Shown one piece after another: positions 1-64,000 of a DNA stretch of 64,000 bases. The notes under the pieces were generated by a model that had not been told where the DNA came from, did not search any database, and saw only the letters and a list, made by a program, of their open reading frames with translations. The stretch spans positions 429,926 through 493,925 of the forward strand of contig CAWBEU010000007.1 in assembly GCA_963787975.1 (NCBI GenBank), written 5' to 3'. Position numbers and translations under genes: made by a program. This DNA comes from an uncultured Thermoplasmata archaeon (GTDB taxonomy: Archaea; Thermoplasmatota; Thermoplasmata; Lutacidiplasmatales; UBA184). Every line of letters starts with the position of its first letter. Positions within the stretch are counted from its first letter, which is position 1.

Positions 1-320
1 GTCGTAATGAGGTAGCCATAGGCCCCCTGCACCTTGCGATTCGGCCCGTTGGCCCACCGGGAGCCCGCCACGGTCTGGATGCTGCTCTGGGCGAACTGGG
101 CGGCTCCATCGATGAGTCCCACGAGGAACGGGGTGGCCGCCAGCGAGAAAATGAGAAAGAATGGAAGGATGGGCAGAACCATCTCGTATGACCAGTCGGA
201 AAAGAGACTGGTGACGGAGATCGCCCAGACGTCCGGCTGAATTCTGGGGGCGGGTCCCGAATCGCCGACGGGAGGTACGGGGGGAGCGGGGAGCGGGTTC
301 TCCGGAGTCTGCTCCCCCAA
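1..320 (-). CDS. MFS-type transporter, N-terminal part (gene continues beyond window start); possible TTG start near 320
   Basis: Reverse-strand translation gives DVWAISVTSLFSDWSYEMVLPILPFFL...LVGLIDGAAQFAQSSIQTVAGSRWANGPNRK, typical of the first TM helices and loop of major-facilitator transporters. Not in the ORF track because it is partial. Confidence 0.4.
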   Translation of the reverse strand, partial: MGEQTPENPLPAPPVPPVGDSGPAPRIQPDVWAISVTSLFSDWSYEMVLPILPFFLIFSLAATPFLVGLIDGAAQFAQSSIQTVAGSRWANGPNRKVQGAYGYLIT

Positions 321-528
321 GACGGGATCCCCCGGCTGGAGCGCTATTCCGCCGACCTACTTGGAACAACCTGCTCCGCAGAGGACCGAGGATCCGTTCG
401 ATACCTCATCCCGAGGGTGTTGAGCTCGGCGCTCCGTTCGGCTTCGGCAGGAGCCGCGAGCGAAGGGAAGAGAGGAAATGGTTGGGCGGCAAGTGTCGGG
501 AGCCCCACAGGGCCCGGATGCGCTGACC

Positions 529-957
529 CTAGGCCTTCAGCCCGAGCTGGCGGATCAGGTCCGAGGAGTTCCCGTAGGCCCGGAGCGAAAGGACCTTGTC
601 GCTGCTGTCGAAGACGATCCGGGTCAGCTGCTCCTGGCTGAACCTCTTGTTCGTGGCCGCGAAGGACTGGCCGTTCGCTAGGACCAACGGTCCCGTGTGG
701 GTTCCGTGGATCGAATCGACGACGATCGTTTCGCCCCCAGAGACAATGACCTTGCTTACGTCCATCGTCCAATCCGGGAACGCGGCGTAGTTCCCCATGT
801 AGAAAGCGCGGATGGCCTCCTTACCACGGATCGGCGCGTCCAGACTCGGGACCTGGAAGGTGGCGTCTTCCGCGTATTGTTCCATCAACCTCTCGACGTT
901 CCGGTCGTTGACGAGCTCAATCATCTGACGTGCGTTCTGTTCGGTGGTCTGCGACAA
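529..957 (-). CDS. SnoaL-like / NTF2-like fold protein (ketosteroid isomerase-like)
   Basis: 142 aa ORF. Sequence pattern EAIRAFYMGNYAAFPDWTMDVSKVIVSGGETIVVDSIHGTHTGP is typical of the SnoaL/limonene-epoxide-hydrolase-like family. Confidence 0.55.
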   Translation of the reverse strand: MSQTTEQNARQMIELVNDRNVERLMEQYAEDATFQVPSLDAPIRGKEAIRAFYMGNYAAFPDWTMDVSKVIVSGGETIVVDSIHGTHTGPLVLANGQSFAATNKRFSQEQLTRIVFDSSDKVLSLRAYGNSSDLIRQLGLKA

Positions 958-970
958 CTTCTATCTCCAC

Positions 971-980
971 CTATATAATG
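971..980. promoter_or_regulatory. TATA-box-like element (ctatataatg) in the divergent intergenic region between 529..957(-) and 1065..1502(+)
   Basis: Only AT island in an otherwise GC-rich spacer. Lies about 15-20 nt upstream of the minus-strand start codon, consistent with a leaderless archaeal-type promoter. Confidence 0.35.
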
Positions 981-1064
981 GCCGCCGAAGGGGATAAGTA
1001 GGCGTATGCTCGGCGCGGGCCTTCGCGGTGCAAACTCTAAGCCGACCGGTCCGCCTATCGGCTC

Positions 1065-1502
1065 GTGGCGCCCAAGGTTCGGTTCGTCTACTCGGGAATC
1101 CGTGTGCGGAGCCTTGCTCGCTCGGTACGGTTCTACCGACGACTGGGCTTCCGCGTCTTGAAGAAGGGCTGGTTCTCTCACGGAGGGCGGTGGATTCACC
1201 TCGTCCATCCCAGTTCGACGCACCGTATCGAGCTCAACTACTACCCGAAAGGAACGCCGTTCTACGAGCCGTTCCGATCGGGTACGGAGTTCGACCACTT
1301 CGGATTTTACGTGACCGACCCTCAGCAGTGGATCCGACAGGCCGTGAAGGCCGGCGCCCGTCCGATCACGGCCTTCGTGGACGGGCCCGTCCTGCTCGCC
1401 TACGTCCGTGACCCGGACGGAGTTTGGCTCGGTGCGTGCGGACCCTCCGAGCCGCGACGCACACGGCCGCGACGGTCGGCGAAACGAGCTCGTCGGTCGT
1501 AG
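1065..1502 (+). CDS. VOC/glyoxalase-bleomycin-resistance fold protein
   Basis: GIRVRSLARSVRFYRRLGFRV...HLVHPSSTHRIELNYYP...EFDHFGFYVTDPQQW...LLAYVRDPDGVWLG are glyoxalase-fold signatures. The C-terminal Arg-rich tail is probably read-through. Confidence 0.6.
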   Translation: MAPKVRFVYSGIRVRSLARSVRFYRRLGFRVLKKGWFSHGGRWIHLVHPSSTHRIELNYYPKGTPFYEPFRSGTEFDHFGFYVTDPQQWIRQAVKAGARPITAFVDGPVLLAYVRDPDGVWLGACGPSEPRRTRPRRSAKRARRS

Positions 1503-1538
1503 GAATCGGACCGCGAGGTCGGGGTCCGAGGCGGCGGA

Positions 1539-2324
1539 CTATCGCCGACGCTTCCTGCGACGCGACGGAATATTGTCGCCCTCGACCAGCCCCGCTTCCA
1601 GTAGCTTCTGAAGCAACAATTCGTGCTTGCGCTCGTCGGCCTCCATGCTGTCCCACAGGATCCGCATCACCCCGCCGAGGTCGGCCCCGAGGGCATTGCC
1701 GCCCTTCTCCTCGGCCTCGTGCTCCCGTTCGATGAGGTGCTCGACATCCACCCGGGTGATCCCCGTCGGGATGCTCGAGGTGACCCCCCGGTCCAGATAG
1801 GCAGCGAGCGACGCCGCGATCTCGGCGTGTCGCAGACTGTCGGAGGCGATCTGACGAAACAACGCTCGGGTCAACTCGTCCCGAGACCGCTGGGCGAGTC
1901 GCATGCACTCGGCCACGGCGTTCTGTTCTCCGGTGATCCGGTTGCGAAGCCAACGGGGAGCCTCCCGTCGGACCGGGGGCCTCGCCGAGGACCCATCGCG
2001 GGGCGTTCGCACTCCGCCGGAAGGGCCATAAAGCTCTCCGAGCGCGATCGCCGCTTGGAGGACCACCTGCGGCCCCCCGGGCACGGCCATGAGCTGCTGC
2101 GCCGTGCTCCGGGCAATGCGCCGAGCCGCTTCGTTGTCGAGGTACCGCGCGAGGCGGAGTCCGAGTCGCTTCCCGGAGAGATACTGCGAGACCGATGAGG
2201 GAACAATGCCCAGGAGCGCCGCCGCCTGCCGTTCGGGCAGACCGAACCCTTCCACCAGCTCGCGGGCCACGAGCGCTTGCATGACCTGTACCCAGACGAC
2301 GGGCGAAGTGGTCGGAGCCGTCAT
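1539..2324 (-). CDS. Putative transcriptional regulator: N-terminal HTH plus C-terminal ferritin/rubrerythrin-like helical domain
   Basis: The N-terminus LVEGFGLPERQAAALLGIVPSSVSQYLSGKR resembles an HTH. The C-terminus carries ExxH/E-rich helices (EHLIEREHEAEE, DERKHELLLQKLLEAG). Start may be an internal Met. Confidence 0.35.
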   Translation of the reverse strand: MTAPTTSPVVWVQVMQALVARELVEGFGLPERQAAALLGIVPSSVSQYLSGKRLGLRLARYLDNEAARRIARSTAQQLMAVPGGPQVVLQAAIALGELYGPSGGVRTPRDGSSARPPVRREAPRWLRNRITGEQNAVAECMRLAQRSRDELTRALFRQIASDSLRHAEIAASLAAYLDRGVTSSIPTGITRVDVEHLIEREHEAEEKGGNALGADLGGVMRILWDSMEADERKHELLLQKLLEAGLVEGDNIPSRRRKRRR

Positions 2325-2328
2325 GGCC

Positions 2329-3096
2329 TCAGATCGCGTTGACCGCGAACCCGATCAAGAAGCCCAGCATGACCCCCACGTAGACGATCCGGTTCCGTCG
2401 GACCGCCGCCTCCTTCGAGTCCAGGGGGCGGAACGCCACCCGTAGCATCGGGAGGAGCACGTACGCGATCGCACCGATGGCGAGGGCGTCGAAGAGGACC
2501 AGGAACAGATTGCTGCTCCAGTAGTACCCGATCGCTCCCCCGATGATCGTTGGAAGTCCCCCGATAAGGAAGAGCCCGGCCATCATGGCCGCCGACCGCT
2601 TCGCATTCGTTCCGAGGAACGGCGAAGCGATCGGGAATCCCTCGGTCACGTTCTGGAGAAAGAATCCGATGAAGACGACCGCAAGTATTCCGACGGTGCC
2701 CCGGACCCAGTTGGCTCCGAAGACCAACCCTTCGGTAAGGTTCTGGAGGCCGATTCCGAGCGCGATGATCAGGGCGGTCACCCGGGGACCTTCTGCCGCC
2801 GCGACGGGGCGACTCGGTAGGTTGTCGACCACGTACAGTCCCACGAACGCCACGAGAAACGCGGCGCCGAAGAGGAACGCGTACCCCAGATTGGCAACGT
2901 AACCGGTGGGGTATATGATCGGGCTGACGTCCGAGAAGATATCCGCCAAGAGAAAGACCAGTATCCCGATCGCCCCAGCGTTCAGGACGACGGCCCACCG
3001 CCCTTGGGCCCGCTTGCTATAGACCACGGGCAACGAAATGAAGATGGACAGACCCATCACGGTGGCCAGAACTAGGAAGAGCGGAAAGTTCCCCAT
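2329..3096 (-). CDS. ZIP-family divalent metal transporter (ZupT-like)
   Basis: 255 aa, polytopic membrane protein. Paired GLQNLTEG and LQNVTEG motifs in consecutive TM helices are ZIP-family signatures. Confidence 0.8.
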   Translation of the reverse strand: MGNFPLFLVLATVMGLSIFISLPVVYSKRAQGRWAVVLNAGAIGILVFLLADIFSDVSPIIYPTGYVANLGYAFLFGAAFLVAFVGLYVVDNLPSRPVAAAEGPRVTALIIALGIGLQNLTEGLVFGANWVRGTVGILAVVFIGFFLQNVTEGFPIASPFLGTNAKRSAAMMAGLFLIGGLPTIIGGAIGYYWSSNLFLVLFDALAIGAIAYVLLPMLRVAFRPLDSKEAAVRRNRIVYVGVMLGFLIGFAVNAI

Positions 3097-3365
3097 GCAC
3101 CGACTGCCGGTCCCGTCCCACCTAGGAGCGCGTGATAAGCGCTTTGTCCGTGATGTAGCTACGAATCGTGTTCACATCGTGAATGCACGCACGCGGGGAG
3201 GGCACGGGGCCCTCGGAGCGGTCGCGTCCTACGAGCTCACCCCGCCGGAGCTCTCCGCCATTCTCTACGACAATGCCGCACAACTTTTCGGACTGCCCCT
3301 GCGTCGATCGTACGGCGACCGAACCCGGTGGCGGCCGGACCCTGCGGCCGTAGACCTTCGCAGGG

Positions 3366-5183
3366 TCACCCGGACGGGGGACCGGGAGGAGGCGTCGGCG
3401 GGACCGGGAGAGCGGATAGCGCCTGCTGCTTCCGGCGACGGAGCCGGAGAACGATCAGGAGTGCAAGGATGACCACCACGACTACCACGATCGCGTAGAT
3501 CCACCAGCTGCTAGTCGAGCTGCTGGAGCTGGGTCCGGCGGACACGGTGACCGACACGGTCCTCGTGATCGAAGCTCCCGCGGAGTCGTGTAGAACCAAC
3601 TGGGCGGTGTACTGCCCGACCGCGGCGTACGCGCGCGTCGGGCTCTGGAGGGCCGAGGTGCCCCCATCCCCGAAGCTCCAGGCGTAGGTGTAGGGCGGCG
3701 TGCCTCCCCCGGGGGTCGGGGTGAAGGACACCGTCTGGTTGACTCGGGCACTGGTCGGCGATGCGGAGATGGTCAGCGTGAGCGGAGGCGGCGTCGCGGT
3801 GATGGTCCAATTCTGCACGACGGTGTTCGCCGCATGGTCCGTGACCGTCAACGTGGCGTTGTACTTCCCGGCGTTGGCGTACGTGTGACTGATGTTCCCC
3901 GCCGCCGAGTTCGCGGTCGAATCGTCGAAGTCCCAGGAGACGGTGTAGGGCGGGGTCCCTCCCGAAACGTCCGAGCTGAAGGCTACCTGCAGCGGGATCG
4001 GGCCGCTCTGCGGTTGCGCATTGGCGGTCACCTTCAAGGGGGGCGGAGGCACCCCTGACGTGAGATTGAGTTTCCAGGTCGAGTTCGTATACGTCGACGT
4101 CGACTCATCGAACAGGACGAGGTAATGATCGGCGTAGTCGTAGGTCATCTGGCCCCACGTCGTGGTCTGCGGCGGAGTGGGGACCAGGTTGTACGCCGCC
4201 CACGTCCCGGCCACGTAGGTGTACGTGGTCGACGAGTCCGCCGTGGGAGATCCGCCGAAGACGACCACCTTGGAGAGGGCGGGGTCGTAGGCCATCCCCG
4301 GTCCGGAGCGTGCGTCGGGCGCCCCCGAGGTGGAGACCGGACTCCAGGTCCCCCCGGAGTAGGTCCATGTGTCGTTGAAGTAGTCAGACACCCCCAGGCC
4401 GCCGAACAGGAGCATCTTGCCGTCCGCCCCATCGTACACCATGGTGGCGCCGTCTCGGCCCGGGGGGGCGACCACGGTTGTGACGTTGGTCCAGGTGTTG
4501 GCGTGGAACTCCCACGTCTGATTGGTGTACGCCTGGGACGGGGCGCCCCCCGTGTTTCCGCCGAACAGGAGCACCGAGCCGGTCTGGTTATCGTAGGCCA
4601 TCGAAGCCCAGAACATCCGCGGTGGCGAGTGGACCGGAGAGACGTTAGTCCAAACGCCGCCCGAGTAGGTCCACGTGTCATTCAGCCAAGAGGTCCGATA
4701 GGACGAACCCCCAAACAGGACGACCTCGTGATCGGCGGGGTCATCGGCGAGGCCGGCCCCCAGTCGGCCTGAAGGCGCATCGGCCGGGTTCGTCACGTTG
4801 GTCCATACGCCCCCGGAGAACGTCCACGTGTCATTCTGCCAGATTAAGGGGCCAGCGGAGTTGCTCTGACCCCCGAAGAGCAGGACGTACCCATCCTGGG
4901 AATCGAACACCATCCCGCCGGAAAGTCGAGGAGGCGGCATGTGCGCGGGAGAGATGTCCGTCCATTGGAACCCCGCGGCGACGGGGGCAGCCACTGCGCC
5001 CGGGGAGGGGAGGGGGAGCGAGTGCTCTACCGAGTAGGACTGCGCAATCGAGTTGGTACCGATTGACACGATCACCGTGCCGCGGTCGTGAACCCCCGAC
5101 AGTCCCGATGCGAGGATCGTAGACACTGTGACCGCGAGCACTAAGAACGCGATTCGGACCCCCGCCCGGCGCTGCGGATGCAT
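3366..5183 (-). CDS. Secreted Kelch-repeat beta-propeller plus two PKD domains, with C-terminal TM anchor and Pro-rich cytoplasmic tail
   Basis: N-terminal signal peptide MHPQRRAGVRIAFLVLAVTVSTILA. Repeated xLLFGG...GGVWTNV Kelch blades. Two PKD motifs (PPYTVSWDFDDS, PPYTYAWSFGDGGTS). C-terminal IYAIVVVVVVILALLIVLRLRRRKQQ TM helix with basic patch, then a PPTPPPGPPSG tail. Confidence 0.7.
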   Translation of the reverse strand: MHPQRRAGVRIAFLVLAVTVSTILASGLSGVHDRGTVIVSIGTNSIAQSYSVEHSLPLPSPGAVAAPVAAGFQWTDISPAHMPPPRLSGGMVFDSQDGYVLLFGGQSNSAGPLIWQNDTWTFSGGVWTNVTNPADAPSGRLGAGLADDPADHEVVLFGGSSYRTSWLNDTWTYSGGVWTNVSPVHSPPRMFWASMAYDNQTGSVLLFGGNTGGAPSQAYTNQTWEFHANTWTNVTTVVAPPGRDGATMVYDGADGKMLLFGGLGVSDYFNDTWTYSGGTWSPVSTSGAPDARSGPGMAYDPALSKVVVFGGSPTADSSTTYTYVAGTWAAYNLVPTPPQTTTWGQMTYDYADHYLVLFDESTSTYTNSTWKLNLTSGVPPPPLKVTANAQPQSGPIPLQVAFSSDVSGGTPPYTVSWDFDDSTANSAAGNISHTYANAGKYNATLTVTDHAANTVVQNWTITATPPPLTLTISASPTSARVNQTVSFTPTPGGGTPPYTYAWSFGDGGTSALQSPTRAYAAVGQYTAQLVLHDSAGASITRTVSVTVSAGPSSSSSTSSWWIYAIVVVVVVILALLIVLRLRRRKQQALSALPVPPTPPPGPPSG

Positions 5184-5410
5184 GCGGTCGGCACGAGGCT
5201 CCGGTACTTAGTAGAATTGACAAACTGCGCGGACCCGGGTTCAAGGAGTGCGGCCTGATCCGTTGAGGGGCCGAACATCCCGCGGCGGCGCAGCCCGCCG
5301 GCCCCGAAGCGTGCCCGGACCGGGTCGACCCCTCCTCGCCTGAGGGCCGGGTCTCAGCCGGCTCTAAATTCTCGCCCGGCCTCGGTTGAGGTGCCCGGCG
5401 AATCGAATCG

Positions 5411-6883
5411 ATGGCGAGTGCAGGTCGCGTGGCCACCGCCCACCCCATTAGTACCGCCATCGGTCGCTCAATCCTCGAGGAAGGCGGGAACGCTTACGAC
5501 GCCGCACTCGCCGTGAGTGCTTCCCTTCCCGTGGTCCTACCGCAGGCGAACGGGGTGGGCTCCGACCTGTTCGCGGTCATTCGGGACCAGTCGATAGAGA
5601 CGCTCAACGCCAGCGGGCCGTCGGCGGAACTGGCCACTCCCGAGCGGTTCGAGGCGGCCGGACGCACGGCTATCCCCGACCACGGACCCCTCGCGTCGTT
5701 CATGGTCCCGGGGCTCGTCGCCGCGTGGTCCTTCTTCGCGGAGCGGGCCACGATGCCCTTTCCTACACTGGTCGCGCCGGCGGTCCACTGGGCCCGGCAC
5801 GGGGTCCCCGTAACCCCGCTCCTTGCGACGGCGATTGCTGGGATGCCGTGGGCAGATCCCGACTGGCAGCGCACGTATCGAGGACACGGGGCAGGGAAAA
5901 CCTTGCGCCAACCAGACCTCGCCCGGACGCTCGAAGGAATCGCCCTCGACGGAGGGCACGGGTTCTACCACGGACCCCTGGCCCACCGGATCGAGCAAGA
6001 CATGCTCGACAAGGGCGGGCTGCTGCGCTTCGCCGACCTAGACCGCTACGAGCCGACCCACCCCGCCCCGCTCCGTGTTCGTTACCGGGGCTACGACGTG
6101 CTCACGACACCACCGAACAGTCAGGGCGCGACCGCGCTCTACTGGCTCGCTCGGCTGGAACACCATGCCCTAGCGGCGATGACTCCCTCCGAGTACGTCG
6201 CGACGCTTCTCGAAACGATGTACCCCGCGTACGAATTCCGCGCCCGCTACATCGGCGACCCCGATCGCCTACCCCTTCCTCCCGACTGGCTGGAGGCCCC
6301 AGCGAAGCCCCCATCGCACGACGCGGCGAGGAATCTTCCCCTCTCGGGCCGGGACACGACTGCTTTTTCCGTCTTCGACGGAACCATCGGCCTGAGCGTG
6401 ATCCAGAGTAACTACGAGGGCTTCGGATCCGGACACACCGTGGCCGGGACCGGGATCAACTTGAACGACCGAGGCACGTACTTCACGCTCGATCGGAATC
6501 ACCACAACGTCGTCGCTCCGCGAAAGAGGACGTTCCACACGCTCATGGCCACCGCCGCCGTCGGTCCGGAGATGATCCTCCTCGGGTCGATGGGCGGCGA
6601 TATCCAACCCCAGGTCAACGTGCAGGTGCTCTCGGGGATTCTGGACCGGGGCCTCACGGTCCAGGAAGCGATCGACGCTCCACGGTTCGCCTATCCGGCT
6701 TCCATCTATGGCTCCGCGGCGCTCATCGCAGAGGCGGGGCGAGGCCTATCGGACGTCCCGCCACCCGACCAGCCTTCGCAAATGGGCCACTGCCAGGGGA
6801 TCCAAGTCGGCGCCGGGGTCGCGGTCGGGATTGACCCCCGGGGAGAGGGTCGATTGCGTCTGCCCGGCGTGGATCCGCCCTGA
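5411..6883 (+). CDS. ggt: Gamma-glutamyltransferase family Ntn-hydrolase (no signal peptide)
   Basis: 490 aa. The TTAFSVFDG / GSGHTVAGTGINLND / SMGGD motifs match the GGT autoproteolytic Thr and catalytic core. Confidence 0.8.
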   Translation: MASAGRVATAHPISTAIGRSILEEGGNAYDAALAVSASLPVVLPQANGVGSDLFAVIRDQSIETLNASGPSAELATPERFEAAGRTAIPDHGPLASFMVPGLVAAWSFFAERATMPFPTLVAPAVHWARHGVPVTPLLATAIAGMPWADPDWQRTYRGHGAGKTLRQPDLARTLEGIALDGGHGFYHGPLAHRIEQDMLDKGGLLRFADLDRYEPTHPAPLRVRYRGYDVLTTPPNSQGATALYWLARLEHHALAAMTPSEYVATLLETMYPAYEFRARYIGDPDRLPLPPDWLEAPAKPPSHDAARNLPLSGRDTTAFSVFDGTIGLSVIQSNYEGFGSGHTVAGTGINLNDRGTYFTLDRNHHNVVAPRKRTFHTLMATAAVGPEMILLGSMGGDIQPQVNVQVLSGILDRGLTVQEAIDAPRFAYPASIYGSAALIAEAGRGLSDVPPPDQPSQMGHCQGIQVGAGVAVGIDPRGEGRLRLPGVDPP

Positions 6884-6965
6884 GACGAGCCGCGACGCGC
6901 GAGACCCACGGGCTTCCTAGATCAGCGCAACGTTCAACCTCTGGCCCGATTGGTCTACCGATACC

Positions 6966-7424
6966 ATGTCCGCGCCGGCCCCCAGAATCCGCGTCGTCCG
7001 CGCCACTCTCCAGGATATCGACCGCCTGGTCCCGCTCTTTGGGGCGTACCGGGAATTCTACCGTCGACCGGCCGACCCCGACGGCTCCCGACGCTTCCTC
7101 ACGGAGCGACTGACCCGGGGAGAGAGCGTCGTCTTCCTAGCGGAGGACCACACCCGTGCTCTCGGTTTCACTCAGCTGTACCCGACCTACGCCTCTCTGT
7201 CCATGAAGCCCTGGTGGGTACTGTACGATCTGTACGTCGTGCCAGCCGCCCGTCGGAAGGGCGTGGCGTCCCTCCTGCTCGACCGCGCGAAGCAGCTCGC
7301 AAAAGAGACCGGAGCCGACGGTCTCAGTTTGGAGACGGCCAAGGATAATCCGGCGCAAGCCCTCTACGAGGCGCACGGCTGGAAGCGCGACGAGCTGTTC
7401 CTCCACTACGAACTCTACCTCTAA
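6966..7424 (+). CDS. GNAT family N-acetyltransferase
   Basis: 152 aa with the acetyl-CoA binding motif VVPAARRKGVASLLL...AKETGADGLSLETAKDN. Confidence 0.8.
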   Translation: MSAPAPRIRVVRATLQDIDRLVPLFGAYREFYRRPADPDGSRRFLTERLTRGESVVFLAEDHTRALGFTQLYPTYASLSMKPWWVLYDLYVVPAARRKGVASLLLDRAKQLAKETGADGLSLETAKDNPAQALYEAHGWKRDELFLHYELYL

Positions 7425-7470
7425 CCTGCGCGCGGTTGCCGCGCCCTGCGGCGCGCGGGACGGGAGAGGC
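7425..7470. terminator. GC-rich dyad symmetries (gcgcggttgccgcgc / cgcgccctgcggcgcg) immediately after the GNAT stop codon
   Basis: Inverted repeats seen directly in the sequence. No T-tract follows, so a terminator function is uncertain. Confidence 0.25.
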
Positions 7471-7740
7471 TCCAGGTCGACTCACTCTCGCTGAATGTGG
7501 CCGGCACCGTTGGTCGGGGCGGGTCCCCTGGCAGGGTTTTTCCCAGCCCCCTTCCGATAGGCTTAGGAGCCCATCCCCTTTGGGAGGAAGACGCGTGGAA
7601 ATTCGCTCGTCAGCCCTATGCGAGCCTCTAAGGGTCCCTCGCCGTCGCCCGAGCCTCCGGGGCGGGCCCGCGCTCCTCAGCAGGCCGCTGAACAACCCGT
7701 CCGGTAAACAATCGAAATTCTTCGTGAGGAAGGGAAAACC

Positions 7741-10700
7741 ATGCAGGAAATGTTGAAGATGGGATCGCGCCCGCGCCGACTGGCGATGATCGTGTTCCTG
7801 GCTCTGCTCATGGCGCTGCCCGGGTCGGCCGTGCTCGCCGAACATGCCGTCTCGACTCCGGCCGCGCCGGTCGCTCTCTCGGCAGCGCAGCTGCAAGCCG
7901 CCCCCCTGACCCACGCGAGTCAAAGCCCCGCCTCGACACTCGGCCCGGCGAGAGATCTAGGCCAAATCGCCCCGTCCACTTCCTTCTACTTCACGGTCAG
8001 CTTCGACCTAAGCCATCAGGCCGCGTTGACCAACCTGATTCAAGAACAGGAATCCCCCGGGGGCGCGCTGTACCGTCACTACCTCACCCAGCAGCAATTT
8101 GACCAGGAATTCGGCCCCTCCCCACTGCTCGATACCGAAGCGACGAGTTACTTCACCTCCTTTGGGATGACGAGCGTCGCGACCGGCTCCCCGCTCGTGC
8201 TGGCGTTCAGGGCGCCCGCCAGCGCGGTAGAAGCTGCCTTCCATTCACCCATCGATCGATACCAGACGGCCGACGGAACGGTCCAGTACACGAACAGCAA
8301 GCCGCTCTCCCTCCCCGCACCTCTCGCGGGATTCCTCTCGTCCGTCAACGGCGTCTCGAGCTTCCCCGTGATGCAGCCGACCTTCATGGCCGCACCGGGG
8401 GCCAATCCCCAGCCCTTCGGCGGTTCGGCCGGCGCGCCCACCCCGCAGGGAACCATCAGTGAGGCGGTGAACTGGTCCACCCCGGCCTACCTCTACGCCC
8501 CCGCGGGCTCCGGCCCGACGTTCGGCGGAACACCGATCCAGTTCCTGAACCCCGCCACCATGACCGTCGCGTACAACGCGACCGGGCTGTATGCGTTGGG
8601 CGACGAGGGCCAGGGATCGACCATCGCCGTCGTCATGGGCGAAGGGTACAACCCTTCTGATCTCGCCACGTTCTCCAACGAAACCTTCGGGAACCCGAAC
8701 CAGCTCCTCGACCGTCTCAGCGCGTATCCGGTGGCCGGTCCCCTCGCGAACGCTACCGCGCCCGGTGCCGTGTACCAGACCGGAGGGCTGTCGTTCGAGT
8801 TCTCCATCGACCTCGAGTATTCCAGCACGATGGCACCGAAGGCCCACATCGACGCCGTCTACGGCACTGGCCTCGATACCGAATCGCTCGTCAGCGACTA
8901 CGCCAAGGTCGCGAGCCTGACACCGGTGCCGAACGTCGTGACGAACAGCTGGGGGGGCTCCGAGGACGCTTGGTGGAACGTCATGGGCCCCAGCTGGCAA
9001 GGCGGCGGCGCCATGGAGAGCCAGTTTGAGGAACTCGCCGCGCTCGGCTGCACGGTGCTCTTCTCCAGCGCCGACGACGCCGGGTTCGACAGCTTGACCG
9101 GCATGCTCTCGGCGAGCTTCCCCGCGACGAGCCCCTATGTCACCTCGGTGGACGGCACCCGCACAACGGTGGGCAATGGGGCCCTCGACTCCTTCCCGGC
9201 TCCGGACTACACGGTCAATACCACGGTAGCAGAGTTGGGGTCCTCCGAGACCGGCTCGGGGCCGTTCTGGTTCCCGAATGTCACCCTGAACGCGGTGAAT
9301 GTCGCCGCCGTAACGAACGAGAGTTACTGGTACACCCCGGCCTTTCCGGGGGCACCGGCGACGGTTCCGCCGTACGCCGGCGGCGGCATCGGATTGAGCA
9401 TGTTCTTCCAACAGCCCTGGTGGCAGCACGGTTTCAACGTTTCCGATTCGGGACGCCGGATGGCCGCGGACATCGCCGCGGAGGCCGATTTCAACGAGAC
9501 CGTCTACTTTGATTCCGCCTGGAACTTCTTCTGGGGCGGCACCAGCTTTGCGTGTCCCACGGTCGCGGGGGAGATCGCCCTCATCGACACCTATCTCAAT
9601 ACGACGCTGGGCCCCACCCCCGGGCAGCACAGCTACTACACCGGCCTGATCAATCCCCTGATCTACAACGTCGCGAACGACCAGAACATCACCACGCCCG
9701 GCTTCAATCAGATCACCTACGGCACCAATCCGTTTGCCGACCAGGCGGCGGCGGCCGGACTCGGATGGCCGGGCGCCCAGAACTGGCCCGGAACCGCGGG
9801 GGCATCCCTCTGGAGATGGAACCTCCTGACCGGCTGGGGCGTTCCGAATGTCGGCCAATTGGCCAAGGACGCCGCGACGATCCTAAGCCAGACCTACTAC
9901 GTGGCGTTCGCCAACAACACGGCCGCCCTAACCGCGCCGAACGGCACGTACACGTTCACGGTCCAGACGATCACGGGCCACACTCCGGCCGCCAGCGACC
10001 CGCTCCAACTGTGGTTCTCGCCCGCGGGCCCGGTGGGCCTTCCCGTTGAGACCCAAACCACCACGAGCGGCACCGGTACGTTCACCTTCGATGCAACGAC
10101 GCCGGGCTTTCTCGAGGTCTATGCCCAGCACGCCGGGGAGAAGATCTTCCAGTCGATCTGGTTCTCGCCAGCGCCGCTGACGAGCGGCACCCTTTCCATC
10201 GCGGTCACGGGCGGAACCCCGTCCTCCATGATGGGCGGCTTCGATGCGTACAGTTACTTCTACGACGCAGCGTATCCCGCCGCGGGACCGATCGAACCGA
10301 ACACCGTGATCGTGCAGGTCACGTACAAGGCTACGCCGAGCAGCGCCCCGGTAGATGTCTACAATGCCCAAGTCATCGGACAGACGAACTTCACGGGCTA
10401 CTGGGACTCGCCCCCGTTCGTCAGCAATCCGGAGTTCAACTCTGGACTGATCCCCTCCTCCCAGAACACGTCGCTGACGTTGACCAACCTGGACGGGATC
10501 TGGTACGTACCGACCTGGAACGTTCCGGTCACGGAGACGTACTGGATCAACGCCACCTACCTCGGCTTGTCGGCCTCGACGACCTATCTCGTCACCCCCC
10601 GTGCCAACGTGGAGGGGGTCGGCCCCGTCGAGACCGCGATCGCGGGCGAGTTCTTCGGGGCGCCGGGATACATTGGCTACAGCGGCAACAACACCGTCCT

Positions 10701-12144
10701 CGCTCCGGCGGTGACCGGGGACGGAACCTACTCCCTACCGGTCTCGTTCACGAACTGGGAGGGCGCGCCGCTGGTAGGGGCCTCGGTCGACCTCGCCTAT
10801 CCGCCGGTCTTCGGGCCGCCGTATCTGTCGACGCCGATCGCCGGCACGCAGGCGACCACGAACGCGACCGGTATCGCTGAGTTCACCATCGATTCGTCGC
10901 TCTCGGACCTCGGCGGCGAGATCGGGTTCCTGGCGATCCAGGTGTTCAACTCGAGCTACGCGGACGCCTACGTGGCCTCCGACGGCGCGCTAGGGGTCAC
11001 CCCGATCTGGCTCGACGATTCGCAGGGACTGCTGACCTTCTTCACGCCCCCGGCCAGCATGACCACGACGATGTACGCCGATGATGGCGCCGTTGCCTCC
11101 AATTACGTGGGCACGGAAGGAGCCGTCGCGGACTTCTCAGTCGCCTCGGCGGGAGGGGTCTTCTCCGCGTGGAACAACATCACTGCGCTCTCGTTTGCGC
11201 TGGATTCCGCGGCGCCGACCCCGGTACCGCTCGGCGACTACGGCCAGTCCTCCTATGCCTGGTCGGTGGACCTCCCGACGCTCACGGTCGGAGCGCACAC
11301 GTTCACCGTGTTGTTCGCGGACTCGCAAGGGTTCACCTTCAGCAACGTCCAAACGTTCTGGGTCATCGGCAGCGGCGCGCTGCCGACGCCCGCCGTGACG
11401 GTGACGGCGCCCACGGTCGACAGTTACGTGTCGGGCGACGTCTCGGTGAGCTGGACGGTCAATGAAGCGGCGGCGTACCTGGCGGACGAGACCCTGACCG
11501 TCGTGGACGGGAGCTTCTCGGCAACCTACGACGTGACCGGCGCCAGCAGCTTCGCGGTTCCGTCGACGGGACTTACCGCAGGCATGGTGACCTTCACCGT
11601 GAATGCAACGAACGTCCTGGGACTGTACGGCCTCGGCTCGGTCACCGCTTGGGTGGACAACGTGGCCCCGACGGCCACGATAACGAGCCCCGGCACCGGT
11701 GCGTCGTTCGTGGCCGGGTACACCGTGACGGTCGGCATGAGCTGGTCCGGCGACCTCCTCTCGAAGGAAGTGCTCACCATCCAGGCCCCTAGTGGCGCCC
11801 CGCAAACGGTGACCCTGACCTCGGACAGCTACTCGATCGGCAACGTGATCACGGGCACGTACACGTTGACCCTCAACGTTTCGAGCGCCTCCGGGGTCTC
11901 CGCGCACGACTCCGTATCGTTCACCGTGACGGCGGCGCCCCCTGTGGTGTCGAAAACGACCCCCGCGCTCACGAACGCGGAGCTCTACGGCATCGTCGGC
12001 GGCCTCGTGGTGCTGGCGGTGGCCATCATCATCGCGGCCCTGATCGTACGCAGCCGCCGGACTCAAGGGCCGCCCCCTGCCCAAGCGTGGAGCTCTCAGT
12101 CGGGGGCCCCGCCGCCAGCGAACCCTCCCTCCTCCGGCACCTGA
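7741..12144 (+). CDS. Giant secreted S53 (sedolisin/kumamolisin-like) serine peptidase: pro-kumamolisin activation domain and peptidase domain, then about 900 aa of Ig-like beta domains, a C-terminal TM anchor and a Pro-rich tail
   Basis: Signal peptide MGSRPRRLAMIVFLALLMALPGSAVLA. The propeptide signature YRHYLTQQQFDQEFGPS matches the pro-kumamolisin activation domain. GGTSFACPTVAGEIALI is the S53 catalytic Ser motif. Many N-x-S/T sequons. C-terminal LYGIVGGLVVLAVAIIIAALIVRSRR TM helix followed by PPPAQAWSSQSGAPPPANPPSSGT. Preceded by an SD-like gaggaaggg. Confidence 0.75.
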   Translation: MQEMLKMGSRPRRLAMIVFLALLMALPGSAVLAEHAVSTPAAPVALSAAQLQAAPLTHASQSPASTLGPARDLGQIAPSTSFYFTVSFDLSHQAALTNLIQEQESPGGALYRHYLTQQQFDQEFGPSPLLDTEATSYFTSFGMTSVATGSPLVLAFRAPASAVEAAFHSPIDRYQTADGTVQYTNSKPLSLPAPLAGFLSSVNGVSSFPVMQPTFMAAPGANPQPFGGSAGAPTPQGTISEAVNWSTPAYLYAPAGSGPTFGGTPIQFLNPATMTVAYNATGLYALGDEGQGSTIAVVMGEGYNPSDLATFSNETFGNPNQLLDRLSAYPVAGPLANATAPGAVYQTGGLSFEFSIDLEYSSTMAPKAHIDAVYGTGLDTESLVSDYAKVASLTPVPNVVTNSWGGSEDAWWNVMGPSWQGGGAMESQFEELAALGCTVLFSSADDAGFDSLTGMLSASFPATSPYVTSVDGTRTTVGNGALDSFPAPDYTVNTTVAELGSSETGSGPFWFPNVTLNAVNVAAVTNESYWYTPAFPGAPATVPPYAGGGIGLSMFFQQPWWQHGFNVSDSGRRMAADIAAEADFNETVYFDSAWNFFWGGTSFACPTVAGEIALIDTYLNTTLGPTPGQHSYYTGLINPLIYNVANDQNITTPGFNQITYGTNPFADQAAAAGLGWPGAQNWPGTAGASLWRWNLLTGWGVPNVGQLAKDAATILSQTYYVAFANNTAALTAPNGTYTFTVQTITGHTPAASDPLQLWFSPAGPVGLPVETQTTTSGTGTFTFDATTPGFLEVYAQHAGEKIFQSIWFSPAPLTSGTLSIAVTGGTPSSMMGGFDAYSYFYDAAYPAAGPIEPNTVIVQVTYKATPSSAPVDVYNAQVIGQTNFTGYWDSPPFVSNPEFNSGLIPSSQNTSLTLTNLDGIWYVPTWNVPVTETYWINATYLGLSASTTYLVTPRANVEGVGPVETAIAGEFFGAPGYIGYSGNNTVLAPAVTGDGTYSLPVSFTNWEGAPLVGASVDLAYPPVFGPPYLSTPIAGTQATTNATGIAEFTIDSSLSDLGGEIGFLAIQVFNSSYADAYVASDGALGVTPIWLDDSQGLLTFFTPPASMTTTMYADDGAVASNYVGTEGAVADFSVASAGGVFSAWNNITALSFALDSAAPTPVPLGDYGQSSYAWSVDLPTLTVGAHTFTVLFADSQGFTFSNVQTFWVIGSGALPTPAVTVTAPTVDSYVSGDVSVSWTVNEAAAYLADETLTVVDGSFSATYDVTGASSFAVPSTGLTAGMVTFTVNATNVLGLYGLGSVTAWVDNVAPTATITSPGTGASFVAGYTVTVGMSWSGDLLSKEVLTIQAPSGAPQTVTLTSDSYSIGNVITGTYTLTLNVSSASGVSAHDSVSFTVTAAPPVVSKTTPALTNAELYGIVGGLVVLAVAIIIAALIVRSRRTQGPPPAQAWSSQSGAPPPANPPSSGT

Positions 12145-12239
12145 GCGACGACCCCGTCGGGGACGCCCCCCGTCGCACCGCCCTGCCGCGCCGGACAGCC
12201 GGGAGGCTTCCCGTCCGGACCGGACCCCCGAGGCGGTGA

Positions 12240-13019
12240 ATGGCGGAACACCGGGCCGTCCTCCTCGACCTCTGGCACACGCTCGCGTACCTTGAACCGG
12301 CCGAGGAGGAGTGGTACATGGACGCCCAACTGGATACCATGGCCCACGTCTTCGAGCAGTCGCCCGGCTCCCCCCGGGGTCGCCATCCCCCACTCCGCGA
12401 CGCCCGCAGGGCCGCCGAGGAAGTCCGAGGCGAGGCGGTCGCCGCGGCGGCGGACGGTATCTCCACCCCTCTGGCGGTCCAGGCTCTCCACGCGGCCCGA
12501 CGTCTCGGCCGCGTGGCGCGGCCGCTCGAACTCTCTCAGGCCCTGGCTGCACTCGTTGACAAAACGCCGCTCCATCTCTCGCCGGGCGCACTCGAGGCGC
12601 TCGCAGACCTCCAAGAACGGCACTTCCGTCTGGGAGTGGTCTCCAACATCATCGGCGAGCCCGGAGAGGCATGGCAACGGAAGCTGGACCGGGCGGGGGT
12701 CGGGAAGTACATCGAGGCGTGGGCGTTCAGCGATCAGCTGCCGTGGACGAAGCCGGCGCCGGAGATCTTCTGGCACTGTCTCGGGATGTTGGAGACGGGT
12801 CGAGAGCAAGCGGTACATGTCGGGGACGGCTGGTCCGACCTGGCCGGCGCCCGCGCCGCCGGCCTCCGGGCCGGGATCCTTTACACCGGCGAGCAGAGAT
12901 ACGGAACGAGCTACGGCCGGCTCTTCGCCCCCGAACGTCCCGAGCTCGCGGAAGCGGAATTCCGCATCAACCGGTTCGCCGAGCTGCCCGGGCTCGCGGA
13001 GAAACTGCTGGGCGAATAG
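12240..13019 (+). CDS. HAD-superfamily hydrolase (subfamily IA-like)
   Basis: N-terminal motif AVLLDLWHTLA resembles the DxD/T HAD motif I (variant). Motif II GVVSN, and motif III/IV K...GDGWSDLAGARAAG. Confidence 0.7.
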   Translation: MAEHRAVLLDLWHTLAYLEPAEEEWYMDAQLDTMAHVFEQSPGSPRGRHPPLRDARRAAEEVRGEAVAAAADGISTPLAVQALHAARRLGRVARPLELSQALAALVDKTPLHLSPGALEALADLQERHFRLGVVSNIIGEPGEAWQRKLDRAGVGKYIEAWAFSDQLPWTKPAPEIFWHCLGMLETGREQAVHVGDGWSDLAGARAAGLRAGILYTGEQRYGTSYGRLFAPERPELAEAEFRINRFAELPGLAEKLLGE

Positions 13020-13062
13020 CCCCGACCGGGACCTTTTCCCTTGGCGATGCCTGCGGCCTCGC

Positions 13063-13926
13063 GTGCCGTATCGCCCCCGCCTGCGGTCCGTCGCCCGCCC
13101 GCGACTTAACGATCTTTCGGGCACGGACTGGGTCCGGTTCACGAAATCGTGGTTCGTCGCGAACCCTCCCCGCCGCAGCGCGTCGGAGCGATCGCATCCG
13201 GCCAAGTTTCCGGAGGAGTTGTGCGAGGGCTTTGTCCGCTTCTTCACGCGGACCGGTATGTGGGTCCTCGACCCGTTCGCAGGCACCGGATCGACCCTCG
13301 TCGCCGCCGTCCGGCACGGGCGGAACGCGCTCGGCCTCGAGATCAACCCGACTTTCGCCCACCTGGCGGCGGAGCGAGTCCACGCGACCGGGTCGGGAGG
13401 TACCCAGGCGCGGGTGATCGTCGGCGATGCGCGGGACCTCGCCGAGATCTGGGACCGGGAGAGGCTCCCGCCCGTCCAGTTGGTGCTGACCTCGCCCCCC
13501 TACTGGGACATGCTCGGGAAGAGCCGGGGAGGGTCGCGCTCCGCCCATCGCGATCGGGCGGCCGGTGGGCTGGCGACCACGTACTCGCGCGACCCAGGCG
13601 ACCTAGGCAATCTCCACGATTACGCGACCTTCCTCTCGTCGACGGTGGAGGTGCTACGAAGCACGGGACGGGTGCTCGAGCCGGGTCGCTACCTCGTCGT
13701 GGTGGCGCAAAACCTTCGAGACGTGGACGGGAATATCCGGACTCTCGCGTGGGATCTCGCGCGGGAGCTCGACCGGCCCCCCTTCCAGTTCCAGGGGGAA
13801 CGGATCTGGTGCCAGGACTCGAAACCCCTCGGCATTTGGGGATTCCCCTCCACGTTTGTCCCGAACTACCACCATCACTACTGTCTGGTCTTCCGGCGCA
13901 CCCGAGCGCCCACTCCGAGGGACTAA
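13063..13926 (+). CDS. SAM-dependent DNA (N6-adenine/N4-cytosine)-type methyltransferase-like protein; likely GTG start
   Basis: HPAKFPEEL...VLDPFAGTGSTLVAA (motifs X and I of the N6_N4 methylase family) is followed about 80 aa later by LTSPPYWD (motif IV). The upstream 770 nt of the 544-aa track ORF (12292..) is Arg/Pro-rich wrong-frame junk overlapping the HAD gene. Confidence 0.55.
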   Translation: MPYRPRLRSVARPRLNDLSGTDWVRFTKSWFVANPPRRSASERSHPAKFPEELCEGFVRFFTRTGMWVLDPFAGTGSTLVAAVRHGRNALGLEINPTFAHLAAERVHATGSGGTQARVIVGDARDLAEIWDRERLPPVQLVLTSPPYWDMLGKSRGGSRSAHRDRAAGGLATTYSRDPGDLGNLHDYATFLSSTVEVLRSTGRVLEPGRYLVVVAQNLRDVDGNIRTLAWDLARELDRPPFQFQGERIWCQDSKPLGIWGFPSTFVPNYHHHYCLVFRRTRAPTPRD

Positions 13927-14870
13927 CCGGCCGAGTTGCGGTGGACCAGGGTGGCGAGTTCGGACAGCATCCGGAGCGCCACCTCGAGGTGGCGTTGGGT
14001 CAGCTGCTCCACGTTGATGCCCAGAGCGAGGCTCAGTCCGTCCGCGTCCGCGCCGGTCCGTGTGTCGGTCCACACCCGGCGCGCGTGCTCAATCGCCCGG
14101 TCCCCGGCCGAGCTCTCTTCCCCGTTGAGAATCCAGCGTTCCGCGGCTTCGGGGATGTCGGCGCCGAGCCAGCGGACGAACTCGGCATCGGTCTCGTCGG
14201 AGAGCGGTGCGAAGCTGAGCAGAACGGCCGCCGGCGGGACCCCGGACTTTTGGCACAGCGCGTCGTATTCTCGAAGCGTACGCCGGAGGCTCTCGCTATC
14301 GAAGAGGATCTGGGTCGTGAAGAACGATGCCCCCGCCCGCGTCTTCGCCAGCATGCGATGCGCCTCTCCCTGCCGCTGCGGGATCGCGATATTTCCTAGA
14401 TGACCTCCCTGGGCGCGGAGGATTCCGGAACAGGCCCGGTCCGCCTCGATCACTTGGGGACCGGGATACGGAATGTACCGACTCGATCCCCCGACAAGAA
14501 CCACGTGACGGATGCCCCCGGCGAGGGTTTGCTGGACCCACTCGACCAAGGCCGCTTGCGAGGGAAGATGGGCGACGACCTTGTTGACCACCACGGGCCG
14601 TTTCACGAGCTCCGCCAGCTGCCGGCCGATCTCTCGCGGGTCGGCGGTCCGATAGTACGGGCGACCGTCGTGGTTCTCGTCGATCAACTCGGGGACGTCG
14701 ATCGCGTCCAGCAAATCGATGGACTGGAGGCGCGTGGCGAGCTCATGGAAGTACGCGTCGACCCGATCCGGTCGGGTTCGAAGCGAGGGGGGCACGGGCT
14801 CGAAAAATACCGGCGCCCGCGTGAGCGCGGCCTCGAAGGTGCGGGACATAGAAAGCAGCCGGTCCTCCAC
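13923..14870 (-). CDS. Methylenetetrahydrofolate reductase (MetF)-like protein
   Basis: VFFEPVPP, GIRHVVLVGG and FFTTQILFD correspond to MetF motifs FEFFPP, GIRHIVALRGD and ITQFFFD. Confidence 0.6.
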   Translation of the reverse strand: MEDRLLSMSRTFEAALTRAPVFFEPVPPSLRTRPDRVDAYFHELATRLQSIDLLDAIDVPELIDENHDGRPYYRTADPREIGRQLAELVKRPVVVNKVVAHLPSQAALVEWVQQTLAGGIRHVVLVGGSSRYIPYPGPQVIEADRACSGILRAQGGHLGNIAIPQRQGEAHRMLAKTRAGASFFTTQILFDSESLRRTLREYDALCQKSGVPPAAVLLSFAPLSDETDAEFVRWLGADIPEAAERWILNGEESSAGDRAIEHARRVWTDTRTGADADGLSLALGINVEQLTQRHLEVALRMLSELATLVHRNSAG

Positions 14871-14977
14871 CGGCGAGTATCGGCGTACCGGACGCGGGGG
14901 CGGATATCAAGGCTCGGACGACCGCACTCGTTGCATCGGGCGTAACGTTTCCTCGGCGGGGGCCGCCGAGCGTCCGT

Positions 14978-15832
14978 TCATCCGGGCGCGTCGATCCGGA
15001 ACAGGGCCCGCGCGTTCTCGCCGAGGATCAGATCCTTGTCCTCCGCGGGAAGGTCGAGGCCGGTGATCAGGCCCACCGCGGTCTCGATGGACTCAAGGGG
15101 CCAGTCGGAGCCGTAGAGCACCCGATGCGCGTCTCCCATCGCGGCGATAGCGTTCGCGAGCCGGCGCTGGGCCCGACCCACCATCTCGCGGTAGTAGGGC
15201 ACCGCCGGGTTGGCGAGCAGTCCCGAGGTATCCGTGTACACGTTGGAATTCTTGTAGACGACTTCGGCCAGCTCCTCGACCCACGGGTTCCCGAGATGGC
15301 AGAGGACGAAACGCACGTCGCGGAACCGAACCGCGACCTCGTCTGCCTCGAGCGGACGGGCGTACTTCAGTCGGCCGTTGGGGTCGAGCGTGTCCCCCTG
15401 ATGGATCATCACCGGGATGCCCGACTTATGCGCGAACTCGTACACGGGATGGAGACGCGCGTCGTGCGGGTAGAACGACTGATAGCCGGGATACAGCTTG
15501 ATCGCGACGAGGTCGCGTACGCGCTCCCAGGTCTCCACCGTCTCACGGACGGCCGCTTCGCCCTTCGTAGGGTCCACCGTGACCGTCCTCAAGAGCCGGC
15601 CCCCGCTCTTCGTGAACATTTCTTCCCCCTCCCGAAGAACTTCGGTCGGGCTCGGATTAGAGTACAGCTGGAGCAGGATAGCGAACCCGATCGACTGAGC
15701 ATCCAGCTCGCGCAACAGGGAAGGAACCGTGAATTCGAGGTCGGGTCGATACGAGTTACGTTGGAGATCCGGCCAGGTACGGGCTCAGGTGGACGTGGAC
15801 GTCGACTCGACGCCCCAACGGGAGGACGGGCA
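14978..15832 (-). CDS. Amidohydrolase-2 (ACMSD-like TIM-barrel metal hydrolase) paralog with an apparent frameshift between its N-terminal HxH region and the body
   Basis: The body (14978..15715) aligns to the downstream paralog from LLREMDAKGIG onward. The expected N-terminus LPLGRRVDVHVHLSPYLAGS is encoded just upstream (about 15766..15832) in a different frame. Confidence 0.6.
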
Positions 15833-15867
15833 CGGCGGTCGCTAGGCGGCGGAGCTTACCAACCTTT

Positions 15868-16725
15868 TCACCGGGCGCCGCCTTCCGGAAGCCCGAGGAG
15901 CTCCCGCGCGTTGCCCCCTAGAATTCGCTCCTTGTCCGGTCGAGGGAGGTCGAGCCCCTCGACCAGTCCCACTCCGTCGGCGATCGAACTGATCGGCCAG
16001 TCGGATCCGTAGAGGATCTTCGTCACGTCGCCGACGGCCAAGATCGCGTGGTGCAGGCGCGTCCGCATGCGTCGGACCTGGGCGTCATAGCGCTCGGCGA
16101 AGGGGTTCAGCAAACCCGAGGTGTCGGTGTAGACGTTCTCGTTCTTGTAGGTGACCTCCGCCGCTTCCTCCATCCAGGGATTTCCGACGTGGCACAGAAC
16201 GAAACGGACCGAGCGCCAGCGCACGGCCACCTCGTCCAGGAAGATTGGCCGGGCGAACCGGATCAATCCGTCGGGGTCCGCTGTATCCCCTTGATGGACC
16301 CAGACGGGAACGCGTTGTTGCTCCGCCCACCGATAGACCGGTTCGAGCCGCGAGTCCGTCACGTCGAAGGGAAGGTATCCCGGATACAGCTTGATTCCAC
16401 GGAGACGGGGTTGGTTCTCCGACCACAGCTTGACCGCATGCGCCACCTCGGCCTCCCCGCGGGTCGGGTCCACCGTTCCCGTAGGAAGCAGCCGGCCTTC
16501 GCTGGTCGTGGCCACCTCGGAGACGTTCTTCAGTCCGTCTTCGAGCGTGGGAGCCAGCCTCGGACCGAGAAAAACTCCCCAACCGATCCCCTTCGCGTCC
16601 ATCTCCCGGAGAAGGCCGGAGGGGCTGTACTCGATTCGGTTCTTTTCCGCGAAGGTGGCCCCGTGCAGGGAGTAACGGCTGGGGTGGACGTGGACATCCA
16701 CTCGCGGACCCAGTGTCGAGGGCAT
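15868..16725 (-). CDS. Amidohydrolase-2 family metal-dependent hydrolase (intact paralog)
   Basis: 285 aa. VDVHVHPS (HxH metal-binding motif), YPGYLPFD, VWVHQGD and the C-terminal GSDWP motif are typical of the Amidohydro_2 / ACMSD family. Confidence 0.75.
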   Translation of the reverse strand: MPSTLGPRVDVHVHPSRYSLHGATFAEKNRIEYSPSGLLREMDAKGIGWGVFLGPRLAPTLEDGLKNVSEVATTSEGRLLPTGTVDPTRGEAEVAHAVKLWSENQPRLRGIKLYPGYLPFDVTDSRLEPVYRWAEQQRVPVWVHQGDTADPDGLIRFARPIFLDEVAVRWRSVRFVLCHVGNPWMEEAAEVTYKNENVYTDTSGLLNPFAERYDAQVRRMRTRLHHAILAVGDVTKILYGSDWPISSIADGVGLVEGLDLPRPDKERILGGNARELLGLPEGGAR

Positions 16726-16838
16726 GCTATCTCGTGGATTGCATCGAACGGAAAACAGCTCGTCCCAGGCGGAACGGGAACCGCCGACGGCTTGATATCG
16801 CCCGAGGGTGTCCTGCGCCTATCCCCAGAGGAATTCCG

Positions 16839-18335
16839 ATGGCGGAGAACTGGCTAAGCTTCCCGGACGCTCCCAAGATCGTCACACCGCCGCCCGGTCC
16901 CAAGTCCCGGGCCCTGCTGGCCATTCAGGCCCGACTCGAGACCGACGCGGTCGCGTACCCGAAGTATTTCCCGATGGCCATCCGGGAGGCACGAGGCTCG
17001 ACCATCGAGGACGTCGATGGCAACCGGTTCATCGATTGGGTCGCCGGGATCTCCGTCCTCAATCTGGGCCACCGTCACCCACGCCTCGTGGCGGCCCTTC
17101 AGCGCCAGGCCGAAAAGGTCTGGCACACGCTCGAGATTCCCACCGAGGCCCGGATCGAATTCCTCGAGCAGCTTACCTCGTCGTTGCCGGGAACCCTCCG
17201 CAACCACTCCAAGGTGCTCTTCACGATCACCGGGGGAGATTGCATCGAGGCGGCGGTCAGCCTGGCCGACTACGCGAAGGGTCGCTCCGGAACGTTCGTG
17301 TTTTCCGGAGCCTACCACGGCGTGCATGGCGGTGCAGTGAACCTGACCGGGGGGCGTCGCTACCGCGAGACGAGCTCGTTCCACGGCGGGTCTGTTATCC
17401 GCGTCCCGTTCCCGAACCCGTACCGACCGGTGCTGAACACCCCGGACAGCGCGCAGGGCGTGATCCGCTACATGGAGCATCTCCTCAACGACCCCTACTC
17501 CGGGGTCGACCGGGCCTCGGCGGTCCTGGTCGAACCGATCCTCGGAGAGGGAGGCTACGTAGTGCCCCCGGATGATTTCCTGCCGTCGCTCCGCGAGTTC
17601 TGTGACGAGCACGACCTTCTCCTCATCGCCGACGAGGTGCAGACCGGATTGGGTCGCACCGGCAAGTTCTGGGGCGTCGATAACTGGAACGTTACCCCGG
17701 ACATCATCTGCATCGCGAAGACCATCGGCGGCGGAATCCCCGCCTCGATGGTGGCGTACCGGGACGACCTGGTCAAGGAGCTGCCCCGCGGCTTCCATCT
17801 CGGGACGTACCGCGGCAATCCGTTGGCGCTGGCCGTCGGAACCGAGGTGCTCAAGATCCTGCGGGACGAGCACTGGATCTCCCTGGCCGCGCGACGAGGC
17901 GAGCAGGTCCGGGCCCGGTTCCGGGAGTACGCGGGAACCCATCCCTCCATCGGCGACGTGCGCGGAAAGGGGTTCATGATCGGGGTCGAGTTCGTGAAGG
18001 ACGCCGTCCGGAAGACTCCATGGGACGAACGCGCCAAGGCGATGCGACGCGAGCTGTTCCTGAACGGTCTGCTGATGCACACCTGCGGGAGCTACGACAA
18101 CGCGCTCCGGTTCATGGCCCCCCTGACGATCGAGGATCCTCTCCTCGAGCGCGGGCTGGCGGTGTTCGAGCAGGCGCTATCGAACCTGGACTCGGCGCCC
18201 TCCGAGAAGAGCCCGGTGCCTCCCGCGTCGACCTCTCCCGCGCGGCCGCACCCTGAGCCGATGGCGGAGCCCGGTCTGCTGCCGCCGCACCACCCGGCCC
18301 AGAGCCCGCCTCCTCCCGGACGCAGTCTAAGGTAA
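16839..18335 (+). CDS. Class-III pyridoxal-phosphate aminotransferase (acetylornithine/GABA/omega-amino acid type) with a Pro-rich C-terminal extension
   Basis: ATG at 16839 (MAENWLSF). The GHRHPRLVAALQ, FSGAYHGVHG and LLIADEVQTGLGRTGKFWGVDNW regions carry the PLP-lysine motif. The last ~50 aa (SAPSEKSPVPPASTSPARPHPEPMAEPGLLPPHHPAQSPPPPGRSLR) are low-complexity. Confidence 0.8.
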   Translation: MAENWLSFPDAPKIVTPPPGPKSRALLAIQARLETDAVAYPKYFPMAIREARGSTIEDVDGNRFIDWVAGISVLNLGHRHPRLVAALQRQAEKVWHTLEIPTEARIEFLEQLTSSLPGTLRNHSKVLFTITGGDCIEAAVSLADYAKGRSGTFVFSGAYHGVHGGAVNLTGGRRYRETSSFHGGSVIRVPFPNPYRPVLNTPDSAQGVIRYMEHLLNDPYSGVDRASAVLVEPILGEGGYVVPPDDFLPSLREFCDEHDLLLIADEVQTGLGRTGKFWGVDNWNVTPDIICIAKTIGGGIPASMVAYRDDLVKELPRGFHLGTYRGNPLALAVGTEVLKILRDEHWISLAARRGEQVRARFREYAGTHPSIGDVRGKGFMIGVEFVKDAVRKTPWDERAKAMRRELFLNGLLMHTCGSYDNALRFMAPLTIEDPLLERGLAVFEQALSNLDSAPSEKSPVPPASTSPARPHPEPMAEPGLLPPHHPAQSPPPPGRSLR

Positions 18336-18412
18336 CCCCGGCGCGCGAGCGCCGTCGGGGGCTATTTGTAGTCCACCGACTCTCGACGCGTAGCCCTATC
18401 CGACCTGACCGG

Positions 18413-19465
18413 GTGGTTGGCGTCGGCCGGGGGGATCCACCAGTGGGACGCAGCCTCAGCGACCTGGTCGTGTTCATCGCCAAGCGGATGGTCCAACTCG
18501 CGCTCGTTCTCTTCGGTGCCATCGTCGTTACCTTCGTGGTGAGCCACCTCTCGGTCTCGAACCCCTGCCTCACCTGGATCGGCCCCCACGCCGGCAAGCT
18601 GGCCTACCAGCATTGCGTGTCCTATTTTGGGCTGGGCCAGCCCATCTACATCCAGCTCTACCACTACCTGCTGACGCTGCTGACCGGTAACTGGGGCATC
18701 GACCAGGTGAACCAGCAACCGGTCCTGAACCTGATCGCGCAGTACTTCCCGGCCACCTTCGAGCTCGTCATCGCGGCGCTGATCCTGATGATCGTCGTTG
18801 GCATCCCGCTCGGTGTCATCGCGGCGAACAGCAACGGCCGCTGGGCCGACCACCTGGTCCGGATCTTCTACCTGAGCGGCTGGGCTGTCCCGACGTACCT
18901 CGGGGGTCTCCTCCTGGCGATCCTCGTGGCGCCGGCCCTCCACATCGCGCCGACCGGTGCCTTCACCGGAACTCCGCCGTTCCCCCAACGAACCCACATG
19001 TCGGTCCTCGACGCCCTGCTGGCCGGCAACCTCCCATGGACCATCAACGCGCTGCAGCATCTTGCCTTGCCGGCGATCGCGCTGGCCTTCTTCAATCTCG
19101 GGATCGCCACCCGGATGACCCGGGCCTCGATGCTGGAGGTGCTGCCGCTCGAGTACGTCCGGACGGCGCGGATGAAGGGCCTCAAGGAGTTCATGGTCCT
19201 GTACAAGCACGCGCTGCGCAACGCGCTCATCACCACGGTCACGGTCCTAGGACTGACCGCGGGCTACCTGCTCTCCGGCACGGTCGTGATCGAGGAGATC
19301 TTCCAGTGGCCCGGGATCGGATACTACGCGTACGAATCGATCGAGAGCTACGATTTCACGGGCGTCGTCGGCACGGTCATCGTCTTTTCGGTCGGCGTCG
19401 TAGTAGCCAACCTCGCGGCCGACATCCTCTATGGCGTGCTAGATCCCCGGGTGGAGTGGCGCTAG
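18413..19465 (+). CDS. ABC transporter permease, DppB/OppB-like (peptide/nickel family)
   Basis: 350 aa, about 6 TM helices. Carries the permease EAA-like region and is paralogous to 44035..45057. True start may be the internal Met (MVQLALV). Confidence 0.8.
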   Translation: MVGVGRGDPPVGRSLSDLVVFIAKRMVQLALVLFGAIVVTFVVSHLSVSNPCLTWIGPHAGKLAYQHCVSYFGLGQPIYIQLYHYLLTLLTGNWGIDQVNQQPVLNLIAQYFPATFELVIAALILMIVVGIPLGVIAANSNGRWADHLVRIFYLSGWAVPTYLGGLLLAILVAPALHIAPTGAFTGTPPFPQRTHMSVLDALLAGNLPWTINALQHLALPAIALAFFNLGIATRMTRASMLEVLPLEYVRTARMKGLKEFMVLYKHALRNALITTVTVLGLTAGYLLSGTVVIEEIFQWPGIGYYAYESIESYDFTGVVGTVIVFSVGVVVANLAADILYGVLDPRVEWR

Positions 19466-20512
19466 ATGGCCGGCGCAGGCAATCTCCCACCGGGAGCCCT
19501 GTCGGTCCCGGGGGACATGGCCGCTGCCGTCGAGGCCGCGGTCCATCGCAAGGCCTCCCGGCGAGACCAATGGGCGACGCTCTACGCCGTGCTCAAGGCC
19601 AACCCGCTGACGCTCATCGGGTTCGTTCTCGTCGCGATCATCTGTGGGACCGGCCTGGTGGTGTACCTGGTGCCGTTGGTCACCGGACTGCTGGGTCACT
19701 CGGTGAGCGTCCTCCCGTACTCGATCGTCATCCCGTCGGGCGCGAAGTACCTGCCCCCATCGCTGGCGCATCCGTTCGGGACCGATGCCGCCGGCCGGGA
19801 CATCTTCTCCCGGGTCCTCGCCGCGGTTCCCGTCGACTTGAGCATCGGGCTGAGCATCACCCTCTTCTCCCTCGCCGTCGGCGGCGTGCTCGGACTCATC
19901 GCGGGATTCTGGGACACCCCGGGGACGCTGGGGGGACTGACCTCGACGGTCATCCTCCGGGTCACCGACATCTTCCTCGCCTTCCCGAGCTTGGTGCTCG
20001 CCCTCGCGATCGCCGAGGTGCTGGGGCGTGGCTTCACGGTGGCCCTGTTCGCGATCGCCGCGACGTGGTGGCCGTTCTACGTCCGCCTCGTCCGAGGGGA
20101 GGTGCTCGCGGTCAAGGGAGCGCCGTACATCGTCGCGGCCAAGGCCGCAGGACTCTCGGACGGCAGGATCCTCTCCCGGCACATCATACGGAACATCGCA
20201 GAGCCGCTCGTCGTCTACTACACCCTCGATGTCGGTAGCGTTCTGATCACCTTCTCGACCATCACCTTCCTTGGTATCGGGCTCCCCCCCGGTACCGCGG
20301 AATGGGGATCGATGATCTCGGCGTATCAGTCCGACCTGGCTTTCGACGCGTGGCCGACCCTCTTCACGGGCCTCGCCGTCTTCGTGACCGTCCTCGCGTT
20401 CAGCCTGCTCGGAGATGGTCTCCGAGATATCCTGGACCCCCGGAGCCGCCGCGCCTTGGCCGTCACCTCCGCCTCTGCCGGAGAACTCGGCCCGAGTAGC
20501 ACGACCAGCTGA
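19466..20512 (+). CDS. ABC transporter permease, DppC/OppC-like
   Basis: 348 aa, paralogous to 43009..44034. Contains the conserved PYIVAAKAAGLSDGRILSRHIIRN region. Confidence 0.8.
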   Translation: MAGAGNLPPGALSVPGDMAAAVEAAVHRKASRRDQWATLYAVLKANPLTLIGFVLVAIICGTGLVVYLVPLVTGLLGHSVSVLPYSIVIPSGAKYLPPSLAHPFGTDAAGRDIFSRVLAAVPVDLSIGLSITLFSLAVGGVLGLIAGFWDTPGTLGGLTSTVILRVTDIFLAFPSLVLALAIAEVLGRGFTVALFAIAATWWPFYVRLVRGEVLAVKGAPYIVAAKAAGLSDGRILSRHIIRNIAEPLVVYYTLDVGSVLITFSTITFLGIGLPPGTAEWGSMISAYQSDLAFDAWPTLFTGLAVFVTVLAFSLLGDGLRDILDPRSRRALAVTSASAGELGPSSTTS

Positions 20513-20539
20513 CGCCGGCCGCGACCGCCGGGCGAGCGT

Positions 20540-21745
20540 CTACCGTCTCTTGGGCTTCCCCGCAGGCCCGGGTGCAGCGGCCTTCCCCGCGAGGAGTTCC
20601 TCGTGGATCGCCACGCCTCGTTCGGCGAGCAACGGGATAAAGGGGGTGGGGTCGAGCGTCTCGGGCGAGTGCATTCCCGGCGCCCGGACCTGTCCGGTCG
20701 CGAGCAGCAACGCCCCTACCGCGCCCCCGGTGCCCGTGAGGTAGGCTGTGCCCGTGGCCCCGTACTTGCGCGCCGCCTCGGGGTGACTGATCAGGGTCGA
20801 TAGCCGCAGACGGCGCGCGGCGCCGTCCTTCAGGCCGTCGACCTCGACGACGAGTGCCGCCGAGCCCTCCACCTTGCCGGTGAGGTCGGCGGGCTTGGGA
20901 ATGACGTTGAGGATGGCCTTCCGGGCCGCCACGCGGTCCGGCCGGTCGTTCCCGAAGATCTGGAGGTCCTGGAAGGTCTGGAGGATCCGGACCGTCCGGT
21001 CGTCGAGGGCGAGTTTGAAGTCGACGTACTGGACCCCCTTCCCGATGAATCGGGGGAGGGTGTCGACTTCCTCGTGGTCGACCTCGTAGACGGGCTGGGG
21101 TCCGACCGGCGACGGAAAGGAGTACTGCTCGAACCCCCCGAACGGGGGGACCGGGGTATAGGCACCGTTCTTCCAGATACGCGAGGAGTTGAGGGTCTCG
21201 CCGATGAACGTCTCCGGGCTGAAGAGGCAGATGAACGGAAACTCTGGACTCGAGGCGGTGTCCCCGTCGCGGATCCGGATGGCATCGACCGAGTCCATCT
21301 GGTCGGCCCCGTAACGAGCGAACACGTTGCTCAGGCCGGGATCCTCTCCCATGCCGATGATCGCGGGCACGCCGGCGGCTTTCCACTTGCCGTCGTCCAC
21401 GAACGGGTCGCTGGACGCGGAGGCCAGGTCGACGTAGGCGACCCGGCCTTCCCGCGCTGCCGCCATGAGGATATTGTTGAACCGGGGGATCGTCGCGTTG
21501 ACGAGGACGTCCGCGTCCTTGACGAACGCAGCCACGGCAGCGGCGTCTCCGGCATCGAGGCCGACGCCCTTGGCCCGGGATCCTGGCAAGCCGGCCGCGA
21601 CGCTCTGAGCGAGGGGAGCGTCCAAATCGGCGAGCACCAGTTCCCGGATGGCCGAACTCGCGACGAGATGGCGGGCGATGACCTGCCCGACCGCTCCGCA
21701 ACCGACCTGGACTACCTTGGCGCCCTTGGTGGGAATACTACCGAA
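20540..21745 (-). CDS. Saccharopine dehydrogenase-like NAD(P)-binding oxidoreductase; start codon unresolved
   Basis: Body is ORF 20540..21637. Upstream in frame the Rossmann segment IPTKGAKVVQVGCGAVGQVIARHL is encoded with no ATG/GTG/TTG before an in-frame TAA, so the start may be an ATT or masked by an error. Confidence 0.65.
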   Translation of the reverse strand, partial: FGSIPTKGAKVVQVGCGAVGQVIARHLVASSAIRELVLADLDAPLAQSVAAGLPGSRAKGVGLDAGDAAAVAAFVKDADVLVNATIPRFNNILMAAAREGRVAYVDLASASSDPFVDDGKWKAAGVPAIIGMGEDPGLSNVFARYGADQMDSVDAIRIRDGDTASSPEFPFICLFSPETFIGETLNSSRIWKNGAYTPVPPFGGFEQYSFPSPVGPQPVYEVDHEEVDTLPRFIGKGVQYVDFKLALDDRTVRILQTFQDLQIFGNDRPDRVAARKAILNVIPKPADLTGKVEGSAALVVEVDGLKDGAARRLRLSTLISHPEAARKYGATGTAYLTGTGGAVGALLLATGQVRAPGMHSPETLDPTPFIPLLAERGVAIHEELLAGKAAAPGPAGKPKRR

Positions 21746-21786
21746 CCCCCGCGCGCCGGGGGCCCGCCCGGCCCTTTAACCTATCG

Positions 21787-21816
21787 CCCCCCGAGGGGGG
21801 CTCCCCCGCCCGGGGG
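21787..21816. terminator. GC hairpin ccccccgagggggg followed by ctcccccgcccggggg, at the 3' end of the substrate-binding-protein gene
   Basis: Perfect C6/G6 dyad seen in the sequence. A similar CCCGAGGGGGCT motif recurs at 45124..45140. Confidence 0.3.
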
Positions 21817-21836
21817 AAGTGCCCCGGCGAGGTGGA

Positions 21837-23750
21837 TCAAGTGGCGTACTCGGTGTTGCACTCGAGGTTCCATGCCGGCAGGCAGCTCCCGATCGGGTTC
21901 GGGACGGTGCCCTGCACATTGCTGTTGTACACGGCAAAGAGCGTGGGAACATTGAACCAGACATCGGTGTAGTTCTGGTACATCGTCTGGGTCATCAGGG
22001 CGTAGTCCTGCAAGAACTTCGCCTGGTTGTGCTCCCCGGCCGCCTGGATCGCGAGATTGTCCATGGTCCCGTTGGAATAGCCGCCCATGCAGATGTTCGC
22101 CGACCCGTACGTCCAGACGTTGTTCAGGGTCCAGTCGTCCGGCGCGACCCAGTCCGAGGAGTAGAACTCCATTCCGATCTCGAACGGGCCCCCGTTGAGA
22201 TGTTCCTGGGCGATGCACTGGCCGGTGGTCAGGTCGAATCCCTCGAGGGAGTAGTACGTCGGAAGGTCCAGCGGGACGGGATTGATGTAGATCCCGATCG
22301 AGGACAGGTTCTGCTGAACGAAGGTCATCGCGGTGTCCCAGTCCGGACTCGGGCCCACGTAGACGAACGGCAACGGATTGTTCGCCGTGTTGAAGCCATG
22401 GGGCCACGGAGACTGGGACATCAGCTGCTTCGCCAGTGTCGGGTCAAAGGTGTAGGGAGTCAGATTACCGGGGTCGTACCCGGGATACCCTGGTGGCACG
22501 GGGCCGACCCATTGGGAGGCGAAGTCGCCGAACGCCACGTTGTCGATGTAGGAGATGTTGATGGCGTGGGCTATCGCGTCCCGGACCGTCAGATTGTTGA
22601 ACGGGGCGTAGGTCTGGTTCATGTAGATCCACCAGCCGCCGTTCGCGACGGAGTAGGAGAGCGACAGCGGATCGACGGTCAGGCACTTATCGCCCTTGAG
22701 CGCGGTGATCGTCCCCGGGCCGAGGAAGGCGAACGAGGCCCCGGCGGACGCCCCGCTCCGGAGGTTCTGGATGTTGATCGAGGGGTCCTCCTGGAAGCTG
22801 ATGACGAACGAATCCTTGGCGGGTTGCAGGTTGTTGTTCCACGGCTGTGTCGCGGCGGGAGACGGGGTACCTTGGGCCGCCCAGTAGTTGGGGTCGGGCT
22901 TGAACGAGATGCTGTTGCCCGGGCTCCACAGGTCGAGGAGGTACGGCCCCGTGCCGACCATGTTGTTCTGGAGCCAGGTGTTGACGGCCTCGGTAACGCC
23001 CCCATGGGCGTCGATGACCGCCGGGTCCACGGCGTCGCCGCCTACGGAGGACATCTCGGCGAGCAGGTACGTGTACGGGATGGGCTGGGTGTAGTTGTTG
23101 TCGATGTAGCCGTTCCCGACGTTCAGCTGGATCTCGTACGGGCTGATCACACGGAACGACTGGTTGGCGGCCTCCATGATGGCGGTTTCATTCGCGGGTC
23201 CCAGGCTCGTGTCGAAGAAATTGAAGTTGTTGAGGTCCCAGAGGAGGCTCTGCTCCGCCTGCGCCGTGTAGGTCGTGTTGGGGTTGTTGTACCAGTCGTT
23301 CGGCAGCCAGAAGTTCTCGCTCAGGAGATACTGGTCCGAGCCGTACATGGCGAGCGTTCGATAGAGCGAGTACCACATCACGTAGGCATTGAACGGGTCC
23401 CCGTTCGAGAAGTGGACGGTCGGCCAGAGGGTGAAGTTCCAGTGCAAGCCGTCGGAGGAATTCGTCCAGTTCTTGGCAAGCTGTCCGTCGAACTGGGTGT
23501 CACTCGACTGGTTGTAGATGATGAGGGCCTGGTAGACCTGCTGCACGGCTCCCCAATCAGGGGTCGAGTAGGCCCACTCCGGATCGAGGGTATGCACCTG
23601 CTCGGCCTGGTCGAAGATCAGGGGGTTCGTGCTTTGGAGGTTGCACCCCGTTGACGCCGAGGTCGAGTAGTAGGCGTAGACGCCGTAGGCCGAGGCCACG
23701 GTCATCAACGCTACGACGACTGCGGAAATTCGGAGCGACTTTGGTTCCAT
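21837..23750 (-). CDS. ABC transporter substrate-binding protein, family 5 (peptide/nickel), membrane-anchored
   Basis: 637 aa. N-terminal anchor MEPKSLRISAVVVALMTVASAYGVYAYY followed by ASTGC (possible lipobox-like Cys). Unusually dense in N-x-S/T sequons. Confidence 0.8.
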   Translation of the reverse strand: MEPKSLRISAVVVALMTVASAYGVYAYYSTSASTGCNLQSTNPLIFDQAEQVHTLDPEWAYSTPDWGAVQQVYQALIIYNQSSDTQFDGQLAKNWTNSSDGLHWNFTLWPTVHFSNGDPFNAYVMWYSLYRTLAMYGSDQYLLSENFWLPNDWYNNPNTTYTAQAEQSLLWDLNNFNFFDTSLGPANETAIMEAANQSFRVISPYEIQLNVGNGYIDNNYTQPIPYTYLLAEMSSVGGDAVDPAVIDAHGGVTEAVNTWLQNNMVGTGPYLLDLWSPGNSISFKPDPNYWAAQGTPSPAATQPWNNNLQPAKDSFVISFQEDPSINIQNLRSGASAGASFAFLGPGTITALKGDKCLTVDPLSLSYSVANGGWWIYMNQTYAPFNNLTVRDAIAHAINISYIDNVAFGDFASQWVGPVPPGYPGYDPGNLTPYTFDPTLAKQLMSQSPWPHGFNTANNPLPFVYVGPSPDWDTAMTFVQQNLSSIGIYINPVPLDLPTYYSLEGFDLTTGQCIAQEHLNGGPFEIGMEFYSSDWVAPDDWTLNNVWTYGSANICMGGYSNGTMDNLAIQAAGEHNQAKFLQDYALMTQTMYQNYTDVWFNVPTLFAVYNSNVQGTVPNPIGSCLPAWNLECNTEYAT

Positions 23751-23849
23751 GGGTTCGAACCAGTCCGGGCGCTGGTTTTCGCCCTATCCTCCCCCCCCTG
23801 ATATAGCCTCGCTCGCGGGGAAACCGAGGTCGTTTCCGGCCGCGGATTC

Positions 23850-25436
23850 TATACGGGTGCAGAGAGTTGCGCCGGCGCGCTGCCGCCGCTCCGGGCTGCG
23901 TTCCAATCCGCCAGGATGATCTGGGCCGCGTTGTGGCCCGGAGCGCCCAAGACCCCGCCCCCTGGATGGGTAGCGCAACCGCACAGGTAGAGCCCCGGAA
24001 GGGGGGTACGGGTACGAGGTCCAGCCCGGGACCGGCCGGAAGGAGAACAGCTGGTCCGGCGTGATGTCGCCCTGGTCGATGTTCCCCCCGGTCATCCCCA
24101 GGAGGTTCTCGATGTCCTGCGGGGTCACGACCTGCCAGTGCAGGACGGTTTGCCGGATGTCTGGCGCGTACTCCTCGATCGTATCGAGCACGGTCTCGGC
24201 CACGTGGGACCGGGCGTCATTCCAGTCCATTCCCCGAAGCTCCGTGGGCGCATACTCCACGAAGCACGTCATCGTGTGCTTGCCCGGGGGCGCGACGGAC
24301 GGGTCCAGGATGCTCTGGTGGTAGATGTCGATGTACGGCCGGTGAGAGAAGCGTCCATACTTCGCGTCATCGTAGGCCCGCTCGAGGTAGTCCATCGACG
24401 GGGCGATGTCGAGCGCCCCCGCCAGGCGCGAGGGGTCGGCGGCGGCCCGATAGTGCGGGAGCCGGTCCAACGCCGCGTTGAACTTGAGGCAGGCCCCCTC
24501 GTTCCGGATCTTCTTCACCCGGAGACGGAATCCCAGGTCCACGGCATCTTCTGGTAGCAGTCGAAAGAAGGTCTGCTTGAGGTCGAGGGAGGAGACGATG
24601 ATCGGCGCCCGATGGACCTCCCCGGTCTCCGTCTCGACCCCGACGGCCCGACCCGCCTCGACCAGGATCCGCCGCACGCCGGCGCCGGTCCGGATCTGCG
24701 CGCCGTAGTGCGTCGCGGCTCGGGCCATCGACTGCGTGATGTTCCCCATGCCCCCCTCGGCGATCCCCCAGATCCGGCGGTGACCTTCCAGGATCCCCAC
24801 GCTGTTGTGGGCGAGGATGTAGGCCGTGCCCGGCGTCCTCGGGCCCGCCAAGGTCCCGATGATCGACCCGGAGGCGAGGACGCCCTTGAGCTCCTCCGAC
24901 TCGAACCAGCCGTCCAACAGGTCGGCGGCGCTCTGGAGAAACAGGTCCTTGAGCACCTGCTGGGGGTCGCTCCCCGTCCAGTGGCTCAGCATCTCTCCGA
25001 GCGGCACCGGAGGGGCGAGGAGGATCGGCTCGATCTGGTCCATGATACCGTCCCACCAGGCGAGGTACTTGGGATAGGCCTCGGCGTCCTTCTTCGAGAA
25101 CCGGGCGATCTCCTTCTCGGTCTTCTCCTCGTTCACCCAGAAGGTCAGCGAACGGCCGTCGGGGAATGGCGCGAACCCCTGCGGGTCGCACAAGATCGGC
25201 CGGTAGCCGAACCGCTTGAGCTCGAGCTCCTCAACGATCTTCGGCCGCAGCAGTCCCGCGGCATACCCGAAGGTGCTGAGGCGGTAGCCCGGCCACGGCT
25301 CCTCCGTGACGGAGGCGCCCCCGACGATTCCGCGCTTCTCGAGGACCAGCACGCGCGCGCCGGCCCGGGAAAGGTAGCCTGCCGTGACGAGGCCGTTGTG
25401 CCCCGCGCCGACCACGATCGCGTCGAACTCGGCCAT
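23850..25436 (-). CDS. PYROXD2/CrtI-like FAD-dependent (amine-oxidase fold) oxidoreductase, paralog 1; +1 frameshift near 23990-24000
   Basis: [16 protein letters not shown] Rossmann start. The frame breaks at GWTSY|[30 protein letters not shown]: an extra C in taccc-g shifts the conserved C-terminus into another frame, with stop near 23850. Confidence 0.75.
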
Positions 25437-25484
25437 CGCTCGACTCCCTGTCCTCCGGGGGTTCCCTCTCGGCGGATCCCCGTT

Positions 25485-26663
25485 CTACTCGTGCGGCTCG
25501 CCGACGAGACCCATCTGGCGGAGGTAGTACTGGTCGATGGCGTGGACGGTGTCTTCTTCGGTGCTGTACCGGCCCTGGTCGTAGGCGATGGTCTTCGACC
25601 CGAGGTGGGCCATCTCGCAGATGTGCCAGTCCTGGCGGTTCGTCGTCTCCCAGAAATCCATCGCGTCCGCGGCCGGGTCCGGCTCGTCTCGGTCGACATA
25701 CAGGTCGAAGATCAACCGGGTGCGCTCGGGGCCCATCGGCTGGAACCAGTCCATCGTGACATAGTCCGTTGAGAAAGCTATGAAATTGGCCGGGAACAGC
25801 ACGTAGTAGTAGACCCGGCGCAGGTCCTCGGCGGAGAGCGCCGGGAACCTCTTCCGGTCACTCTTCCCGTTGGCCGTGAGGGTCTCGGCGCCCTCGACCA
25901 TGTCCATCCAGCCGCCGAAGATCGGGCCTCGATGGATGTCCTCCTCGCCAGAAGTGTAGGGAGTGATCTTCACCAGTTGAGGGTGGACCCCCGGGCAGTG
26001 GTAACACTCGTTGGCGTTCTGGAGGACGAGTTTCCAGTTCGCGTTAATGTCGTAGACGACGCGGTGGGCCCGACGGAGCCGCTCGAGGGGGAACGGACGC
26101 GCGCGCTCGACGAGGGCGCCCAGATGGTCGGAAAGTGGAGCCGGGGTCGGGTCGAGGTTCACCCAGAGGAAACCGCGCCAGGTCTCGAGGGCCACCGGGT
26201 GGAGCCCATAATCGCGCTTGTCGAAGTTCTCGACACCGGTCATGTGCGGGGCTCCGCGTAACTGGCCCGCGAGGTCGTACGTCCAGGCGTGGTACGGACA
26301 CTGGATATTCGAGAGACCGGTTCCGAGATTCTCCTCCACGAGCCGGGTTCCCCGGTGCCGGCACACGTTATGGAAAGCGCGAAGGAAGCCCTCCTTGTCG
26401 CGCACGATCAGCACGCCCGACCCGCCGACCTCGACGGTCAGGAAGCCGCCCGCTCCCGACACCTCGTCCTCCCGGCCGACACAGGTCCAGGTGCGATGGA
26501 ACATCCGACGGAGTTCCTCCGCGTAGAGCGTAGGGTCGGAGAACATCCAGCCGGGCAGCGTGGCCGCCTCCTTGAACGGCCGGTCGACCGCCCGGAGGGC
26601 AGCGGATGTGGGGCGGTCCCGCCCCGGGGGACTGGGGACCGAGGGTCGGGCCGCGGTGCTCAT
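25485..26663 (-). CDS. Rieske [2Fe-2S] non-heme-iron aromatic-ring-hydroxylating oxygenase, alpha subunit
   Basis: CRHRGTRLV...CPYHAWTY is the Rieske CxH-(15-17)-CxxH motif. The C-terminal catalytic domain carries the mononuclear-iron ligands (NECYHCPGVH). Confidence 0.8.
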   Translation of the reverse strand: MSTAARPSVPSPPGRDRPTSAALRAVDRPFKEAATLPGWMFSDPTLYAEELRRMFHRTWTCVGREDEVSGAGGFLTVEVGGSGVLIVRDKEGFLRAFHNVCRHRGTRLVEENLGTGLSNIQCPYHAWTYDLAGQLRGAPHMTGVENFDKRDYGLHPVALETWRGFLWVNLDPTPAPLSDHLGALVERARPFPLERLRRAHRVVYDINANWKLVLQNANECYHCPGVHPQLVKITPYTSGEEDIHRGPIFGGWMDMVEGAETLTANGKSDRKRFPALSAEDLRRVYYYVLFPANFIAFSTDYVTMDWFQPMGPERTRLIFDLYVDRDEPDPAADAMDFWETTNRQDWHICEMAHLGSKTIAYDQGRYSTEEDTVHAIDQYYLRQMGLVGEPHE

Positions 26664-26672
26664 TCGACCTCC

Positions 26673-27905
26673 CTAGGGGGTGTGGCGCCCCATCTGGTCC
26701 TGATAGTACGCGTCGAAATCCCACACAAGTGTCTCCTGCTCGCTGTACCGGCCCCCGTGCCAGTTCCGGCTCTGAGTGCCCTTCTGTGCGAGCTCGCACA
26801 CGTGCCAGTCCTGTCGATTGATGATGTCCCAGAGCCCGACGGCGTCGCTGGGGTCGAAGTCCGGTTTCGCCATCACGGCGGGGTCGAAGTAGAACTCGTT
26901 CTCGACCCGCGTTCGACCGGGCGAGATCGGCCAGCCTTTGTGCACCATCAGGTAGTCGGGGTGCAGGCTGAAGAACGTGTTCGGCCAGAGAACGTAGTAG
27001 TAGATCCGCTTCCGGTCCTCCTCGGTCATGCCGGGGAGCGGCGGCCGGCGGGTATAGCCGGTCATCGTCATCGACGTGTAGTCGCCCGCGAAGGTCTGGT
27101 ACCCGCCGGAGAACTGTCCCTTCCCCTCCGTGAAGAACGCGTCATTGTCCCCCGTCATGTACGGGGTGATCCGGTTCAGCTCCGGGTGGATCGGCGCGCA
27201 GTGGTAACATTCCGAGTAATTCTCGACGAGAAGCTTCCAGTTCGCCTCGATCGTGTAGGTGTGCGTTGGGCCGGCGCGGAGTTGGGCGAGCGGAAAACGG
27301 GCGACGCGGTCGAGGAAGGGGCCGAGCTGGTCTGTGAGGGACCCGCCGTTCGGGTCGAGGTTCACCCAGAGAAATCCGGCGGCGCTCTCGACGCGGACCG
27401 GGAACAGTCCGTTGTCCTCCTTCCGGAACCCCTGAACGGCTTGCATGTGCCCGGCGCCGTTGAGGCGCCCGTCGAGGCCGTACGTCCACGCGTGGTACGG
27501 GCAGACGATGGACCGGAGTCCCGAGCCGCAGGGTTCCTCGAGAAGCTGGGTCCCCCGATGCCGGCAGACGTTCTGGAATCCTCGGACCTGCCCCTCCTTG
27601 TCCCGGAGGAGCATGATGGCCTCCGTCCCGATGGTCCGGGTCAGGTAGTCGCCGGTCTTCGGGATCTGCTCCTCGCGGCCGACGAGGAGCCAGTTTCGAT
27701 AGTAGAACCGGTTGAGTTCGGTTCGGAACACGGCCTCATCCCAGTAGACGTGGCCATCCGGGGTCGTACCGGAAAGGTGTCCCGTCGGGTCGCCCGGGTG
27801 CACCCCCTTCCGTCCGTTCGCGAGCGCCGACATTGTCCCAACAGGACCGGCCCGCGCATAAAAACTTGGCGCCAGAGCGGGTATAGACCCCGTATTTCGA
27901 TACAC
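26673..27905 (-). CDS. Rieske non-heme-iron oxygenase alpha subunit (second tandem paralog)
   Basis: CRHRGTQLL...CPYHAWTY Rieske motif. Catalytic region SECYHCAPIHPEL. First gene of the pair downstream of an AT-rich promoter island. Confidence 0.8.
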   Translation of the reverse strand: MYRNTGSIPALAPSFYARAGPVGTMSALANGRKGVHPGDPTGHLSGTTPDGHVYWDEAVFRTELNRFYYRNWLLVGREEQIPKTGDYLTRTIGTEAIMLLRDKEGQVRGFQNVCRHRGTQLLEEPCGSGLRSIVCPYHAWTYGLDGRLNGAGHMQAVQGFRKEDNGLFPVRVESAAGFLWVNLDPNGGSLTDQLGPFLDRVARFPLAQLRAGPTHTYTIEANWKLLVENYSECYHCAPIHPELNRITPYMTGDNDAFFTEGKGQFSGGYQTFAGDYTSMTMTGYTRRPPLPGMTEEDRKRIYYYVLWPNTFFSLHPDYLMVHKGWPISPGRTRVENEFYFDPAVMAKPDFDPSDAVGLWDIINRQDWHVCELAQKGTQSRNWHGGRYSEQETLVWDFDAYYQDQMGRHTP

Positions 27906-27999
27906 TTAGGCGCTCTATCCTTTGGATTGAACCCGCAAGCCTCAGTGCAGTACCGGGCTGCTGTTAGCCTACCTCGGGGGTTCTATTGCCTATGTCACG

Positions 28000-28135
28000 T
28001 ATGAGCGGTAAATAGACCATTTTAGATGCGAAAAATAGCGATTATGTACTGAAATATTCCGTTTCGGACAGAAACCGGAACCGGAACTGTTCCGAAGGTG
28101 ACCGATTTGGAACGGATTCGCGGACGGAAATCGCC
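28000..28135. promoter_or_regulatory. AT-rich island with clustered GGAAC/GTTCC and CGATTT/AAATCG dyad elements upstream of the Rieske oxygenase pair
   Basis: ggaactgttcc is a perfect palindrome. ttccgtttcgg...gaaaccggaaccggaac and cgatttggaacggattcgcggacggaaatcg show dyad symmetry. Local GC drops sharply relative to the window. Confidence 0.4.
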
Positions 28136-28173
28136 GGCCCGCCGCCGGACCACGACGGCTGAGGTCGGTTCGC

Positions 28174-29610
28174 TCAGCCCCGCCGCAGGGCGGATTCGAC
28201 CGCGTCGAGCCCGGCGTCGAGCGTCTCCTGCTCGATCGTGAGCGGGGGCTCGATGCGAACGACGTGGTCACCATAATTCCACAGCGGGATCGTTCCGTTC
28301 TGGACGCAGTCCCGGAAGACCCGTCGACCCAACTCCGCATGGGCCTTCCGGGAGCGTTTGTCCTTGACCAGCTCTATGCCGAGGCAAAGGCCCAGACCGC
28401 GCACCTCGCCCACGTTCGGAAGACGCTCCCACTCCTTCATGCGCTTGAGGGCGGCGGCGCCGAGCCGGGCCGATCGTTCGGGGATCTTGTCCCGTCGCAG
28501 TATCTCGAGGGTCTTGCTGGCCGCCGCACAGGCGGCCGGGTGCCCCGCGAAGGTCGTGCCCGCCGCGACCATCGCTTCGCCCATGACCTCCTCCGTGCCC
28601 ATCACCGCGGCGATCGGCATCACTCCGCCCGAGATCCCCTTCCCGATTGCCATCAGGTCAGGGGCCACCCCGAAATGCTCGATCGCCCACATCTTGCCGG
28701 TGCGGCCGAGGCCGGTCTCGACCTCGTCGTCGATGAAGAACCAGTCGTGGGTCTCGCACAGCTTGGCCAGCCCTCGAACGAACTTCGCGGGCGGGATCCA
28801 GATGCCGGCCTCGCAGGCGATCGGCTCGAAGATCACCCCCGCGATCCGGTCGGGTTCTGCCTGCCGCCCGAGGATCTGCTCCTCGATGTACTCGAGTACC
28901 CAGTCCCCGTACTCCTCCTCGCTCATCCCGCGTGGACGCCGGTAGGGAAACGGGTACGGGGCGTGCAACGCGCCGCCCCCCCACGCTTCCCAATATTTTC
29001 GCTCATGGGAGCTGAGGCTGCCGATCAGGTTCGCGCCGATAGAGAGTCCGTGATATTGTCCCAGAAAACTCAAGATCAGCGGTCGGTGACTGGCTTCGAC
29101 CGCGTGCTTCACGGCACCTTCCGCGGCGCCGGTGCCGGAGAGTTCCAGGAAGACCCGGGAGAGATTGGGGGACGGCCGGTTCTCGATCAGCCTCTCGGCC
29201 AGCTCGATCATCGGCAGGTGGGGCGTCATGAAGTACGTCAGGAACCCGTATCGGCGGAGCGCCTCCACGGTCACGTCCAGGACCTCGGGCGGAACGTTCC
29301 CGAGGTTGTTCGTCGCCCATTGGCTCGTCAGGTCGATGTACGTCTTGCCGGAGGTGTCGCGGACCGTCGAACCTGTCGCCCCCGTGACGATGATGCTCGC
29401 CAGGCGGGTTTCTTCCGACCAGAAATACCGGGGAAAGAGTTCTTGGTATCGTGCCCAGTAGTCCGTGCCTTCGCCCTTCCCTCGGCGAGCGGGCGTTCGG
29501 TGGGCCGGCATCGGCGGGCCGAGCCGGAGGGGGCCTTTGTAGATTCCGCCGGGATGGCGGCGTCCCATTGACGCGGGAAAGAGCGTCTCGCGTGGCCCGT
29601 CCCGCGACAT
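28174..29610 (-). CDS. Class-III PLP aminotransferase
   Basis: The GHPAACAAASKTLEIL, FFIDDEVETGLGRTGKMWAIEHFGVAPD and LSGTGAAEGAVKHA motifs match the class-III fold. Start possibly an internal Met. Confidence 0.8.
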   Translation of the reverse strand: MSRDGPRETLFPASMGRRHPGGIYKGPLRLGPPMPAHRTPARRGKGEGTDYWARYQELFPRYFWSEETRLASIIVTGATGSTVRDTSGKTYIDLTSQWATNNLGNVPPEVLDVTVEALRRYGFLTYFMTPHLPMIELAERLIENRPSPNLSRVFLELSGTGAAEGAVKHAVEASHRPLILSFLGQYHGLSIGANLIGSLSSHERKYWEAWGGGALHAPYPFPYRRPRGMSEEEYGDWVLEYIEEQILGRQAEPDRIAGVIFEPIACEAGIWIPPAKFVRGLAKLCETHDWFFIDDEVETGLGRTGKMWAIEHFGVAPDLMAIGKGISGGVMPIAAVMGTEEVMGEAMVAAGTTFAGHPAACAAASKTLEILRRDKIPERSARLGAAALKRMKEWERLPNVGEVRGLGLCLGIELVKDKRSRKAHAELGRRVFRDCVQNGTIPLWNYGDHVVRIEPPLTIEQETLDAGLDAVESALRRG

Positions 29611-29699
29611 GAGCCAGCCCTTCCCATCCCGCCCCCTGTCCGGCCAGAAGGGGCCGAGCCGGGGGACGATCTCCTCTTAGGGCCCGCGTGGACGCGCGC

Positions 29700-31371
29700 C
29701 GTGCGACCACTGGGGGCTGCGGGCGCTCATGCTCCACCCCTATCGTCCGGTATGTGAGGGGGCGGGATCCAAGGTCCTCGAGCACGGCGTGCGCGGCGTT
29801 GTGGCCCGGAGCCCCCATCACACCACCGCCGGGATGTGCCGTTGCTGCGCACAGGTACAGTCCAGGCACGGGAGTCCGGTAGCCCGACCAACCGATGAGG
29901 GGCCGGAACCGAAAGATCTGATCCGGGCTCATGTTGCCTTGGAAGATATTCCCCCCGGACAGCCCCACCGTGCGTTCGATATCCACCGGAGAGATGATCT
30001 CCGAATGTTCAACGGTCCTCCGTATCTCGGGGGCGTACTCCTCGAGCGTCCGCAGCACGATCTCCGCGGCTTCGGGCCGGAAATCGTCCCACGTCGTTCC
30101 TCGCAGCTCGTAGGGAGCGTATTGCACGAAACAGGTCATCGTATGCTTGCCGGGGGGCGCCATCGACGGGTCGGCGGCGCTCTGGAACAGGATGTCCATG
30201 TACGGTCGCTCAGAGAAGCGGCCGTACTTCCCCGCGTCATAGGCGCGCTCGAGGTACTCCATGGAGGGGGCGATCTCCACCTCCCCCTTGTGCGGGCCGC
30301 CCGGGCCGGCCCAGGCGGAGAACCTTGGAAGCCCGTTCAACGCCGCATTGAACTTGAGGGAGGCGCCGTCGCTCCGGAACTTCCGGACCCGATCGAGTTC
30401 CCGGTCGGGTAGAACGTCGGGGGGAGGAGCTTCAGCACGGTCTGCCGGACGTCGAGCGCTGACAACACCACGCGGGCCTCTATCTGCTCTCCTGACTCGG
30501 TCTCGACGCCCACGGCCCGTCCGTCGTGAATCCGCACCTGGCGGACCCCTGTCCGGACTCGAATCGTCGCCCCGAAGTGTTCAGCCGCGCGCGCCATCGC
30601 CTCGGTAATCCGCCCCATGCCCCCGACGGCGAACCCCCAGGCCTGCCGTACTCCGTCGAGGACGGTGGCATTGTGGTGCGCGAGCACGTAGGCGGTTCCC
30701 GGCGTTCGGGGGCCGCACATCTCTCCGATGAGTCCGTTGATCGCCAAGGACGCCTTCAGCTGGTCGCTCTCGAACCATCCGTCGAGAAACTCCTCCACGC
30801 TGAGGAGAAACAGGTCGCGCAGAAGTTCGTCGATCCCTTGGCTCTCGAACTGGGCGAGGAGTTCCGGAAGCGGCGCGGGCGCTCGGAGGAGCAACGGCTC
30901 CAGAATGTCCAGGGTGCGCTCCCAGTACTCCACGTACCGAGGGTACGCCTGGGCGTCGCGCCGGGAGAACTTCGCAATCTCGCGCAGGGTGGCCTCCTCG
31001 TCGCTCCAGACGGTCAGCGATCGACCGTCCGGAAACGGACAGAATTCGGCCGGCGCGCAGGGGAGAGTCCGGAATCCGAACCTCCGAAGCTCCAGATCGT
31101 CGATGATCTCCGGTCGCAGCATGCCCGCGACGTAGGAGTAGGTATTGATCCGGAACCCTGGCCACGGCTCCTCGGTCACGCACGCCCCGCCCACGTGATC
31201 CTGCCGCTCGAGCACGAGGGTCCGGAGCCCGGCTTTGGCGAGGTAGCCGGCGGCGACCAGGCCATTGTGCCCTCCGCCCACTATCAGGGCGTCGTAGCTC
31301 TCCATCCGCGAAGGAGCAGAGGAAGAAGGGGATAGGTCTTCTCGCGCACCACGTCCCGCGACTTGAACCAC
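29700..31371 (-). pseudogene. PYROXD2/CrtI-like FAD oxidoreductase, paralog 2: split by a frameshift in a C6/C7 run near 30385 and lacking an in-frame stop after the conserved C-terminus
   Basis: N-half 30337..31371 ([16 protein letters not shown]) ends in junk. The correct continuation LLPPDVLPDRELDRVRKFRSDGASLKFNAALNGLPRFSAW is in another frame. The C-half (in ORF 29003..30340) reads through AVLEDLGSRPLTYR... for about 230 codons into the aminotransferase gene. A 1-nt change in cccgccccc would restore a stop. Confidence 0.6.
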
Positions 31372-31442
31372 CCTTTCCCATCCCGCCTTCTATCCCGTCT
31401 GAGAGAACAGCACCCGACGGTATTCTCGCGTGCCGGCGGGGG

Positions 31443-33002
31443 TCAACCTTTCTTCAGGGCTGGCAGGTCCTCGAGGATTGCTTGCGCGCCGTTGTAACCG
31501 GGCGCGCCCGTGACGCCGCCGCCGGGGTGGGCCGTGGAGCCGCAGAAGTAGAGCCCGGGGATCGGCGTCCGGTAGTTCGCCCAGCCCAAGATCGGTCGGT
31601 ACGAGAAGATCTGGTCGGGAGTGATGTCTCCCTGGAAGATGTTCCCGCCGGACATCCCGAGGGTGTTCTCGATGTCCTCCGGGGAAACCACCTGCCAGTG
31701 CGTGACCTGCTTCCGGATGTCCGGCGCGAACTCGGCGATCGTGTCGAGGCACCGCTCGCCGGCCGTCGGCTTGAACTTCGACCACGTCGTTCCGGAGAGC
31801 TCCCGGGGCGCGTACATCACGAAGCACGTCATGACATGCTTCCCGGGCGGGGCCATCGTCGGGTCCGATGCGCTCTGGAACTCGATGTCGAGGAACGGGT
31901 GCGTGGAGAAGTGACCGTACTTCGCATCGTCGAAGGCCTTCTCGAGGTATTCCATGGACGGAGCGATCTCGATGGCGCCCCGGTGGTGAGGTCCGGGGCG
32001 ACCGGGAGCCGCCGTGAACTCCGGTAGGTCATCAAGGGCGGCGTTGAACTTGAGCGCCGCGCCGCGGGTCTTGAACCGCTCGGCCTGCCGCCGGATCTCC
32101 GCCGGCACCGCGTCGGCGGGCGTCAGCTCGAGGAGGGTGCGCTTCACATCGAGGTTCGACGCGACGGCCGTGGCGTGAATTTGCTCGCCCGTTGCGGTTT
32201 CCACGCCGACGGCCTTCCCGTTCTGGAGGAGGATCTGGCGTACCCCGACGCCCGTCCGTATCTCGACCCCGTGATGCCGCGCCGATGCGGCCAGGGCTTC
32301 GGAGATCCGGCCCATCCCGCCCTTGGAGAACCCCCAGACCTTGCGCTGTCCTTCCAGGACGCCGATGTTGTGGTGGGCCAGCACGTAGGCGGTCCCGGGC
32401 GTACGGGGACCGCACATCTCCCCAATCACCGCGTTCGTGGCGAAACTGATCTTGACCTCGTCGCTCTCGAACCACTCGTCCAGGAAGTCCCACGCGCTGA
32501 GGAGGAACAGCTCGCGGACGAGCTCCTCGGCCTGGGGTCCCTCGAACATCCCCACGAGTTCCTGGAGCGGAACCGGTGGAGCCAGAAGCAAGGGCTCGAC
32601 GAGGTCGAGCACGTTGTCCCAGTACTCTTCGTACTTCGGGTAGATCGCGGCGTCCTTGGCCGAGAATTTGGCGATCTCCTTCTGCGTTTTCTCCGTGTCG
32701 TTCCAGAGGCTCAACGACGTGCCATTCGGGAACGGCACGAACGACTGCGGGTCGTACAGGATGGTTTCATACCCATAGGATCCTAGTTGGAGGTCCTCCA
32801 CGATCTGCGGGCGCAGAAGGCCCGCGACATACGAGAACGTATTGATCCGGTACCCCGGCCAGGGCTCCTCGGTGACGGCGGCGCCGCCGACGATCGGCCG
32901 TCGTTCGAGAACAAGGACCTTCGCGCCGGCCTTACCCAGGTAGCCGGCCGCGACAAGGCCGTTGTGCCCTCCCCCGATGATTACTACGTCATACAAGGAC
33001 AC
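31443..33002 (-). CDS. PYROXD2/CrtI-like FAD oxidoreductase, paralog 3 (intact); probable GTG/TTG start near 33002
   Basis: [22 protein letters not shown]...[47 protein letters not shown]. The N-terminal 50 codons of the track ORF are likely non-coding. Confidence 0.8.
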   Translation of the reverse strand: MSLYDVVIIGGGHNGLVAAGYLGKAGAKVLVLERRPIVGGAAVTEEPWPGYRINTFSYVAGLLRPQIVEDLQLGSYGYETILYDPQSFVPFPNGTSLSLWNDTEKTQKEIAKFSAKDAAIYPKYEEYWDNVLDLVEPLLLAPPVPLQELVGMFEGPQAEELVRELFLLSAWDFLDEWFESDEVKISFATNAVIGEMCGPRTPGTAYVLAHHNIGVLEGQRKVWGFSKGGMGRISEALAASARHHGVEIRTGVGVRQILLQNGKAVGVETATGEQIHATAVASNLDVKRTLLELTPADAVPAEIRRQAERFKTRGAALKFNAALDDLPEFTAAPGRPGPHHRGAIEIAPSMEYLEKAFDDAKYGHFSTHPFLDIEFQSASDPTMAPPGKHVMTCFVMYAPRELSGTTWSKFKPTAGERCLDTIAEFAPDIRKQVTHWQVVSPEDIENTLGMSGGNIFQGDITPDQIFSYRPILGWANYRTPIPGLYFCGSTAHPGGGVTGAPGYNGAQAILEDLPALKKG

Positions 33003-33105
33003 GCGCGGGGCAGCCCGGTTCCGATATTTAAGGCGCGGCTCGTCCCACGAACGAACTCGAAACGCACGGCGCGTGATATTAAGCGAGGGTCCGGTTCCGG
33101 GGGAG

Positions 33106-33955
33106 ATGGACCCGATCCTGCTCGGGGTCCCGTGGGACGCCACCACTCTCGGTCGCAAGGGGGCTCGCCTCGCACCGGCCGCTATTCGGGAGGAGCTTCG
33201 GCGCCGGCTTCACCCGTACGACGCAACTGCAGGTCGGACGGTTCGTTGGGAGGATGCGGGAGACGCATCCATTGGTCCCACCCACGACGAGATGCTCGAG
33301 GGCGTGAGCGCCGCCGTGTCCGACCGGTGGAAGGCGGGTGCCCGACCGGTGATCGGTCTCCTCGGCGGCGACCATGCCGTCGCGTACGCCGGGATCCGGG
33401 CGGTCCGGCGCCTTCTTTCCGAATCTCATGGTCATTAGCCTGGATTCGCACCTCGACCTGCGGCCTCGAGACCAGGGCCCGTCCAACGGAAACTGGGCGC
33501 TTCGCATGATCGAGGACTTTCAACGGCCGCTGGTGGAGTTCGGCCGAGGACGTTTCTCGAATGACGAGGAGTTGTTTGAGACGGCCCGGAAGGGGGGCGT
33601 CCACCTCGTGTCCGCGAGCGATCTCCGTCGGCAAGGGGTGTCGCGGGCGGTGGAGCCGGTGGAGGCGACGACCCGGAAGGATCGCGACGTGTGCCTGTCC
33701 ATCGATATCGACGTGGTCCACCAGGCGGCCGCTCCGGGTGCGACCGCTCCATCGGTGCATGGTATCCCGGTCGAGGACCTCTTGGACCTTCTCGATTGGG
33801 CCTCCCGGCGGTTCCGCGTGCGGGCCTTCGACGTCTGCGAGGTCAACCCCCCAGTCGACCCGACCGGGGTGACTGCTCGACTGGCCGGCTACGTAACGCT
33901 GAGCCTCCTGTCGGGACTCGCCCCGGCGGCTGGGAGATCCCCCGCCGGAACCTGA
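33106..33955 (+). CDS. Arginase/agmatinase/formiminoglutamase-family ureohydrolase, with frameshift near 33395-33415
   Basis: ILLGVPWDATTLGRKGARLAPAAIR and GGDHAVAY are in the frame of ORF 32962. PNLMVISLDSHLDLR and SIDIDVVHQAAAPGATAPSVHG (Mn-binding DAHxD and SxDxDxxDP motifs) are in the frame of ORF 33374. Confidence 0.65.
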
Positions 33956-33967
33956 GGGATTTCGCGC

Positions 33968-35680
33968 TTAACCGGGCGTCCGCAATGGAGATTGGTGCAG
34001 GTCCGTGAGGATTACCTGGGCCGCGTTCCGACCGGGAACGCCCGTGACCCCGCCTCCCGGATGGGCCGACGAACCGCACAGGTAGAGGCCGGGGAGCGGC
34101 AGCCGGTAGCCACTGGCGCCCGGGAAGGGACGTAGCGAGAACATCTGGTCGGGCGTCAGGTCCCCATGGAAACAGCTCCCGCCGGTCATCCCGAGAGTGG
34201 TCTCGATGTCCTCCGGCGTGACGACCTGGGCGTGCTCCACGACCTCGCGAATATCCGGCGCATACTCCTCGAGCGTCGACAACACGAGCTCCGCGGCGGC
34301 CGCCCGATGGTCGGCCCAGGTGGTGCCGACGAGCTCCCGTGGTGCGTACTTCACCGAGCAGGTCATGGTGTGATGGCCGGGCGGCGCGACCGAAGGGTCG
34401 ACGGCGCTCTGGAAGAGAACCTCCGCGAAGGGAGGGTCCGACAGGTGGCCCGTCGCCGCCATCGCGTAGGCCCGGTCGAGGTACTCGAGCGACGGGCCGA
34501 TCGTGATCGAGGCTTGGTGGTGAGGGCCGGGCACCTCGGGCCGAGCGGTGAACCGCGGAAGACGCCGAAGCGCCGCGTTGAACTTGAGCGTAGTCGCGTA
34601 GGTCTTGAAGCTACGGACCTGCCGCCGGACCTCCTCCGGCACGGAGTCGGCTGGCGCCAGCCCAAGCAACGTGCGCTTGATGTCGACCCCGGAGGCGACG
34701 GCCCGCGCCTCGATACGGTGACCGGCGACGGTCTCGACGCCGGTCACTCGACCGGCTGCGACCGAGAGCGAGCGCACGCCGACGCCGGTCCGGATCTCCG
34801 CACCGAACCCCTGGGCGGCCCGCGCGAGCGCCTCCGTCGTTCGTCCCATGCCCCCGACCGCGAACCCCCACGCCCCGGCACGCCCCCCGAGCTCGGTGAC
34901 GCTGTTGTGCGCCAGCACGTAGGCCGTCCCCGGTCTCCGGGGGCTGGTGAACGCGCCGACGCACGCGCTGAACCCCAGGGCGGCCTTGAGCTCGTCCGAC
35001 TCAAACCAGTCCGCGAGAAAATCCTCCGCGCTCCGGAGGATCAGGTCGCGCAGAAGCCGCTCGTACTCGGGGCCCCGAAACTGCTCGGCCAGCTCGCGAA
35101 GAGAGGGGGGACTGCCACCCAGGATCGGTTCGAGGAGCTTCAGGATCTCCGTCCAGTGACGGAGGTACCGGGGATAGGCCTCCGCGTCCCGCGGGGAGAA
35201 CCGCGCGATTTCCTTCTGCGTCCGGGCCGTGTCCCCCCACAGCGTGATCGACCGCCCGTCGGGGAAGGGAAGGAATCCTTCCGGGTCATGCGGGATCGTC
35301 CGGTACCCGAGCCGGGACAACCCCAACTCGTCGATCACCTTCGCGCTGAGCATTCCCGCAAGGTAGGCAAAGGTGTTGATCCGGAAGCCCGGCCACGGCT
35401 CTTCAGTGATGCAGGCTCCGCCCACGAACGGTCGCTGCTCGAGTACGACGACCCTCGCCCCTCCCCGGGCAAGGTATGCGGCCGCGGTGAGGCCGTTGTG
35501 GCCGCCTCCGATCACCACGACGTCGTACGTCCGGGCTTCACCTCCCGAAGGTCGGACCGTCGAGCTCAGCCGTAGTTCACCGAGATCAGCTTGACCTCGG
35601 TCATCTCTTCCATCGCGTACCGGAGGCCCTCGCGTCCGAGGCCGCTCTCCTTGACCCCGCCGAACGGCAGTGCGTCCCAC
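33968..35680 (-). CDS. PYROXD2/CrtI-like FAD oxidoreductase, paralog 4 (apparently intact; start uncertain)
   Basis: TYDVVVIGGGHNGLTAAAYL...[41 protein letters not shown]. The ATG at 35680 would overlap the aldehyde dehydrogenase 3' end by about 115 nt, and no nearer canonical start was found. Confidence 0.7.
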   Translation of the reverse strand: MGRTAVRRGQGERPRTRGPPVRDGRDDRGQADLGELRLSSTVRPSGGEARTYDVVVIGGGHNGLTAAAYLARGGARVVVLEQRPFVGGACITEEPWPGFRINTFAYLAGMLSAKVIDELGLSRLGYRTIPHDPEGFLPFPDGRSITLWGDTARTQKEIARFSPRDAEAYPRYLRHWTEILKLLEPILGGSPPSLRELAEQFRGPEYERLLRDLILRSAEDFLADWFESDELKAALGFSACVGAFTSPRRPGTAYVLAHNSVTELGGRAGAWGFAVGGMGRTTEALARAAQGFGAEIRTGVGVRSLSVAAGRVTGVETVAGHRIEARAVASGVDIKRTLLGLAPADSVPEEVRRQVRSFKTYATTLKFNAALRRLPRFTARPEVPGPHHQASITIGPSLEYLDRAYAMAATGHLSDPPFAEVLFQSAVDPSVAPPGHHTMTCSVKYAPRELVGTTWADHRAAAAELVLSTLEEYAPDIREVVEHAQVVTPEDIETTLGMTGGSCFHGDLTPDQMFSLRPFPGASGYRLPLPGLYLCGSSAHPGGGVTGVPGRNAAQVILTDLHQSPLRTPG

Positions 35681-37044
35681 CGCAGCGAAGTGGGGTCGTT
35701 GATGTGGACGCCACCGGCCCGGATCCGCTTGGCGATGGTGAACGCTCGCTTGAGGTCGTTCGTGTAGACCGCCGCCTGCAGACCGTAGGGAGTCCCGTTG
35801 GCGATCCGGATCGCTTCGTCGAGGTCGTGGAACCGCAGGATCGGAACGACGGGGCCGAACGGCTCCTCTTGAGCGACCTTCGATGCGATGGTGACGTCAT
35901 CGAGGACCGTGGGCCGGTAGAAGTACCCCGGGGCCAGTTCCGAGGCCCGCTGACCCCCGAGAAGGATCTTGGCGGAGTGGGACACCGCGTCGCCCACCAG
36001 ACGGTCCATCCGATCCAGCGCCGCGGCGTCGATGAGCGGCCCGACTTGAGTGTCTTCGGAGAGCGCCGGTCCCACCTTCAGCTTCCGTGCGCGTTCGGTG
36101 AAGGCTTGGGCGAATCGGTCGGCGACCACGTCGGAGACCAGCAACCGCTTGGAGGCGGTGCAGACCTGCCCCGAATATCCAAACGCGCCCCGAACGGCCG
36201 CCACGACGGTGAGGTCCAGCGGAGCGTCGTCCAGTACCGATGAACGGGTCCATCCCCCCCATCTCCAGGATCACACGCTTCGCGTGTCGACCGGCCTTCT
36301 CAGCGATGCTTTTCCCGACGACCGTCGACCCGGTGAACGTGATCAGCCGGGTCCGGGGATGCTCGACGAGGGTATCCCCGACCTCTCCCCCGGTCCCACG
36401 ACGACGTTCACCACGCCCTTGGGGAAACCGGCGGCTTCGATGTGTTTCGCGAGCCGGAGGGCCGTCAAGGGGGCGGAGCTTGTCGGCTTGATTACGACCG
36501 GATTGCCGGCGGCCAAGGCGGGAGCCACCTTGTGGGAGAGCAAGTTGAGAGGGAAGTTGAAAGGGCTGATGGCCACGACCACCCCGATCGGGTCTCGCAC
36601 CGAGAAGAGGAACCGTTGCTCGTTGCCGGCGGGATAGACGTACGCGTCGGCGGGGAATGACTCGCCGGTCAGGTGGCGGGCCTCGTCCGCGGCGAGTTGG
36701 TAGACCGTCACGGCACGGGTCGCCTCGACCCGCGCGTCGACGATTGGCTTTCCGACCTCCTGGGCAATGAGCCGGGCCATTCCCGCACTGTCGGCCAGAA
36801 GTCGGTCTGCGAGCGCGCGCAGCAGCCGGGATCGTTCGTGGATCGGTGTCGTGCCCCACGACTCTTCCACGGCGGCGGCCGCGTCGACCGCGGCCGACGC
36901 CTCCTCGCGAGAGGCTACCGAGACGCGGCCTAGTCGGCCGCCGGTCGACGGGTCATGGACCTCTTGCCACCGGTCGGACCTGGACGGAGTCCATTCCCCG
37001 CCGATGAAGAGCAGACCCGTCTCCCCGGACTCTGCCGATGCCAT
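35566..37044 (-). CDS. NAD(P)-dependent aldehyde dehydrogenase interrupted by two 1-nt indels (about 36350 and 36237)
   Basis: N-terminal third in ORF 36343..37044. Middle GTGGEVGDTLVEHPRTRLITFTGSTVVGKSIAEKAGRHAKRVILEMGGMDPF in the frame of ORF 35897..36859. C-terminal VLDDAPLDLTVVAAVRGAFGYSGQVCTASKRLLV... in ORF 35566..36204. The indels are a G-run deletion (gtggg-acc) and a g insertion (atcg-g-tactg). Confidence 0.65.
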
Positions 37045-37066
37045 GACTCCCCGCGCCGGCGGGTCC

Positions 37067-38563
37067 TCAGCCGGGGTCGCCGTAGACGGTGTAGTGCCAG
37101 CTCTTTCGCGCCTGGCCCGTCAGGTCGATGTAGAGGTTCTTCACGACGGTGTAGTCGTTGAGCGAATCCGCGCCGAGGTCCTTCCCGAAGCCGGACTGCT
37201 TGAAGCCGCCGTGCGGCGTCTCCGAGCCCAGCGGCAGGTGGTCGTTGACCCACACATCGCCGAACCGGATAGCGTTCGCGGCGCGGAGCGCGGTGCGCAC
37301 GTTCTGAGTCCAGACGCTGCCCGCGAGGCCGTAGTCGACTCCGTTCGCTATCTCGATGGCCTCGTCGAACTTCTCGAACTCGATCACGTCCAAGACCGGC
37401 CCGAAGATCTCCCGCTGAGCGATCTCCATGTCCGGCGCCACCTGGTCGAAGACCGTGGCGTTGACGAAGGCGCCCTGCTTGAGCTTCCCGCCGGCCTCCG
37501 TGCCGCCGATCCGCAGCTTCGCGCCCTCGCTCTTGCCTTTCTCGACCCAATCGAGCACCTTCTTCTGGTGGCTCGCGTGGACGAGTGGACCCAGGTCCGT
37601 GGACCGGGAAGAGGGGTCGCCGACGCGGACCTGCTTGACCCGCTCCAGCAGTCCCTTCTCAAACTTCTCGCGCACCGACTTGTGGATGATGATCCGGGTA
37701 GCCGCCGTGCAGTCCTGACCCCCGTTCACGTAGCCGCCGACGATGGCTCCCTCGACTGCCGCCGGGATGTCCGCGTCCTCGAAGACGATGAACGGCGCCT
37801 TACCCCCGAGCTCGAGCTGCACGCGCTTCACGGTGCTGCTCGCCGCTTCCATGATCTTCTTGCCGGTCTCTGTGTCGCCCGTCAGGGAGACCATGTCGAC
37901 CTTCGGATTGACGCAGAGCTCGTTCCCGACCTCCGGACCTGGCCCGGTGACGATGTTCAGCACGCCGGAGGGCAGCCCGGCCTCGGTGAACGCCTTGCCC
38001 AGCTCGAGCGTGCTGAGAGGGGTCCAGCTGGCCGGCTTGAGGATGACCGTGTTGCCCGTGACGAGCGCCGGTCCGATCTTCCAAACCGCCATCATGAATG
38101 GGTAGTTCCACGGAGTGATCGACCCGATGACTCCTACCGGCTCCCGCCGGAAGATCGTCGTGCCGTCGCCAAGGAATTCCTGGGGGCTCTTCGCGTCGAG
38201 CGTACGGACCGCTCCGGCGTAGAAGATCAGGTTGTCAATCGAGCCCGGGATGTCAACGTCCGCGGCCTGCTTGATGGTCTTGCCCTGGTTCCGGCTCTCG
38301 AGGTCGGCGATCATGGCGGCCCGGGATTGGAGGATCTGGGCGGCCTTGAGGTAGACCTCGCCCCGCGCACGAGCGGACAGACGCGGCCAGGGCCCCTTGT
38401 CGAAGGCGTCCCGTGCGGCGTCGATGGCCTTCCGGATATCCTCGCGGGTTCCCTTCGGAACCTCCCCGATGGACTTCCCCGTGAACGGGCTCACAACGGA
38501 GATCGTCCCCTCGGACGAAGATTCCACCCACTCGCCTCCGACCAGCATCTTAGAGGTTGCCAT
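37067..38563 (-). CDS. NAD(P)-dependent aldehyde dehydrogenase (intact; betaine-/aminobutyraldehyde-DH-like)
   Basis: MATSKMLVGGEWVESS start. Carries ITPWNYPFMMAVWKIGPALVTGNTVILKP, ELGGKAP, the catalytic Cys in GQDCTAATR, and EIFGPV. Confidence 0.85.
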   Translation of the reverse strand: MATSKMLVGGEWVESSSEGTISVVSPFTGKSIGEVPKGTREDIRKAIDAARDAFDKGPWPRLSARARGEVYLKAAQILQSRAAMIADLESRNQGKTIKQAADVDIPGSIDNLIFYAGAVRTLDAKSPQEFLGDGTTIFRREPVGVIGSITPWNYPFMMAVWKIGPALVTGNTVILKPASWTPLSTLELGKAFTEAGLPSGVLNIVTGPGPEVGNELCVNPKVDMVSLTGDTETGKKIMEAASSTVKRVQLELGGKAPFIVFEDADIPAAVEGAIVGGYVNGGQDCTAATRIIIHKSVREKFEKGLLERVKQVRVGDPSSRSTDLGPLVHASHQKKVLDWVEKGKSEGAKLRIGGTEAGGKLKQGAFVNATVFDQVAPDMEIAQREIFGPVLDVIEFEKFDEAIEIANGVDYGLAGSVWTQNVRTALRAANAIRFGDVWVNDHLPLGSETPHGGFKQSGFGKDLGADSLNDYTVVKNLYIDLTGQARKSWHYTVYGDPG

Positions 38564-38721
38564 ACGAATCGCCGGGGAGCGCCAGCCCGCCACGGTAAAA
38601 GATGTTATCCCAGGGAAACCGTCCTATCGCCCTCTCACCGTTGGGGAGTGGCGCCCGGGCCCCCATCCTAGGGTTTAAGAACGGGGTCCCCCTCTTCGCG
38701 CCGACCGTTGGGAGGGGTTCG

Positions 38722-40701
38722 ATGGATCCCCGTTCTATCCGAATTGCTGCTGTGGTCGTCGCGGTGCTCACTGCGTTGTCGGCCAGTGGAGCGTATTACG
38801 GGCTGAGCCGGGCGGCTTCCCAGGCGGCTACGTGCTCGCTCTCGACCACGAACTCTATCGTGATCGACCAACCCGAGGTGCCCGACTCGCTCGACCCGGC
38901 CGTCACCTACACTACCCCAGGCTGGGGCGTCGTCCAGCAGGTCTACCAGACCCTGATTTTCTACAATAATACCCAGTACGGTCCTTCGTCTGCGGGACTC
39001 TCCACGCCCGTCTACCAGGTCCCGCTCCTCGCGAAGAACTGGACCACCTCCCCGGACGGCACCCACTGGAACTTCACTCTCTTCCCCCACGAGTACTTCT
39101 CGAACGGGGATCCGATCAACGCCTACGTGATGTGGTACTCCCTCTACCGCGGCATGGTGATGAACCAGCCCCTCTCGTATCTCGAGGACGAGAACTTCTT
39201 CCTGCCGGGGCTCATCTACGACAACGATTCCTTTACTCCGGCCGAGCTGGCTAGCCAGAACTGGATGGACGGGGTTCTGAGCTCGATGAACACACTCGCC
39301 ATCGTGAACAGTCCACCCTCGAGCCTGATGGCCATCATGACGGCCCACAACCAGTCCTTCCAGGTCATCAACGAGTCGACGATCGAGTTCAATATCGGCG
39401 CCGGTTCGGTGGATTACAATGGCCCGGCCCCAGCCACGTTCCTGCTCGACCAACTTGCGACACCCGGATTTGCGGCCGTCGACCCGCTCTGGGTGGCTGC
39501 CCATGGTGGAATACCGGTCAACCAAGCGAACAGCTACACCTCGAACAACATGATGGGCAGCGGGCCGTACACCCTCACCTTCTGGTCCCCGTCCACAGGG
39601 TATACGCTGGCTCCGAGCAAGAACTACTGGGCCCAGTCGATCGCGAGCCAGTATCCGAGCGCCAACAATATGCAACCCGCCAAGAGCTCGATCGATGTCT
39701 CCTTCCAGCAGAATCCCACGATCGTGGTGGAGAACATGCAGACCGGCGCCGCTGCGCTGGGGTCGTTCGCCTACATCGGCCCCTCCCAGATCAACGAGCT
39801 CAAGGGGCAGAAGTGCTTGGTCGTCCACGCGCTCCCCCCCGTGTTTGGCGGGCTCAGCTTCTCCGGCTGGATCTACATGGACCAGAACGCCTCGACCTTG
39901 CCGGGGGAACCGATCAATCCGTTCGCGAACCTCTCCGTCCGCGCGGCCGTCGTCCACGCCATCAACTACACCAAGATCATCTCGATCGGTTTCGGTGGCT
40001 ACGGGACCAACTGGGTCGGGCCCATTCCGGCCGGCTTCCCCGACTACAACCCCACGAACCTGCCGAACTATACCTACAACCTTCCGCTCGCGGAGCAGGA
40101 GATGGACAACTCTCCTTGGCCGATGTCGGGCGGGGGGCTCAACCATCTGTTCCCCAATGGGATCAATTTCGAGTATCTTCAGACCGGTGACTGGAACACT
40201 GTCGCCCAGTTGCTCAAGACCAGCCTGGCGGCGGTCGACATCCCGCTCAATCTCGTTCCGATGAGCATCGACCAGCTGGTCGAGGAGCAAACCCAGGAAA
40301 GTTATGGCGGCCTGCCGACGGTGTGCATTTCTCAGACACCGGCGAACAACGGACCATTCTACATCGGGCTCGATTACTACACCGGCGACTACGTGGGCCC
40401 CGACGACCCCACGGAGCTCAACGCGTGGGGCCTGGGCGGCTACAACCTCTGCATGTCCGAGTTCAACAGCCCTGCCGTCAACCAGTGGTTCTACCAAGCT
40501 GCGGAGGCACCGACCGTGGCGGCGGCCGCGCAGTACTACGGCGACATCACGAACTACATGTACTACAATTACACGGACGCCTGGCTCGTTATCCCGACCT
40601 CCTTCCAGGTCTACAACGTGGGCGTCCAGGGCATTGAGGCGAACCCGATGGGCAGCGGGATCGGGTTCCAGCTGCTCTACAACACGGATTATCTGACGTG
40701 A
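38722..40701 (+). CDS. ABC transporter substrate-binding protein, family 5 (peptide/nickel), membrane-anchored
   Basis: ATG at 38722 (MDPRSIRIAAVVVAVLTALSASGAYYG) preceded by ggagggg. Paralog of 21837..23750 and rich in N-x-S/T sequons. Confidence 0.8.
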   Translation: MDPRSIRIAAVVVAVLTALSASGAYYGLSRAASQAATCSLSTTNSIVIDQPEVPDSLDPAVTYTTPGWGVVQQVYQTLIFYNNTQYGPSSAGLSTPVYQVPLLAKNWTTSPDGTHWNFTLFPHEYFSNGDPINAYVMWYSLYRGMVMNQPLSYLEDENFFLPGLIYDNDSFTPAELASQNWMDGVLSSMNTLAIVNSPPSSLMAIMTAHNQSFQVINESTIEFNIGAGSVDYNGPAPATFLLDQLATPGFAAVDPLWVAAHGGIPVNQANSYTSNNMMGSGPYTLTFWSPSTGYTLAPSKNYWAQSIASQYPSANNMQPAKSSIDVSFQQNPTIVVENMQTGAAALGSFAYIGPSQINELKGQKCLVVHALPPVFGGLSFSGWIYMDQNASTLPGEPINPFANLSVRAAVVHAINYTKIISIGFGGYGTNWVGPIPAGFPDYNPTNLPNYTYNLPLAEQEMDNSPWPMSGGGLNHLFPNGINFEYLQTGDWNTVAQLLKTSLAAVDIPLNLVPMSIDQLVEEQTQESYGGLPTVCISQTPANNGPFYIGLDYYTGDYVGPDDPTELNAWGLGGYNLCMSEFNSPAVNQWFYQAAEAPTVAAAAQYYGDITNYMYYNYTDAWLVIPTSFQVYNVGVQGIEANPMGSGIGFQLLYNTDYLT

Positions 40702-40723
40702 TTCGGGGCCCGCGAGGGCCGGC

Positions 40724-41821
40724 CTACGCTGCGGTCGTCCCCACGAGGTGGCTTCCCGGCGCGATCGGCGACGGGGCCCCGCTCCCTTCCATGGCCATCA
40801 GGGTCTCTGGCGGGATGTCGACCACCTCCTCGGCGCGGTGGCAGGCCGCCAGGTGGGTCGGGTCCTTGCCAATGCTCCGGAGGAGGGGCTCCTCCACCCG
40901 GCACCGGTCGATGACGAACGGGCAGCGCGTGGCGAACCGGCAGCCCGGCGGGGGCCGGATGAGCGTCGGGATCTCCCCCGAGATCCGGAATCGGGCCCGC
41001 CGGCGCCGGACGTCCGGCACCGGCAGCGCCGCCAGGAGCGCCTTGGTGTAGGGATGGGTCGGATGCTCGAGTACAGCGCGGACGGTCCCGACCTCGGCCA
41101 GCTTCCCCAGGTAGAGGACCGCCACCCGGTCGGCAACGTACTTGACGGCCGAGACGTTGTGCGTGATCAGGAGGTACGCGAAGCCGAACTCGGACTGGAG
41201 CGCGACCAGCCGGTTCAGGATCTGGGCCTGCACGGCGACGTCCAGCGCGCTCGTCGGCTCGTCGAGGACGATGAGCTTGGGACGCAAGCTCAGCGCCCGC
41301 GCCAGGGAGAGCCGCTGCCGCCCGCCACCGGAGAACTCGTGGGGGTACTGGTCGAGGATCTCCGGCATCAGCCCGACGGTCGGAAGCAGCTCCGCGACCC
41401 GCCGGCGGAGCTCCGCTTTCCGGAGACCGGGCTCCTGGGCCCGGATTGGCTCGCTCACGATCTCCCAGACCCGCATGCGCGGGTCGAGCGACCCGACCGG
41501 GTCCTGGAACACCACCTGGACGTTCCGGCGCCATGCGCGGAGCTTCGAGCCCTGGAGGTGGGCTACGTCCTGTCCCTCGAACAGTATCCGGCCGCTGGTC
41601 GGCTCGTGGAGCCGGGAGATGAGCCAGCCGAGCGTGGTCTTGCCGGAGCCGGACTCGCCGATGAGGCCCACGGTCTCGCCGGGGCGAACGTCGAAAGAGA
41701 CGCCGTCCACGGCCCGGATCGCGAGCTTCGCGTGGCCCCGGATCGTTTCGCTGAGCGACCGCGTGAGCGGGAAGTATTTCTGGATATCCTCGACCTGAAC
41801 GAGGGGTTGGGCCGCGCTCAT
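40724..41821 (-). CDS. ABC transporter ATP-binding protein, DppF/OppF-like
   Basis: Walker A GLIGESGSGKTT, signature FSGGGRQRLSLARAL, Walker B LIVLDEPTSALD. C-terminal oligopeptide-ABC extension. Confidence 0.85.
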   Translation of the reverse strand: MSAAQPLVQVEDIQKYFPLTRSLSETIRGHAKLAIRAVDGVSFDVRPGETVGLIGESGSGKTTLGWLISRLHEPTSGRILFEGQDVAHLQGSKLRAWRRNVQVVFQDPVGSLDPRMRVWEIVSEPIRAQEPGLRKAELRRRVAELLPTVGLMPEILDQYPHEFSGGGRQRLSLARALSLRPKLIVLDEPTSALDVAVQAQILNRLVALQSEFGFAYLLITHNVSAVKYVADRVAVLYLGKLAEVGTVRAVLEHPTHPYTKALLAALPVPDVRRRRARFRISGEIPTLIRPPPGCRFATRCPFVIDRCRVEEPLLRSIGKDPTHLAACHRAEEVVDIPPETLMAMEGSGAPSPIAPGSHLVGTTAA

Positions 41822-42966
41822 GGCATCGACGGAACCTCGTCCGGGAAGAAGCAGGCCGACTTGTGGACCTCGCCCATGGGGCCGGGGGGCAGTGCCGCGA
41901 GCGGCGGTTCGGGGTTCTTTCGGCAGACGTCGCGCACCATCGGGCAGCGCGGGTTAAAGGAGCATCCGTCGGGTAACTTGGCGAGGTTCGGCACCGACCC
42001 CGATAGAGACGGGAGGACGCCTTCGTCCTTGTACTTGTTCGGGATCGAGCGGAGAAGGGACTTCGTGTACGGGTGCCGGGGGGACTCGAAGATCTCGGCG
42101 ACCGGGCCGAACTCCACCATGTGACCCGCGTACATCACGCCGACGTCGTCGGCCATCTCGGCGATGACGCCCAGGTCGTGGCTGATGAACATGATGGAGG
42201 TCCGCACCTCCTCCATCAACTCCTTCATCAGCGTCAGTACCTGCGCCTGGATCGTCACGTCGAGCGCGCTGGTGGGTTCGTCCGCGATGAGGAGGGCGGG
42301 CTTCCCGCTCAGCGCCATGGCGATCATGATCCGCTGGCGCATGCCGCCCGACAGCTCGTGCGGGAAGAGATTCACGATCCGCTCCGGGTCGTTGATCCGG
42401 ACGAGCCGGAGGAAATCGAGGACCTCGGCGTGGATCTCCTTCGTCATCGGCGGGCCTCGCGTCTTCAGGGTCTGGGTCACGTTCGGCGGGATGAACGGGC
42501 CCGTGACGACCTCCGAGGCCTTTGGAAGCTCCCGCTTCGAGTAGTCGAAGCCCGTAACGTCGGGCTTCACACGCGGGGTGAGGCCCCGCTCGCGCATCTT
42601 CCGTATCCGCACGGATTCGGCGATCTGGTCGCCGACCTTGTAGGCCGGGTTGAGGGAGTTGATCGGTTCCTGGAAGATCATGCCGATACCCGTGCCGCGG
42701 ACCCCGGGCATCCGCCACTTCGGGAGCTTCAGCAGGTCGGTGCCCTCGAAGATGATCTTGCCGGACTTCACCCTCGCGGGCGGCTCCGGCAGCAGCCGGG
42801 GGATCGAATGACCGAGGGTGCTCTTCCCACAGCCGGTCTCCCCGACGACGCCCACCACCTGGCCGGGCAACAGCTCGAGGGAGACGTCCTTGAGGGCATG
42901 GAACGTGCCGGCGCCCACCGCGTAGTCGACGGAGAGATGCTCGATCCTCAGTAGCGCGTCGGCCAA
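41818..42966 (-). CDS. ABC transporter ATP-binding protein, DppD/OppD-like
   Basis: Walker A GVVGETGCGKST, signature LSGGMRQRIMIAMAL, Walker B LLIADEPTSALD. ATGA overlap with the downstream ATPase gene. Confidence 0.85.
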   Translation of the reverse strand: MADALLRIEHLSVDYAVGAGTFHALKDVSLELLPGQVVGVVGETGCGKSTLGHSIPRLLPEPPARVKSGKIIFEGTDLLKLPKWRMPGVRGTGIGMIFQEPINSLNPAYKVGDQIAESVRIRKMRERGLTPRVKPDVTGFDYSKRELPKASEVVTGPFIPPNVTQTLKTRGPPMTKEIHAEVLDFLRLVRINDPERIVNLFPHELSGGMRQRIMIAMALSGKPALLIADEPTSALDVTIQAQVLTLMKELMEEVRTSIMFISHDLGVIAEMADDVGVMYAGHMVEFGPVAEIFESPRHPYTKSLLRSIPNKYKDEGVLPSLSGSVPNLAKLPDGCSFNPRCPMVRDVCRKNPEPPLAALPPGPMGEVHKSACFFPDEVPSMP

Positions 42967-43008
42967 CGGATCACCTCCCTCCCGAGCGCGAGACGAGAGC
43001 AGGGGAGG

Positions 43009-44034
43009 TCATGGACGTTCCGCCTGGCCCGAGGCGGCGGCGGTCGTGGCCATGATCCGGCGGCTGCGGGGGTCGAGGATGTCCCGCAGGCCGTCTCCGA
43101 GGAGGCTGAACGCGAGTACGGTGATGAAAATCGCCGCCGTGACGGACAGGACCGTCCACGGCTGGGTGAGCAGCGAATCCTGGTAGGAGTACATCAGGTT
43201 GCCCCACTCGGGGATGGACGGGGGGACCCCGACGCCGACGTACGAGATGGTCGAGTAAGTGACGATGACCGTGCCGACGTCAAGGCTGAAGTACACCGCG
43301 AGAGGCTCCAGCAGGTTCCGAACGACGTGCCGGAACAGGATCTTGCTCTCGGAGACCCCGGCCGCCCGCGCCGCGATGACGTACGGTTGGACCTTGATAG
43401 ACAGCACCTCGCCGCGGGTGAGGCGCACGTAGAACGGCCACCACGTAACAATGACGGCGAGCTCCGACTGGATCTCCCCACGGCCCCACGCCGCCGTGAT
43501 CGCCAGGGCCAGCACCAACGTCGGGAAGGAAAGGAAGATATCCGTCACCCGAAGGATCGCCACCGAGCCAGCCGCCGACAGGGTACCGGGCGTGTCCCAG
43601 AAGCCTGCTACCAAGCCCAGCAGGCTCCCGATGATCAGGGAGATTCCGGCGACGCTGAAACCGATCCCGAGGTCCGTCGGGAGCGCGGTCATCACGTTCG
43701 AGAACACGTCCTCGCCCGCCGCATCGGTGCCGAAAAGGTGGGTGGCCGAGGGTGACTGGCCCACGGGAAACACCCCTGCGTCGAGGGCAGGGTACGGAAG
43801 GATCGAAACGGAATGGCCCAGGATGAGCAGCGACACGGCGGGGACCGCGACGATGAGAGCGGCGGCAACGGAGACGAGCACGACGAGGATGAACCCGACG
43901 AGGGTCAGCGGATTCGCGGCGAGGATCCGCAGGATCAGAAGGATGTTGGCCCAGAGCCGGCCCCGGGGACGTGCGGGAACGACGGAGCCGGAAGCGCCAG
44001 CGGCTTGCGTGGCCGGAACGGTGGCGGTGGCCAT
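43009..44034 (-). CDS. ABC transporter permease, DppC/OppC-like
   Basis: 341 aa, paralog of 19466..20512. Confidence 0.8.
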   Translation of the reverse strand: MATATVPATQAAGASGSVVPARPRGRLWANILLILRILAANPLTLVGFILVVLVSVAAALIVAVPAVSLLILGHSVSILPYPALDAGVFPVGQSPSATHLFGTDAAGEDVFSNVMTALPTDLGIGFSVAGISLIIGSLLGLVAGFWDTPGTLSAAGSVAILRVTDIFLSFPTLVLALAITAAWGRGEIQSELAVIVTWWPFYVRLTRGEVLSIKVQPYVIAARAAGVSESKILFRHVVRNLLEPLAVYFSLDVGTVIVTYSTISYVGVGVPPSIPEWGNLMYSYQDSLLTQPWTVLSVTAAIFITVLAFSLLGDGLRDILDPRSRRIMATTAAASGQAERP

Positions 44035-45057
44035 CTAGCGCCACTCCACCCGGGGATCGAGGACCCCGTACAGCACGTCGGAGATGAGGTTCGCCACGAC
44101 CACCACGACGGCGAAGAAGATCACGACCCCGATCGTCCCTGCGAAATCGTACCCGGTAATCGCATCGTACGCGTATTCGCCGAGGCCGGGCCACTTGAAG
44201 ACCGACTCCACCACGACGGTTCCCGAGACCATCGTCCCGACCGTCACCCCCAGCACCGTGGTCGTCGTGATGAGGGCGTTCCGGAGCGCATGCTTGTAGA
44301 GAACCCAGAACTCGCCCAGTCCCTTCATCCGGGCCGTCTTGACAAATTCGAGCGGAAGGATCTCGAGCATCGACGTGCGGGTCATCCGGGTCGCGATGCC
44401 CATGTTGATGAAGGCGAGGGCTACCGCGGGAAGGAGCAGGTGCTCCAGCGCATCGGCCGTGGCCCCAGCGTTCAGGGCGATGATCGAGTCAATGACCGAC
44501 ATATGCGTAATGAGCGGCACCGGCGAGGCGGGGGTCGAGAAGGCGCCTCCGCTCACGCCGAGCAGGGGCCCCAAACCTATCGCCAGCAACACCCCCGCGA
44601 TGTAGGTCGGAGTCGCCCACCCGCTCAGGTAGAAGATTCGCACCACGTGGTCCGCGATCCGCCCGTTGCTGGCCGCCGCGACGACGCCCAGCGGGATGCC
44701 AACGAAGATCATCATCGCGGCGGCCGTGAGGACCAGCTCGAGGGTCTCGGGGAAGGTCGCGAGCAGGTACGGAAGGACGGGCGTGTGGAAGAGCGGGTCC
44801 GTGCCCCAGTTCCCGCTGAGCAGGCCTTGGAGGTAGTAGTAGAACTGGACGGGGAGCGAGTCGTCGAAGTGGTTATTCTTCACGCACGCGGCGATGGTCG
44901 AGGGAGAGGCCTTCGGACCCGACCAGATAGCGCAGGGGTTAGAGACCGCGATGTGCGTGAAGAAGAACGTGATGACGATGACGCCCAGGAGAACGGGGAT
45001 GAGTTGGACAAGGCGCTTCGCGACGAAGACGATCAGGTCGCTACGCGAACGGCCCAT
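44035..45057 (-). CDS. ABC transporter permease, DppB/OppB-like
   Basis: 340 aa, paralog of 18413..19465 (LIVFVAKRLVQLIPVLLGVIVITFFFTHIAVSNPC). Confidence 0.8.
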   Translation of the reverse strand: MGRSRSDLIVFVAKRLVQLIPVLLGVIVITFFFTHIAVSNPCAIWSGPKASPSTIAACVKNNHFDDSLPVQFYYYLQGLLSGNWGTDPLFHTPVLPYLLATFPETLELVLTAAAMMIFVGIPLGVVAAASNGRIADHVVRIFYLSGWATPTYIAGVLLAIGLGPLLGVSGGAFSTPASPVPLITHMSVIDSIIALNAGATADALEHLLLPAVALAFINMGIATRMTRTSMLEILPLEFVKTARMKGLGEFWVLYKHALRNALITTTTVLGVTVGTMVSGTVVVESVFKWPGLGEYAYDAITGYDFAGTIGVVIFFAVVVVVANLISDVLYGVLDPRVEWR

Positions 45058-45064
45058 CTAGTGT

Positions 45065-45145
45065 CGGACCCCCCACGGGTTGGGGGCTAAGAACCCTTTC
45101 TCGGGGCTCGGAGCCCCTATCGGCTCCCGAGGGGGCTGAGAAGGG
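45065..45145. terminator. Cluster of GC-rich dyad symmetries (ccccccacgggttggggg; ggggctcGgagcccc; ctcccgagggggctgag) between the cupin stop and the permease operon start
   Basis: Palindromes read directly from the sequence. Position is 3' of the cupin / FAD-oxidoreductase unit. Confidence 0.3.
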
Positions 45146-45149
45146 GGGA

Positions 45150-45500
45150 CTACGGGGGGTCCGGTGACTCTTGCGGGGCGAAGACCACGAGGAGTTCGAG
45201 CGGCTCCGTCACGGAGTGGAAACGGTGGTCGACCCCCTTCGCCACGAAGATCGTCTCGCCCGGTTCAACGGGATAGTCCCGGCCGGCAATGGTGATCGCG
45301 GCCCGGCCGCGGATGACGTAGTATATCTCGTCCTCCCGGTGGGGAGTTTGCGGGTCCACCCCTCCCGCGTGCAGCGCGTAGAAACCCACGCTCATCGCAG
45401 GGATCCGAAGGAACTCGAGGTAAAGCCCCCCGGACGCTTTCCGGCGGGCCTGGATCTCCGAAAGCCGAAACACTGCCGAGTCCTTGGGGCGCGACGTCAT
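45150..45500 (-). CDS. Cupin-domain protein (116 aa)
   Basis: Only the C-terminal 116 codons of track ORF 45150..46562 look real. MTSRPKD...HAGGVDPQTPHREDEIYYVIRGRAAITIAGRDYPVEPGETIFVAKGVDHRF is the cupin two-motif pattern. The ATG abuts the corrected stop of the upstream oxidoreductase. Confidence 0.7.
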   Translation of the reverse strand: MTSRPKDSAVFRLSEIQARRKASGGLYLEFLRIPAMSVGFYALHAGGVDPQTPHREDEIYYVIRGRAAITIAGRDYPVEPGETIFVAKGVDHRFHSVTEPLELLVVFAPQESPDPP

Positions 45501-45501
45501 C

Positions 45502-47089
45502 TCAGCTCCCCGACGAAGGAGGGGACGGCGTGGCGCCCGACGTCCTGCGCCAGTCCTCCAAGATGATCTGGGCGGCGTTGTGACCGGCGGCACCCGTGAC
45601 CCCGCCGCCGGGGTGGGCGGCCGAACCGCAGAGGTACAGGCCGGGCAGAGGGGTCCGGGACCTGCACCCACCCCGGCACAGGCCGGAAGGAGAGGATCTG
45701 GTCCGGCGTGATATCTCCCTGGAAGATGTTGCCGCCGGTCATCCCGAGGGTGCTCTCGATGTCCTTCGGCGTGACAACCTGCCAGTGCTCGACGACCCGC
45801 CGGATGTTCGGGGCATACTCCGCGATCGTATCCAGCACCCGCTCCGCCGCGGTGCTCTTGTAGGAATCCCAGTCGGTCCCGCGCAGCTCCGTCGGGGCGT
45901 ACTGGACGAAACAGGTCATCGTGTGCTTCCCCGGGGGAGCGACGGACGGGTCGAGCGCGCTCTGGAACAGCATCTCGATGAACGGCTGGGAGGAGAACCG
46001 GCCCTCCATGGCGTCGCGGTACCCCCGCTCGAGATACGCCAGCGACGGGGCGATGTCGACGGTCGAGCGATGGGCATCGCTCGGAGCGCCCGGGTCCGCC
46101 GTGAACTCCGGTAGCGCGGACAGCGCCGCATTGAACTTGAGGGCGGCGCCCCGGGAACGGATGCCCCGAACCTCCTTCTCGAACTCCGGGGAGAGGGAAC
46201 CGGGGGGCGCCAGCTTGAGGAACGTGGTCTGGGCGTCGGCGTTCGACGCCACGATCGGGGCCGAGATCGTCTCGCCCGACACCGTCTCGACCCCCGTGAC
46301 GGCCCCGTGCTGGACCACGAAGTTCTTTACGGCTACTCCGGTGCGAATCTGAACGCCGTTCGCGACGGCGGCCCGGGCCAGCGCCTGGGTGATCCCGCCC
46401 ATCCCGCCCACGGAGAACCCCCAGACTTGCTTGTGCCCATCGAGGTTGCCCACGTTGTGGTGGGCGAGGACGTAGGCGGTGCCGGGGGTGCTGGGACCGC
46501 ACATCGTTCCAATGACGGCGTTGGGCGCGAGGACGGCCTTGACCTCGTCGGACTCGAACCACTCATCGAGCAGGTCCTGCGCGCTGCGGAGGAACAGGTC
46601 CCGGACCACGGTCTCGGTCTCGGGCGTGGAGAACATCTGAAACATCTCGGCCAGCGGCGCCGGCGGGGCCAGCATCACCGGCTCGATCAGCTCGAGCACG
46701 CGGTCCCAATACTCGACGTACTTCGGATAGGCGCGAGCGTCCTGCACGGAGAATTTGGCGATCTCCTTCGCCGCGCGCTCCGTGTCGACCCACAGCTTGA
46801 GGGCCCGGCCGTTCGGAAACGGCATGCAGTACTGCGGGTCGTAGAGGATCGTGCGATACCCATACTTTGGGAGCTCGAGGTCGTCGACGATCTCCTGGCG
46901 CATCAATCCCGCCACGTAGGAGAAGGTGTTGATCTTGAACCCGGGCCACGTCTCCTCCGTGATCGCCGCGCCACCCACCACGGGCCGTCGTTCGAGCACG
47001 AGGACGCGGGCCCCCGCCCGTCCGAGATAGTTGGCTGCGACCAGTCCGTTGTGGCCCCCGCCGACTACGACGACGTCCCACTGGCTCAC
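45502..47089 (-). CDS. PYROXD2/CrtI-like FAD oxidoreductase, paralog 5; +1 frameshift near 45610-45616
   Basis: [16 protein letters not shown] start. The frame breaks at GWVQV|[36 protein letters not shown] (extra C in gtccc-gg), the same alignment position as in paralog 1. The corrected stop falls at about 45502, directly before the cupin ATG. Confidence 0.75.
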
Positions 47090-47122
47090 GTCATCGCTCC
47101 CCGGACGGCGGCGCGGTCACGC

Positions 47123-48769
47123 TCAGAGGGCGTAGTCCCGCGGGAGCGCCTTCAGCTCACGGAAGGTCTCGTTGATGATCGCAAGGAAGTGTTCGATGTC
47201 CTTGTCCGAGTGGGTCGTGGAGAAGGTCAGCCGCTCGTAGTTGTCGGGATGGATGTAGATCCCCCGGTCGAGGAGGAGCTGGTGGTGCCGGAGGTACAGG
47301 TTCCAGTCGATCTGAAGCGACTCGCGGTAGTTGGTAATCTTCTTTCGCCGGGTGAAGAAGAACTGGAGCATCCCCGGCACGGACTGGACCAAGACGGGCA
47401 ACTTGGCGTCCCGGGCCGCTGCTTCGATGCCCTTCTCCATCTTGCCCGTCAGACTGCCGAAACGATGGTAGATCTCGGCGCCGCCGAGCTGAAGGAGCCG
47501 AAGGTTCGCGTACGCGCCGGCCAGAGTGAGCGAGTTCGCAAAGTAGGTGCCGCCGAAGGAAATACGGCCCGGGGCGATCAGGTCCATGTACTCCGCCTTG
47601 CCCGACACGGCGGAGATCGGGACCCCGCCGCCCAGCGCCTTGGCCCAGCAGGAAAGGTCCGGCTGGACGTTGTAGACCCCTTGCGCGCCGCCCGGCGCGA
47701 TACGGAACCCGGTGAACACCTCGTCGAAGATCAGGAGCATGTCGTTCGCGGTCGTGATCTCGCGGAGCTGTTTCAGGTAGTCCGGCGCCGGGGGAATGAT
47801 CCCGGCGTTGGCCATGACGGGCTCCAGTATGACGGCCGCGATCTTGTCCCGATACCGCTTGACCATCCGCTCGAAGGCGGGAACCGAATTGTACGGCGCG
47901 ACCGTAACGTAGTCCGTGATGCCCGGAGGAATCCCGGCGGAGTTCGGTAGGGGACGCGGAAACTCGTCGAGCCCGGCAACGATCGGGGGCGCTTCCGCAC
48001 TGATCAGCGCGTAGTCGTGCTGACCATGGTAATGGCCCTCGAATTTCAGGATCCCATCCTTCCCCGTGACGGCGCGTGCGATCCGAATCGCGTTCATCGT
48101 CGCATCGGACCCGTTCGAGCAGAACGCGACGCGTTCCGCGTTGGGCACGAGTTTCTGGAAGAGCGTAGCGACCTCGATCTCGAGCTCGGTCGGGGAGGCA
48201 AAGTGGAACCCCAACTCCGCCTGTTTCTGGATCGCCTTGACCATCTGAGGATGCGCGTGGCCGTTGATCAGGCACCCGTACGCGAGGTTGAAGTCGAGGT
48301 ACTCGTTCCCGTCCTCGTCCCAGATCCTGGGCCCTTTTCCCTTCGAGATGAACGGGGGACACGGGTCGTACGACGCCACCCGGATCAGGGAACTGGTCGA
48401 GTTCGGGATATGCTTCTTCCCTTCCTCGAACAGTTTCGCGCTCTTCTTGAGTTTCGGAACCAACCGAGCGATCGGGATCGGTAACGGCGCCGGTTCCTCA
48501 GCCGCCGCGGCGGCCGCTTCCTTCTCTTTGGTTTCCTTCGCGTCCCTGGCGTCCTTCGCTTCCTTCGATTCCTTGTGCTCCTTCGGAGCCGGGGTCTCTG
48601 CGGGCGGTGCCGCCGGGGGTTCTACCGCGGCCGGAGGGGTCGCGTTCGCTTCGGCGGTAAGAGAAGGGGGGGCGCGGTCGAGGAGGGAGTCCGGGCTCAG
48701 GATTCGGTCCGCATCGGAGCGCGGAATCGGCGCCGGAGGGGCGATTTCCCGGTCCGACATAGAAAACAC
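47123..48769 (-). CDS. Class-III PLP aminotransferase (glutamate-1-semialdehyde-2,1-aminomutase-like) with a ~95-aa low-complexity N-terminal extension
   Basis: Core GKGPRIWDEDGNEYLDFNLAYGCLINGHAHP...LLIFDEVFTGFRIAPGGAQGVYNVQPDLSCWAKALGGG. The N-terminus is Pro/Ala then Lys/Glu-rich (KEHKESKEAKDARDAKETKEKEAAAAAAEE). Confidence 0.8.
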   Translation of the reverse strand: MFSMSDREIAPPAPIPRSDADRILSPDSLLDRAPPSLTAEANATPPAAVEPPAAPPAETPAPKEHKESKEAKDARDAKETKEKEAAAAAAEEPAPLPIPIARLVPKLKKSAKLFEEGKKHIPNSTSSLIRVASYDPCPPFISKGKGPRIWDEDGNEYLDFNLAYGCLINGHAHPQMVKAIQKQAELGFHFASPTELEIEVATLFQKLVPNAERVAFCSNGSDATMNAIRIARAVTGKDGILKFEGHYHGQHDYALISAEAPPIVAGLDEFPRPLPNSAGIPPGITDYVTVAPYNSVPAFERMVKRYRDKIAAVILEPVMANAGIIPPAPDYLKQLREITTANDMLLIFDEVFTGFRIAPGGAQGVYNVQPDLSCWAKALGGGVPISAVSGKAEYMDLIAPGRISFGGTYFANSLTLAGAYANLRLLQLGGAEIYHRFGSLTGKMEKGIEAAARDAKLPVLVQSVPGMLQFFFTRRKKITNYRESLQIDWNLYLRHHQLLLDRGIYIHPDNYERLTFSTTHSDKDIEHFLAIINETFRELKALPRDYAL

Positions 48770-48800
48770 ATCCTAAGAGGTCCGGGCCAGCCGAATGTCC

Positions 48801-48812
48801 CTATATATAATT
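48801..48812. promoter_or_regulatory. TATA-box-like element (ctatatataatt) about 35-45 nt upstream of the aminotransferase start codon
   Basis: Lies within a ~180-nt AT-rich island (48780..48960). Position is compatible with an archaeal TATA/BRE and a leaderless or short-leader transcript on the minus strand. Confidence 0.4.
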
Positions 48813-48918
48813 GGCGAGCCGAGAGACCTTGATATGCGCTTATACAACCTTAAGCAAGAATAACGTTGGATTGTACATTGTTGATGTAATGCTCGAATTT
48901 GATACTTAACACGGCGAA

Positions 48919-48942
48919 TTTTGAGTGTTCGAACGCTCAAAA
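48919..48942. promoter_or_regulatory. 24-bp near-perfect palindrome ttttgagtgttcgaacgctcaaaa (one mismatch), 3' of the saccharopine-DH-like gene and 5' of the aminotransferase promoter
   Basis: Arms ttttgag(t/c)g around the central ttcgaa, read directly. Candidate operator or terminator hairpin. Confidence 0.4.
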
Positions 48943-48953
48943 GTGCCTTATTC

Positions 48954-50171
48954 TCACTGCCACGCCTTATTGTCGGCGAGTCGGAGCGGCGGTTCCGGAG
49001 GAGATATTCGGGTGACCACGCCGCGGGTCGCGAGCATCGCCCGGAAGGGGGCGGGAGGCATCGAAAGTTCGGGCGGGACAACGCCCTTTCCGACCGCTTT
49101 TCCCTGCGCGATGAGTATCGCGGCGATTGACCCGCAGATTCCCACGGCGATCTCGGTCGCAGCGACTCCCCACTCCGGTTTGGAGCGGAAGGCAGCGTAG
49201 GCGTGACGAGTGACGGGCCCGGAGCCGTCCCGGCCGCGGACCTCCACATCGACGATCTCCCGGTCTTCGACCTTCACACCCTCCGGGTATCCGAGGAGCT
49301 TCTCTCGCTTCAGCAGAGCAAGCAGAACTTCTTTCGGCACCACGGAGTGACCCCGAATATCGAGCGGCCGGTCGGATCCGAGACCGAGCGTCGCGAGCAG
49401 TTGGAGAACGTCGATCCCCGGGCCCCCTTCGCGCCACTCACAATGCCGCAGCCCCTTGGACCGGAAGGACTCGGGAAAGGTCGCGGGCTCGGAGTGGAGG
49501 GTCCGATAGAGGCGGGTCCGGCCGATCGGTTCCGGAAACTCGTACTCCTCTCCCCCGCTCATGGCCGGCATCTCTCGGTAGGCGCCGTTTTCCCAGACCA
49601 TAGCGGGAAGGACCATCTCGTCGAGGAAGGTACTGGGCGACCAGGTGAAGACCACGGGGGGCGCCCCTTGGGTGAAGTCCTTCCAGCCGTCCCGAATCAT
49701 GATCGAATCGACCGTAGCCAAGTCCTCGCACGCGGCGGCCGCGAGGACGTTCGAGATCCCGGGGACTTGCCCCATTCCAGGGACCGCGAGCAGTCCGGCG
49801 GTCCGGAACCGGTCGTGCAGCCCGAGTTGCTTCTTCGTCGTGTGGAACAACCCACCGAAGTCGAGGTATTCCACACCGGCGGCGAGGCACCCTTCCATCA
49901 CATCGAGGTTGAAGTTGTACTGGACCGCGTTGACGCAGACCCGTGCTCCTCGCAACACATCGACGAGCGCGGGCCGGTCGCGGACGTCCACGGTATGCGC
50001 CGTGACTTTCGCACGCCCCGGCGCCTTGCGAACCGCTTCCTCCGCCAATCCGCGATCGAGGTCCGCCACCCGGATATGGTCGAACACGCCACTCTCGGCG
50101 AGGTCCCACACCGCGCACCGTCCGGTGAGCCCCCCACCGCCGAGTACCACCACGTCCACGGAGATTTCCAA
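48954..50171 (-). CDS. Saccharopine dehydrogenase-like NAD(P)-binding protein (second paralog)
   Basis: 405 aa. MEISVDVVVLGGGGLTGRCAV Rossmann start. Homologous throughout to 20540..21745. Confidence 0.8.
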   Translation of the reverse strand: MEISVDVVVLGGGGLTGRCAVWDLAESGVFDHIRVADLDRGLAEEAVRKAPGRAKVTAHTVDVRDRPALVDVLRGARVCVNAVQYNFNLDVMEGCLAAGVEYLDFGGLFHTTKKQLGLHDRFRTAGLLAVPGMGQVPGISNVLAAAACEDLATVDSIMIRDGWKDFTQGAPPVVFTWSPSTFLDEMVLPAMVWENGAYREMPAMSGGEEYEFPEPIGRTRLYRTLHSEPATFPESFRSKGLRHCEWREGGPGIDVLQLLATLGLGSDRPLDIRGHSVVPKEVLLALLKREKLLGYPEGVKVEDREIVDVEVRGRDGSGPVTRHAYAAFRSKPEWGVAATEIAVGICGSIAAILIAQGKAVGKGVVPPELSMPPAPFRAMLATRGVVTRISPPEPPLRLADNKAWQ

Positions 50172-50261
50172 CCCCGGTCCCGCAGCGCGGGAAGGCTATG
50201 AAGCCCCTCGGTTCGGCCGAGTGGCTAGAACCTGGCGGCGGACGGTCGAAGGATTAAGCCC

Positions 50262-50783
50262 GTGCCGGAGCTACGGCCACCCATGGGTTTGCGCAACGTT
50301 CGGGGGGACATCGGGCTCTTTCGGGGGGACGTCGGGTTGCTTCGGGAGGGCCTCTCACTGATCAGTGAATTCGGCCTCCGCTCAACGGAGCGGCTTGCTT
50401 TCGTCGCCGACTTCCTGGAACGCAGCGTCTACGCTCCGAAGTCACTCCGCGGCGCGCCGGGCGGGGTGGGATTCACCCTGTTGAATCCGCCACTCCGCGT
50501 CGGCGCTTTCTCCTGCCTTCGGGTGGCATGGGATGGGGCGTTCCTTCCTCCCGAGCGAGCCTTTGTACTCACCGAAGGCCACGCCACCGAGCGCCCTCTG
50601 GCCGACATCACCCTGTCCCGTCCCATCGAGCTTCGCCCGGGCCAGCGGATCGAGTTCCGCCTCACCGGTATCCCTGCGGATTCCGGCCGCCACCGGGTCC
50701 GCCTCGAGCTGCAGAATATTGCGGTGCCGCCGCTCGTCTGGTTCGAATTCGCCGACACGATCAGCGAGTCCGCCCACCCGTAA
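50262..50783 (+). CDS. Hypothetical protein
   Basis: 173-aa ORF ending 3 nt before the glucosidase ATG. No recognisable motifs. Coding status supported only by position and length. Confidence 0.3.
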   Translation: MPELRPPMGLRNVRGDIGLFRGDVGLLREGLSLISEFGLRSTERLAFVADFLERSVYAPKSLRGAPGGVGFTLLNPPLRVGAFSCLRVAWDGAFLPPERAFVLTEGHATERPLADITLSRPIELRPGQRIEFRLTGIPADSGRHRVRLELQNIAVPPLVWFEFADTISESAHP

Positions 50784-50785
50784 CG

Positions 50786-53014
50786 ATGGCCGATCCGGTC
50801 GATCCCCCCGTCGAACCTTTGCGACGGGTCACCTCCGTTGACAGCCGGGCACCCATTCTGCTCACCGGACTTTCGGCAGCGGCCGTGCTGGGAGCCGCCG
50901 GCGAATCTTCTCTCATCCGCGAAACCCGCGGCGCCGACATGGACTGGGGGGGCGTTTACGGAGAGGGCGTCCGGCTTACTGGGCCGTGGTGGATCCGGTT
51001 CGGAGATCCTCGAGCACCCCGCGGCACGCTCTCCGAGAGCTTGGTCGGGTTGGAATCGTCCCGGACGCGCGTCGTGAGCCACCACGAGGCAGGTCCCTTC
51101 CACTGCGACCAGGAGATCGTGGCGCTGGCAGAACTGCCAGGAGTCGGGCGCCGGTTGACGTTCGCGAACCCCACCGACTCCGCGACCTCCCTCCAAATCG
51201 CGGCGACCTTCCGTCCTGAGCTGGCGCCGGTTCTGATCGAGGGAATCAAACCGTTCGAGTACGAGGTCGTCCGCACTCCCGCGGGGCTCCGGGTCACCGC
51301 GTTCGGTTCCGCATTGGAGTTCGGAACGACCGGTCCGACCACGGGATTCCGGCTGAACGAACAACCGTGGGACGGTCGCCATTACCGTGGCGCGCTCGAC
51401 ACCGTCACCGTCGAGTCGACGATGGCGCTGCCCCCCGGGCAATCGGCGACGGTGTCGTGCGTGATCTGGGGCGGGGTGGAGACCACTGTCCGCACCCATC
51501 CCGAACGAACGTCCCAACTCCTCGGATTCGCGGATCGCTGGGCGGCCACGGCGGATGCCGCCCGGGGGGAATGGACGGCCCGGACCCCCCGGCTCCGGCT
51601 GCCGGATGCGCCAGACCTAGAGCGCGGTTACCTCCTGGCCCGGGACGCGCTCCGTAGTCTCTATTTCGCGCCCGAGCCCGGATTCGTAGGACTCGTGGCC
51701 GGGTATCCATGGTACGCAGCGCTCTGGTGCCGGGACCTCGCGTGGATGCTTCCCGCCGTCCTCTGGCTGGGCGACTCACCCTGGGTGGCGACCTCGCTCC
51801 GGTCCGTGTTCCGATTCCAGGCCCAAGCTCCTCTTCCCGTGCTGGGCGGCGCGGCCGGGGAGCTGCCCATGCAGATCGGACCGGGTCCGATCTTTCTCTA
51901 CGGGACCTCCGATACGACGCTCTACTACCCAGAGCTCTTGCGTCGCTATCTCGCCCATACGGGCGACGAATCGCTGGTCCGGGAGCTGTCGCACCCGCTC
52001 CAGCTCACCGAGCAGTGGGCCCGGAGGAAGACCAACCCGTCGACGGGATTGATCCGCAACGGCGACGAGGGCGCCGGGTTGCAAGAGGCCGCCGCGGAAC
52101 ACGGTCGCGTCCACTACGGCTTCGACGCGTACGACACCACGATCTGGGACTCGACGGACCGGCGTTCCCACGCGGTGGATATCCAGGTGCTCTGGGCCGA
52201 GGCGCTCGCCGCTCTCGGTGAGCTCGCCCCGGTCATGGGGCTGGGGGCCGAGGGCCCTCGTTGGCAGGCGGAGGCACAGAGTCTGCGCGAGACGATCGCG
52301 ACTCGCTACTGGTGGGCGGACGAGAACTATCTCTACGATTCTCTCGCCGAGGATGCCACTCCGGTACGGAAGATTCGGCCGAACGCTCTCCTGGCCGTCG
52401 CCGGGGGTCTGCTTCCGAGGGATCGGGCCACTGCGGCCGTGGATCGCGCGGCACGGGCCGATCTCGCCACCGACTGGGGCTACCGTACCCTCTCGTCTGC
52501 GGATCCAACCTACAATCCCATCTCCTATCACGATGGCCAGGTCTGGCCCATCGCATCCGCGTGGGCGATTGCGGCGGCGTTTGCTGCCGGACAGATCGCG
52601 CGAGCCGTCGACGGCCTGCGTCGCTGGGCTCGGCAGTTAGACCAGGAGGCCGGGATGCTGAACGAGTGCTACCGGGGGGATCGCGCGGAGCCGTTCAATT
52701 CCTGTTTCCTGCTCGGCTTCAGTGTCGCTCCCTTCCTGACGCAGCTTTTCGAGGGTCTGTGGGGGCTACGGCCGCGGGCTCGGGAGCGGGTCCTGTGCGT
52801 GGAACCTCACTTCCCTGCGGACTGGACTCGGGCCACCCTCGAAGGTCTCTCGCTGTTCGGTGGCGAGGTGACCCTGAGGTGGGAGCGCCCCCGATTGACG
52901 GTGGGCTGGCGGGGCGCTGGTTCCCTATCGGTTCAGGGCGGTACCCACACGCTCGAGCTCGCCGATGGGGGTTCCGGGACTCTCGAGTACGGCGCGGCTA
53001 CGAACACGTCTTAA
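50786..53014 (+). CDS. Amylo-alpha-1,6-glucosidase / glycogen-debranching-enzyme-type (alpha/alpha)6-barrel glycoside hydrolase
   Basis: ATG at 50786 (MADPVDPP); the upstream part of track ORF 50528 is junk. GYPWYAALWCRDLAW and YHDGQVWP match GDE_C/glucoamylase-type barrel motifs. Confidence 0.7.
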   Translation: MADPVDPPVEPLRRVTSVDSRAPILLTGLSAAAVLGAAGESSLIRETRGADMDWGGVYGEGVRLTGPWWIRFGDPRAPRGTLSESLVGLESSRTRVVSHHEAGPFHCDQEIVALAELPGVGRRLTFANPTDSATSLQIAATFRPELAPVLIEGIKPFEYEVVRTPAGLRVTAFGSALEFGTTGPTTGFRLNEQPWDGRHYRGALDTVTVESTMALPPGQSATVSCVIWGGVETTVRTHPERTSQLLGFADRWAATADAARGEWTARTPRLRLPDAPDLERGYLLARDALRSLYFAPEPGFVGLVAGYPWYAALWCRDLAWMLPAVLWLGDSPWVATSLRSVFRFQAQAPLPVLGGAAGELPMQIGPGPIFLYGTSDTTLYYPELLRRYLAHTGDESLVRELSHPLQLTEQWARRKTNPSTGLIRNGDEGAGLQEAAAEHGRVHYGFDAYDTTIWDSTDRRSHAVDIQVLWAEALAALGELAPVMGLGAEGPRWQAEAQSLRETIATRYWWADENYLYDSLAEDATPVRKIRPNALLAVAGGLLPRDRATAAVDRAARADLATDWGYRTLSSADPTYNPISYHDGQVWPIASAWAIAAAFAAGQIARAVDGLRRWARQLDQEAGMLNECYRGDRAEPFNSCFLLGFSVAPFLTQLFEGLWGLRPRARERVLCVEPHFPADWTRATLEGLSLFGGEVTLRWERPRLTVGWRGAGSLSVQGGTHTLELADGGSGTLEYGAATNTS

Positions 53015-53027
53015 GGCTGCACCGGCC

Positions 53028-53991
53028 GAGCGCGCCGTGACGGCAGCCATCGAGGTGGAGAACCTCTCCAAGGAGTACGGAACTCTCCATGCGGTAGACG
53101 GAATTAGTTTCCGTGTCCCCGTCGGCGCCGTCTTCGCCTTTCTGGGGCCCAACGGTGCGGGAAAGACCACCACGGTCGAGATCCTCGAGGGGTTGCGCCG
53201 GCGGGGCGGAGGCACGGTCACCGTGCTCGGCCTGGATCCGTGGACCGATGGGCGCCGGCTCCACCCACGGATCGGGGTAATCCCGCAGGAATTCCGTTTC
53301 TTCGACAAGATCACCCCTCGAGAGGCGATCCAGGTACTACGCCGCACTGTTCGACCAGAAGGTCGACGTGGACCGGTTGCTCGAACGGGTGGTGCTCTCC
53401 GACAAGGCGACGGATCGCTTCGAGACCCTCTCCGGGGGTCAGAAGCAGAAACTTGGCCTCGCGCTGGCCTTGGTGAGCAACCCAGAGCTGCTCTTCCTCG
53501 ACGAGCCGACCACGGGGTTGGACCCGCAGGCCCGGCGAGCCATCCGCGACGTGATCCGGTCGCTCCACTCCGAGGGCAAGACAATCTTCCTCACCACACA
53601 CTATCTGGAGGAGGCGGAGCTTCTCGCCGACCAGGTCGCGATCATCCATCACGGTCGCATCATCGCCGACGGAACCTCCAGCGCCATCATCTCGCAGTTT
53701 GGTCACCCACCCCGGCTCCGCCTTGAAGGGTCGGCGGCCCTTGCCGAAATCCTCCGTCGCACGGTGGCCCGACCCGTCACGTTTAACGAAGGCATGATCG
53801 ACGTGGAGATCCGGACCTCCGACGACGTGCTTCCTGTGCTTACCGAGGCCCAGGCGAGTGGACTGCCCTGGTCGAATCCGACCACCGTCCGCGATTCCCT
53901 CGAAGACGTGTTCGTCCGGCTAGTGGGAGAAATGGACGAAGGAGAGGTCCGGGCCCCTCCCCTTCCGGCCGGCCCGGGAAGCGCTCGATGA
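53028..53991 (+). CDS. ABC-2-type exporter ATP-binding protein, with a 1-nt insertion (cag-g-tac) near 53338
   Basis: Walker A GPNGAGKTT in the frame of ORF 52965. Expected AIQYYAALFDQKVDVDRLLERV with signature LSGGQKQKLGLALAL and Walker B LLFLDEPTTGLD in the frame of ORF 53368. Likely GTG start at 53028. Confidence 0.7.
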
Positions 53992-55088
53992 ACCCGCGAC
54001 GGATTGGGGCCGACTTCCGGGTCTTTGCGCTCGGGTTCCTCCGGAACTCGGTCAGCCTGTTCTTCTCGCTCTTCTTCCCGCTCGTGCTCATCGTGATGTT
54101 CGGTGCGATCTATGGCGGACTCGGAACGGCGCACGCGACTCTCTGGGTGGAGGACGAGGACAGCGCGGCGCCCCTCGCCCAGGCTTTCCTCAAGACGCTC
54201 AACGCGACGGGGGACTTGACCCTCAACTTCGTTAGCCCCTCCGTCGGAAACCTCTCGACGTACCTCACGAACCATAGTCTGACCGCGGGGCTCGTAATCC
54301 CCGCGACGTTTTCCCAGCAGATTCAGGCCGGGATGCCGGCCAATCTCACGCTCTACACGGACCCGGTGAGCTCCGGAAACGCGGGAGTAGTCCAAGGCGC
54401 GGTCGGCGCCGCGCTGTTCGCCTTCAACCTTCAGCTCGCGCACGGCACAGTGCTGGCGGGCGTCTCCCAACACAACGTCGGAAGTCCGGTGTTCACGAAC
54501 ATCGACTACCTCGTTCCCGGGCTCATCGGGTTCTCGATTCTGGTGAGCCCCATGTTTGCGATGGTGGACCTGACGGCCACCTACCGGAAGGAGAAGCTGT
54601 TCCGGCAGTTGGCCCTCACGCCTCTCACGAAAGGCGAGTGGCTCACATCGAAGATCGTGTGGTACGTGGGACTGACCTTCGTCTCGGCGGCGTTGATGAT
54701 CGGCGCCGGTGATGGAATCTTCGGCGCCCACGCGACGCTCTCCTGGGGGATGCTGCCCTTCCTCGTCCTCGGACCGTTCTTCTTTGTCTCCCTGGGCATG
54801 CTCGCGGGCTCGCTAACTCGCACGCCGGAGACCGCGGCCATCGTCGGGAACGTGATCAGCTTCCCGATGATGTTCCTCTCAGGCACTTTCTTTCCGGTCT
54901 CCGCGTTCGGCAGCACTCTCCAGACCATCGCGAAGGTCCTTCCCCTGTACTACGTGATCGATGGGTTGAATGCCGTGATGCTGTTCAACAACCCCGTCGA
55001 GGCTCTGCACGATGCGTTGATCGTGGCGGGACTCTCCGTGATCGTGTTCGGCCTCGCCCTCCTCGCCTTCAAGTGGCGGGATGAATAA
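53988..55088 (+). CDS. ABC-2 family transporter permease
   Basis: 366 aa. One N-terminal TM helix, a large extracytoplasmic loop, then 5 TM helices, which is typical ABC-2 topology. ATGA overlap with the ATPase gene. Confidence 0.75.
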   Translation: MNPRRIGADFRVFALGFLRNSVSLFFSLFFPLVLIVMFGAIYGGLGTAHATLWVEDEDSAAPLAQAFLKTLNATGDLTLNFVSPSVGNLSTYLTNHSLTAGLVIPATFSQQIQAGMPANLTLYTDPVSSGNAGVVQGAVGAALFAFNLQLAHGTVLAGVSQHNVGSPVFTNIDYLVPGLIGFSILVSPMFAMVDLTATYRKEKLFRQLALTPLTKGEWLTSKIVWYVGLTFVSAALMIGAGDGIFGAHATLSWGMLPFLVLGPFFFVSLGMLAGSLTRTPETAAIVGNVISFPMMFLSGTFFPVSAFGSTLQTIAKVLPLYYVIDGLNAVMLFNNPVEALHDALIVAGLSVIVFGLALLAFKWRDE

Positions 55089-55638
55089 CGGAGGACCGAT
55101 GGCCGCCACCCCTGCTCGGTCCGTCGACCCATCTCGTTTCCGCCACCTCATGGCCCGCTGGGCTACCGGGGTCTCCGTCGTCACGGCGAGAGAAGACGGA
55201 CGCGATCGCGGACTCACGGTCAACGCGTTCCTCTCCGTGTCGCTCGATCCCCCGCGGGTCCTGGTATCCATCACGACGGACGCGGACGCCTGGCCGTCGA
55301 TTCACCGGTCCGGTACCTTCGCCGTGAACGTCCTAGCCGCTGACCAGAGAGAGATCAGCCAACGATTTGCGAGCCGCGTCCCCCCGGAGGAAAAGTTCGC
55401 CGGCATGGACATTCACCGGGGTACGACCGGCGCGGCCCTCCTCGACGGAACCGTCGCGGTGTTCGAGTGCCGCGTGGAGCAGGAGATCCCCGCGGGGGAC
55501 CACACACTGGTCCTAGGGACCGTCGTGGCGCTGGAAGAAGGAGCCGACTCCTCGCCCCTCCTGTTCTATCGGAGCGGGTACGCCGAGGCGGAGCCGGACG
55601 ACCTGATGCGCCTGCCTCGCGGCTCGGCCCCTCGGTGA
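55081..55638 (+). CDS. Flavin reductase-like FMN-binding split-barrel protein
   Basis: VSVVTAREDGRDRGLTVNAFLSVSLDPPRVLVSI...GMDIHRGTTGAALLDGTVAVFECRV matches the flavin reductase domain. Confidence 0.7.
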   Translation: MNNGGPMAATPARSVDPSRFRHLMARWATGVSVVTAREDGRDRGLTVNAFLSVSLDPPRVLVSITTDADAWPSIHRSGTFAVNVLAADQREISQRFASRVPPEEKFAGMDIHRGTTGAALLDGTVAVFECRVEQEIPAGDHTLVLGTVVALEEGADSSPLLFYRSGYAEAEPDDLMRLPRGSAPR

Positions 55639-55685
55639 CGAGACCAGCAGAGAACTCTTTCAACCCCCCACCCTTGTTCCGGACC

Positions 55686-56657
55686 ATGCCGGACGCATCA
55701 CGGCCGCGCCACGCGCGCGTCGTCATCGTCGGCAGCGGGCCCGCCGGTCTCACGGCGGCCATCTACGCGTCCCGGGCAAGCCTGAAACCGATCGTGGTCG
55801 GGGGGGTACCCGCCGGCGGCCAGCTGATGATCACAACCGACGTGGAGAATTTCCCGGGATTCCCCGAGGGGATCCAGGGACCCGAGCTTGTCGAGCGGAT
55901 TCGGGGGCAGGCGATTCGGTTCGGGACCGAATTCATCGATGACCGGGTGGCGTCGGTGGACTTCAGCCACCGGCCCTTCCGGTTGAAGCTGGGCACCCAG
56001 GGGACGCTGGAAGCGGACAGCGTGATTCTGGCCACCGGCGCCAACGCGCGCTGGCTCAACCTGCCCTCAGAACAGAGGCTCCTGGGTCACGGCGTCTCCG
56101 CGTGCGCCACCTGCGACGGGTTCTTCTTCCGGGGCAAGGAACTCGCCCTCGTCGGCGGCGGCGATTCGGCGATGGAGGAAGCCCTGTTCCTCACCCGATT
56201 CGCCACGCACGTGACCATACTCCATCGCCGCTCCGCTCTCCGGGCCAGCAAGATCATGGCCGACCGCGCCCAGAGGGACCCCAAGATCTCCTTCCGATTC
56301 GATACCGTGGTCGAAGACGTCCTCGGCGACAAGACGGTCGAGGGCGTCCGGATCCGGAACGTCCGTACGGGAGAGTCCGCCGTCTTGTCGGTGCAGGGCC
56401 TCTTTGTGGCGATCGGGTACGACCCCGCCACCGAAATCTTTCGGGGACAGATCGAACTCGAAGGGAACGGGTACGTCAAGACCCATCAAATGACGCGCAC
56501 GTCCGTCGAAGGGATCTTCGCGGCGGGCGACGTGTACGACCACCGGTATCGCCAAGCCGTGTCGGCCGCGGGCTTCGGCTGCATGGCCGCAATCGACGCC
56601 GAGCGCTGGCTGGAAGAGCATGGCTCGCTCGCCGAGAAACCCGCCGCGGGCCGGTGA
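55686..56657 (+). CDS. trxB: Thioredoxin-disulfide reductase
   Basis: ATG at 55686. VVIVGSGPAGLTAAIY FAD motif, redox-active CATCDG, GGGDSAMEEALFL NADPH motif, and GIFAAGDV. Confidence 0.85.
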   Translation: MPDASRPRHARVVIVGSGPAGLTAAIYASRASLKPIVVGGVPAGGQLMITTDVENFPGFPEGIQGPELVERIRGQAIRFGTEFIDDRVASVDFSHRPFRLKLGTQGTLEADSVILATGANARWLNLPSEQRLLGHGVSACATCDGFFFRGKELALVGGGDSAMEEALFLTRFATHVTILHRRSALRASKIMADRAQRDPKISFRFDTVVEDVLGDKTVEGVRIRNVRTGESAVLSVQGLFVAIGYDPATEIFRGQIELEGNGYVKTHQMTRTSVEGIFAAGDVYDHRYRQAVSAAGFGCMAAIDAERWLEEHGSLAEKPAAGR

Positions 56658-56720
56658 TGTAGTTGCCCATCCGTAAAACCCTTTATACCATCCGTACCGG
56701 TGAGACGCCCGAGACGGCGA

Positions 56721-56912
56721 ATGCCGAGCAAGAAGACGCTCCACATCGAGTCGAGCGGCCAGATTTGCATCTACTGCGGCGCCTGCGTCGGCATCTGCCC
56801 CCTCAACTGCATCTACTTGGACGAGACCCGCATCACGTTCGACGAGAAGATCTGTACACGGTGCGAGATCTGCGTGCGCGCCTGTCCTGTCGGCGCCATC
56901 GCCATTGGGTGA
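56721..56912 (+). CDS. 2x[4Fe-4S] ferredoxin (64 aa)
   Basis: CIYCGACVGICP and CTRCEICVRACP are two CxxCxxCxxxCP clusters. Sits immediately upstream of the geranylgeranyl reductase gene. Confidence 0.75.
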   Translation: MPSKKTLHIESSGQICIYCGACVGICPLNCIYLDETRITFDEKICTRCEICVRACPVGAIAIG

Positions 56913-56940
56913 GCGTCGTCTCGCAAGGGGGAAACCGGCA

Positions 56941-58131
56941 ATGCAGAACCTGAAGACCGACGTTCTGGTCATCGGGGCCGGGCCCGCGGGCTCGATGACC
57001 GCCAAGTGGGCGGCGAAGATGGGCGCTAAGACCCTGATGATCGAGAAGCGCCAGGAGATCGGCTCTCCGGTGCGCTGCGGCGAGGGGATGAGCAAGGCCT
57101 GGCTCGCGGACGTCGGGATCAAGCCCTCCTCCCGCTGGATCAACCTCGAGGTCGAGGGCGCCCGGATCTACTCTCCCTCCGAGAAGGTCCTTGAGATCAA
57201 CGAGAAACACGCCGGCAACGAGGTCGGATACGTCGTGGAACGGGACTCCTTCGACAAGCAGCTCGCCATCGACGCGGCGAACGAGGGCGTCGAGGTGCTG
57301 CTGAAGACCGCCGCCATCAACCTGCTGCGCGACGACGGCCGCTTCATCGGCGTCACCGCCAAGCACTTCGGCCAGACGTTCGAGATTCGCGCGCCGGTCA
57401 TCATCGGCGCGGACGGCTTCGAATCCCAGGTTGGACGGTGGGCCGGACTTCCCACGAACCTTCAGCTCCGGGACATGGACTCCTGCATCCAGTACCGGAT
57501 GACGAACGTCGACTCCGACGTCCGGTACTGCGACTTCTATCTGGGCAAGGTGGCACCGGGCGGCTATGTCTGGATCTTCCCGAAGGCCGAAGGGCTGGCC
57601 AACGTGGGCATCGGCGTACAGGTCTCGAAGCTCCACAACCCGGCCGACGTGAAGATGTACCTCGACAAGTGGATCGCCGAGCACCCCGGCTACGCGAAGG
57701 GCAAGAAGATCGACATGGTCGGCGGCGGAGTTTCGATCTCGGCGCCGATGAAGCAGACGGTCGCCAACGGCATCATGCTGGTCGGCGACGCCGCCCGCAT
57801 GATCGACCCGCTGACGGGGGGCGGCATCGCGAACGGGTGCATCGCCGGCAAGATCGCCGGAGAGGTCGCGGCCCAGGCGGTCACGGCGAACGACGCGTCG
57901 AAGGAGTTCCTCCAGACCTACGAGAAAGGTTGGCGGGCGAAGCTCGAGGACAAGCTCTACCGCAACTGGCTCGCCAAGGAGAAGCTCGTCACCCTACCGG
58001 ACGAGACCTTCGACAAGATCATCGACGCGCTGCAGGGCGTCAAGCTCGAGAAACTCTCGGTGCTCAACATCCTCAAGGCGGTTCACGACAAATATCCCGA
58101 AGTCACGAAGGAGTTCGAGGCGTTCCTGTAG
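56941..58131 (+). CDS. Digeranylgeranylglycerophospholipid (geranylgeranyl) reductase family flavoprotein
   Basis: VLVIGAGPAGSMTA, RCGEG, YVWIFPK and LVGDAARMIDPLTGGGIANG are geranylgeranyl reductase signatures. Archaeal membrane-lipid saturation enzyme by family assignment. Confidence 0.8.
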   Translation: MQNLKTDVLVIGAGPAGSMTAKWAAKMGAKTLMIEKRQEIGSPVRCGEGMSKAWLADVGIKPSSRWINLEVEGARIYSPSEKVLEINEKHAGNEVGYVVERDSFDKQLAIDAANEGVEVLLKTAAINLLRDDGRFIGVTAKHFGQTFEIRAPVIIGADGFESQVGRWAGLPTNLQLRDMDSCIQYRMTNVDSDVRYCDFYLGKVAPGGYVWIFPKAEGLANVGIGVQVSKLHNPADVKMYLDKWIAEHPGYAKGKKIDMVGGGVSISAPMKQTVANGIMLVGDAARMIDPLTGGGIANGCIAGKIAGEVAAQAVTANDASKEFLQTYEKGWRAKLEDKLYRNWLAKEKLVTLPDETFDKIIDALQGVKLEKLSVLNILKAVHDKYPEVTKEFEAFL

Positions 58132-58147
58132 GAACGCGGAGCGGCTC

Positions 58148-58792
58148 ATGCCCGGCGCACCGAACAAGCCTCCCCCCATGGAGGCGCCACCTACCCCGAT
58201 ATCGCCCCCCGCCGGGGACAAGAGACAGCACGCGCTCCGCCGCCTTGCCCCGGCCCGGCTGGTGCTCCGGCTCTCGATCTGGCGAGGTGCTCCGAACGCC
58301 GACCTGGTGAAGCCGCTCGAACGCGTCGCGGCGACGCTCGCCGCAGGCGAGTTTCCCGACGCCGAGAAAGCGCTCGACCAGTTCTCGGTGCGGCTCGCCG
58401 AACCCCGCTGGCCTACGATCCCTGAACCTTGGATCCGGCTCCGTACTGCGATTCCCGCGCCGCAGCCGCCGCACTGGGATCCCGATTTCAAGCTTACCCC
58501 GGCCGACCGCGAGGCGAAGAAGAACCGCGAGTGGGCCCGCAATCAACTGCTCCTCGCCAAGGGGGCGTTGGAACTCGCGCCGAGCCTCGGCGTGGACCTG
58601 ACCGACGTGCAGTCGTGCGTTGCCGAGGCGCAGACCGTCTTCGACCGCGACGGCGCCACCGACGAATTTTGGGCGCTTCTCGACCGACTCTGGGACGCCG
58701 TCCAGAGCCGCGTTCCGCTCCCGTCGCCGGCGGCGGCCCGCGCCGCACCGCCGGCGAAGCTACCCCCGGGCATCGAGCCCGAGGAAGCCTAG
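58148..58792 (+). CDS. Hypothetical protein
   Basis: 214-aa ORF with no recognisable motifs. Pro-rich termini. Confidence 0.3.
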   Translation: MPGAPNKPPPMEAPPTPISPPAGDKRQHALRRLAPARLVLRLSIWRGAPNADLVKPLERVAATLAAGEFPDAEKALDQFSVRLAEPRWPTIPEPWIRLRTAIPAPQPPHWDPDFKLTPADREAKKNREWARNQLLLAKGALELAPSLGVDLTDVQSCVAEAQTVFDRDGATDEFWALLDRLWDAVQSRVPLPSPAAARAAPPAKLPPGIEPEEA

Positions 58793-58853
58793 CATCGACC
58801 CGGGACCCACCCCCGTGGGCCTTATGGCTCCGGACTCTCCCCTCTCTCGACCC

Positions 58854-59903
58854 ATGCAGAGCCCGCTGCGATCCCCCCACGGTACTTTCTCGATCGTCGC
58901 GTGGGATCCCCACCGAGGAGAATGGGGGGTCGCCCTCCAATCGAAATTCATCGCCGCCGGAGCCGTGGTGCCCTGGGGGCAAGCGGGCGTCGGTGTGCTC
59001 GCCACGCAGGCCATGTCGGATGGGTCCCAGGGACCCAAGGGACTCGAGCTGTTACGGAAGGGTCTCTCCGCTCCCGAGGTCGTGGCACGACTGAGCAAGG
59101 AGTCGCCGGACCGCGACGACATCCAGATCGGGGTAGTCGATGGAAAGGGACGCGCTGCCGCCTTCACGGGTTCGCGGTGCCTCGAGTGGGCGGGCCACGT
59201 GGTCGGAGACGGGTATGCGTGCCAGGGGAACATCCTGTTCTCGGCCGAGGTCGTCCACGCGATGGCGCGGACCTTCGAGACCACCCCCGGCGATCTTCCC
59301 GAGCGGTTGCTCGCGGCGCTGGTCGCGGGCCAGCGCGAAGGGGGGGACCGACGTGGAATGCAGTCCGCCGCGCTGCTCGTGTGGAAGGAACGGGGCGGCT
59401 ACCGCGGGGGCCTCGACCGCTGGGTCGACGTGCGGGTCGACGACCACGCCACCCCGATAGAGGAGCTCGACCGGATCTTCCGGATATACGACATGACCCT
59501 GCTGGCACGGGAGGACCCCGCCTCGCTGCGCCCCCTCGATCCCGAGACCGTCATGTCTGTCCAGCGATCGCTCGGAGTGCTCGGATTTCTCTTGGGCCCG
59601 AAGACCGGCACGTGGGACACCGCGACCGCGAAGGCGTTCGCGAAGTTCGTGAGCGAGCACAATTTCGAGAACAAGGTCCGGACGGACGGCAAGATCTGGC
59701 CCTCGATCGTGCGCTATTTAGATATGAAGAGCGCCGAGGAGCTCGCTCGACGCGAGACCATGGCACCGATCCGCCCCGGTGCGCTCGACCAAGGCCCCGG
59801 CGGCGGAGCGCACGGCGCTCCGCCCACGCGTCCGCCCGGAGGTGGAAGTCCATCGTCGACGCCCCCGAACGAGAAACCACATCGCCGGCACAGATCCAAG
59901 TGA
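58854..59903 (+). CDS. DUF1028 (Ntn-hydrolase-like) domain protein with a C-terminal peptidoglycan-binding-like (PG_binding_1) domain
   Basis: Likely start MQSPLRSPHGTFSIVAWDP (DUF1028 N-terminus). C-terminal QRSLGVLGFLLGPKTGTWDTATAKAFAKFVSEHNF matches the PG_binding_1 helical motif. Coordinates of the 3' end are taken from the ORF track; my manual base counting was off by one there. Confidence 0.6.
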   Translation: MQSPLRSPHGTFSIVAWDPHRGEWGVALQSKFIAAGAVVPWGQAGVGVLATQAMSDGSQGPKGLELLRKGLSAPEVVARLSKESPDRDDIQIGVVDGKGRAAAFTGSRCLEWAGHVVGDGYACQGNILFSAEVVHAMARTFETTPGDLPERLLAALVAGQREGGDRRGMQSAALLVWKERGGYRGGLDRWVDVRVDDHATPIEELDRIFRIYDMTLLAREDPASLRPLDPETVMSVQRSLGVLGFLLGPKTGTWDTATAKAFAKFVSEHNFENKVRTDGKIWPSIVRYLDMKSAEELARRETMAPIRPGALDQGPGGGAHGAPPTRPPGGGSPSSTPPNEKPHRRHRSK

Positions 59904-60157
59904 ACCTGCGCCGGCAGTACAGCTCGCCGGCGGAGGCGCGTCGGCTGGCCGCCGCCGTGGAGGCGGACCATCCCGACGGACTCACGTGGCGTGTGCGGGG
60001 TCGCGTGCTCGAGTTCGACTTCACAGCCCGCACGCCGGAAAGCGCGCGCGCGACCTCGGACGACCTGCTGGCGTGCTTGTCGGCGGCGGAGAGGACCGGC
60101 GAGGTCATCCCGAAGCGACGGACCGGGCCCGCGCGAGCGTCGCCAATCGATCGGTGA
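59900..60157 (+). CDS. Pcc1-like KEOPS-complex subunit (85 aa), GTG start overlapping the upstream stop (GTGA)
   Basis: VNLRRQYSSPAEARRLAAAVEADHPDGLTWRVRGRVLEFDFTARTPESARATSDDLLACLSAAERTGEV follows the Pcc1 pattern (F.S.E.A..L....D......V.G..L...F.A.T..S.RAT.DDLL). Not reported as a separate ORF in the track. Confidence 0.45.
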   Translation: MNLRRQYSSPAEARRLAAAVEADHPDGLTWRVRGRVLEFDFTARTPESARATSDDLLACLSAAERTGEVIPKRRTGPARASPIDR

Positions 60158-61166
60158 GCCGCGGCAGCACCTCGGCCCATCCGCCGACGATGCCCACGTC
60201 CACTCGGCCGAAAACGGGTGCCGCGGGGTCCGGATTTATGGCGACGAGCACTCGCGTCCGCCGGAGACCGATGAGATGGTTGCCGGCGCCGCTGACTCCG
60301 ACCAGGACCGCCAGGTCCGCCGCGACGCTGGTACCGGTCAGGCCCACCTGTTGGCCGCCGGGAAGCCACCCGGCATCGACGACGCGGCGCGTCCCACCCA
60401 GCGCAGCGTTCCAGGCCGAGAGGGTGGGCTGAAGGGCGGGCAGGTTCTCCGCGCCTCCCATTCCCATTCCGGCGATCAGGACGACGCGCGCCGAGTTCAG
60501 GTCCCCCCACTGCGGATCGTGTTCCCCGCCGCTGTCGATAAGGTCGGGCTCACGGTCCGAAGTCACCCCCGGAAATTTCTGAGGCGTGATCGGCGACGCG
60601 GTGGGGTCCTCCGACCAGAGAAACGCACCAGGCCGCACGGTGGCAAGACTCGGCCGGGTCTGGGAGTGGATGCTCGCCACGAGCCCGCCGCCGAACGCGG
60701 GCTTTCTCCAGATCAGCTCCCCGGCGGCGTTCGCCGAGACGCCCACGGCGTCCCCGGTCAGACCGAGTCCTCGTCGGGCCGCGAGCTGTCCCCCGACGTC
60801 GCGGCCGAACGCATGGGCCAGCACGACCATCCCGGCGAGCGACGGACGAGACCCGAGGAGTTGGTCCAGCGCACGCGCGACGGTTCGCGAGCCGACGTAG
60901 GGACGGTCCGTCGGAATCAAGTATCCCCGGTCCGCCCCCGATCTCGCAACGGCCGCCCGCTCCGACTCGCTGGGTGCCTGGCCGACCCAGACCACGGAGG
61001 GCCAGACGTGCGAGCCCCAGCGGCGGAGCTCGGAGACCACCCCGAAGCTCGCCGGATCCGTCGCGCCGGTCGGACCGGATACTAGGACCAGCACCTCCCG
61101 GTCGTCGGGCAGCGAGGCTGCGCGCGGGGGAAGGAGAGCCGGACGGGCCGGTGGCACTCGGAGCAT
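60105..61166 (-). CDS. etfA: Electron transfer flavoprotein alpha subunit
   Basis: C-terminal FAD-binding signature VGVSGAGNHLIG...VLVAINPDPAAPVF. 353 aa. Confidence 0.8.
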   Translation of the reverse strand: MLRVPPARPALLPPRAASLPDDREVLVLVSGPTGATDPASFGVVSELRRWGSHVWPSVVWVGQAPSESERAAVARSGADRGYLIPTDRPYVGSRTVARALDQLLGSRPSLAGMVVLAHAFGRDVGGQLAARRGLGLTGDAVGVSANAAGELIWRKPAFGGGLVASIHSQTRPSLATVRPGAFLWSEDPTASPITPQKFPGVTSDREPDLIDSGGEHDPQWGDLNSARVVLIAGMGMGGAENLPALQPTLSAWNAALGGTRRVVDAGWLPGGQQVGLTGTSVAADLAVLVGVSGAGNHLIGLRRTRVLVAINPDPAAPVFGRVDVGIVGGWAEVLPRLTDRLATLARARSVASG

Positions 61167-61255
61167 TGTTTCGATGACCGACGCGGCGCTCTCGATCCGG
61201 ACGTCGAGCTCTGCCTCCGCGAAGACCTGAGGATGCCGTTCTGGTTCCTCGTTTT

Positions 61256-61939
61256 CTACGGCACGTACGCGCGTCGGAGATCCTCGAGGCCTACGGACTC
61301 GGCCGCAAGCCCCAGCTCACGAACCCCGCGGATCTCCACGGTCATCTCGAGGGCCCGAGCGCTTTCGGCCGGGGTGGGTTTGCGGGCTTTGCGCAAGATC
61401 CGCTCGTTCACCGCCACCACCCCGGGAGGCGAGAACCGGAAACGATTCCACCCGACGCCGGTCTCCGTGACGGCCTCGAGGACGTCGCCATCCGGGGCTC
61501 GGGTCAGGCTCCGGGCGGAGGTGAGCACGGGGGCGTCGAGGAGGGCCGCCACTTCCGGCCCGACCTGCCCGGTGTCGGAGTCGATGGACCGCTCGCCGGC
61601 CAGGACCAGGTCGTGCCCGACGGTCCGCAGCGCGGCGTGAAGCACGCGGGCGGTCACGAGGGTATCGGACCCGGCCAGGGCCCGGTCGGTGACGAGCACT
61701 ACCCGGTCCGCACCTAAGGCGAATGTTTCCCGGAGCTGGACCTCGGCTTCCGGTAGGCCCATGGAGAGTACTGTAACGTGTTCGCCGGGGCGCCTCAGTT
61801 GAACGGCGATTCGGACGGCGCGGCTATCGTTGGGATTCAGAAAGGATTGGACGCCGGTCCGGATCAGGGTCTTCCGCTCGGGGTCGAAATGAAGCTGCTC
61901 GACGGCGGGGACTACCTTGACGAGCACCGCGAAATCCAT
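61256..61939 (-). CDS. etfB: Electron transfer flavoprotein beta subunit
   Basis: MDFAVLVKVVPAVEQLHFDPE matches the EtfB N-terminus. Located upstream of etfA on the same strand. Confidence 0.8.
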   Translation of the reverse strand: MDFAVLVKVVPAVEQLHFDPERKTLIRTGVQSFLNPNDSRAVRIAVQLRRPGEHVTVLSMGLPEAEVQLRETFALGADRVVLVTDRALAGSDTLVTARVLHAALRTVGHDLVLAGERSIDSDTGQVGPEVAALLDAPVLTSARSLTRAPDGDVLEAVTETGVGWNRFRFSPPGVVAVNERILRKARKPTPAESARALEMTVEIRGVRELGLAAESVGLEDLRRAYVP

Positions 61940-62096
61940 CGAGGGACCTGAGGACGCTTCCACGCGTCGAAGGTGTAATTACCGTTGCCCGTTCGCGAGA
62001 GCGTCCCCGGATCCCCTATGGGTCTCCCTACCAATCGAGCGAACGAACCACCGCCGGAGAAGGTCGCGTCGCTCGCCGCGTACTTCGCGGCCGTCA

Positions 62097-63011
62097 GTGA
62101 TCACGGTCCTCGCGATCCTGAGCCAGTACTTCCTCCCGCAACTCGTGCCGGCCGTCCGGCCGGTGTACGCCACGCTGGCGACGGGCCTCCTGGTCATCTA
62201 CGGGATTCCAATCCTCGCCTTTGTCCTCCTGGTGGGCATCGGACCCCTGCGACGGTTCTTCTCGAACCCTGGGTCCGCCGTGGTCGAGGGCCTCCGATGG
62301 TACGGGGCGATGTCCATCTTGGGCCTGTTGGCGGCGTTTACAATCGTGGCGGTACTGTCCGCCATCGATCCTTCGGCCGTTTCTCAGCTGAGCAGGCTCA
62401 GCCCCCCTCTGGTTGCAGCAGAGTCCGACCCGTGGTTCTGGGTCGGGTTCTCTTTCGTCATCGGCATCGTCGAGGAGACGATCTTTCGGGGATGGATCTT
62501 CGGCTACTGGCTCCTGCGGAGTCCATCCCAGTGGTTCGTTCACGCCGTGTGGACCAGCCTGCTCTTCGCGAGCATGCATCTGTACTACGGGAACACCTAC
62601 GGGCTCGCGTCGGGTGTCGCGTTCGCGGAACTTTTCTTCGCGGGGCTCGGCTTCGCGTTCGCGGTCCGTTACTCCCGGGGAAACCTTCTCGTCGTGGGAT
62701 TGCTCCACGGCGCACACGACGCGCTGAGCTTCTCCACGCTGGTCTGGAAACCGTTCGGCATCGAGTTGTACTACCTCCTGATCCTTGTCGGAGCGTTCGT
62801 CTTCCTCGCGGTGTTCCTCCGGCAGCGTCAGGTGGCCCAACGCGGACCGATGATCCCCTGGGAGATGGGCCAGACCCCAGCCCCGGCGGCCCCAGTGTTC
62901 CCCGGGGGAAATCCGGCCATCCGCTGGCCACCGCCACCCTCCGATCCCTACGACCGTCCTCCGCTTCCTTCGCCGCCTCCCCCGGGGGACCCGGGGCCCC
63001 CCTCGGGGTAG
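62097..63011 (+). CDS. CPBP-family (CAAX/Abi) intramembrane metalloprotease with a Pro-rich C-terminal tail
   Basis: Probable GTG start at 62097 (VITVLAILSQYF). EETIFRGW, FASMHLYYG and LLHGAHDALSF are CPBP motifs 1-3. Tail ...PPLPSPPPPGDPGPPSG. Confidence 0.65.
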   Translation: MITVLAILSQYFLPQLVPAVRPVYATLATGLLVIYGIPILAFVLLVGIGPLRRFFSNPGSAVVEGLRWYGAMSILGLLAAFTIVAVLSAIDPSAVSQLSRLSPPLVAAESDPWFWVGFSFVIGIVEETIFRGWIFGYWLLRSPSQWFVHAVWTSLLFASMHLYYGNTYGLASGVAFAELFFAGLGFAFAVRYSRGNLLVVGLLHGAHDALSFSTLVWKPFGIELYYLLILVGAFVFLAVFLRQRQVAQRGPMIPWEMGQTPAPAAPVFPGGNPAIRWPPPPSDPYDRPPLPSPPPPGDPGPPSG

Positions 63012-63066
63012 CGAACCTCCGGCTCCCGACACTCTTTTCGAGGGTGCCGGCGTGTTTCTCCGCGCG

Positions 63067-63522
63067 ATGGCGACCGATGACGAGACTCGAGAACTCCTCC
63101 GAAGGACGCGGACCATCGCGGTGGTAGGTCTCTCCGACAGGCCGGACCGGGATTCGAACGGCGTCGCCCGGTACCTGCTGAGCCAAGGCTACGAGATCTT
63201 CCCGGTAAACCCCCACCTGACCGAAGTGCTTGGACGCCGAGCGTTTCCCTCCCTTCGCGATGTTCCGGCGGAACGCCGCATCGATATCGTCGACATCTTC
63301 CGGCGCAGCGACCAGGTCGCGCCGGTGGTCGACGAGGCCATCGCTCGGGGCGTCGGAGCTATCTGGATGCAGCTCGGGGTCCAGAACGAAGCGGCGGCCG
63401 ACGCCGCGCGAGCCCACGGGATTCGGGTCTACCAGAATCTGTGCATCATGCAGGAGCATCGTCGACTCCGCATCGGACGCATCCCAGACCGTCCGCGGGC
63501 CGTGCTCTCCCAAGACTCTTGA
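63067..63522 (+). CDS. CoA-binding domain protein (YccU-like)
   Basis: MATDDETRELLRRTRTIAVVGLSDRPDRDSNGVARYLLSQGYEIFPVNP is the CoA-binding Rossmann-like motif. Confidence 0.7.
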   Translation: MATDDETRELLRRTRTIAVVGLSDRPDRDSNGVARYLLSQGYEIFPVNPHLTEVLGRRAFPSLRDVPAERRIDIVDIFRRSDQVAPVVDEAIARGVGAIWMQLGVQNEAAADAARAHGIRVYQNLCIMQEHRRLRIGRIPDRPRAVLSQDS

Positions 63523-63549
63523 ACCTTGGAGGTTCGAGTAGCCCGTCGC

Positions 63550-64000
63550 ATGGCTGCCGCCACTCCCGCCGCACCCGCCCCACCGGCGAGACCCGGTCCG
63601 ACGCCCGCGGTGGTCGCCTCCCCGCCGACGGCGGCCCCCCCTCTCTCGGGGTCTCTTCGGCTGATCGGGACCAGTCGCGTTCCCAGCGTCCGTACGCTCG
63701 ACTGGGTGGCGCGGGGATTCACGAAGGTGGCGGGGGATGTCGAGATAGGCACGGGGAATGTCACCGGCTCGATGGCCGTCGGAGGCAAGCTCGTCGCACG
63801 ACAGCTGGACCTCTCCGGGTCGCACCGGATCGATGGCGAGGTTCGACTTTCCGAAGACCTCCGCACCCGCGGAACCTTCCGTACGGGCGCCGGCGTATCC
63901 GCGCGGAGCGCCCAGCTGACCGGCACCGTAGAGATCGGAGGCACCCTCACCGTCGCGGAGCTTCTCCGATGGAACGGCTCGCTCGAGGTCGGCCACGATG
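63550..64000 (+). CDS. Bactofilin-like (beta-helix polymer-forming) protein, 3'-partial at window end
   Basis: ATG at 63550. Pro/Ala-rich N-terminus, then repetitive G.V.G..V.G segments (VAGDVEIGTGNVTGSMAVGGKLVARQLDLSGSHRIDGEVRLS...TGTVEIGGTLTV) typical of bactofilin beta-helices. Confidence 0.45.
   Translation, partial: MAAATPAAPAPPARPGPTPAVVASPPTAAPPLSGSLRLIGTSRVPSVRTLDWVARGFTKVAGDVEIGTGNVTGSMAVGGKLVARQLDLSGSHRIDGEVRLSEDLRTRGTFRTGAGVSARSAQLTGTVEIGGTLTVAELLRWNGSLEVGHD

Follow-up and report, generated by a model that had tools for sequence, protein, structure and literature searches.

Three unrelated membrane proteins encoded in one stretch of archaeal DNA end in nearly the same few residues, which raises the question of whether these residues form a common tag or arose separately. 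The window (the whole stretch of DNA that was analyzed) comprises 64,000 nt from an uncultured Thermoplasmata archaeon (GCA_963787975.1 CAWBEU010000007.1:429926-493925) with a genome of 66% GC. The initial annotation had described a Kelch/PKD protein, an S53 peptidase, and a CPBP protease that all carry a Pro-rich cytoplasmic tail closing on P-P-S-G, and had suggested a lineage-specific tag.

Three Pro-rich tails behind a membrane anchor

As shown in Table 1, the family assignments were in agreement with Pfam. In all three proteins, the last transmembrane (TM) helix is followed by a basic patch and a Pro-rich tail, which the topology places on the cytoplasmic side. The Kelch/PKD protein ends in ...WWIYAIVVVVVVILALLIVL-RLRRRKQQALSALPVPPTPPPGPPSG, the S53 peptidase in ...LYGIVGGLVVLAVAIIIAALIV-RSRRTQGPPPAQAWSSQSGAPPPANPPSSGT, and the CPBP protease in ...RQRQVAQRG...WPPPPSDPYDRPPLPSPPPPGDPGPPSG (stop at 63011), so that the terminal residues are GPPSG, PPSSGT, and GPPSG, respectively. 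The tail length had been given as 20-45 aa, which holds for Kelch/PKD (26 aa) and S53 (31 aa) but not for CPBP (63 aa). Past the basic residues, the tails run on for 20, 27, and about 55 residues. The tRNA and Rfam scans of the window gave no matches.

Table 1. Coordinates of the genes, anchors, and C-terminal tails in the window.
Feature	Position	Strand	Basis or remark
Kelch/PKD gene	3366..5183	-	605 aa; Pfam Kelch and PKD matches
Kelch/PKD C-terminal TM anchor WWIYAIVVVVVVILALLIVL	3447..3506	-	AF2 helix 560-586
Kelch/PKD cytoplasmic tail, RLRRRK + QQALSALPVPPTPPPGPPSG, 26 aa	3369..3446	-	sequence
S53 (sedolisin/kumamolisin-type) peptidase gene	7741..12144	+	1467 aa; Pfam Pro-kuma_activ
S53 C-terminal TM anchor LYGIVGGLVVLAVAIIIAALIV	11983..12048	+	sequence
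S53 cytoplasmic tail RSRRTQGPPPAQAWSSQSGAPPPANPPSSGT, 31 aa	12049..12141	+	sequence
Aminotransferase (soluble), Pro-rich C-terminal extension	18192..18332	+	conserved in L002 8338-9834 (…SPPPPGRSLP)
CrtI-like FAD oxidoreductase (soluble), short C-tail, 15 aa	45505..45549	-	stop at 45502
214-aa soluble protein, Pro/Ala-rich C-tail	58709..58789	+	conserved in L087 6132-6776
DUF1028 protein, Gly/Pro/Ser-rich C-tail	59769..59900 (approximate, counted from stop)	+	tblastn
CPBP (Rce1-like) glutamic intramembrane protease gene	62018..63011	+	Pfam Rce1-like PF02517
CPBP cytoplasmic tail, RQRQVAQRG...GNPAIRWPPPPSDPYDRPPLPSPPPPGDPGPPSG, 63 aa	62820..63008	+	sequence

The warning that such tails might stem from compositional read-through, stop-codon slippage, or an annotation artefact could be set aside, since the tails are retained in orthologues at 45-92% identity as well as in independent assemblies. 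Identical tails were found in independent assemblies, including L083 and L084.

Evolution of each tail within its family

The Kelch/PKD protein is a type-I surface protein with an N-terminal signal/anchor, a Kelch beta-propeller, two PKD domains, a Ser-rich stalk, and a C-terminal TM helix. Its AF2 model contained a helix at residues 9-26, the propeller and PKD strands, and the TM helix at 560-586. The tail had a pLDDT of 45-49 and no DSSP structure, and 8 of its last 25 residues were Pro. From this high Pro content, the lack of secondary structure, and the low confidence, it is predicted to be an intrinsically disordered polyproline-II tail. In about 50 orthologues, which came from Thermoplasmata MAGs, TM-RRRK and a Pro-rich stretch of about 20-25 aa were kept and the ends were variable. 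The dN/dS of the tail was 0.44-0.67 compared to 0.19-0.36 in the body, so that the tail is only weakly constrained and could be near-neutral. A terminal PPxG was observed once, compared to 0.97 expected, which is no enrichment, while internal PP[ST]G was present in 9 of 51 orthologue tails (3.3 expected). The Kelch/PKD tail was shown to be a generic TM-RRRK-(20-25 aa polyproline/Ser/Thr/Gly) extension, conserved in composition and length and not in sequence or end.

In the S53 protein, the Pro-kumamolisin activation domain scored 66 bits, and the catalytic domain was matched only as Peptidase_S8, on some orthologues. The C-terminal part consists of a long Ig-like region followed by the TM helix. 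Compared with the orthologue in L002, the tail was 90% identical and the body 75% (pS 0.44, pN 0.107), and the dN/dS was about 0.17 in the tail and 0.23 in the body. The ending PPSSG[ST] was found only among orthologues of at least 74% identity, such as P0242, which ends in PPSSGS. Orthologues at 43% identity had tails such as RRKPPV, or no tail. These comparisons showed that the S53 tail is clade-restricted and, like that of CPBP, under purifying selection at the protein level. The gene order Kelch-GGT-acetyltransferase-S53 was conserved in L085, and the contig search of genomes with S53 gave one locus only.

The CPBP gene carries an apparent 1-nt insertion at about 62087-62106, which puts the first ~25 codons out of frame relative to L083 and leaves the C-terminus unaffected. 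The 364-aa ORF read from 61917 proved to be an artefact of this insertion; the true start codon is an ATG at 62018. In the window as a whole, the apparent frameshifts number at least five. The PF02517 match reached 50.7 bits (gathering score 22.4), and the catalytic motifs EExxxR, FxxxH, and HxxxD/N were present as EETIFR, FASMH, and HGAHD. Across 106 homologues, E152, E153, R157, H187, and H230 were invariant and D234 nearly so. Judged by this Pfam score and these motifs, the protein is a CPBP/Rce1-like protease. The AF2 model has 8 TM helices and a mean pLDDT of 91, and its fold may be like that of Rce1. Foldseek returned 4cad (MmRce1) with a top probability of 0.91 and a TM-score of 0.40-0.50, but with E = 0.75.

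The tails of the CPBP orthologues share GNPAIxWPPPP..YDRPPLPxPPPP..PG.PP(x)G-COOH, in which the non-Pro residues (GNPAIxW, YDR) and the terminal Gly were kept across 45-92% identity. An ending PP.?G$ was found in 40 of 97 tails, compared to 2.3 expected. In the tail core, pN was 0.19-0.25 and pS 0.58-0.76, with codon alignments in frame across L083, L086, and L087. The pLDDT of 68-82 is outside that of a disordered tail, and this long tail with its own conserved residues is predicted to be ordered. The conserved Pro-rich tail is specific to this Thermoplasmata CPBP subfamily; for characterized CPBP/Rce1-like proteases, no conserved Pro-rich tail of 45-70 aa with a PP(x)G end was found in the literature searched. 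Between the window and L083, the tail pS was 0.04 compared to 0.24 in the body, most likely because of a local recombination tract. Nucleotide-level constraint or an overlapping element was rejected, since all more distant pairs have a tail pS equal to that of the body (0.55-0.76).

The shared PPSG ending

The pattern PPS(S)G.?$ closed 3 of the 48 called window genes and none of 290 non-gene ORFs. Shuffling of the last 25 residues gave a mean of 0.03 motif ends, and at most 1 in 5000 shuffles. Among the 7 Pro-containing tails, the probability that any pair shares its last 6 residues was 2e-4, and 1e-3 for the last 5; this test allows for a motif chosen after the data were seen. The PGPPSG codons of Kelch and CPBP have different third positions in 4 of 6 cases, so the two agree as proteins and not through a DNA repeat. 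With different codons and unrelated flanking DNA, a repeat, a mobile element, or a terminator over the stop codons was ruled out. The PGPPSG identity is improbable under shuffling (P ~2e-4), so the two endings may have some shared selective cause.

Outside the window the motif was rare. Gene calling in 82 fetched loci gave 441 genes, of which one, the S53 orthologue, ended in it. Enrichment among membrane proteins was tested on the window and six loci, the genes of which are largely mutual orthologues. The metagenome contig search with the Kelch alignment yielded 80 loci (28-53% identity, GC 36-75%), which added little except the rarity of the motif. A single shared P-P-S-G tag was therefore unsupported: the terminal PPxG of Kelch is at expectation, the S53 ending belongs to a narrow clade, and the CPBP motif is family-specific.

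The Pro-rich tails noted earlier on a soluble aminotransferase and a DUF1028 protein are real and conserved in orthologues; tblastn with the DUF1028 orthologues of L086 and L088 aligned over the full length including the tail at 88-89% identity. A fourth motif-ended protein was a soluble CrtI-like FAD oxidoreductase (...TPSPPSSGS), the gene of which is frameshifted near 45657-45671 and the paralogues of which end otherwise (…LPALKKG and …SPLRTPG, among others). Gly was the last residue in 24% of window genes compared to 9.5% overall, and a C-terminal 20-mer with at least 65% P/S/G/A/T was found in 20% of genes compared to 3.9% of internal windows. Behind the PPSG ending lie a composition rich in Pro, a modest preference for PP[ST]G, and the lineage-wide excess of C-terminal Gly. 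It is a short, weak convergent motif and not a transferable sorting module.

As the initial annotation had proposed, a profile of the tail (TM+RRRK+tail) was built, and it matched many proteins at the extreme C-terminus, with surface-type ectodomains (PKD, NHL, YncE, Kelch, Big_13, fn3, and others). Among the ten that were looked up, two carry an organism name, both Thermoplasmata. Terminal PPS(S)G occurred in 3 of 76 matches compared to 0.39 expected, an enrichment that is biased because the profile came from motif-containing tails.

Function of the tails and rival explanations

These analyses showed that the tails are real, translated, and vertically inherited in a high-GC Thermoplasmata lineage, each evolving within its own protein family. 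The best explanation as a whole, to which we give a probability of roughly 0.55, combines family-specific tails, a convergent ending, and a contact-site mechanism. The tail of the type-I surface proteins would extend the stop-transfer anchor into the cytoplasm as a stiff polyproline-II segment, most likely offering PxxP/PPxG-type contacts to a putative partner in the cytoplasm or near the membrane. The consecutive Pro residues that it places ~30-50 codons past the TM start may incidentally pause the ribosome. The CPBP tail would most likely pack back on the cytoplasmic face of the enzyme, with the free PP(x)G carboxy-terminus most likely serving as a specific contact. A sorting or anchoring role of the tails is pure speculation. 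In eukaryotes, Pro-rich cytoplasmic tails are ligands for SH3, WW, GYF, EVH1, and profilin, as in CD2, the PPPGHR of which is bound by GYF. The window tails likewise place PxxP, PPLP, and PPxG in a cytoplasmic polyproline-II tail of a single-pass receptor-like protein; unlike the eukaryotic tails, the Kelch family conserves composition rather than a motif, and this archaeon yielded no reader domain.

A neutral origin is rather unlikely. On this reading, with stops rare at 66% GC, unconstrained C-termini would lengthen and drift to functionless Pro/Gly/Ser/Ala-rich low-complexity sequence, and the shared ending would be a coincidence. Low-complexity C-tails are indeed common on soluble proteins also, the Kelch tails vary in end and length at the dN/dS given above, each CrtI-like paralogue has a different short tail, and distant S53 orthologues do without one. 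Moreover, S53 tail length tracked the GARP/FYMINK ratio of the body, used as a GC proxy (rho 0.48, p 0.018). However, no such correlation was found for Kelch (rho -0.07) or CPBP (rho -0.10), and pN is well under pS in the S53 and CPBP tails. Pro made up 28-38% of tail residues, far more than Ala, Gly, or Arg, although all four have GC-rich codons. The residues retained in the CPBP tail and the absence of motif ends from the non-gene ORFs also argue against drift. GC-driven tail growth was rejected, as two of the three families lack the correlation.

A translational pause or spacer is just as doubtful as a neutral origin. The polyproline stretch behind the last TM helix would slow the ribosome (aIF5A-dependent), and ~25-60 extra residues would let this helix clear the exit tunnel and insert before release. 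The ribosome exit tunnel is usually estimated to hold 30-40 residues, and the Kelch tail of ~26 aa is shorter than this. Similar tails on soluble proteins, the distant S53 orthologues that need none, and the specific non-Pro conservation and predicted order of the CPBP tail do not fit a pause either. On the other hand, Kelch-type tails conserve PP/PPP runs and length rather than sequence, and Pro clusters lie ~28-50 residues after the TM start. Polyproline motifs of Escherichia coli and Bacillus subtilis occur in excess downstream of TM helices, at ~45 codons from the TM start, where a role in co-translational insertion was proposed for them (Qi et al., 2018; PMC5811046). The window tails resemble these motifs in that runs of Pro follow a TM helix at a distance of some tens of codons. 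They differ in lying at the extreme C-terminus, in a much higher density (30-50% Pro), and in their occurrence on soluble proteins too.

The proposed lineage-specific tag, a PP[ST]G-COOH tail that has its own dedicated reader or is a processing target of the co-encoded CPBP, as a cytoplasmic-side analogue of myxosortase/MYXO-CTERM, is quite improbable. It would account for PPS(S)G ends on 3-4 of ~49 window proteins, far over expectation, for the over-representation of PP[ST]G in Kelch tails, and for the terminal motif in the profile matches, the latter with the bias described. For Myxococcus, a sorting function of CPBP proteases on C-terminal TM signals has been proven, and the signature motif of these signals has an invariant Cys (PMC11980579). 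One of the three window proteins is itself a CPBP, the family of myxosortase, and it weakly matched the NCBIfam CPBP sorting proteases MrtS (22.8 bits, cutoff 130) and MrtJ (17.7 bits, cutoff 75). These scores are far under the cutoffs, and neither the invariant Cys nor membership of the MrtX/MrtS/MrtJ subfamily was found: the stalk, TM helix, and tail of Kelch and S53 contain no Cys. Furthermore, the motif is not retained in Kelch orthologues or in S53 orthologues of at most 73% identity, is present on a soluble enzyme, and closes only one of the 441 genes of the fetched loci. The CPBP gene lies in a conserved housekeeping neighborhood (ETF, CoA-binding protein, IleRS) and not beside candidate substrates.

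The earlier view that these tails differ from PGF-CTERM, LPXTG, and the like was borne out, with no NCBIfam/TIGRFAM sorting-domain model above cutoff. The best scores (cutoffs in parentheses) were GG_III-CTERM 17.3 (22), LPXTG_anchor 14.3 (15.9), Heimdall-CTERM 10 (24), and GlyGly-CTERM 7.6 (15.5), and these matches span the TM helix and basic patch only. In the systems LPXTG/sortase, PGF-CTERM/archaeosortase A, PEP-CTERM/exosortase, GlyGly-CTERM/rhombosortase, and MYXO-CTERM/myxosortase, too, the C-terminal TM helix of secreted proteins with surface-type domains is followed by a cluster of Arg/Lys. However, a protein with such a tripartite signal stops at the basic cluster or only a few residues past it, whereas the window tails continue for 20-60 residues. 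Unrelated substrates of those systems share a signature before the TM helix, but no motif there was common to Kelch (...SSTSSWWIY-TM) and S53 (...TNAELYG-TM), and no dedicated sorting enzyme is linked to the window proteins.

A Thermoplasmata-specific recognition is more improbable still: CPBP or a polyproline reader would bind or trim the PP(x)G-COOH tails of C-terminally anchored surface proteins, with the PP(S)G tail of CPBP itself as a pseudo-substrate in the cytoplasm-facing active site, making a cytoplasmic-side counterpart of myxosortase/MYXO-CTERM. Finally, false Pro-rich C-termini made by frameshifts or missed stops in homopolymer-rich DNA are effectively refuted for the three tails, for despite the apparent frameshifts of the window (at least five) and indel-prone poly-C/G runs, the same tails recur, at 74-99.8% identity, in other MAGs and in short-read assemblies made independently, and their codons align in frame across L083, L086, and L087.

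The C-terminal tails match no known sorting model at the NCBIfam cutoffs, and our literature search turned up no relevant work on tails of this Pro-rich kind, either in Thermoplasmata or in other archaea. The present evidence amounts to conserved low-complexity tails with a weak convergent motif; its value is for annotation, in that the tails are not errors, and it does not establish a new system. Should the TM-RRRK-polyproline architecture have a function, the Thermoplasmata surface proteins that carry it, with PKD, NHL, YncE, Kelch, or peptidase ectodomains, would form a large class that is so far uncatalogued. It would then suggest that archaea can equip surface proteins with cytoplasmic polyproline tails, as is otherwise known from the receptors of eukaryotes. 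To our knowledge, the functions of prokaryotic CPBP proteases are mostly unknown, and the CPBP subfamily, with its conserved and apparently ordered Pro-rich tail and nearly invariant PP(x)G carboxy-terminus, is the more concrete lead for biochemistry.

Topology of the tails and their shared ending

The Pro-rich tails that follow the last TM helix of the Kelch/PKD, S53 and CPBP proteins were confirmed: they are real, conserved and, by predicted topology, cytoplasmic, and they are artefacts neither of GC content nor of assembly. The three C-termini matched the endings quoted in the initial annotation exactly. In both Kelch/PKD and S53, an N-terminal signal-like helix and an ectodomain with many N-x-S/T sequons precede a single C-terminal TM helix, after which comes a basic patch (RLRRRK or RSRR). 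We inferred from the positive-inside rule that their tails are cytoplasmic, which the secondary structure predicted by AF2 supports. In the AF2 model of CPBP, RQRQxAQRG comes after the last of eight TM helices, so that the C-terminus of this protein would be cytoplasmic too.

The ending PPS(S)G.?$ was found in 3 of the 48 called genes of the window and in none of the other 290 ORFs with a length of 60 aa or more. Shuffling the last 25 residues of each gene gave a mean of 0.03 such ends, with a maximum of 1 in 5000 trials. When the motif was not fixed beforehand, the probability that any pair among the seven Pro-containing tails shares its last six residues was P ~2e-4. Within the window, the common ending claimed initially is thus beyond chance. 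A fourth such ending (...TPSPPSSGS before the stop codon) belongs to a soluble CrtI-like oxidoreductase. Kelch and CPBP both end in PGPPSG; a DNA repeat behind this match was ruled out, since the third codon positions differ at 4 of 6 and the flanking DNA is unrelated.

The GC content of the window is 65-68%, nearly all homologues of its proteins are from metagenome-assembled "Thermoplasmata archaeon" genomes, and tRNA and Rfam scans found no tRNA genes or Rfam matches in it. The apparent frameshifts affect the CPBP N-terminus, the fused ETF beta/alpha gene and three CrtI-like paralogues, and one of them produces a false 364-aa CPBP start at 61917. They suggest either indel errors of a long-read assembly or real pseudogenisation, and ORF-based gene calls in the window therefore need care. 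These frameshifts make it important to compare the tails with those in other assemblies. The Kelch and S53 tails were unchanged in a second MAG (99.8% identical), the CPBP end was the same in the short-read assemblies L083 and L084, and in L002, a relative's locus whose S53 is 74% identical, the S53 ends in RSRRHQGPPPAQAWSSQSGSPPANPPSSGS before the stop. Their retention indicates that the tails did not arise by misassembly.

Features of the window (positions within the window)
Feature	Position	Strand	Length or number	C-terminal sequence
Kelch beta-propeller with 2 PKD domains	3366-5183	-	605 aa	
Protein with pro-kumamolisin (S53) activation domain	7741-12144	+	1467 aa	
CPBP/Rce1-like protease	ends at 63011	+		
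Pro-rich C-terminal extension of soluble aminotransferase	18192-18332		~47 aa	…SPVPPASTSPARPHPEP…SPPPPGRSLR
CrtI/phytoene-desaturase-like FAD oxidoreductase paralogues	23849-25436; 29756-31371; 31443-33158; 33968-35680; 45502-47107		five, all within 24 kb	
Apparent frameshifts relative to orthologues or paralogues	62087-62106; 61274-61283; 45657-45671; 30406-30424; 23994-24010		at least 5 genes	

The order Kelch/PKD, gamma-glutamyltranspeptidase, GNAT acetyltransferase, S53 peptidase (3366-12144) is kept in relatives at 56-73% identity (L085 3205-11854; L001), so that Kelch/PKD and S53, both tail-bearing surface proteins, are stable neighbours. The CrtI-like paralogues are interleaved with two Opp/Dpp-type ABC transporter clusters; in the four whose C-termini were read, a common ...HPGGGVTG...ILxD core is followed by a differing short low-complexity tail.

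Constraint on each tail within its family

All of the approximately 50 Kelch/PKD orthologues (40-80% identity) have the TM helix, RRRK and then a Pro-rich stretch, with a median tail length of 25 aa and 28% Pro. Their ends varied (PPSG, PPSA, PPVP, GGSRD, GPSE, PPPS and others). Terminal PPxG was not enriched in these orthologues (1 observed, 0.97 expected), and internal PP[ST]G was modestly enriched (9 of 51 tails, 3.3 expected). The dN/dS of the tail was 0.44-0.67 compared to 0.19-0.36 in the protein body, and the AF2 pLDDT of the tail was 45-49.

The S53 tail was 90% identical to that of L002, compared to 75% for the body, and its synonymous (pS) and non-synonymous (pN) divergences of 0.44 and 0.107 correspond to a dN/dS near 0.17. 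Orthologues at 67-73% identity carried differing P/S/G tails, and at 43% identity the tail was very short (RRKPPV) or absent.

In CPBP orthologues of 45-92% identity, the tails were 45-70 aa long with about 38% Pro, and GNPAIxWPPPP..YDRPPLPxPPPP..[DE]PG.PP(x)G was kept in the nearer clade. PP.?G ended 40 of 97 tails (2.3 expected) and Gly ended 43 (8.2 expected), although these shuffle expectations overstate independence because the 97 tails are related to each other. In pairs whose synonymous sites are saturated (pS 0.58-0.76), the pN of the tail core was 0.19-0.25 versus 0.065-0.098 in the body; the tail is thus constrained at the peptide level, with a constraint some 2-3 times looser than in the body. 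The AF2 pLDDT of the tail was 68-82 (106-sequence alignment), and 82 in the last ten residues; such predicted confidence is unusual for a low-complexity tail.

When the window CPBP was compared with the orthologue closest to it (62820-63008 vs L083 1640-1826), synonymous divergence was 0.24 in the body and fell to 0.04 in the tail and 0.00 in the last 34 codons, and non-synonymous divergence stayed near 0.06-0.08. This looks like a local recombination tract, because the drop is absent from more distant pairs, which also ruled out nucleotide-level constraint. In one metagenomic homologue (P0172, 444 aa, JGI), CPBP is fused with the downstream CoA-binding (PF13380) protein, which lies at 63011-63522 in the window; the fusion apparently reflects loss or displacement of the stop codon that ends the Pro-rich tail.

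A search of 1.84 billion representative proteins with a 46-position profile of TM helix, RRRK and tail gave 227 hits at E <= 1e-3, many of them matching at the extreme C-terminus; since the profile takes in the TM helix, the hits are a biased measure of enrichment. A Pfam scan of 54 hits found PKD (14), NHL (11), YncE or lactonase propellers, Big_13, Kelch, SprB, fn3, FG-GAP and other surface-type domains. A cluster look-up of ten hits gave only two organism names, both Thermoplasmata. On present evidence, these domains and names make TM-RRRK-polyPro a C-terminus common among predicted Thermoplasmata surface proteins. PP[ST]{1,2}G.?$ ended 1 of the 441 genes called in 82 fetched loci, the S53 orthologue.

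At the outer edge of the C-terminal TM anchor, the Kelch/PKD family (3447-3520, minus strand) and many unrelated profile hits (P0278-P0415) have a Ser/Thr-rich stalk and then a Trp-rich motif (WW[IV]Y, WxW, LWEI). This recurrence is partly built in, as the position is included in the profile. S53 lacks the motif.

In a rival reading, the tails would form a real tag system. A single common PPSG tag for sorting, anchoring or interaction, as initially proposed, was not supported: each of the three families has a tail of its own, and these tails differ in degree and kind of constraint.

Compositional origin and comparison with known systems

A general genomic tendency to low-complexity C-termini or, in a rival reading, neutral drift may lie behind the tails. 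The last 20 residues consisted of at least 65% P/S/G/A/T in 20% of window genes, compared to 3.9% of internal windows. Gly was the last residue in 24% of window genes and 19% of the genes in close relatives (L001, L002, L083-L087). It accounts for about 9% of residues overall and closes 10-13% of the non-gene ORFs, and there may be a lineage-wide Gly preference before the stop codon. Soluble proteins also have conserved low-complexity tails (the aminotransferase, the DUF1028 protein and a 214-aa protein), the first two already remarked as Pro-rich in the initial annotation, and each CrtI-like paralogue has its own. The aminotransferase extension is kept in a relative (L002 8338-9834) and is therefore not read-through. 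However, a purely compositional origin is opposed by the GARP/FYMINK ratio of the protein body, our GC proxy, with which tail length and Pro count did not rise in Kelch (rho -0.07) or CPBP (rho -0.10); the rise in S53 (rho 0.48, p 0.018, n=24) is confounded by clade. Pro also exceeds Ala, Gly and Arg in the tails, though GC-rich codons are common to all four. The lineage-wide tendency to low-complexity C-termini and C-terminal Gly is the background to the three tails.

The tails are also distinct from known C-terminal sorting domains, as had been claimed for PGF-CTERM/archaeosortase and LPXTG: no catalogued model among those compared fitted, and no signature motif common to Kelch and S53 was found upstream of the TM helix. 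Unlike in C-terminal sorting signals, the chains of the three proteins continue well beyond the basic cluster, and the invariant Cys of the MYXO-CTERM type is lacking. The CPBP family includes proven sorting proteases, e.g., myxosortase (PMC11980579), but the window CPBP scores far below the cutoffs of both MrtS and MrtJ, and it lies instead in a conserved ETF / CoA-binding / IleRS neighbourhood.

Possible roles of the tails

In bacteria, polyproline is enriched downstream of TM helices, with a proposed role in insertion (PMC5811046); by analogy, such a role would be plausible for the Kelch-type tails. No description of such tails in Thermoplasmata was found in the literature searched. We would guess that the tails of the type-I anchored proteins are polyproline-II cytoplasmic extensions which act as contact or spacer elements, and that ribosome pausing may be a side effect or co-function; in a rival reading, the tails would be purely pause or spacer elements. 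The CPBP tail might dock on the CPBP protease itself. The most useful lead is the CPBP subfamily, whose tail is conserved, apparently ordered in the predicted model and ends in PP(x)G.

Follow-up and report, generated by a model that had tools for sequence, protein, structure and literature searches.

The window analyzed here is a 64,000-nucleotide stretch of a 500,241-bp contig from a MAG of an uncultured soil Thermoplasmata archaeon. Seven coding sequences of the window are broken by nine single-base indels when it is compared with the sister assembly GCA_049581265.1. The affected genes encode an Amidohydro_2 paralog, three CrtI/CrtO-like FAD oxidoreductases (1, 2, and 5), an arginase-family protein, an aldehyde dehydrogenase, and an ABC ATPase (Table 1). 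Each of them is called at full length in the sister assembly, and apart from the indels the broken genes are identical to their intact sister genes. The positions at which the breaks had been placed in an earlier note, which was prepared by reading the window by itself (15766–15832, 23995, 29745, 30385, 33400, 36237, 36350, 45612, and 53338), lie within 0–50 bp of those determined here. The note also held that the breaks are fresh and that the downstream frame continues the protein, and this agrees with the identity of the genes to their sister copies and with GC3 periodicity, which carries on past each break in the shifted frame. Because the periodicity is kept, there is no decay downstream of the breaks.

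Table 1 Genes of the window discussed in the text and their differences from the sister assembly. Lengths of the seven frame-broken genes are those of the products in the sister assembly.
Gene	Position	Strand	Length (aa)	Feature or change in the window	Codon
PF01555 N6/N4 DNA methyltransferase	13063-13926			profile match; candidate modifier	
Amidohydro_2 paralog	14978..15833	-	284	extra G at 15776, CCAGTAC>CCAGGTAC; frame lost	~20
Saccharopine-DH-family gene	20540..21736	-	398	ATT start at 21736-21734	
FAD oxidoreductase 1 (CrtI/CrtO-like)	23849..25436	-	528	one extra base at 24010, GTACGGTAC>GTACGGGTAC	~476
FAD oxidoreductase 2	29727..31305	-	526	deletion at 30418, G7>G6; deletion at 29763, G4>G3, native stop lost	~296; ~515
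Arginase/agmatinase-family gene	33106..33955	+	282	extra G at 33410, CCGGCCC>CCGGCGCC	~102
Aldehyde dehydrogenase	35566..37044	-	492	extra C at 36237, CAGTACG>CAGTACCG; deletion at 36386, C6>C5	~270; ~220
FAD oxidoreductase 5	45502..47089	-	528	complex change at 45659-45661, GGTACTG>GGGACCTG (one substitution and one extra base)	477
GDE_C/MGH1-like glycoside hydrolase	50786-53014	+		compensating +A/-T at 50905..50907, GATCTTT>GAATCTT; two residues altered, frame kept	
ABC-2-type transporter ATPase (ABC_tran)	53037..53991	+	317	extra G at 53333, CCAGTAC>CCAGGTAC	~99

The frame breaks were checked by three-frame translation and by base-level comparison with the sister assembly, which is made of short contigs (JBAURQ010000154.1, ...163.1, and ...126.1 were used). 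The comparison covers positions 1–60020 of the window (approximately 59.8 kb), over which the identity is about 99.95% (99.93–99.96% per alignment). The segment 60020–64000, outside the comparison, contains ETF alpha and ETF beta domains without sign of truncation in a Pfam scan; the ETF-alpha gene is located at 60105–61166. When the cupin, aminotransferase, and SBP genes were looked up, the sister assembly was the only match. For the ORF at 38602–40701 on the plus strand, a product match was obtained with the ATG start at 38722; no exact product match was obtained for the frameshifted FAD oxidoreductase 5 or for the ETF-alpha gene. Logan assemblies of two read sets, SRR28062071 and ERR12036785, provided further alleles; the SRR28062071 contigs and the sister assembly probably derive from the same reads and are therefore not fully independent, and ERR12036785 covers a single variant site (15776). 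Orthologs were taken from L096 (a JGI strain, 93% identical), L097 (83%), L010 (another species, approximately 81%), L011, and L014. The best of the GTDB hits had 87% amino acid identity.

The Logan assemblies of both read sets contain the intact allele at every site that they cover. The contigs of SRR28062071 carry the intact or sister allele at 15776, 53333, 5355, 8250, 8771, and 10502; the extra base at 15776 is absent from the contigs of both read sets, and that at 53333 is absent from the SRR28062071 contig L006. The comparison with orthologous loci that the earlier note had proposed gives a single reading frame at all the sites covered, which are all except 15776, 45660, and 53333. FAD oxidoreductase 1 is single-frame in L010, L011, L014, and L097, the arginase/agmatinase-family gene in L010 and L097, and the aldehyde dehydrogenase in L010 and L096, while the L096 ortholog of FAD oxidoreductase 2 is encoded in one frame over residues 1–526. 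At 15776, 45660, and 53333, it is the sister and Logan sequences that show the intact state.

The consequences of the breaks are visible in protein records. The window ORF of FAD oxidoreductase 1 yields an aberrant 550-residue product (23784–25436), and the aldehyde dehydrogenase is called as two fragments of 233 and 212 residues. The expectation that annotation would split or truncate the genes is thus already realized, with the fragments on record as separate proteins. In a collection of 15 billion proteins, each of the truncated or aberrant products of 550, 322, 233, 212, 207, and 193 residues comes from one contig only, that of 500,241 bp. Among the members shown of their 90% clusters, all others, from NCBI, ENA, JGI, and Logan, are full length, a few partial entries aside.

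The window and the sister assembly differ at 12 indel loci, which include all nine frame breaks, and by nine isolated substitutions. Four of the substitutions are synonymous (8250, 26814, 26817, and 49023), three are non-synonymous, and two are intergenic; those at 26814 and 26817 together form a symmetric CCGG>TCGA change. Four further substitutions, all A/T>G/C, are located at 41034–41070, at the end of a sister contig. Since real divergence at 99.95% identity would consist mostly of substitutions, a list of differences this rich in indels points to error. The presence of some synonymous substitutions indicates that the two assemblies may represent slightly different populations, and some of the indels could be strain differences. 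The indels occur at a rate of approximately one per 5 kb; most of them fall at 15.7–53.4 kb, whereas the first 15 kb contain one and 55–60 kb none.

Some of the differences leave the reading frames untouched. An extra C at 37068 (37066..37070, minus strand) converts CTAGCCGG to CTCAGCCGG where the upstream aldehyde dehydrogenase terminates, so that its stop codon changes from TAG to TGA and the protein is unchanged; the same conversion is found at the intergenic position 5355. The glycoside hydrolase gene contains the compensating pair of changes listed in Table 1. The loci at 37068 and 50905–50907 lie within the span described in the earlier note and were overlooked there because they break no frame. 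Three differences shift the boundary of a run while keeping its length (C4G3>C5G2 at 4814, G3A2>G2A3 at 28128, and the change at 50905–50907), and these are length-preserving mis-segmentations.

The saccharopine-DH-family gene had been counted with the lesions, which brought the number of disrupted coding sequences to at least eight; the breaks are present in seven, and this eighth gene is unbroken. It does lack a canonical start, with no ATG, GTG, or TTG upstream of the Rossmann motif. However, the sister assembly has the same gene sequence, and the ATT start is kept in the orthologs from L010 and L014. Judged from this conservation, the predicted ATT start is not a lesion.

The main sequence context of the errors is a short motif, GTAC/CAGTAC or CTAGCCGG, and not the G/C homopolymer in which the earlier note had placed most of them. 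GTAC is found within 1 bp of seven of the 20 difference events (230 GTAC sites; binomial P = 2e-7), four of the seven are at CAGTAC, and the change CCAGTAC>CCAGGTAC occurs twice. Both CTAGCCGG sites of the sister assembly read CTCAGCCGG in the window (2/2; P = 0.002). Five of the nine frame-breaking indels are at or adjoin GTAC, whereas three (29763, 30418, and 36386) are in G/C runs of at least four, which is also three of the 12 indel loci. Two of the nine breaks are in runs of at least six (G7 and C6); about two of the approximately 70 such runs in the window are wrong, and about 68 are the same in both assemblies. The motif effect is partial: CAGTAC is affected at 4 of its 21 sites and GTAC at 7 of its 230. 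CAGTAC was considered as a deterministic error motif and rejected, because spared sites have the same flanks as those that are hit; the motif is no more than a hot spot. FAD oxidoreductases 1 and 5 are broken at the same Tyr-Arg-Thr position, because these conserved residues are encoded by G-TAC-CGN-ACC, which contains the GTAC motif.

We consider the frame breaks to be consensus errors of the source assembly, with a probability of about 90%; the real genes of the organism would then be intact. The indels occur in a single contig and in no other assembly, and they are associated with motifs. The source is most likely a Nanopore-type long-read metagenome assembly without short-read polishing, where the platform is what we infer; the 500,241-bp contig is deposited in ENA and NCBI and carries no annotation. 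The earlier suggestion of a long-read type of sequencing or assembly error is supported: the sister and Logan contigs carry the intact alleles, the orthologs are single-frame at the sites that they cover, 12 indel loci stand against nine substitutions, the motifs recur, and the truncated products are confined to one contig. The raw signal may be misread systematically at a few contexts, namely GTAC (especially CAGTAC), CTAGCCGG, boundaries of C/G runs, and a few long G/C homopolymers, so that the errors would survive in the consensus. DNA methylation at the motifs is the probable cause of the motif-bound errors.

Most residual errors in Nanopore consensus sequences are frame-shifting indels, and the signal is perturbed by DNA modifications that are specific to a species (PMC8011154). 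The indels of the window resemble these errors in that they are single-base, split genes, and recur at short motifs, in G/C runs, and at run boundaries. Nanopore-only soil MAGs polished with one round of Medaka retain such errors (PMC12313526). Short-read assemblies of the same organism lack the indels, and the contig that contains them, from a soil MAG, is very long, which fits the descriptions of Nanopore-only metagenomes (PMC9262707, PMC12313526). Related Thermoplasmata MAGs from ENA that are included in GTDB are Nanopore MFD bins (PMC12313526), and one GTDB Thermoplasmata MAG from this project, L025, has a frameshift of its own in a gene similar to that of FAD oxidoreductase 1. Unlike in typical Nanopore-type errors, long homopolymers play a minor role in the window (2 of approximately 70 runs of at least six), and GTAC/CAGTAC and CTAGCCGG dominate.

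Genomes rich in pseudogenes and undergoing decay include those of Mycobacterium leprae, host-restricted Burkholderia, and Sodalis. The window is similar to them in having frameshifts in many neighboring metabolic genes with accessory catabolic functions, and the source population might really carry the indels in an amine-catabolism island that is decaying while the sisters remain intact. The fresh state of the breaks and the coding signal kept in the downstream frames are expected of recent pseudogenes, the four synonymous substitutions hint that the window and the sister assembly differ in population, and the lesions are clustered. However, lesions in decaying genomes are common to isolates and are accompanied by substitutions, deletions, and loss of codon bias, without motif-specific repetition of the same indel, whereas those in the window are private to one contig and leave the coding signal untouched. 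At 99.95% identity, nine frame-breaking indels against approximately nine substitutions is a ratio opposite to that of natural divergence. Decay free of selection would not be expected to repeat the same change at the same motif, as happened twice with CCAGTAC>CCAGGTAC and twice with CTAGCCGG>CTCAGCCGG, once between genes and once in a stop codon, or to strike the same codon in two paralogs. The truncated products are found on no other contig in the collection of 15 billion proteins, and at the observed density of indels, if genome-wide, a free-living soil archaeon would lose the function of a large part of its genes. Genuine recent pseudogenization is therefore unlikely, and the decaying accessory island that the earlier note offered as its alternative finds no support in lesions that occur on one contig and that neither the sister nor the Logan contigs show.

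Single-base changes of frame can also be programmed, as in the +1 frameshift of bacterial prfB, the -1 frameshift of dnaX, and the -1 frameshift of archaeal fucA. The genes of the window could similarly be expressed despite their breaks, through ribosomal frameshifting or transcriptional slippage, or vary in phase at homopolymers. In common with programmed sites, the breaks are single-base changes in otherwise conserved ORFs, beyond which the new frame encodes a functional continuation; FAD oxidoreductases 1 and 5 share the broken codon, and two sites are in the G7 and C6 runs. However, programmed sites have slippery sequences and must be conserved among orthologs, whereas the sister assembly, the assemblies of the two read sets, and L010, L096, and L097 encode the proteins in one frame. 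The contexts of the breaks are mixed (GTAC, CCGGCC, G7, and C6), the shifts are both +1 and -1, and there is no common slippery motif. The shared codon of the two oxidoreductases is accounted for by the GTAC motif, and the other long G/C runs, unchanged between the assemblies, speak against phase variation. Programmed frameshifting at the codon of FAD oxidoreductases 1 and 5 was rejected, as the sister assembly and the orthologs lack it, and recoding or phase variation in general is highly improbable. It is equally improbable that the window is right and the short contigs of the sister and Logan assemblies are wrong. The sister assembly does contain clear errors, the four A/T>G/C changes at one contig end; however, its alleles give full-length, domain-complete proteins in seven of seven genes, matching the orthologs of other species. 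Two assemblers and two read sets concur, and single-base indel errors are rare in short-read assemblies away from contig ends.

If the breaks are consensus errors, as we favor, annotation of this MAG would count seven genes of an amine/polyamine-type catabolic cluster among its split genes, truncated genes, or pseudogenes. Such scoring would understate the metabolic capacity of the organism and inflate the counts of hypothetical proteins. The whole MAG needs short-read or homology-based polishing before claims of gene loss or decay are made. The errors reveal nothing new about the biology of the archaeon, and the modest lead that they offer is the error hot spots as candidate methylation motifs. 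The miscalls bound to CAGTAC/GTAC and CTAGCCGG, together with the CCGG>TCGA change at 26814/26817, could be the footprint of a methylome in which GTAC, CTAG, and perhaps CCGG are modified, possibly by the PF01555 methyltransferase; we regard this reading as tentative. A restriction partner of the methyltransferase was sought in the convergent 315-residue ORF at 13923–14870, which has no significant Pfam or NCBIfam match. If the reading were true, methylation motifs and the specificity of a restriction-modification system could be deduced from the error pattern of an assembly alone.

The frame breaks are real but almost certainly artefacts of assembly, as an earlier note on this DNA had preferred to read them, and their biological interest is low. 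Six lines of evidence converge on sequencing or assembly error: other assemblies, orthologs, the difference spectrum, motif recurrence, the lack of decay and the uniqueness of the lesions. Genuine recent pseudogenisation is left with a probability of about 0.06. The G+C content of the window is 63–70%, which makes raw lists of open reading frames uninformative; however, a frame plot of third-position GC and three-frame translation show that each of the genes named in the note switches frame mid-sequence, with the homologous continuation in another frame. The Amidohydro_2 paralog encodes VDVHVHLSPY in one frame and the remaining protein in another. In FAD1 and FAD5, two CrtI/CrtO-like FAD oxidoreductase paralogs, the C-terminal motif ending HPGGGV has moved into another frame. 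A third paralog, FAD2, contains two shifts, one mid-gene and the second 11 codons upstream of the stop; the aldehyde dehydrogenase (ALDH) also has two, and the arginase-family gene and the ABC ATPase have one each. Codon periodicity is unaltered downstream of every break, and therefore there is no decay.

Exact-product look-ups placed neighbouring intact proteins of the window in MAGs labelled 'Thermoplasmata archaeon', on contigs of up to 500,241 bp, and identified a near-identical sister assembly, GCA_049581265.1 (contigs of 45.6, 19.1, and 6.1 kb). The sister and Logan contigs, the latter assembled from read sets, jointly span positions 1–60020 of the window at 99.93–99.96% identity. The complete difference list contains 12 indel loci, nine of them gene-destroying, and nine isolated substitutions, which is the reverse of natural divergence at 99.95% identity. 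The nine indels match the previously reported breaks, whose positions were off by 0–50 bp. Only seven coding sequences are broken, and not at least eight as had been claimed, because the saccharopine dehydrogenase (DH)-family gene is the same in the window and the sister. Two indel loci of the span, at 37068 in a stop codon and the compensating pair at 50905–7, had been overlooked because both leave the frame unharmed. Four further A/T>G/C differences are crowded into 37 bp at the point where sister contig JBAURQ010000126.1 ends; here it is probably the short-read sister assembly, and not the window, that is in error. All seven sister proteins are full length (Amidohydro_2, 284; FAD1, 528; FAD2, 526; arginase family, 282; ALDH, 492; FAD5, 528; ABC ATPase, 317 residues) with complete Pfam and NCBIfam domain matches.

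Differences from the sister assembly and features discussed in the text (window positions unless stated)
Feature	Position	Strand	Remark
Indel loci	5355, 15776, 24010, 29763, 30418, 33410, 36237, 36386, 37068, 45659–61, 50905–7, 53333		
Isolated substitutions	4814, 8250, 8771, 10502, 12182, 26814, 26817, 28128, 49023		
Sister contig-end differences	41034–41070		
Pro-kumamolisin activation domain ORF	7741–12144	+	1467 aa
PF01555 N6/N4 DNA methyltransferase	13063–13926	+	287 aa; family match
ORF convergent with the methyltransferase	13923–14870	-	315 aa
Saccharopine-DH-family gene	20540–21736	-	orthologs L010 14937–16130, L014 4395–5585

The intact allele at 15776 is present in Logan assemblies built directly from both read sets, SRR28062071 and ERR12036785, and the SRR28062071 contigs carry the sister allele at 53333, 5355, 8250, 8771, and 10502. 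A 93% identical JGI contig encodes FAD2 residues 1–526 and ALDH residues 148–492 in a single frame, as do contigs L097 and L010 from other strains or species for FAD1, the arginase-family gene, and ALDH. The prediction that automated annotation would split these genes is borne out: the window gives truncated or aberrant products of 550, 322, 233, 212, 207, and 193 residues, each recorded from one contig only, that of 500,241 bp. The remaining members of the 90%-identity clusters, from NCBI, ENA, JGI/IMG, and Logan, are full length with few exceptions, which are partial (283, 319, and 169 residues).

GTAC lies within 1 bp of seven of the 20 difference events, with 230 GTAC sites in 60 kb (binomial P = 2e-7), and is the site of five of the nine frame breaks. 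Four of the seven GTAC-linked events are at CAGTAC, two of them with the identical change CCAGTAC>CCAGGTAC. FAD1 and FAD5 share the position of their break (codon 476/477 of 528) because the conserved Tyr-Arg-Thr, encoded G-TAC-CGN-ACC, supplies the motif in both; in FAD2 a glycine precedes the tyrosine (GWSGYRTP) and there is no break there. The octamer CTAGCCGG is a second hot spot: both sister occurrences read CTCAGCCGG in the window, one intergenic (5355) and one inside the stop codon at 37068. Three substitutions (8250, 8771, and 10502) fall in the Pro-kumamolisin ORF, two of them non-synonymous and directly 5' of GTAC. Others are run-boundary shifts typical of signal mis-segmentation (C4G3>C5G2 at 4814 and G3A2>G2A3 at 28128). 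The context is not mostly G/C homopolymers, as had been proposed: of the frame breaks, only those at 29763 (G4), 30418 (G7), and 36386 (C6) lie in runs of at least four, and of some 70 G/C runs of at least six across 60 kb, the two assemblies disagree in only about two.

Genuine recent pseudogenisation is very improbable: the recurrence at motifs and the indel-to-substitution ratio speak against it, the lesions are private to one contig, and the implied genome-wide lesion load is implausible. Programmed frameshifting or phase variation would by definition be conserved, but the breaks are not, and the orthologs are single-frame at the sites they cover. That the window is correct and the sister in error is contradicted by the orthologs, by the full-length domains that the sister alleles restore, and by two assemblers and two read sets that give concordant results.

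The residual systematic errors of Nanopore consensus sequences are frame-shifting indels, and species-specific DNA modifications perturb the signal (PMC8011154; also PMC9262707, PMC11649196). Few homopolymer errors together with motif-specific miscalls match this published picture. Nanopore-only soil MAGs polished by a single Medaka round have been put unannotated into ENA (PMC12313526), and several related GTDB Thermoplasmata MAGs are bins of this kind. The length of the window's contig, its ENA origin and its lack of protein accessions suggest that it may derive from that data set or a similar one. One of the related long-read bins (L025; MFD09222.bin.2.31, contig_43959) has a frameshift of its own: at L025 9504–9507 a FAD1-like gene is split over two frames at TCGACCGGGAC, in a CC(C)GGG context, so that related public MAGs may well contain consensus errors of this kind.

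The sole lead worth noting from the artefact is that DNA methylation in this uncultured archaeon may underlie its hot spots, GTAC/CAGTAC, CTAG, and possibly CCGG. At 26814 and 26817, sister CCGG is replaced by TCGA in the window, a symmetric pair of synonymous changes with C>T on each strand, which could be a modified-cytosine miscall or a genuine variant. The PF01555 methyltransferase could be responsible for methylating the motifs; it may be an orphan or half of a restriction-modification pair, and the adjacent convergent 315-residue ORF has no significant family match in Pfam or NCBIfam.

The span 15868–53991 encodes five CrtI/CrtO-like FAD oxidoreductase paralogs, two Rieske GbcA-like oxygenases, three class-III aminotransferases, two saccharopine-DH/carboxynorspermidine-synthase-like proteins, two aldehyde dehydrogenases, an agmatinase/formimidoylglutamase-like protein, two Amidohydro_2 proteins, and Opp/Dpp-type ABC transporter components (two SBP_bac_5 binding proteins, two permease pairs, and one ATPase pair). 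The span appears to be an island for the uptake and catabolism of amines, polyamines, or osmolytes in a soil Thermoplasmata archaeon. The saccharopine-DH-family gene indeed lacks a canonical start, as the earlier note had remarked, with no ATG, GTG, or TTG before its GxGxxG Rossmann motif; however, window and sister are identical here, and this is a genome feature rather than a lesion. The gene appears to start at the annotated ATT, a candidate conserved non-canonical archaeal initiation codon. The ATT and the following residues are kept in the L010 and L014 orthologs (~84% identity), the N-terminus I(P/S)T(K/Q)(G/S)AKVVQVG is common to three Thermoplasmata lineages, and a G-rich stretch lies 8–12 nucleotides 5' of the ATT.

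Follow-up and report, generated by a model that had tools for sequence, protein, structure and literature searches.

A possible amine-catabolic island with five PYROXD2-like flavoprotein paralogs in a soil archaeon of Ca. Lutacidiplasmatales

Described systems and the layout of the island

Among the known gene clusters closest to the locus described here are those for quaternary-amine catabolism by group V Rieske oxygenases, namely cntAB (carnitine), gbcAB/bmoAB with dgcAB or DMGO plus sox downstream (glycine betaine), and stc (stachydrine). Like our locus, they encode Rieske α3-type oxygenases with an E-C-x-H-C motif and no β subunit gene, combined with downstream flavoprotein steps and aldehyde dehydrogenases, and bacterial-type variants of the locus also share a THF-dependent aminomethyltransferase domain. 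A similar logic is seen in pauA-D/spuC/kauB of Pseudomonas and in Puu of E. coli, which couple several redundant flavoprotein paralogs to an aldehyde dehydrogenase plus an aminotransferase of class III, although PauB and PuuB are DAO-family enzymes and not PYROXD2-like. The function of PYROXD2 (pyridine nucleotide-disulfide oxidoreductase domain-containing protein 2), a mitochondrial protein in mammals, is still given as unknown (PMC8777681), in agreement with an initial reading of our DNA made without database searches (the sequence-only reading). In human genetics, levels of urinary trimethylamine, plasma dimethylamine and N2-acetyl-N6,N6-dimethyllysine are associated with its locus (mQTL; PMC3169529, PMC13352909), a correlative finding.

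The window, a stretch of 64,000 nucleotides, comes from a soil archaeon of Ca. Lutacidiplasmatales (Thermoplasmata). Between 23.8 and 47.1 kb it contains five paralogous FAD oxidoreductases (P1–P5), all on the minus strand as the sequence-only reading had stated, and around them are found a pair of Rieske oxygenases, PLP enzymes of class III, aldehyde dehydrogenases (ALDHs), two saccharopine-DH-like genes (SDHs), a ureohydrolase, a cupin and two Opp-type ABC importers (Table 1). The neighbours listed in that reading were all recovered by Pfam: Rieske plus Ring_hydroxyl_A (two genes), Aminotran_3 (three), ALDH (two), Sacchrp_dh (two), Amidohydro_2 (two), arginase-family, Cupin_2, GGT and SBP_bac_5/Opp-type ABC genes. 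We give roughly even odds (about 0.5) to the reading that this part of the archaeon's chromosome is a conserved island for the catabolism of N-alkyl/N-methyl amines; the partner enzymes point towards breakdown of methylated or alkylated amines and offer a testable lead on the role of the PYROXD2 family.

The island differs from the group V clusters in several respects: it has no adjacent reductase (CntB/GbcB equivalent), its flavoproteins are PYROXD2/CrtI-like instead of DAO-type (DMGO, Sox) or DgcA-type, its two Rieske paralogs are in tandem and one has Ala at the Y203 position, its importers are Opp-type, its host is an archaeon, and the top NCBIfam match of both Rieske proteins, GbcA, scores 204–209 bits, far under the equivalog cutoff of 670. 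Compared with Pau/Puu, genes for the γ-glutamyl ligase and hydrolase (PuuA/PauA, PuuD/PauD) are absent by Pfam families and the GGT gene lies 17 kb off, which leaves the earlier suggestion of a Puu-type γ-glutamyl route unsupported.

Table 1 Features of the island and its flanks (window coordinates).
Feature	Position	Strand	Description
Class-III aminotransferase	16713-18335	+	then two ABC permeases (18413-19465, 19466-20512)
Saccharopine/carboxyspermidine-DH-like oxidoreductase	20540..21736	-	398 aa
SBP_bac_5 solute-binding protein	21837..23750	-	637 aa; downstream of P1
P1	23849..25436	-	PYROXD2-like FAD oxidoreductase, 528 aa corrected; extra C at 24010
Rieske A oxygenase	25485..26663	-	392 aa; group V E-C-Y-H-C motif, Ala at CntA Y203 position
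Rieske B oxygenase	26673..27833	-	386 aa; group V motif, Tyr at CntA Y203 position (Va-like)
Class-III PLP enzyme	28174..29511	-	445 aa; aminotransferase or racemase; P3's conserved partner
P2	29727..31305	-	PYROXD2-like FAD oxidoreductase, 526 aa corrected; one-base deletions at 30418, 29763
P3	31443..33002	-	PYROXD2-like FAD oxidoreductase, 519 aa, intact
Arginase-family ureohydrolase	33106..33955	+	282 aa corrected; divergent from P3; extra C at 33410
P4	33968..35571	-	PYROXD2-like FAD oxidoreductase, about 533 aa
Aldehyde dehydrogenase	35566..37053	-	about 495 aa; two compensating indels in window
Aldehyde dehydrogenase	37067..38593	-	508 aa, intact; aminobutyraldehyde/betaine-aldehyde DH type, 577 bits vs cutoff 615
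SBP_bac_5 solute-binding protein	38602..40701	+	699 aa
Opp/Dpp-type ABC importer	40724..45057	-	ATPases 40724-41821, 41818-42966; permeases 43009-44034, 44035-45057
Cupin_2 protein	45153..45500	-	116 aa; directly downstream of P5
P5	about 45502..47089	-	PYROXD2-like FAD oxidoreductase, 528 aa corrected; extra G at 45661
Class-III PLP enzyme, GSA-aminomutase-like subfamily	47123..48760	-	545 aa
Saccharopine-DH-like oxidoreductase	48954..50171	-	405 aa

The five paralogs belong to the PYROXD2 family

P1–P5 share 54–65% pairwise identity over ~520 residues, and their alignment has 149 invariant columns, including GxGHNGL and YR.P.PGLY.C...HPGGGV; such identity and invariance place their homology far beyond chance. 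Each represents a distinct, old subfamily. The true lengths of 519–533 aa bear out the lower end (about 520) of the earlier estimate and not its upper end (570), while the shared C-terminal motif is present as described, except that the copies in P1 and P5 are readable only across a frameshift. Each of the five combines a single dinucleotide-binding domain with a CrtI-like substrate domain. Over its full length (545 columns, 380 bits, E 1e-130), P3 has 40% identity to mouse PYROXD2, which upholds the PYROXD2-like assignment of the sequence-only reading, and the two sides have in common their HMM profile pattern and the motifs GxGHNGL, WFES..K and GLYLCG..HPGGGV..G.NAA. P1–P5 are thus true members of the PYROXD2 family, of which, to our knowledge, no member has a known reaction (a point against the amine reading). 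PYROXD2 occurs in eukaryotes as a single-copy gene and clusters with the single-copy bacterial clade (48% identity to an actinomycete homolog), whereas the archaeal paralogs form a separate clade of five subfamilies set within catabolic operons.

The paralogs are neither CrtI nor CrtO, and a profile-HMM check agreed with the view that these are not carotenoid desaturases: crtI_fam scores were 133–152 bits (cutoff 238), the CrtO model, although the top-scoring NCBIfam model, reached 272–314 bits (cutoff 1000), and crtB/crtY/crtE-type genes were not found among the ORFs scanned in the window. The fold is nevertheless that of CrtI, CrtD and CrtO, the nearest solved structure being the carotenoid 3,4-desaturase 4rep (TM 0.80/0.84), with CrtI 4dgk also close, while MAO-type amine oxidases are farther (TM 0.55–0.62), which counts against the amine reading. 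Both fold and HMM therefore place the enzyme nearer CrtD/CrtI/CrtO than MAO-type enzymes, and the label of amine-oxidase fold used earlier is not supported. Unlike the carotenoid systems, the island has a context of amine and amino-acid catabolism.

In the window sequence P1, P2 and P5 are out of frame, a feature that the sequence-only reading did not mention. The arginase-family gene, an ALDH gene (35566–37053) and an ABC ATPase gene (53333) are likewise broken, as would be expected of a decaying array in which these three paralogs and their broken neighbours are pseudogenes. As a reference we used contigs JBAURQ010000154.1 and JBAURQ010000126.1 of the public assembly GCA_049581265.1, which are 99.93–99.95% identical to the window and carry the genes that they cover intact, with P1, P2, P3 and P5 at 528, 526, 519 and 528 aa. 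The breaks that they cover are all single-base indels, and the four indels in the region matching L004 fall within or beside C runs. Because these one-base differences stand against intact genes in a near-identical assembly, the covered breaks are, on this sequence comparison, assembly errors and not pseudogenes; the two compensating indels in the ALDH gene, placed by comparison with orthologs, lie outside the coverage of the reference contigs. GC3 is coding-like (0.84–0.88 in four paralogs, 0.78–0.79 in P4 and the P2 N-terminal ORF) and other MAGs carry intact orthologs, which makes decay of the array exceedingly improbable.

Conserved modules and linkage to group V-type Rieske genes

The closest solved structures to Rieske A and B are CntA (9e-41) and Stc2 (5e-38). 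Both proteins show two features reported for group V, a bridging Glu and a Cys-X-X-Cys pair (PMC10952381). In Rieske B and its orthologs a Tyr or Phe stands where CntA has Y203, the residue that makes the π-cation contact with the quaternary ammonium group (PMC7948474). By these residues both bear the signatures of group V (quaternary-amine oxygenases), Rieske B being Va-like and Rieske A a variant.

Synteny of the partner enzymes, when checked, was conserved in related Thermoplasmata MAGs as distinct modules: P1 with both Rieske genes, an SBP and an SDH; P3 with a PLP enzyme; P4 with both ALDH genes; and P5 with an SDH, a PLP enzyme, the cupin and ABC genes. Orthologs of P1 (61–88% identity), at eight genome loci (L006, L015–L019, L021, L023) plus L001 and L086/L087, invariably have Rieske B, Rieske A and the SBP at their sides, and usually the SDH too. 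P3 and its PLP enzyme occur together in seven loci and P4 with two ALDH genes in three, while SubAcS15-31 keeps the P5 module and the entire island order. The sequence-only reading had paired P2 with the aminotransferase at its side; this pairing is not conserved, as the enzyme belongs with P3. Between these two, P2 forms a lineage-specific insertion, missing from this site in the closest relatives (L002, L006, L021), where its ortholog is located elsewhere. Similarly, P3 is divergent from the arginase-family gene in the window as described, but the latter is variable and absent in L021; its NCBIfam scores (HutG 138, agmatinase 114) are both under cutoff. A geranylgeranyl reductase gene (GGR) at 56.7 kb is part of a separate conserved block.

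PYROXD2-like and group V-like Rieske genes are repeatedly linked, both in archaeal genomes and in soil contigs of bacterial type that are unrelated. Of 80 metagenome loci found with a Rieske query, 12 have the two side by side (6 among the 28 loci that extend at least 2 kb either way). These loci show at least four gene orders, most commonly cupin-GCV_T-FAD-FAD2-Rieske-PLP decarboxylase and Rieske/GCV_T/FAD/FAD2. The island cupin is 52–56% identical to that of the bacterial operons. The nearest match to the GCV_T protein is the THF-binding half of TMAO demethylase, followed by GcvT and SoxA, and proteins of these types are the one-carbon acceptors of N-demethylases. Its linkage was found only in bacterial-type contigs; the lack of a GCV_T gene in the window and the archaeal loci counts against the amine reading, as does the finding that in 59 of 61 bacterial loci the PYROXD2-like homolog is a single gene that lacks neighbours from any of the partner families.

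A candidate amine route and competing explanations

In the proposed scheme, organic nitrogen compounds would be imported via the two Opp-type ABC systems and then cleaved at C–N bonds. The group V Rieske oxygenases may attack an ammonium centre that is quaternary or alkylated in some other way, after which P1–P5 would oxidise N-methyl/N-alkyl amine intermediates, the saccharopine-DH-like enzymes would cleave secondary amines, the class-III PLP enzymes would remove primary amino groups and the ALDHs would oxidise the released aldehydes. We infer C–N bond oxidation by the PYROXD2-like flavoproteins, this order of steps and the substrate class from family membership, the conserved modules, the group V-type Rieske residues, the Rieske/GCV_T linkage in independent loci, the PYROXD2 mQTLs and the ALDH type. 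The assignment of the committed oxidation to the flavoenzyme in the sequence-only reading is not supported, and for the first step the group V Rieske oxygenases are candidates of equal or greater merit.

Two features that count against the amine reading would suit a general peptide and amino-acid catabolic island, with Opp-type oligopeptide uptake and no special N-methyl role, in which the flavoproteins would be deaminating or desaturating dehydrogenases of amino acids or their derivatives, the PLP enzymes racemases or transaminases, and the Rieske proteins side activities. The importers are Opp/Dpp-type (SBP_bac_5) and not of the betaine or polyamine binding-protein types, and the best solved relatives of the PLP enzyme beside P3 include archaeal amino-acid racemases. 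A giant S53 protease, GGT and GNAT lie upstream, S9 and M14 peptidases and amino-acid permeases adjoin the bacterial operons, and Lutacidiplasmatales have been described as peptide/amino-acid heterotrophs with a peptide/nickel ABC system (PMC9287336). We nevertheless hold a peptide island to be unlikely, as it leaves unexplained both the tight, recurrent link to a group V-type Rieske with the quaternary-ammonium Tyr/Phe and the linkage to a THF aminomethyltransferase, and ordinary amino-acid oxidases and dehydrogenases are of other flavoprotein families.

The missing reductase, a further point against the amine reading, allows another role for the PYROXD2-like proteins, which might be not substrate oxidases but the reductases of the Rieske oxygenases, or might directly couple reduction of the Rieske centre to the oxidation of another substrate. 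Around the Rieske genes, reductase genes of FNR or ferredoxin type were found neither in the archaeal island nor in the bacterial operons, and their constant neighbour is a PYROXD2-like gene. This seems rather improbable, since four of the five window paralogs and most family members, PYROXD2 included, have no Rieske neighbour, the proteins have neither an Fe-S nor a second NAD(P)H domain, and reductases are frequently encoded at other genome sites. It is very unlikely that the flavoproteins act as CrtI/CrtO-type desaturases or ketolases on isoprenoids or lipids and cluster with amine genes incidentally in a paralog-rich variable region, even though the nearest folds and best NCBIfam model are of this type and the region is fluid, as P2 and the arginase-family gene witness. 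Scores fall well short of the CrtI and CrtO cutoffs, carotenoid/isoprenoid pathway genes are absent alongside (GGR being in its separate block), the module structure persists in relatives with as little as 61% identity, distant contigs of bacterial type show the family-level linkage again, and the start of P4, for which CTG is the sole plausible codon, overlaps the stop codon of the adjoining ALDH gene.

Gene content, integrity and conservation of the array

The window has a G+C content of 66%, and a dense gene set was picked out from it by codon-position composition. The sequence-only reading had placed five FAD oxidoreductase paralogs (P1-P5) in one array among catabolic partner genes, and both parts of that description stood: P1-P5 share 149 invariant columns at pairwise identities of 54-65%, and Pfam scans of the ORFs confirmed the surrounding inventory (see table below). 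No sixth PYROXD2-like copy was found when the window was searched for one. Some of the partner annotations stay at family level, those of the SDH-like enzymes among them, with the arginase-family protein falling between the HutG and agmatinase models under the cutoffs of both, and the PLP enzyme ('aminotransferase') next to P3 being equally close to archaeal amino-acid racemases and GABA transaminases. An identity for the cupin was sought in the PDB, where the matches, DMSP lyases among them (E about 2e-3), were too weak for use.

Features of the window, with the flavoprotein island in minus-strand order (SDH, saccharopine-DH-like; SBP, SBP_bac_5 solute-binding protein; GGT, gamma-glutamyltransferase; GGR, geranylgeranyl reductase)
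Feature	Position (nt)	Strand	Place or basis
SDH	48954-50171	minus	first in order; Pfam
Class-III PLP enzyme	47123-48760	minus	between SDH and P5; Pfam
P5	~45502-47089	minus	Pfam
Cupin_2		minus	after P5; Pfam
Four Opp-type ABC genes		minus	after Cupin_2; Pfam
SBP		plus	between ABC genes and aldehyde dehydrogenases; Pfam
Two aldehyde dehydrogenases		minus	before P4; Pfam
P4	33968-35571	minus	Pfam
Arginase-family gene		plus	between P4 and P3; Pfam
P3	31443-33002	minus	Pfam
P2	29727-31305	minus	Pfam
Class-III PLP enzyme		minus	after P2; Pfam
Rieske B	26673-27833	minus	tandem with Rieske A; Pfam
Rieske A	25485-26663	minus	tandem with Rieske B; Pfam
P1	23849-25436	minus	Pfam
SBP		minus	after P1; Pfam
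SDH		minus	end of order; Pfam
GGT	5390-6883		17 kb from array
S53-type protein	7708-12144		1478 codons
N6_N4 DNA methylase domain ORF	12145-13926	plus	
Antisense ORF	12096-13499	minus	
Two Amidohydro_2 paralogs	14978-16818		tandem
Flavin reductase/ferredoxin/GGR block	55042-58131		
DUF1028 + PG_binding_2 protein	58602-59903		

Several island genes are broken as they stand in the window. The reading frame of P1 and P5 is lost directly after 'PVPGW', so that their conserved C-terminal motif lies in another frame, the frame of P2 switches twice, and the arginase-family gene, one aldehyde dehydrogenase and an ABC ATPase are broken as well, probably along with further genes. A pseudogene reading of these disruptions was rejected by comparison with NCBI assembly GCA_049581265.1, two contigs of which carry the exact P3 protein and an exact permease. 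These contigs, the reference for our indel calls, span 21444-34724 (99.95% identity) and 40963-55059 (99.93%) and differ from the window by single-base indels and a few substitutions, each reference-covered disruption being a one-base difference; all four indels of the first span lie within or beside C runs. The reference versions of P1, P2, P3 and P5 are 528, 526, 519 and 528 aa long, and that of the arginase-family gene 282 aa. Since the differences are single-base indels relative to a near-identical assembly with intact genes, the island genes are to be treated as intact. The window's assembly derives from the same population as GCA_049581265.1 and is indel-prone and probably long-read, so that frameshifts and 'pseudogenes' read from it warrant distrust. 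The sites concerned (24010, 29763, 30418, 33410, 45661, 50905-50907 and 53333, and also 35566-37053) break at least seven genes.

The best matches were Thermoplasmata MAGs. Among named genomes the nearest is SubAcS15-31, a grassland-subsoil MAG of Ca. Lutacidiplasmatales with a 94% identical P3. The whole island occurs there in the same order, running from the GGR/ferredoxin block through SDH, PLP enzyme, P5, cupin, ABC genes and SBP to the two aldehyde dehydrogenases (ALDH), P4, the arginase-family gene, P3, PLP enzyme, two Rieske genes, P1, SBP and SDH. Association of the paralogs with particular partner enzymes also extends to more distant Thermoplasmata MAGs, in which the modules persist: Rieske B, Rieske A and SBP always accompany P1 orthologs (61-88% identity), and SDH usually does; a 445-aa PLP enzyme follows P3; and two ALDH genes precede P4. 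P2 is inserted between P3 and this conserved PLP-enzyme partner and is absent from that position in the closest relatives (SubAcS15-31, MFD09222.bin.1.10 and the related locus L002), while an 84% identical ortholog lies on another contig (L013/L167) between abhydrolase and esterase genes, with GNAT genes near. P4 has no ATG, GTG or TTG start, which leaves as the sole candidate a CTG that shares bases with the ALDH stop codon (GGCTGAGC, 35566-35571). This CTG is kept in two related loci (L021 and L022) and replaced by TTG in SubAcS15-31; the overlap suggests that ALDH and P4 are translationally coupled. A neighbour-joining tree unites all archaeal copies in a single clade divided into five old subclades. 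Overall, the array is genuine, and it is conserved and intact.

Family affiliation of the flavoproteins

The PYROXD2-like identity proposed for the paralogs was borne out by BLASTP, in which P3 aligned end to end with mouse PYROXD2 (40% identity over 545 columns, 380 bits, E 1e-130) and P1-P5 were each 39-42% identical to the mouse protein (P0224). The sequences used as PYROXD2 carry that name in NCBI/UniRef. Two signature motifs, GxGHNGL at the N-terminus and YR.P..GLYLCG..HPGGGV..G.NAA at the C-terminus, are invariant in the paralog alignment and identically aligned in the mouse protein, and PYROXD2 and the paralogs have a common HMM pattern. The family has no defined activity (PMC8777681). 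Bacterial homologs, present as single copies and 48% identical to mammalian PYROXD2, are widespread in soil bacteria without conserved context; across 61 such loci only lineage-local synteny was found (glgB upstream in 11 Acidobacteria loci), and thus these homologs offer no functional lead.

We considered whether the paralogs might instead be carotenoid desaturases or ketolases. The nearest solved structures by sequence are CrtI and a CrtD-like desaturase, and an AlphaFold model (pLDDT 87) matched 4rep with TM scores of 0.80/0.84, with CrtI second by E-value and no close characterised relative apart from CrtD/CrtI in the PDB fold search; the same model reached just 0.55-0.62 against MAO-type amine oxidases (NicA2, MAO, PuO). 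Matches to the flavin amine oxidase model PF01593 (MAO/PAO type) exceeded its gathering score (35-56 bits), and this model covers CrtI-like enzymes too. The carotenoid identity is contradicted by the curated HMMs, of which the best, the CrtO ketolase (NF045689), gave 272-314 bits against a cutoff of 1000 and crtI_fam (TIGR02734) 133-152 bits against 238.1, and by the carotenoid genes: no crtB, crtY or crtE was found in the related loci or among the ~50 coding-like ORFs scanned with Pfam, a set that omits a few short ORFs near the 3' end. Together with the homology to PYROXD2, these scores identify the paralogs, at the sequence level, as PYROXD2-family members and not carotenoid enzymes.

Rieske oxygenases and PYROXD2-like neighbours

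The two Rieske proteins, which are 43% identical to each other, have CntA (9e-41) and Stc2 (5e-38) as their closest characterised relatives in the PDB, with aromatic ring-hydroxylating oxygenases at 1e-28 or weaker, and their match to NCBIfam GbcA (2.5e-60, others about 1e-26) remains under the equivalog cutoff. Both carry the Rieske motif CRH..CPYH, together with ECYHCPGVH in Rieske A and ECYHCAPIH in Rieske B. As described for group V (PMC10952381), each has a bridging Glu, and a Cys-X-X-Cys pair adjoins the histidines of its mononuclear iron. CntA Y203 makes a pi-cation contact to the quaternary ammonium substrate (PMC7948474). The corresponding residue is Y or F in Rieske B and in every one of its orthologs (ENY/FSECYHC), and the Rieske proteins of the bacterial operons described below read QNYNECLHC, whereas Rieske A and its orthologs always have Ala (QNANECYHC) and so lack this feature of clade Va. 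Group V Rieske oxygenases usually have an adjacent reductase gene; no FNR- or ferredoxin-type gene of the CntB/GbcB kind was found in the archaeal or bacterial operons. A block elsewhere in the window, conserved in SubAcS15-31 (L166), encodes a Flavin_Reduct protein, a thioredoxin-reductase-like Pyr_redox_2 protein, a small 4Fe-4S ferredoxin (annotation taken from the syntenic L166) and GGR. It probably supplies electrons to GGR, and is the nearest candidate electron donor to the Rieske oxygenases.

With the Rieske proteins as queries, a metagenome scan yielded 80 loci, most of them 39-50% identical, and in 12 of these PYROXD2-like genes adjoin the Rieske gene, generally as a tandem pair. Two operon types recur in bacterial-type contigs of soil metagenomes (L100, 3610-10450; L128, 1264-8043; L146, 7887-13836; L110; L114; L105; L112): cupin-GCV_T-FAD-FAD2-Rieske-PLP decarboxylase and Rieske/GCV_T/FAD/FAD2, where GCV_T is an aminomethyltransferase, FAD the PYROXD2-like protein, FAD2 a second, divergent flavoprotein and Rieske a group V-like oxygenase. 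Their neighbours include amino-acid permeases, TonB receptors and S9/M14 peptidases, and the flanking TonB-dependent receptors and permeases indicate bacterial hosts. The nearest match of the GCV_T protein is the THF-binding half of TMAO demethylase, with GcvT and SoxA ranking next; no GCV_T gene was found in the window or the archaeal loci. The cupins of the archaeal and bacterial-type sets are 52-56% identical. A keyword search of the open-access literature found no description of the bacterial-type operon.

Functional readings and other genes of the window

Lutacidiplasmatales have been portrayed as aerobic or facultative heterotrophs on peptides, amino acids and sugars, in a paper that makes no mention of the island genes (PMC9287336). 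The sequence-only reading had likened the array to a Puu-type gamma-glutamyl route; this parallel found no support, as no scanned ORF matched Gln-synt or Peptidase_C26, the families sought for a gamma-glutamyl-amine synthetase (PuuA/PauA) and hydrolase (PuuD/PauD), and the sole gamma-glutamyl enzyme is the distant GGT. Oxidation of N-methyl or N-alkyl amines is, we infer, the most coherent reading of the Rieske signatures, the metagenome linkage, GCV_T, the cupin and the human PYROXD2 locus, at which strong QTL signals have been mapped for trimethylamine, dimethylamine and N2-acetyl-N6,N6-dimethyl-lysine (PMC3169529, PMC13352909). Counting against this reading, or unaccounted for by it, are the peptide-type importers of the island (Opp/SBP_bac_5), the Rieske genes having no companion reductase gene, the lack of GCV_T in the archaeal island, the closeness of the PLP enzyme next to P3 to racemases, and the family-level annotations of the arginase-family and SDH-like enzymes.

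From its gene content, the array is predicted to be a new variant of quaternary/alkyl-amine catabolic clusters, in which PYROXD2-like flavoproteins fill the role that DAO- or DgcA-type enzymes usually have. More tentatively (probability roughly 0.3), the PYROXD2 family, including the human mitochondrial member, may consist of oxidative N-demethylases or dehydrogenases of methylated amines (TMA/DMA, N-methyl-lysine-type). They would act after group V Rieske oxygenases that lack a reductase, or be electronically coupled to them, and THF would capture the one-carbon unit where a GCV_T partner occurs. On this view the five archaeal paralogs would together handle a range of N-alkyl amines. In soil archaea, the island would bring N-alkyl amine/betaine catabolism into a lineage so far portrayed as a peptide/sugar heterotroph only. 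What the proposal chiefly offers is a hypothesis, open to testing, for an orphan enzyme family with a human disease gene among its members. PYROXD2, a conserved flavoprotein without a known reaction, is tied to an infantile mitochondrial disorder, and its locus is among the strongest human metabolite QTLs. In archaeal genomes as in bacterial-type contigs, genes of the family neighbour those of quaternary-amine Rieske oxygenases, and the bacterial-type contigs add a THF aminomethyltransferase gene; these links give a concrete short list of substrates for testing.

Elsewhere in the window, a very large secreted-type protein has a pro-kumamolisin (S53 sedolisin) activation domain, with GGT (apparently C-terminally cut) and a GNAT gene upstream, which fits an acid-protease, peptide-feeding lifestyle. 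The ORF with the N6_N4 DNA methylase domain and a long ORF antisense to it overlap and are equally coding-like in composition; either may be the real gene. The two Amidohydro_2 paralogs share 54-55% identity, and the assembly seems to have truncated the first at its N-terminus. The DUF1028 protein carries a peptidoglycan-binding domain in a wall-less archaeal lineage.
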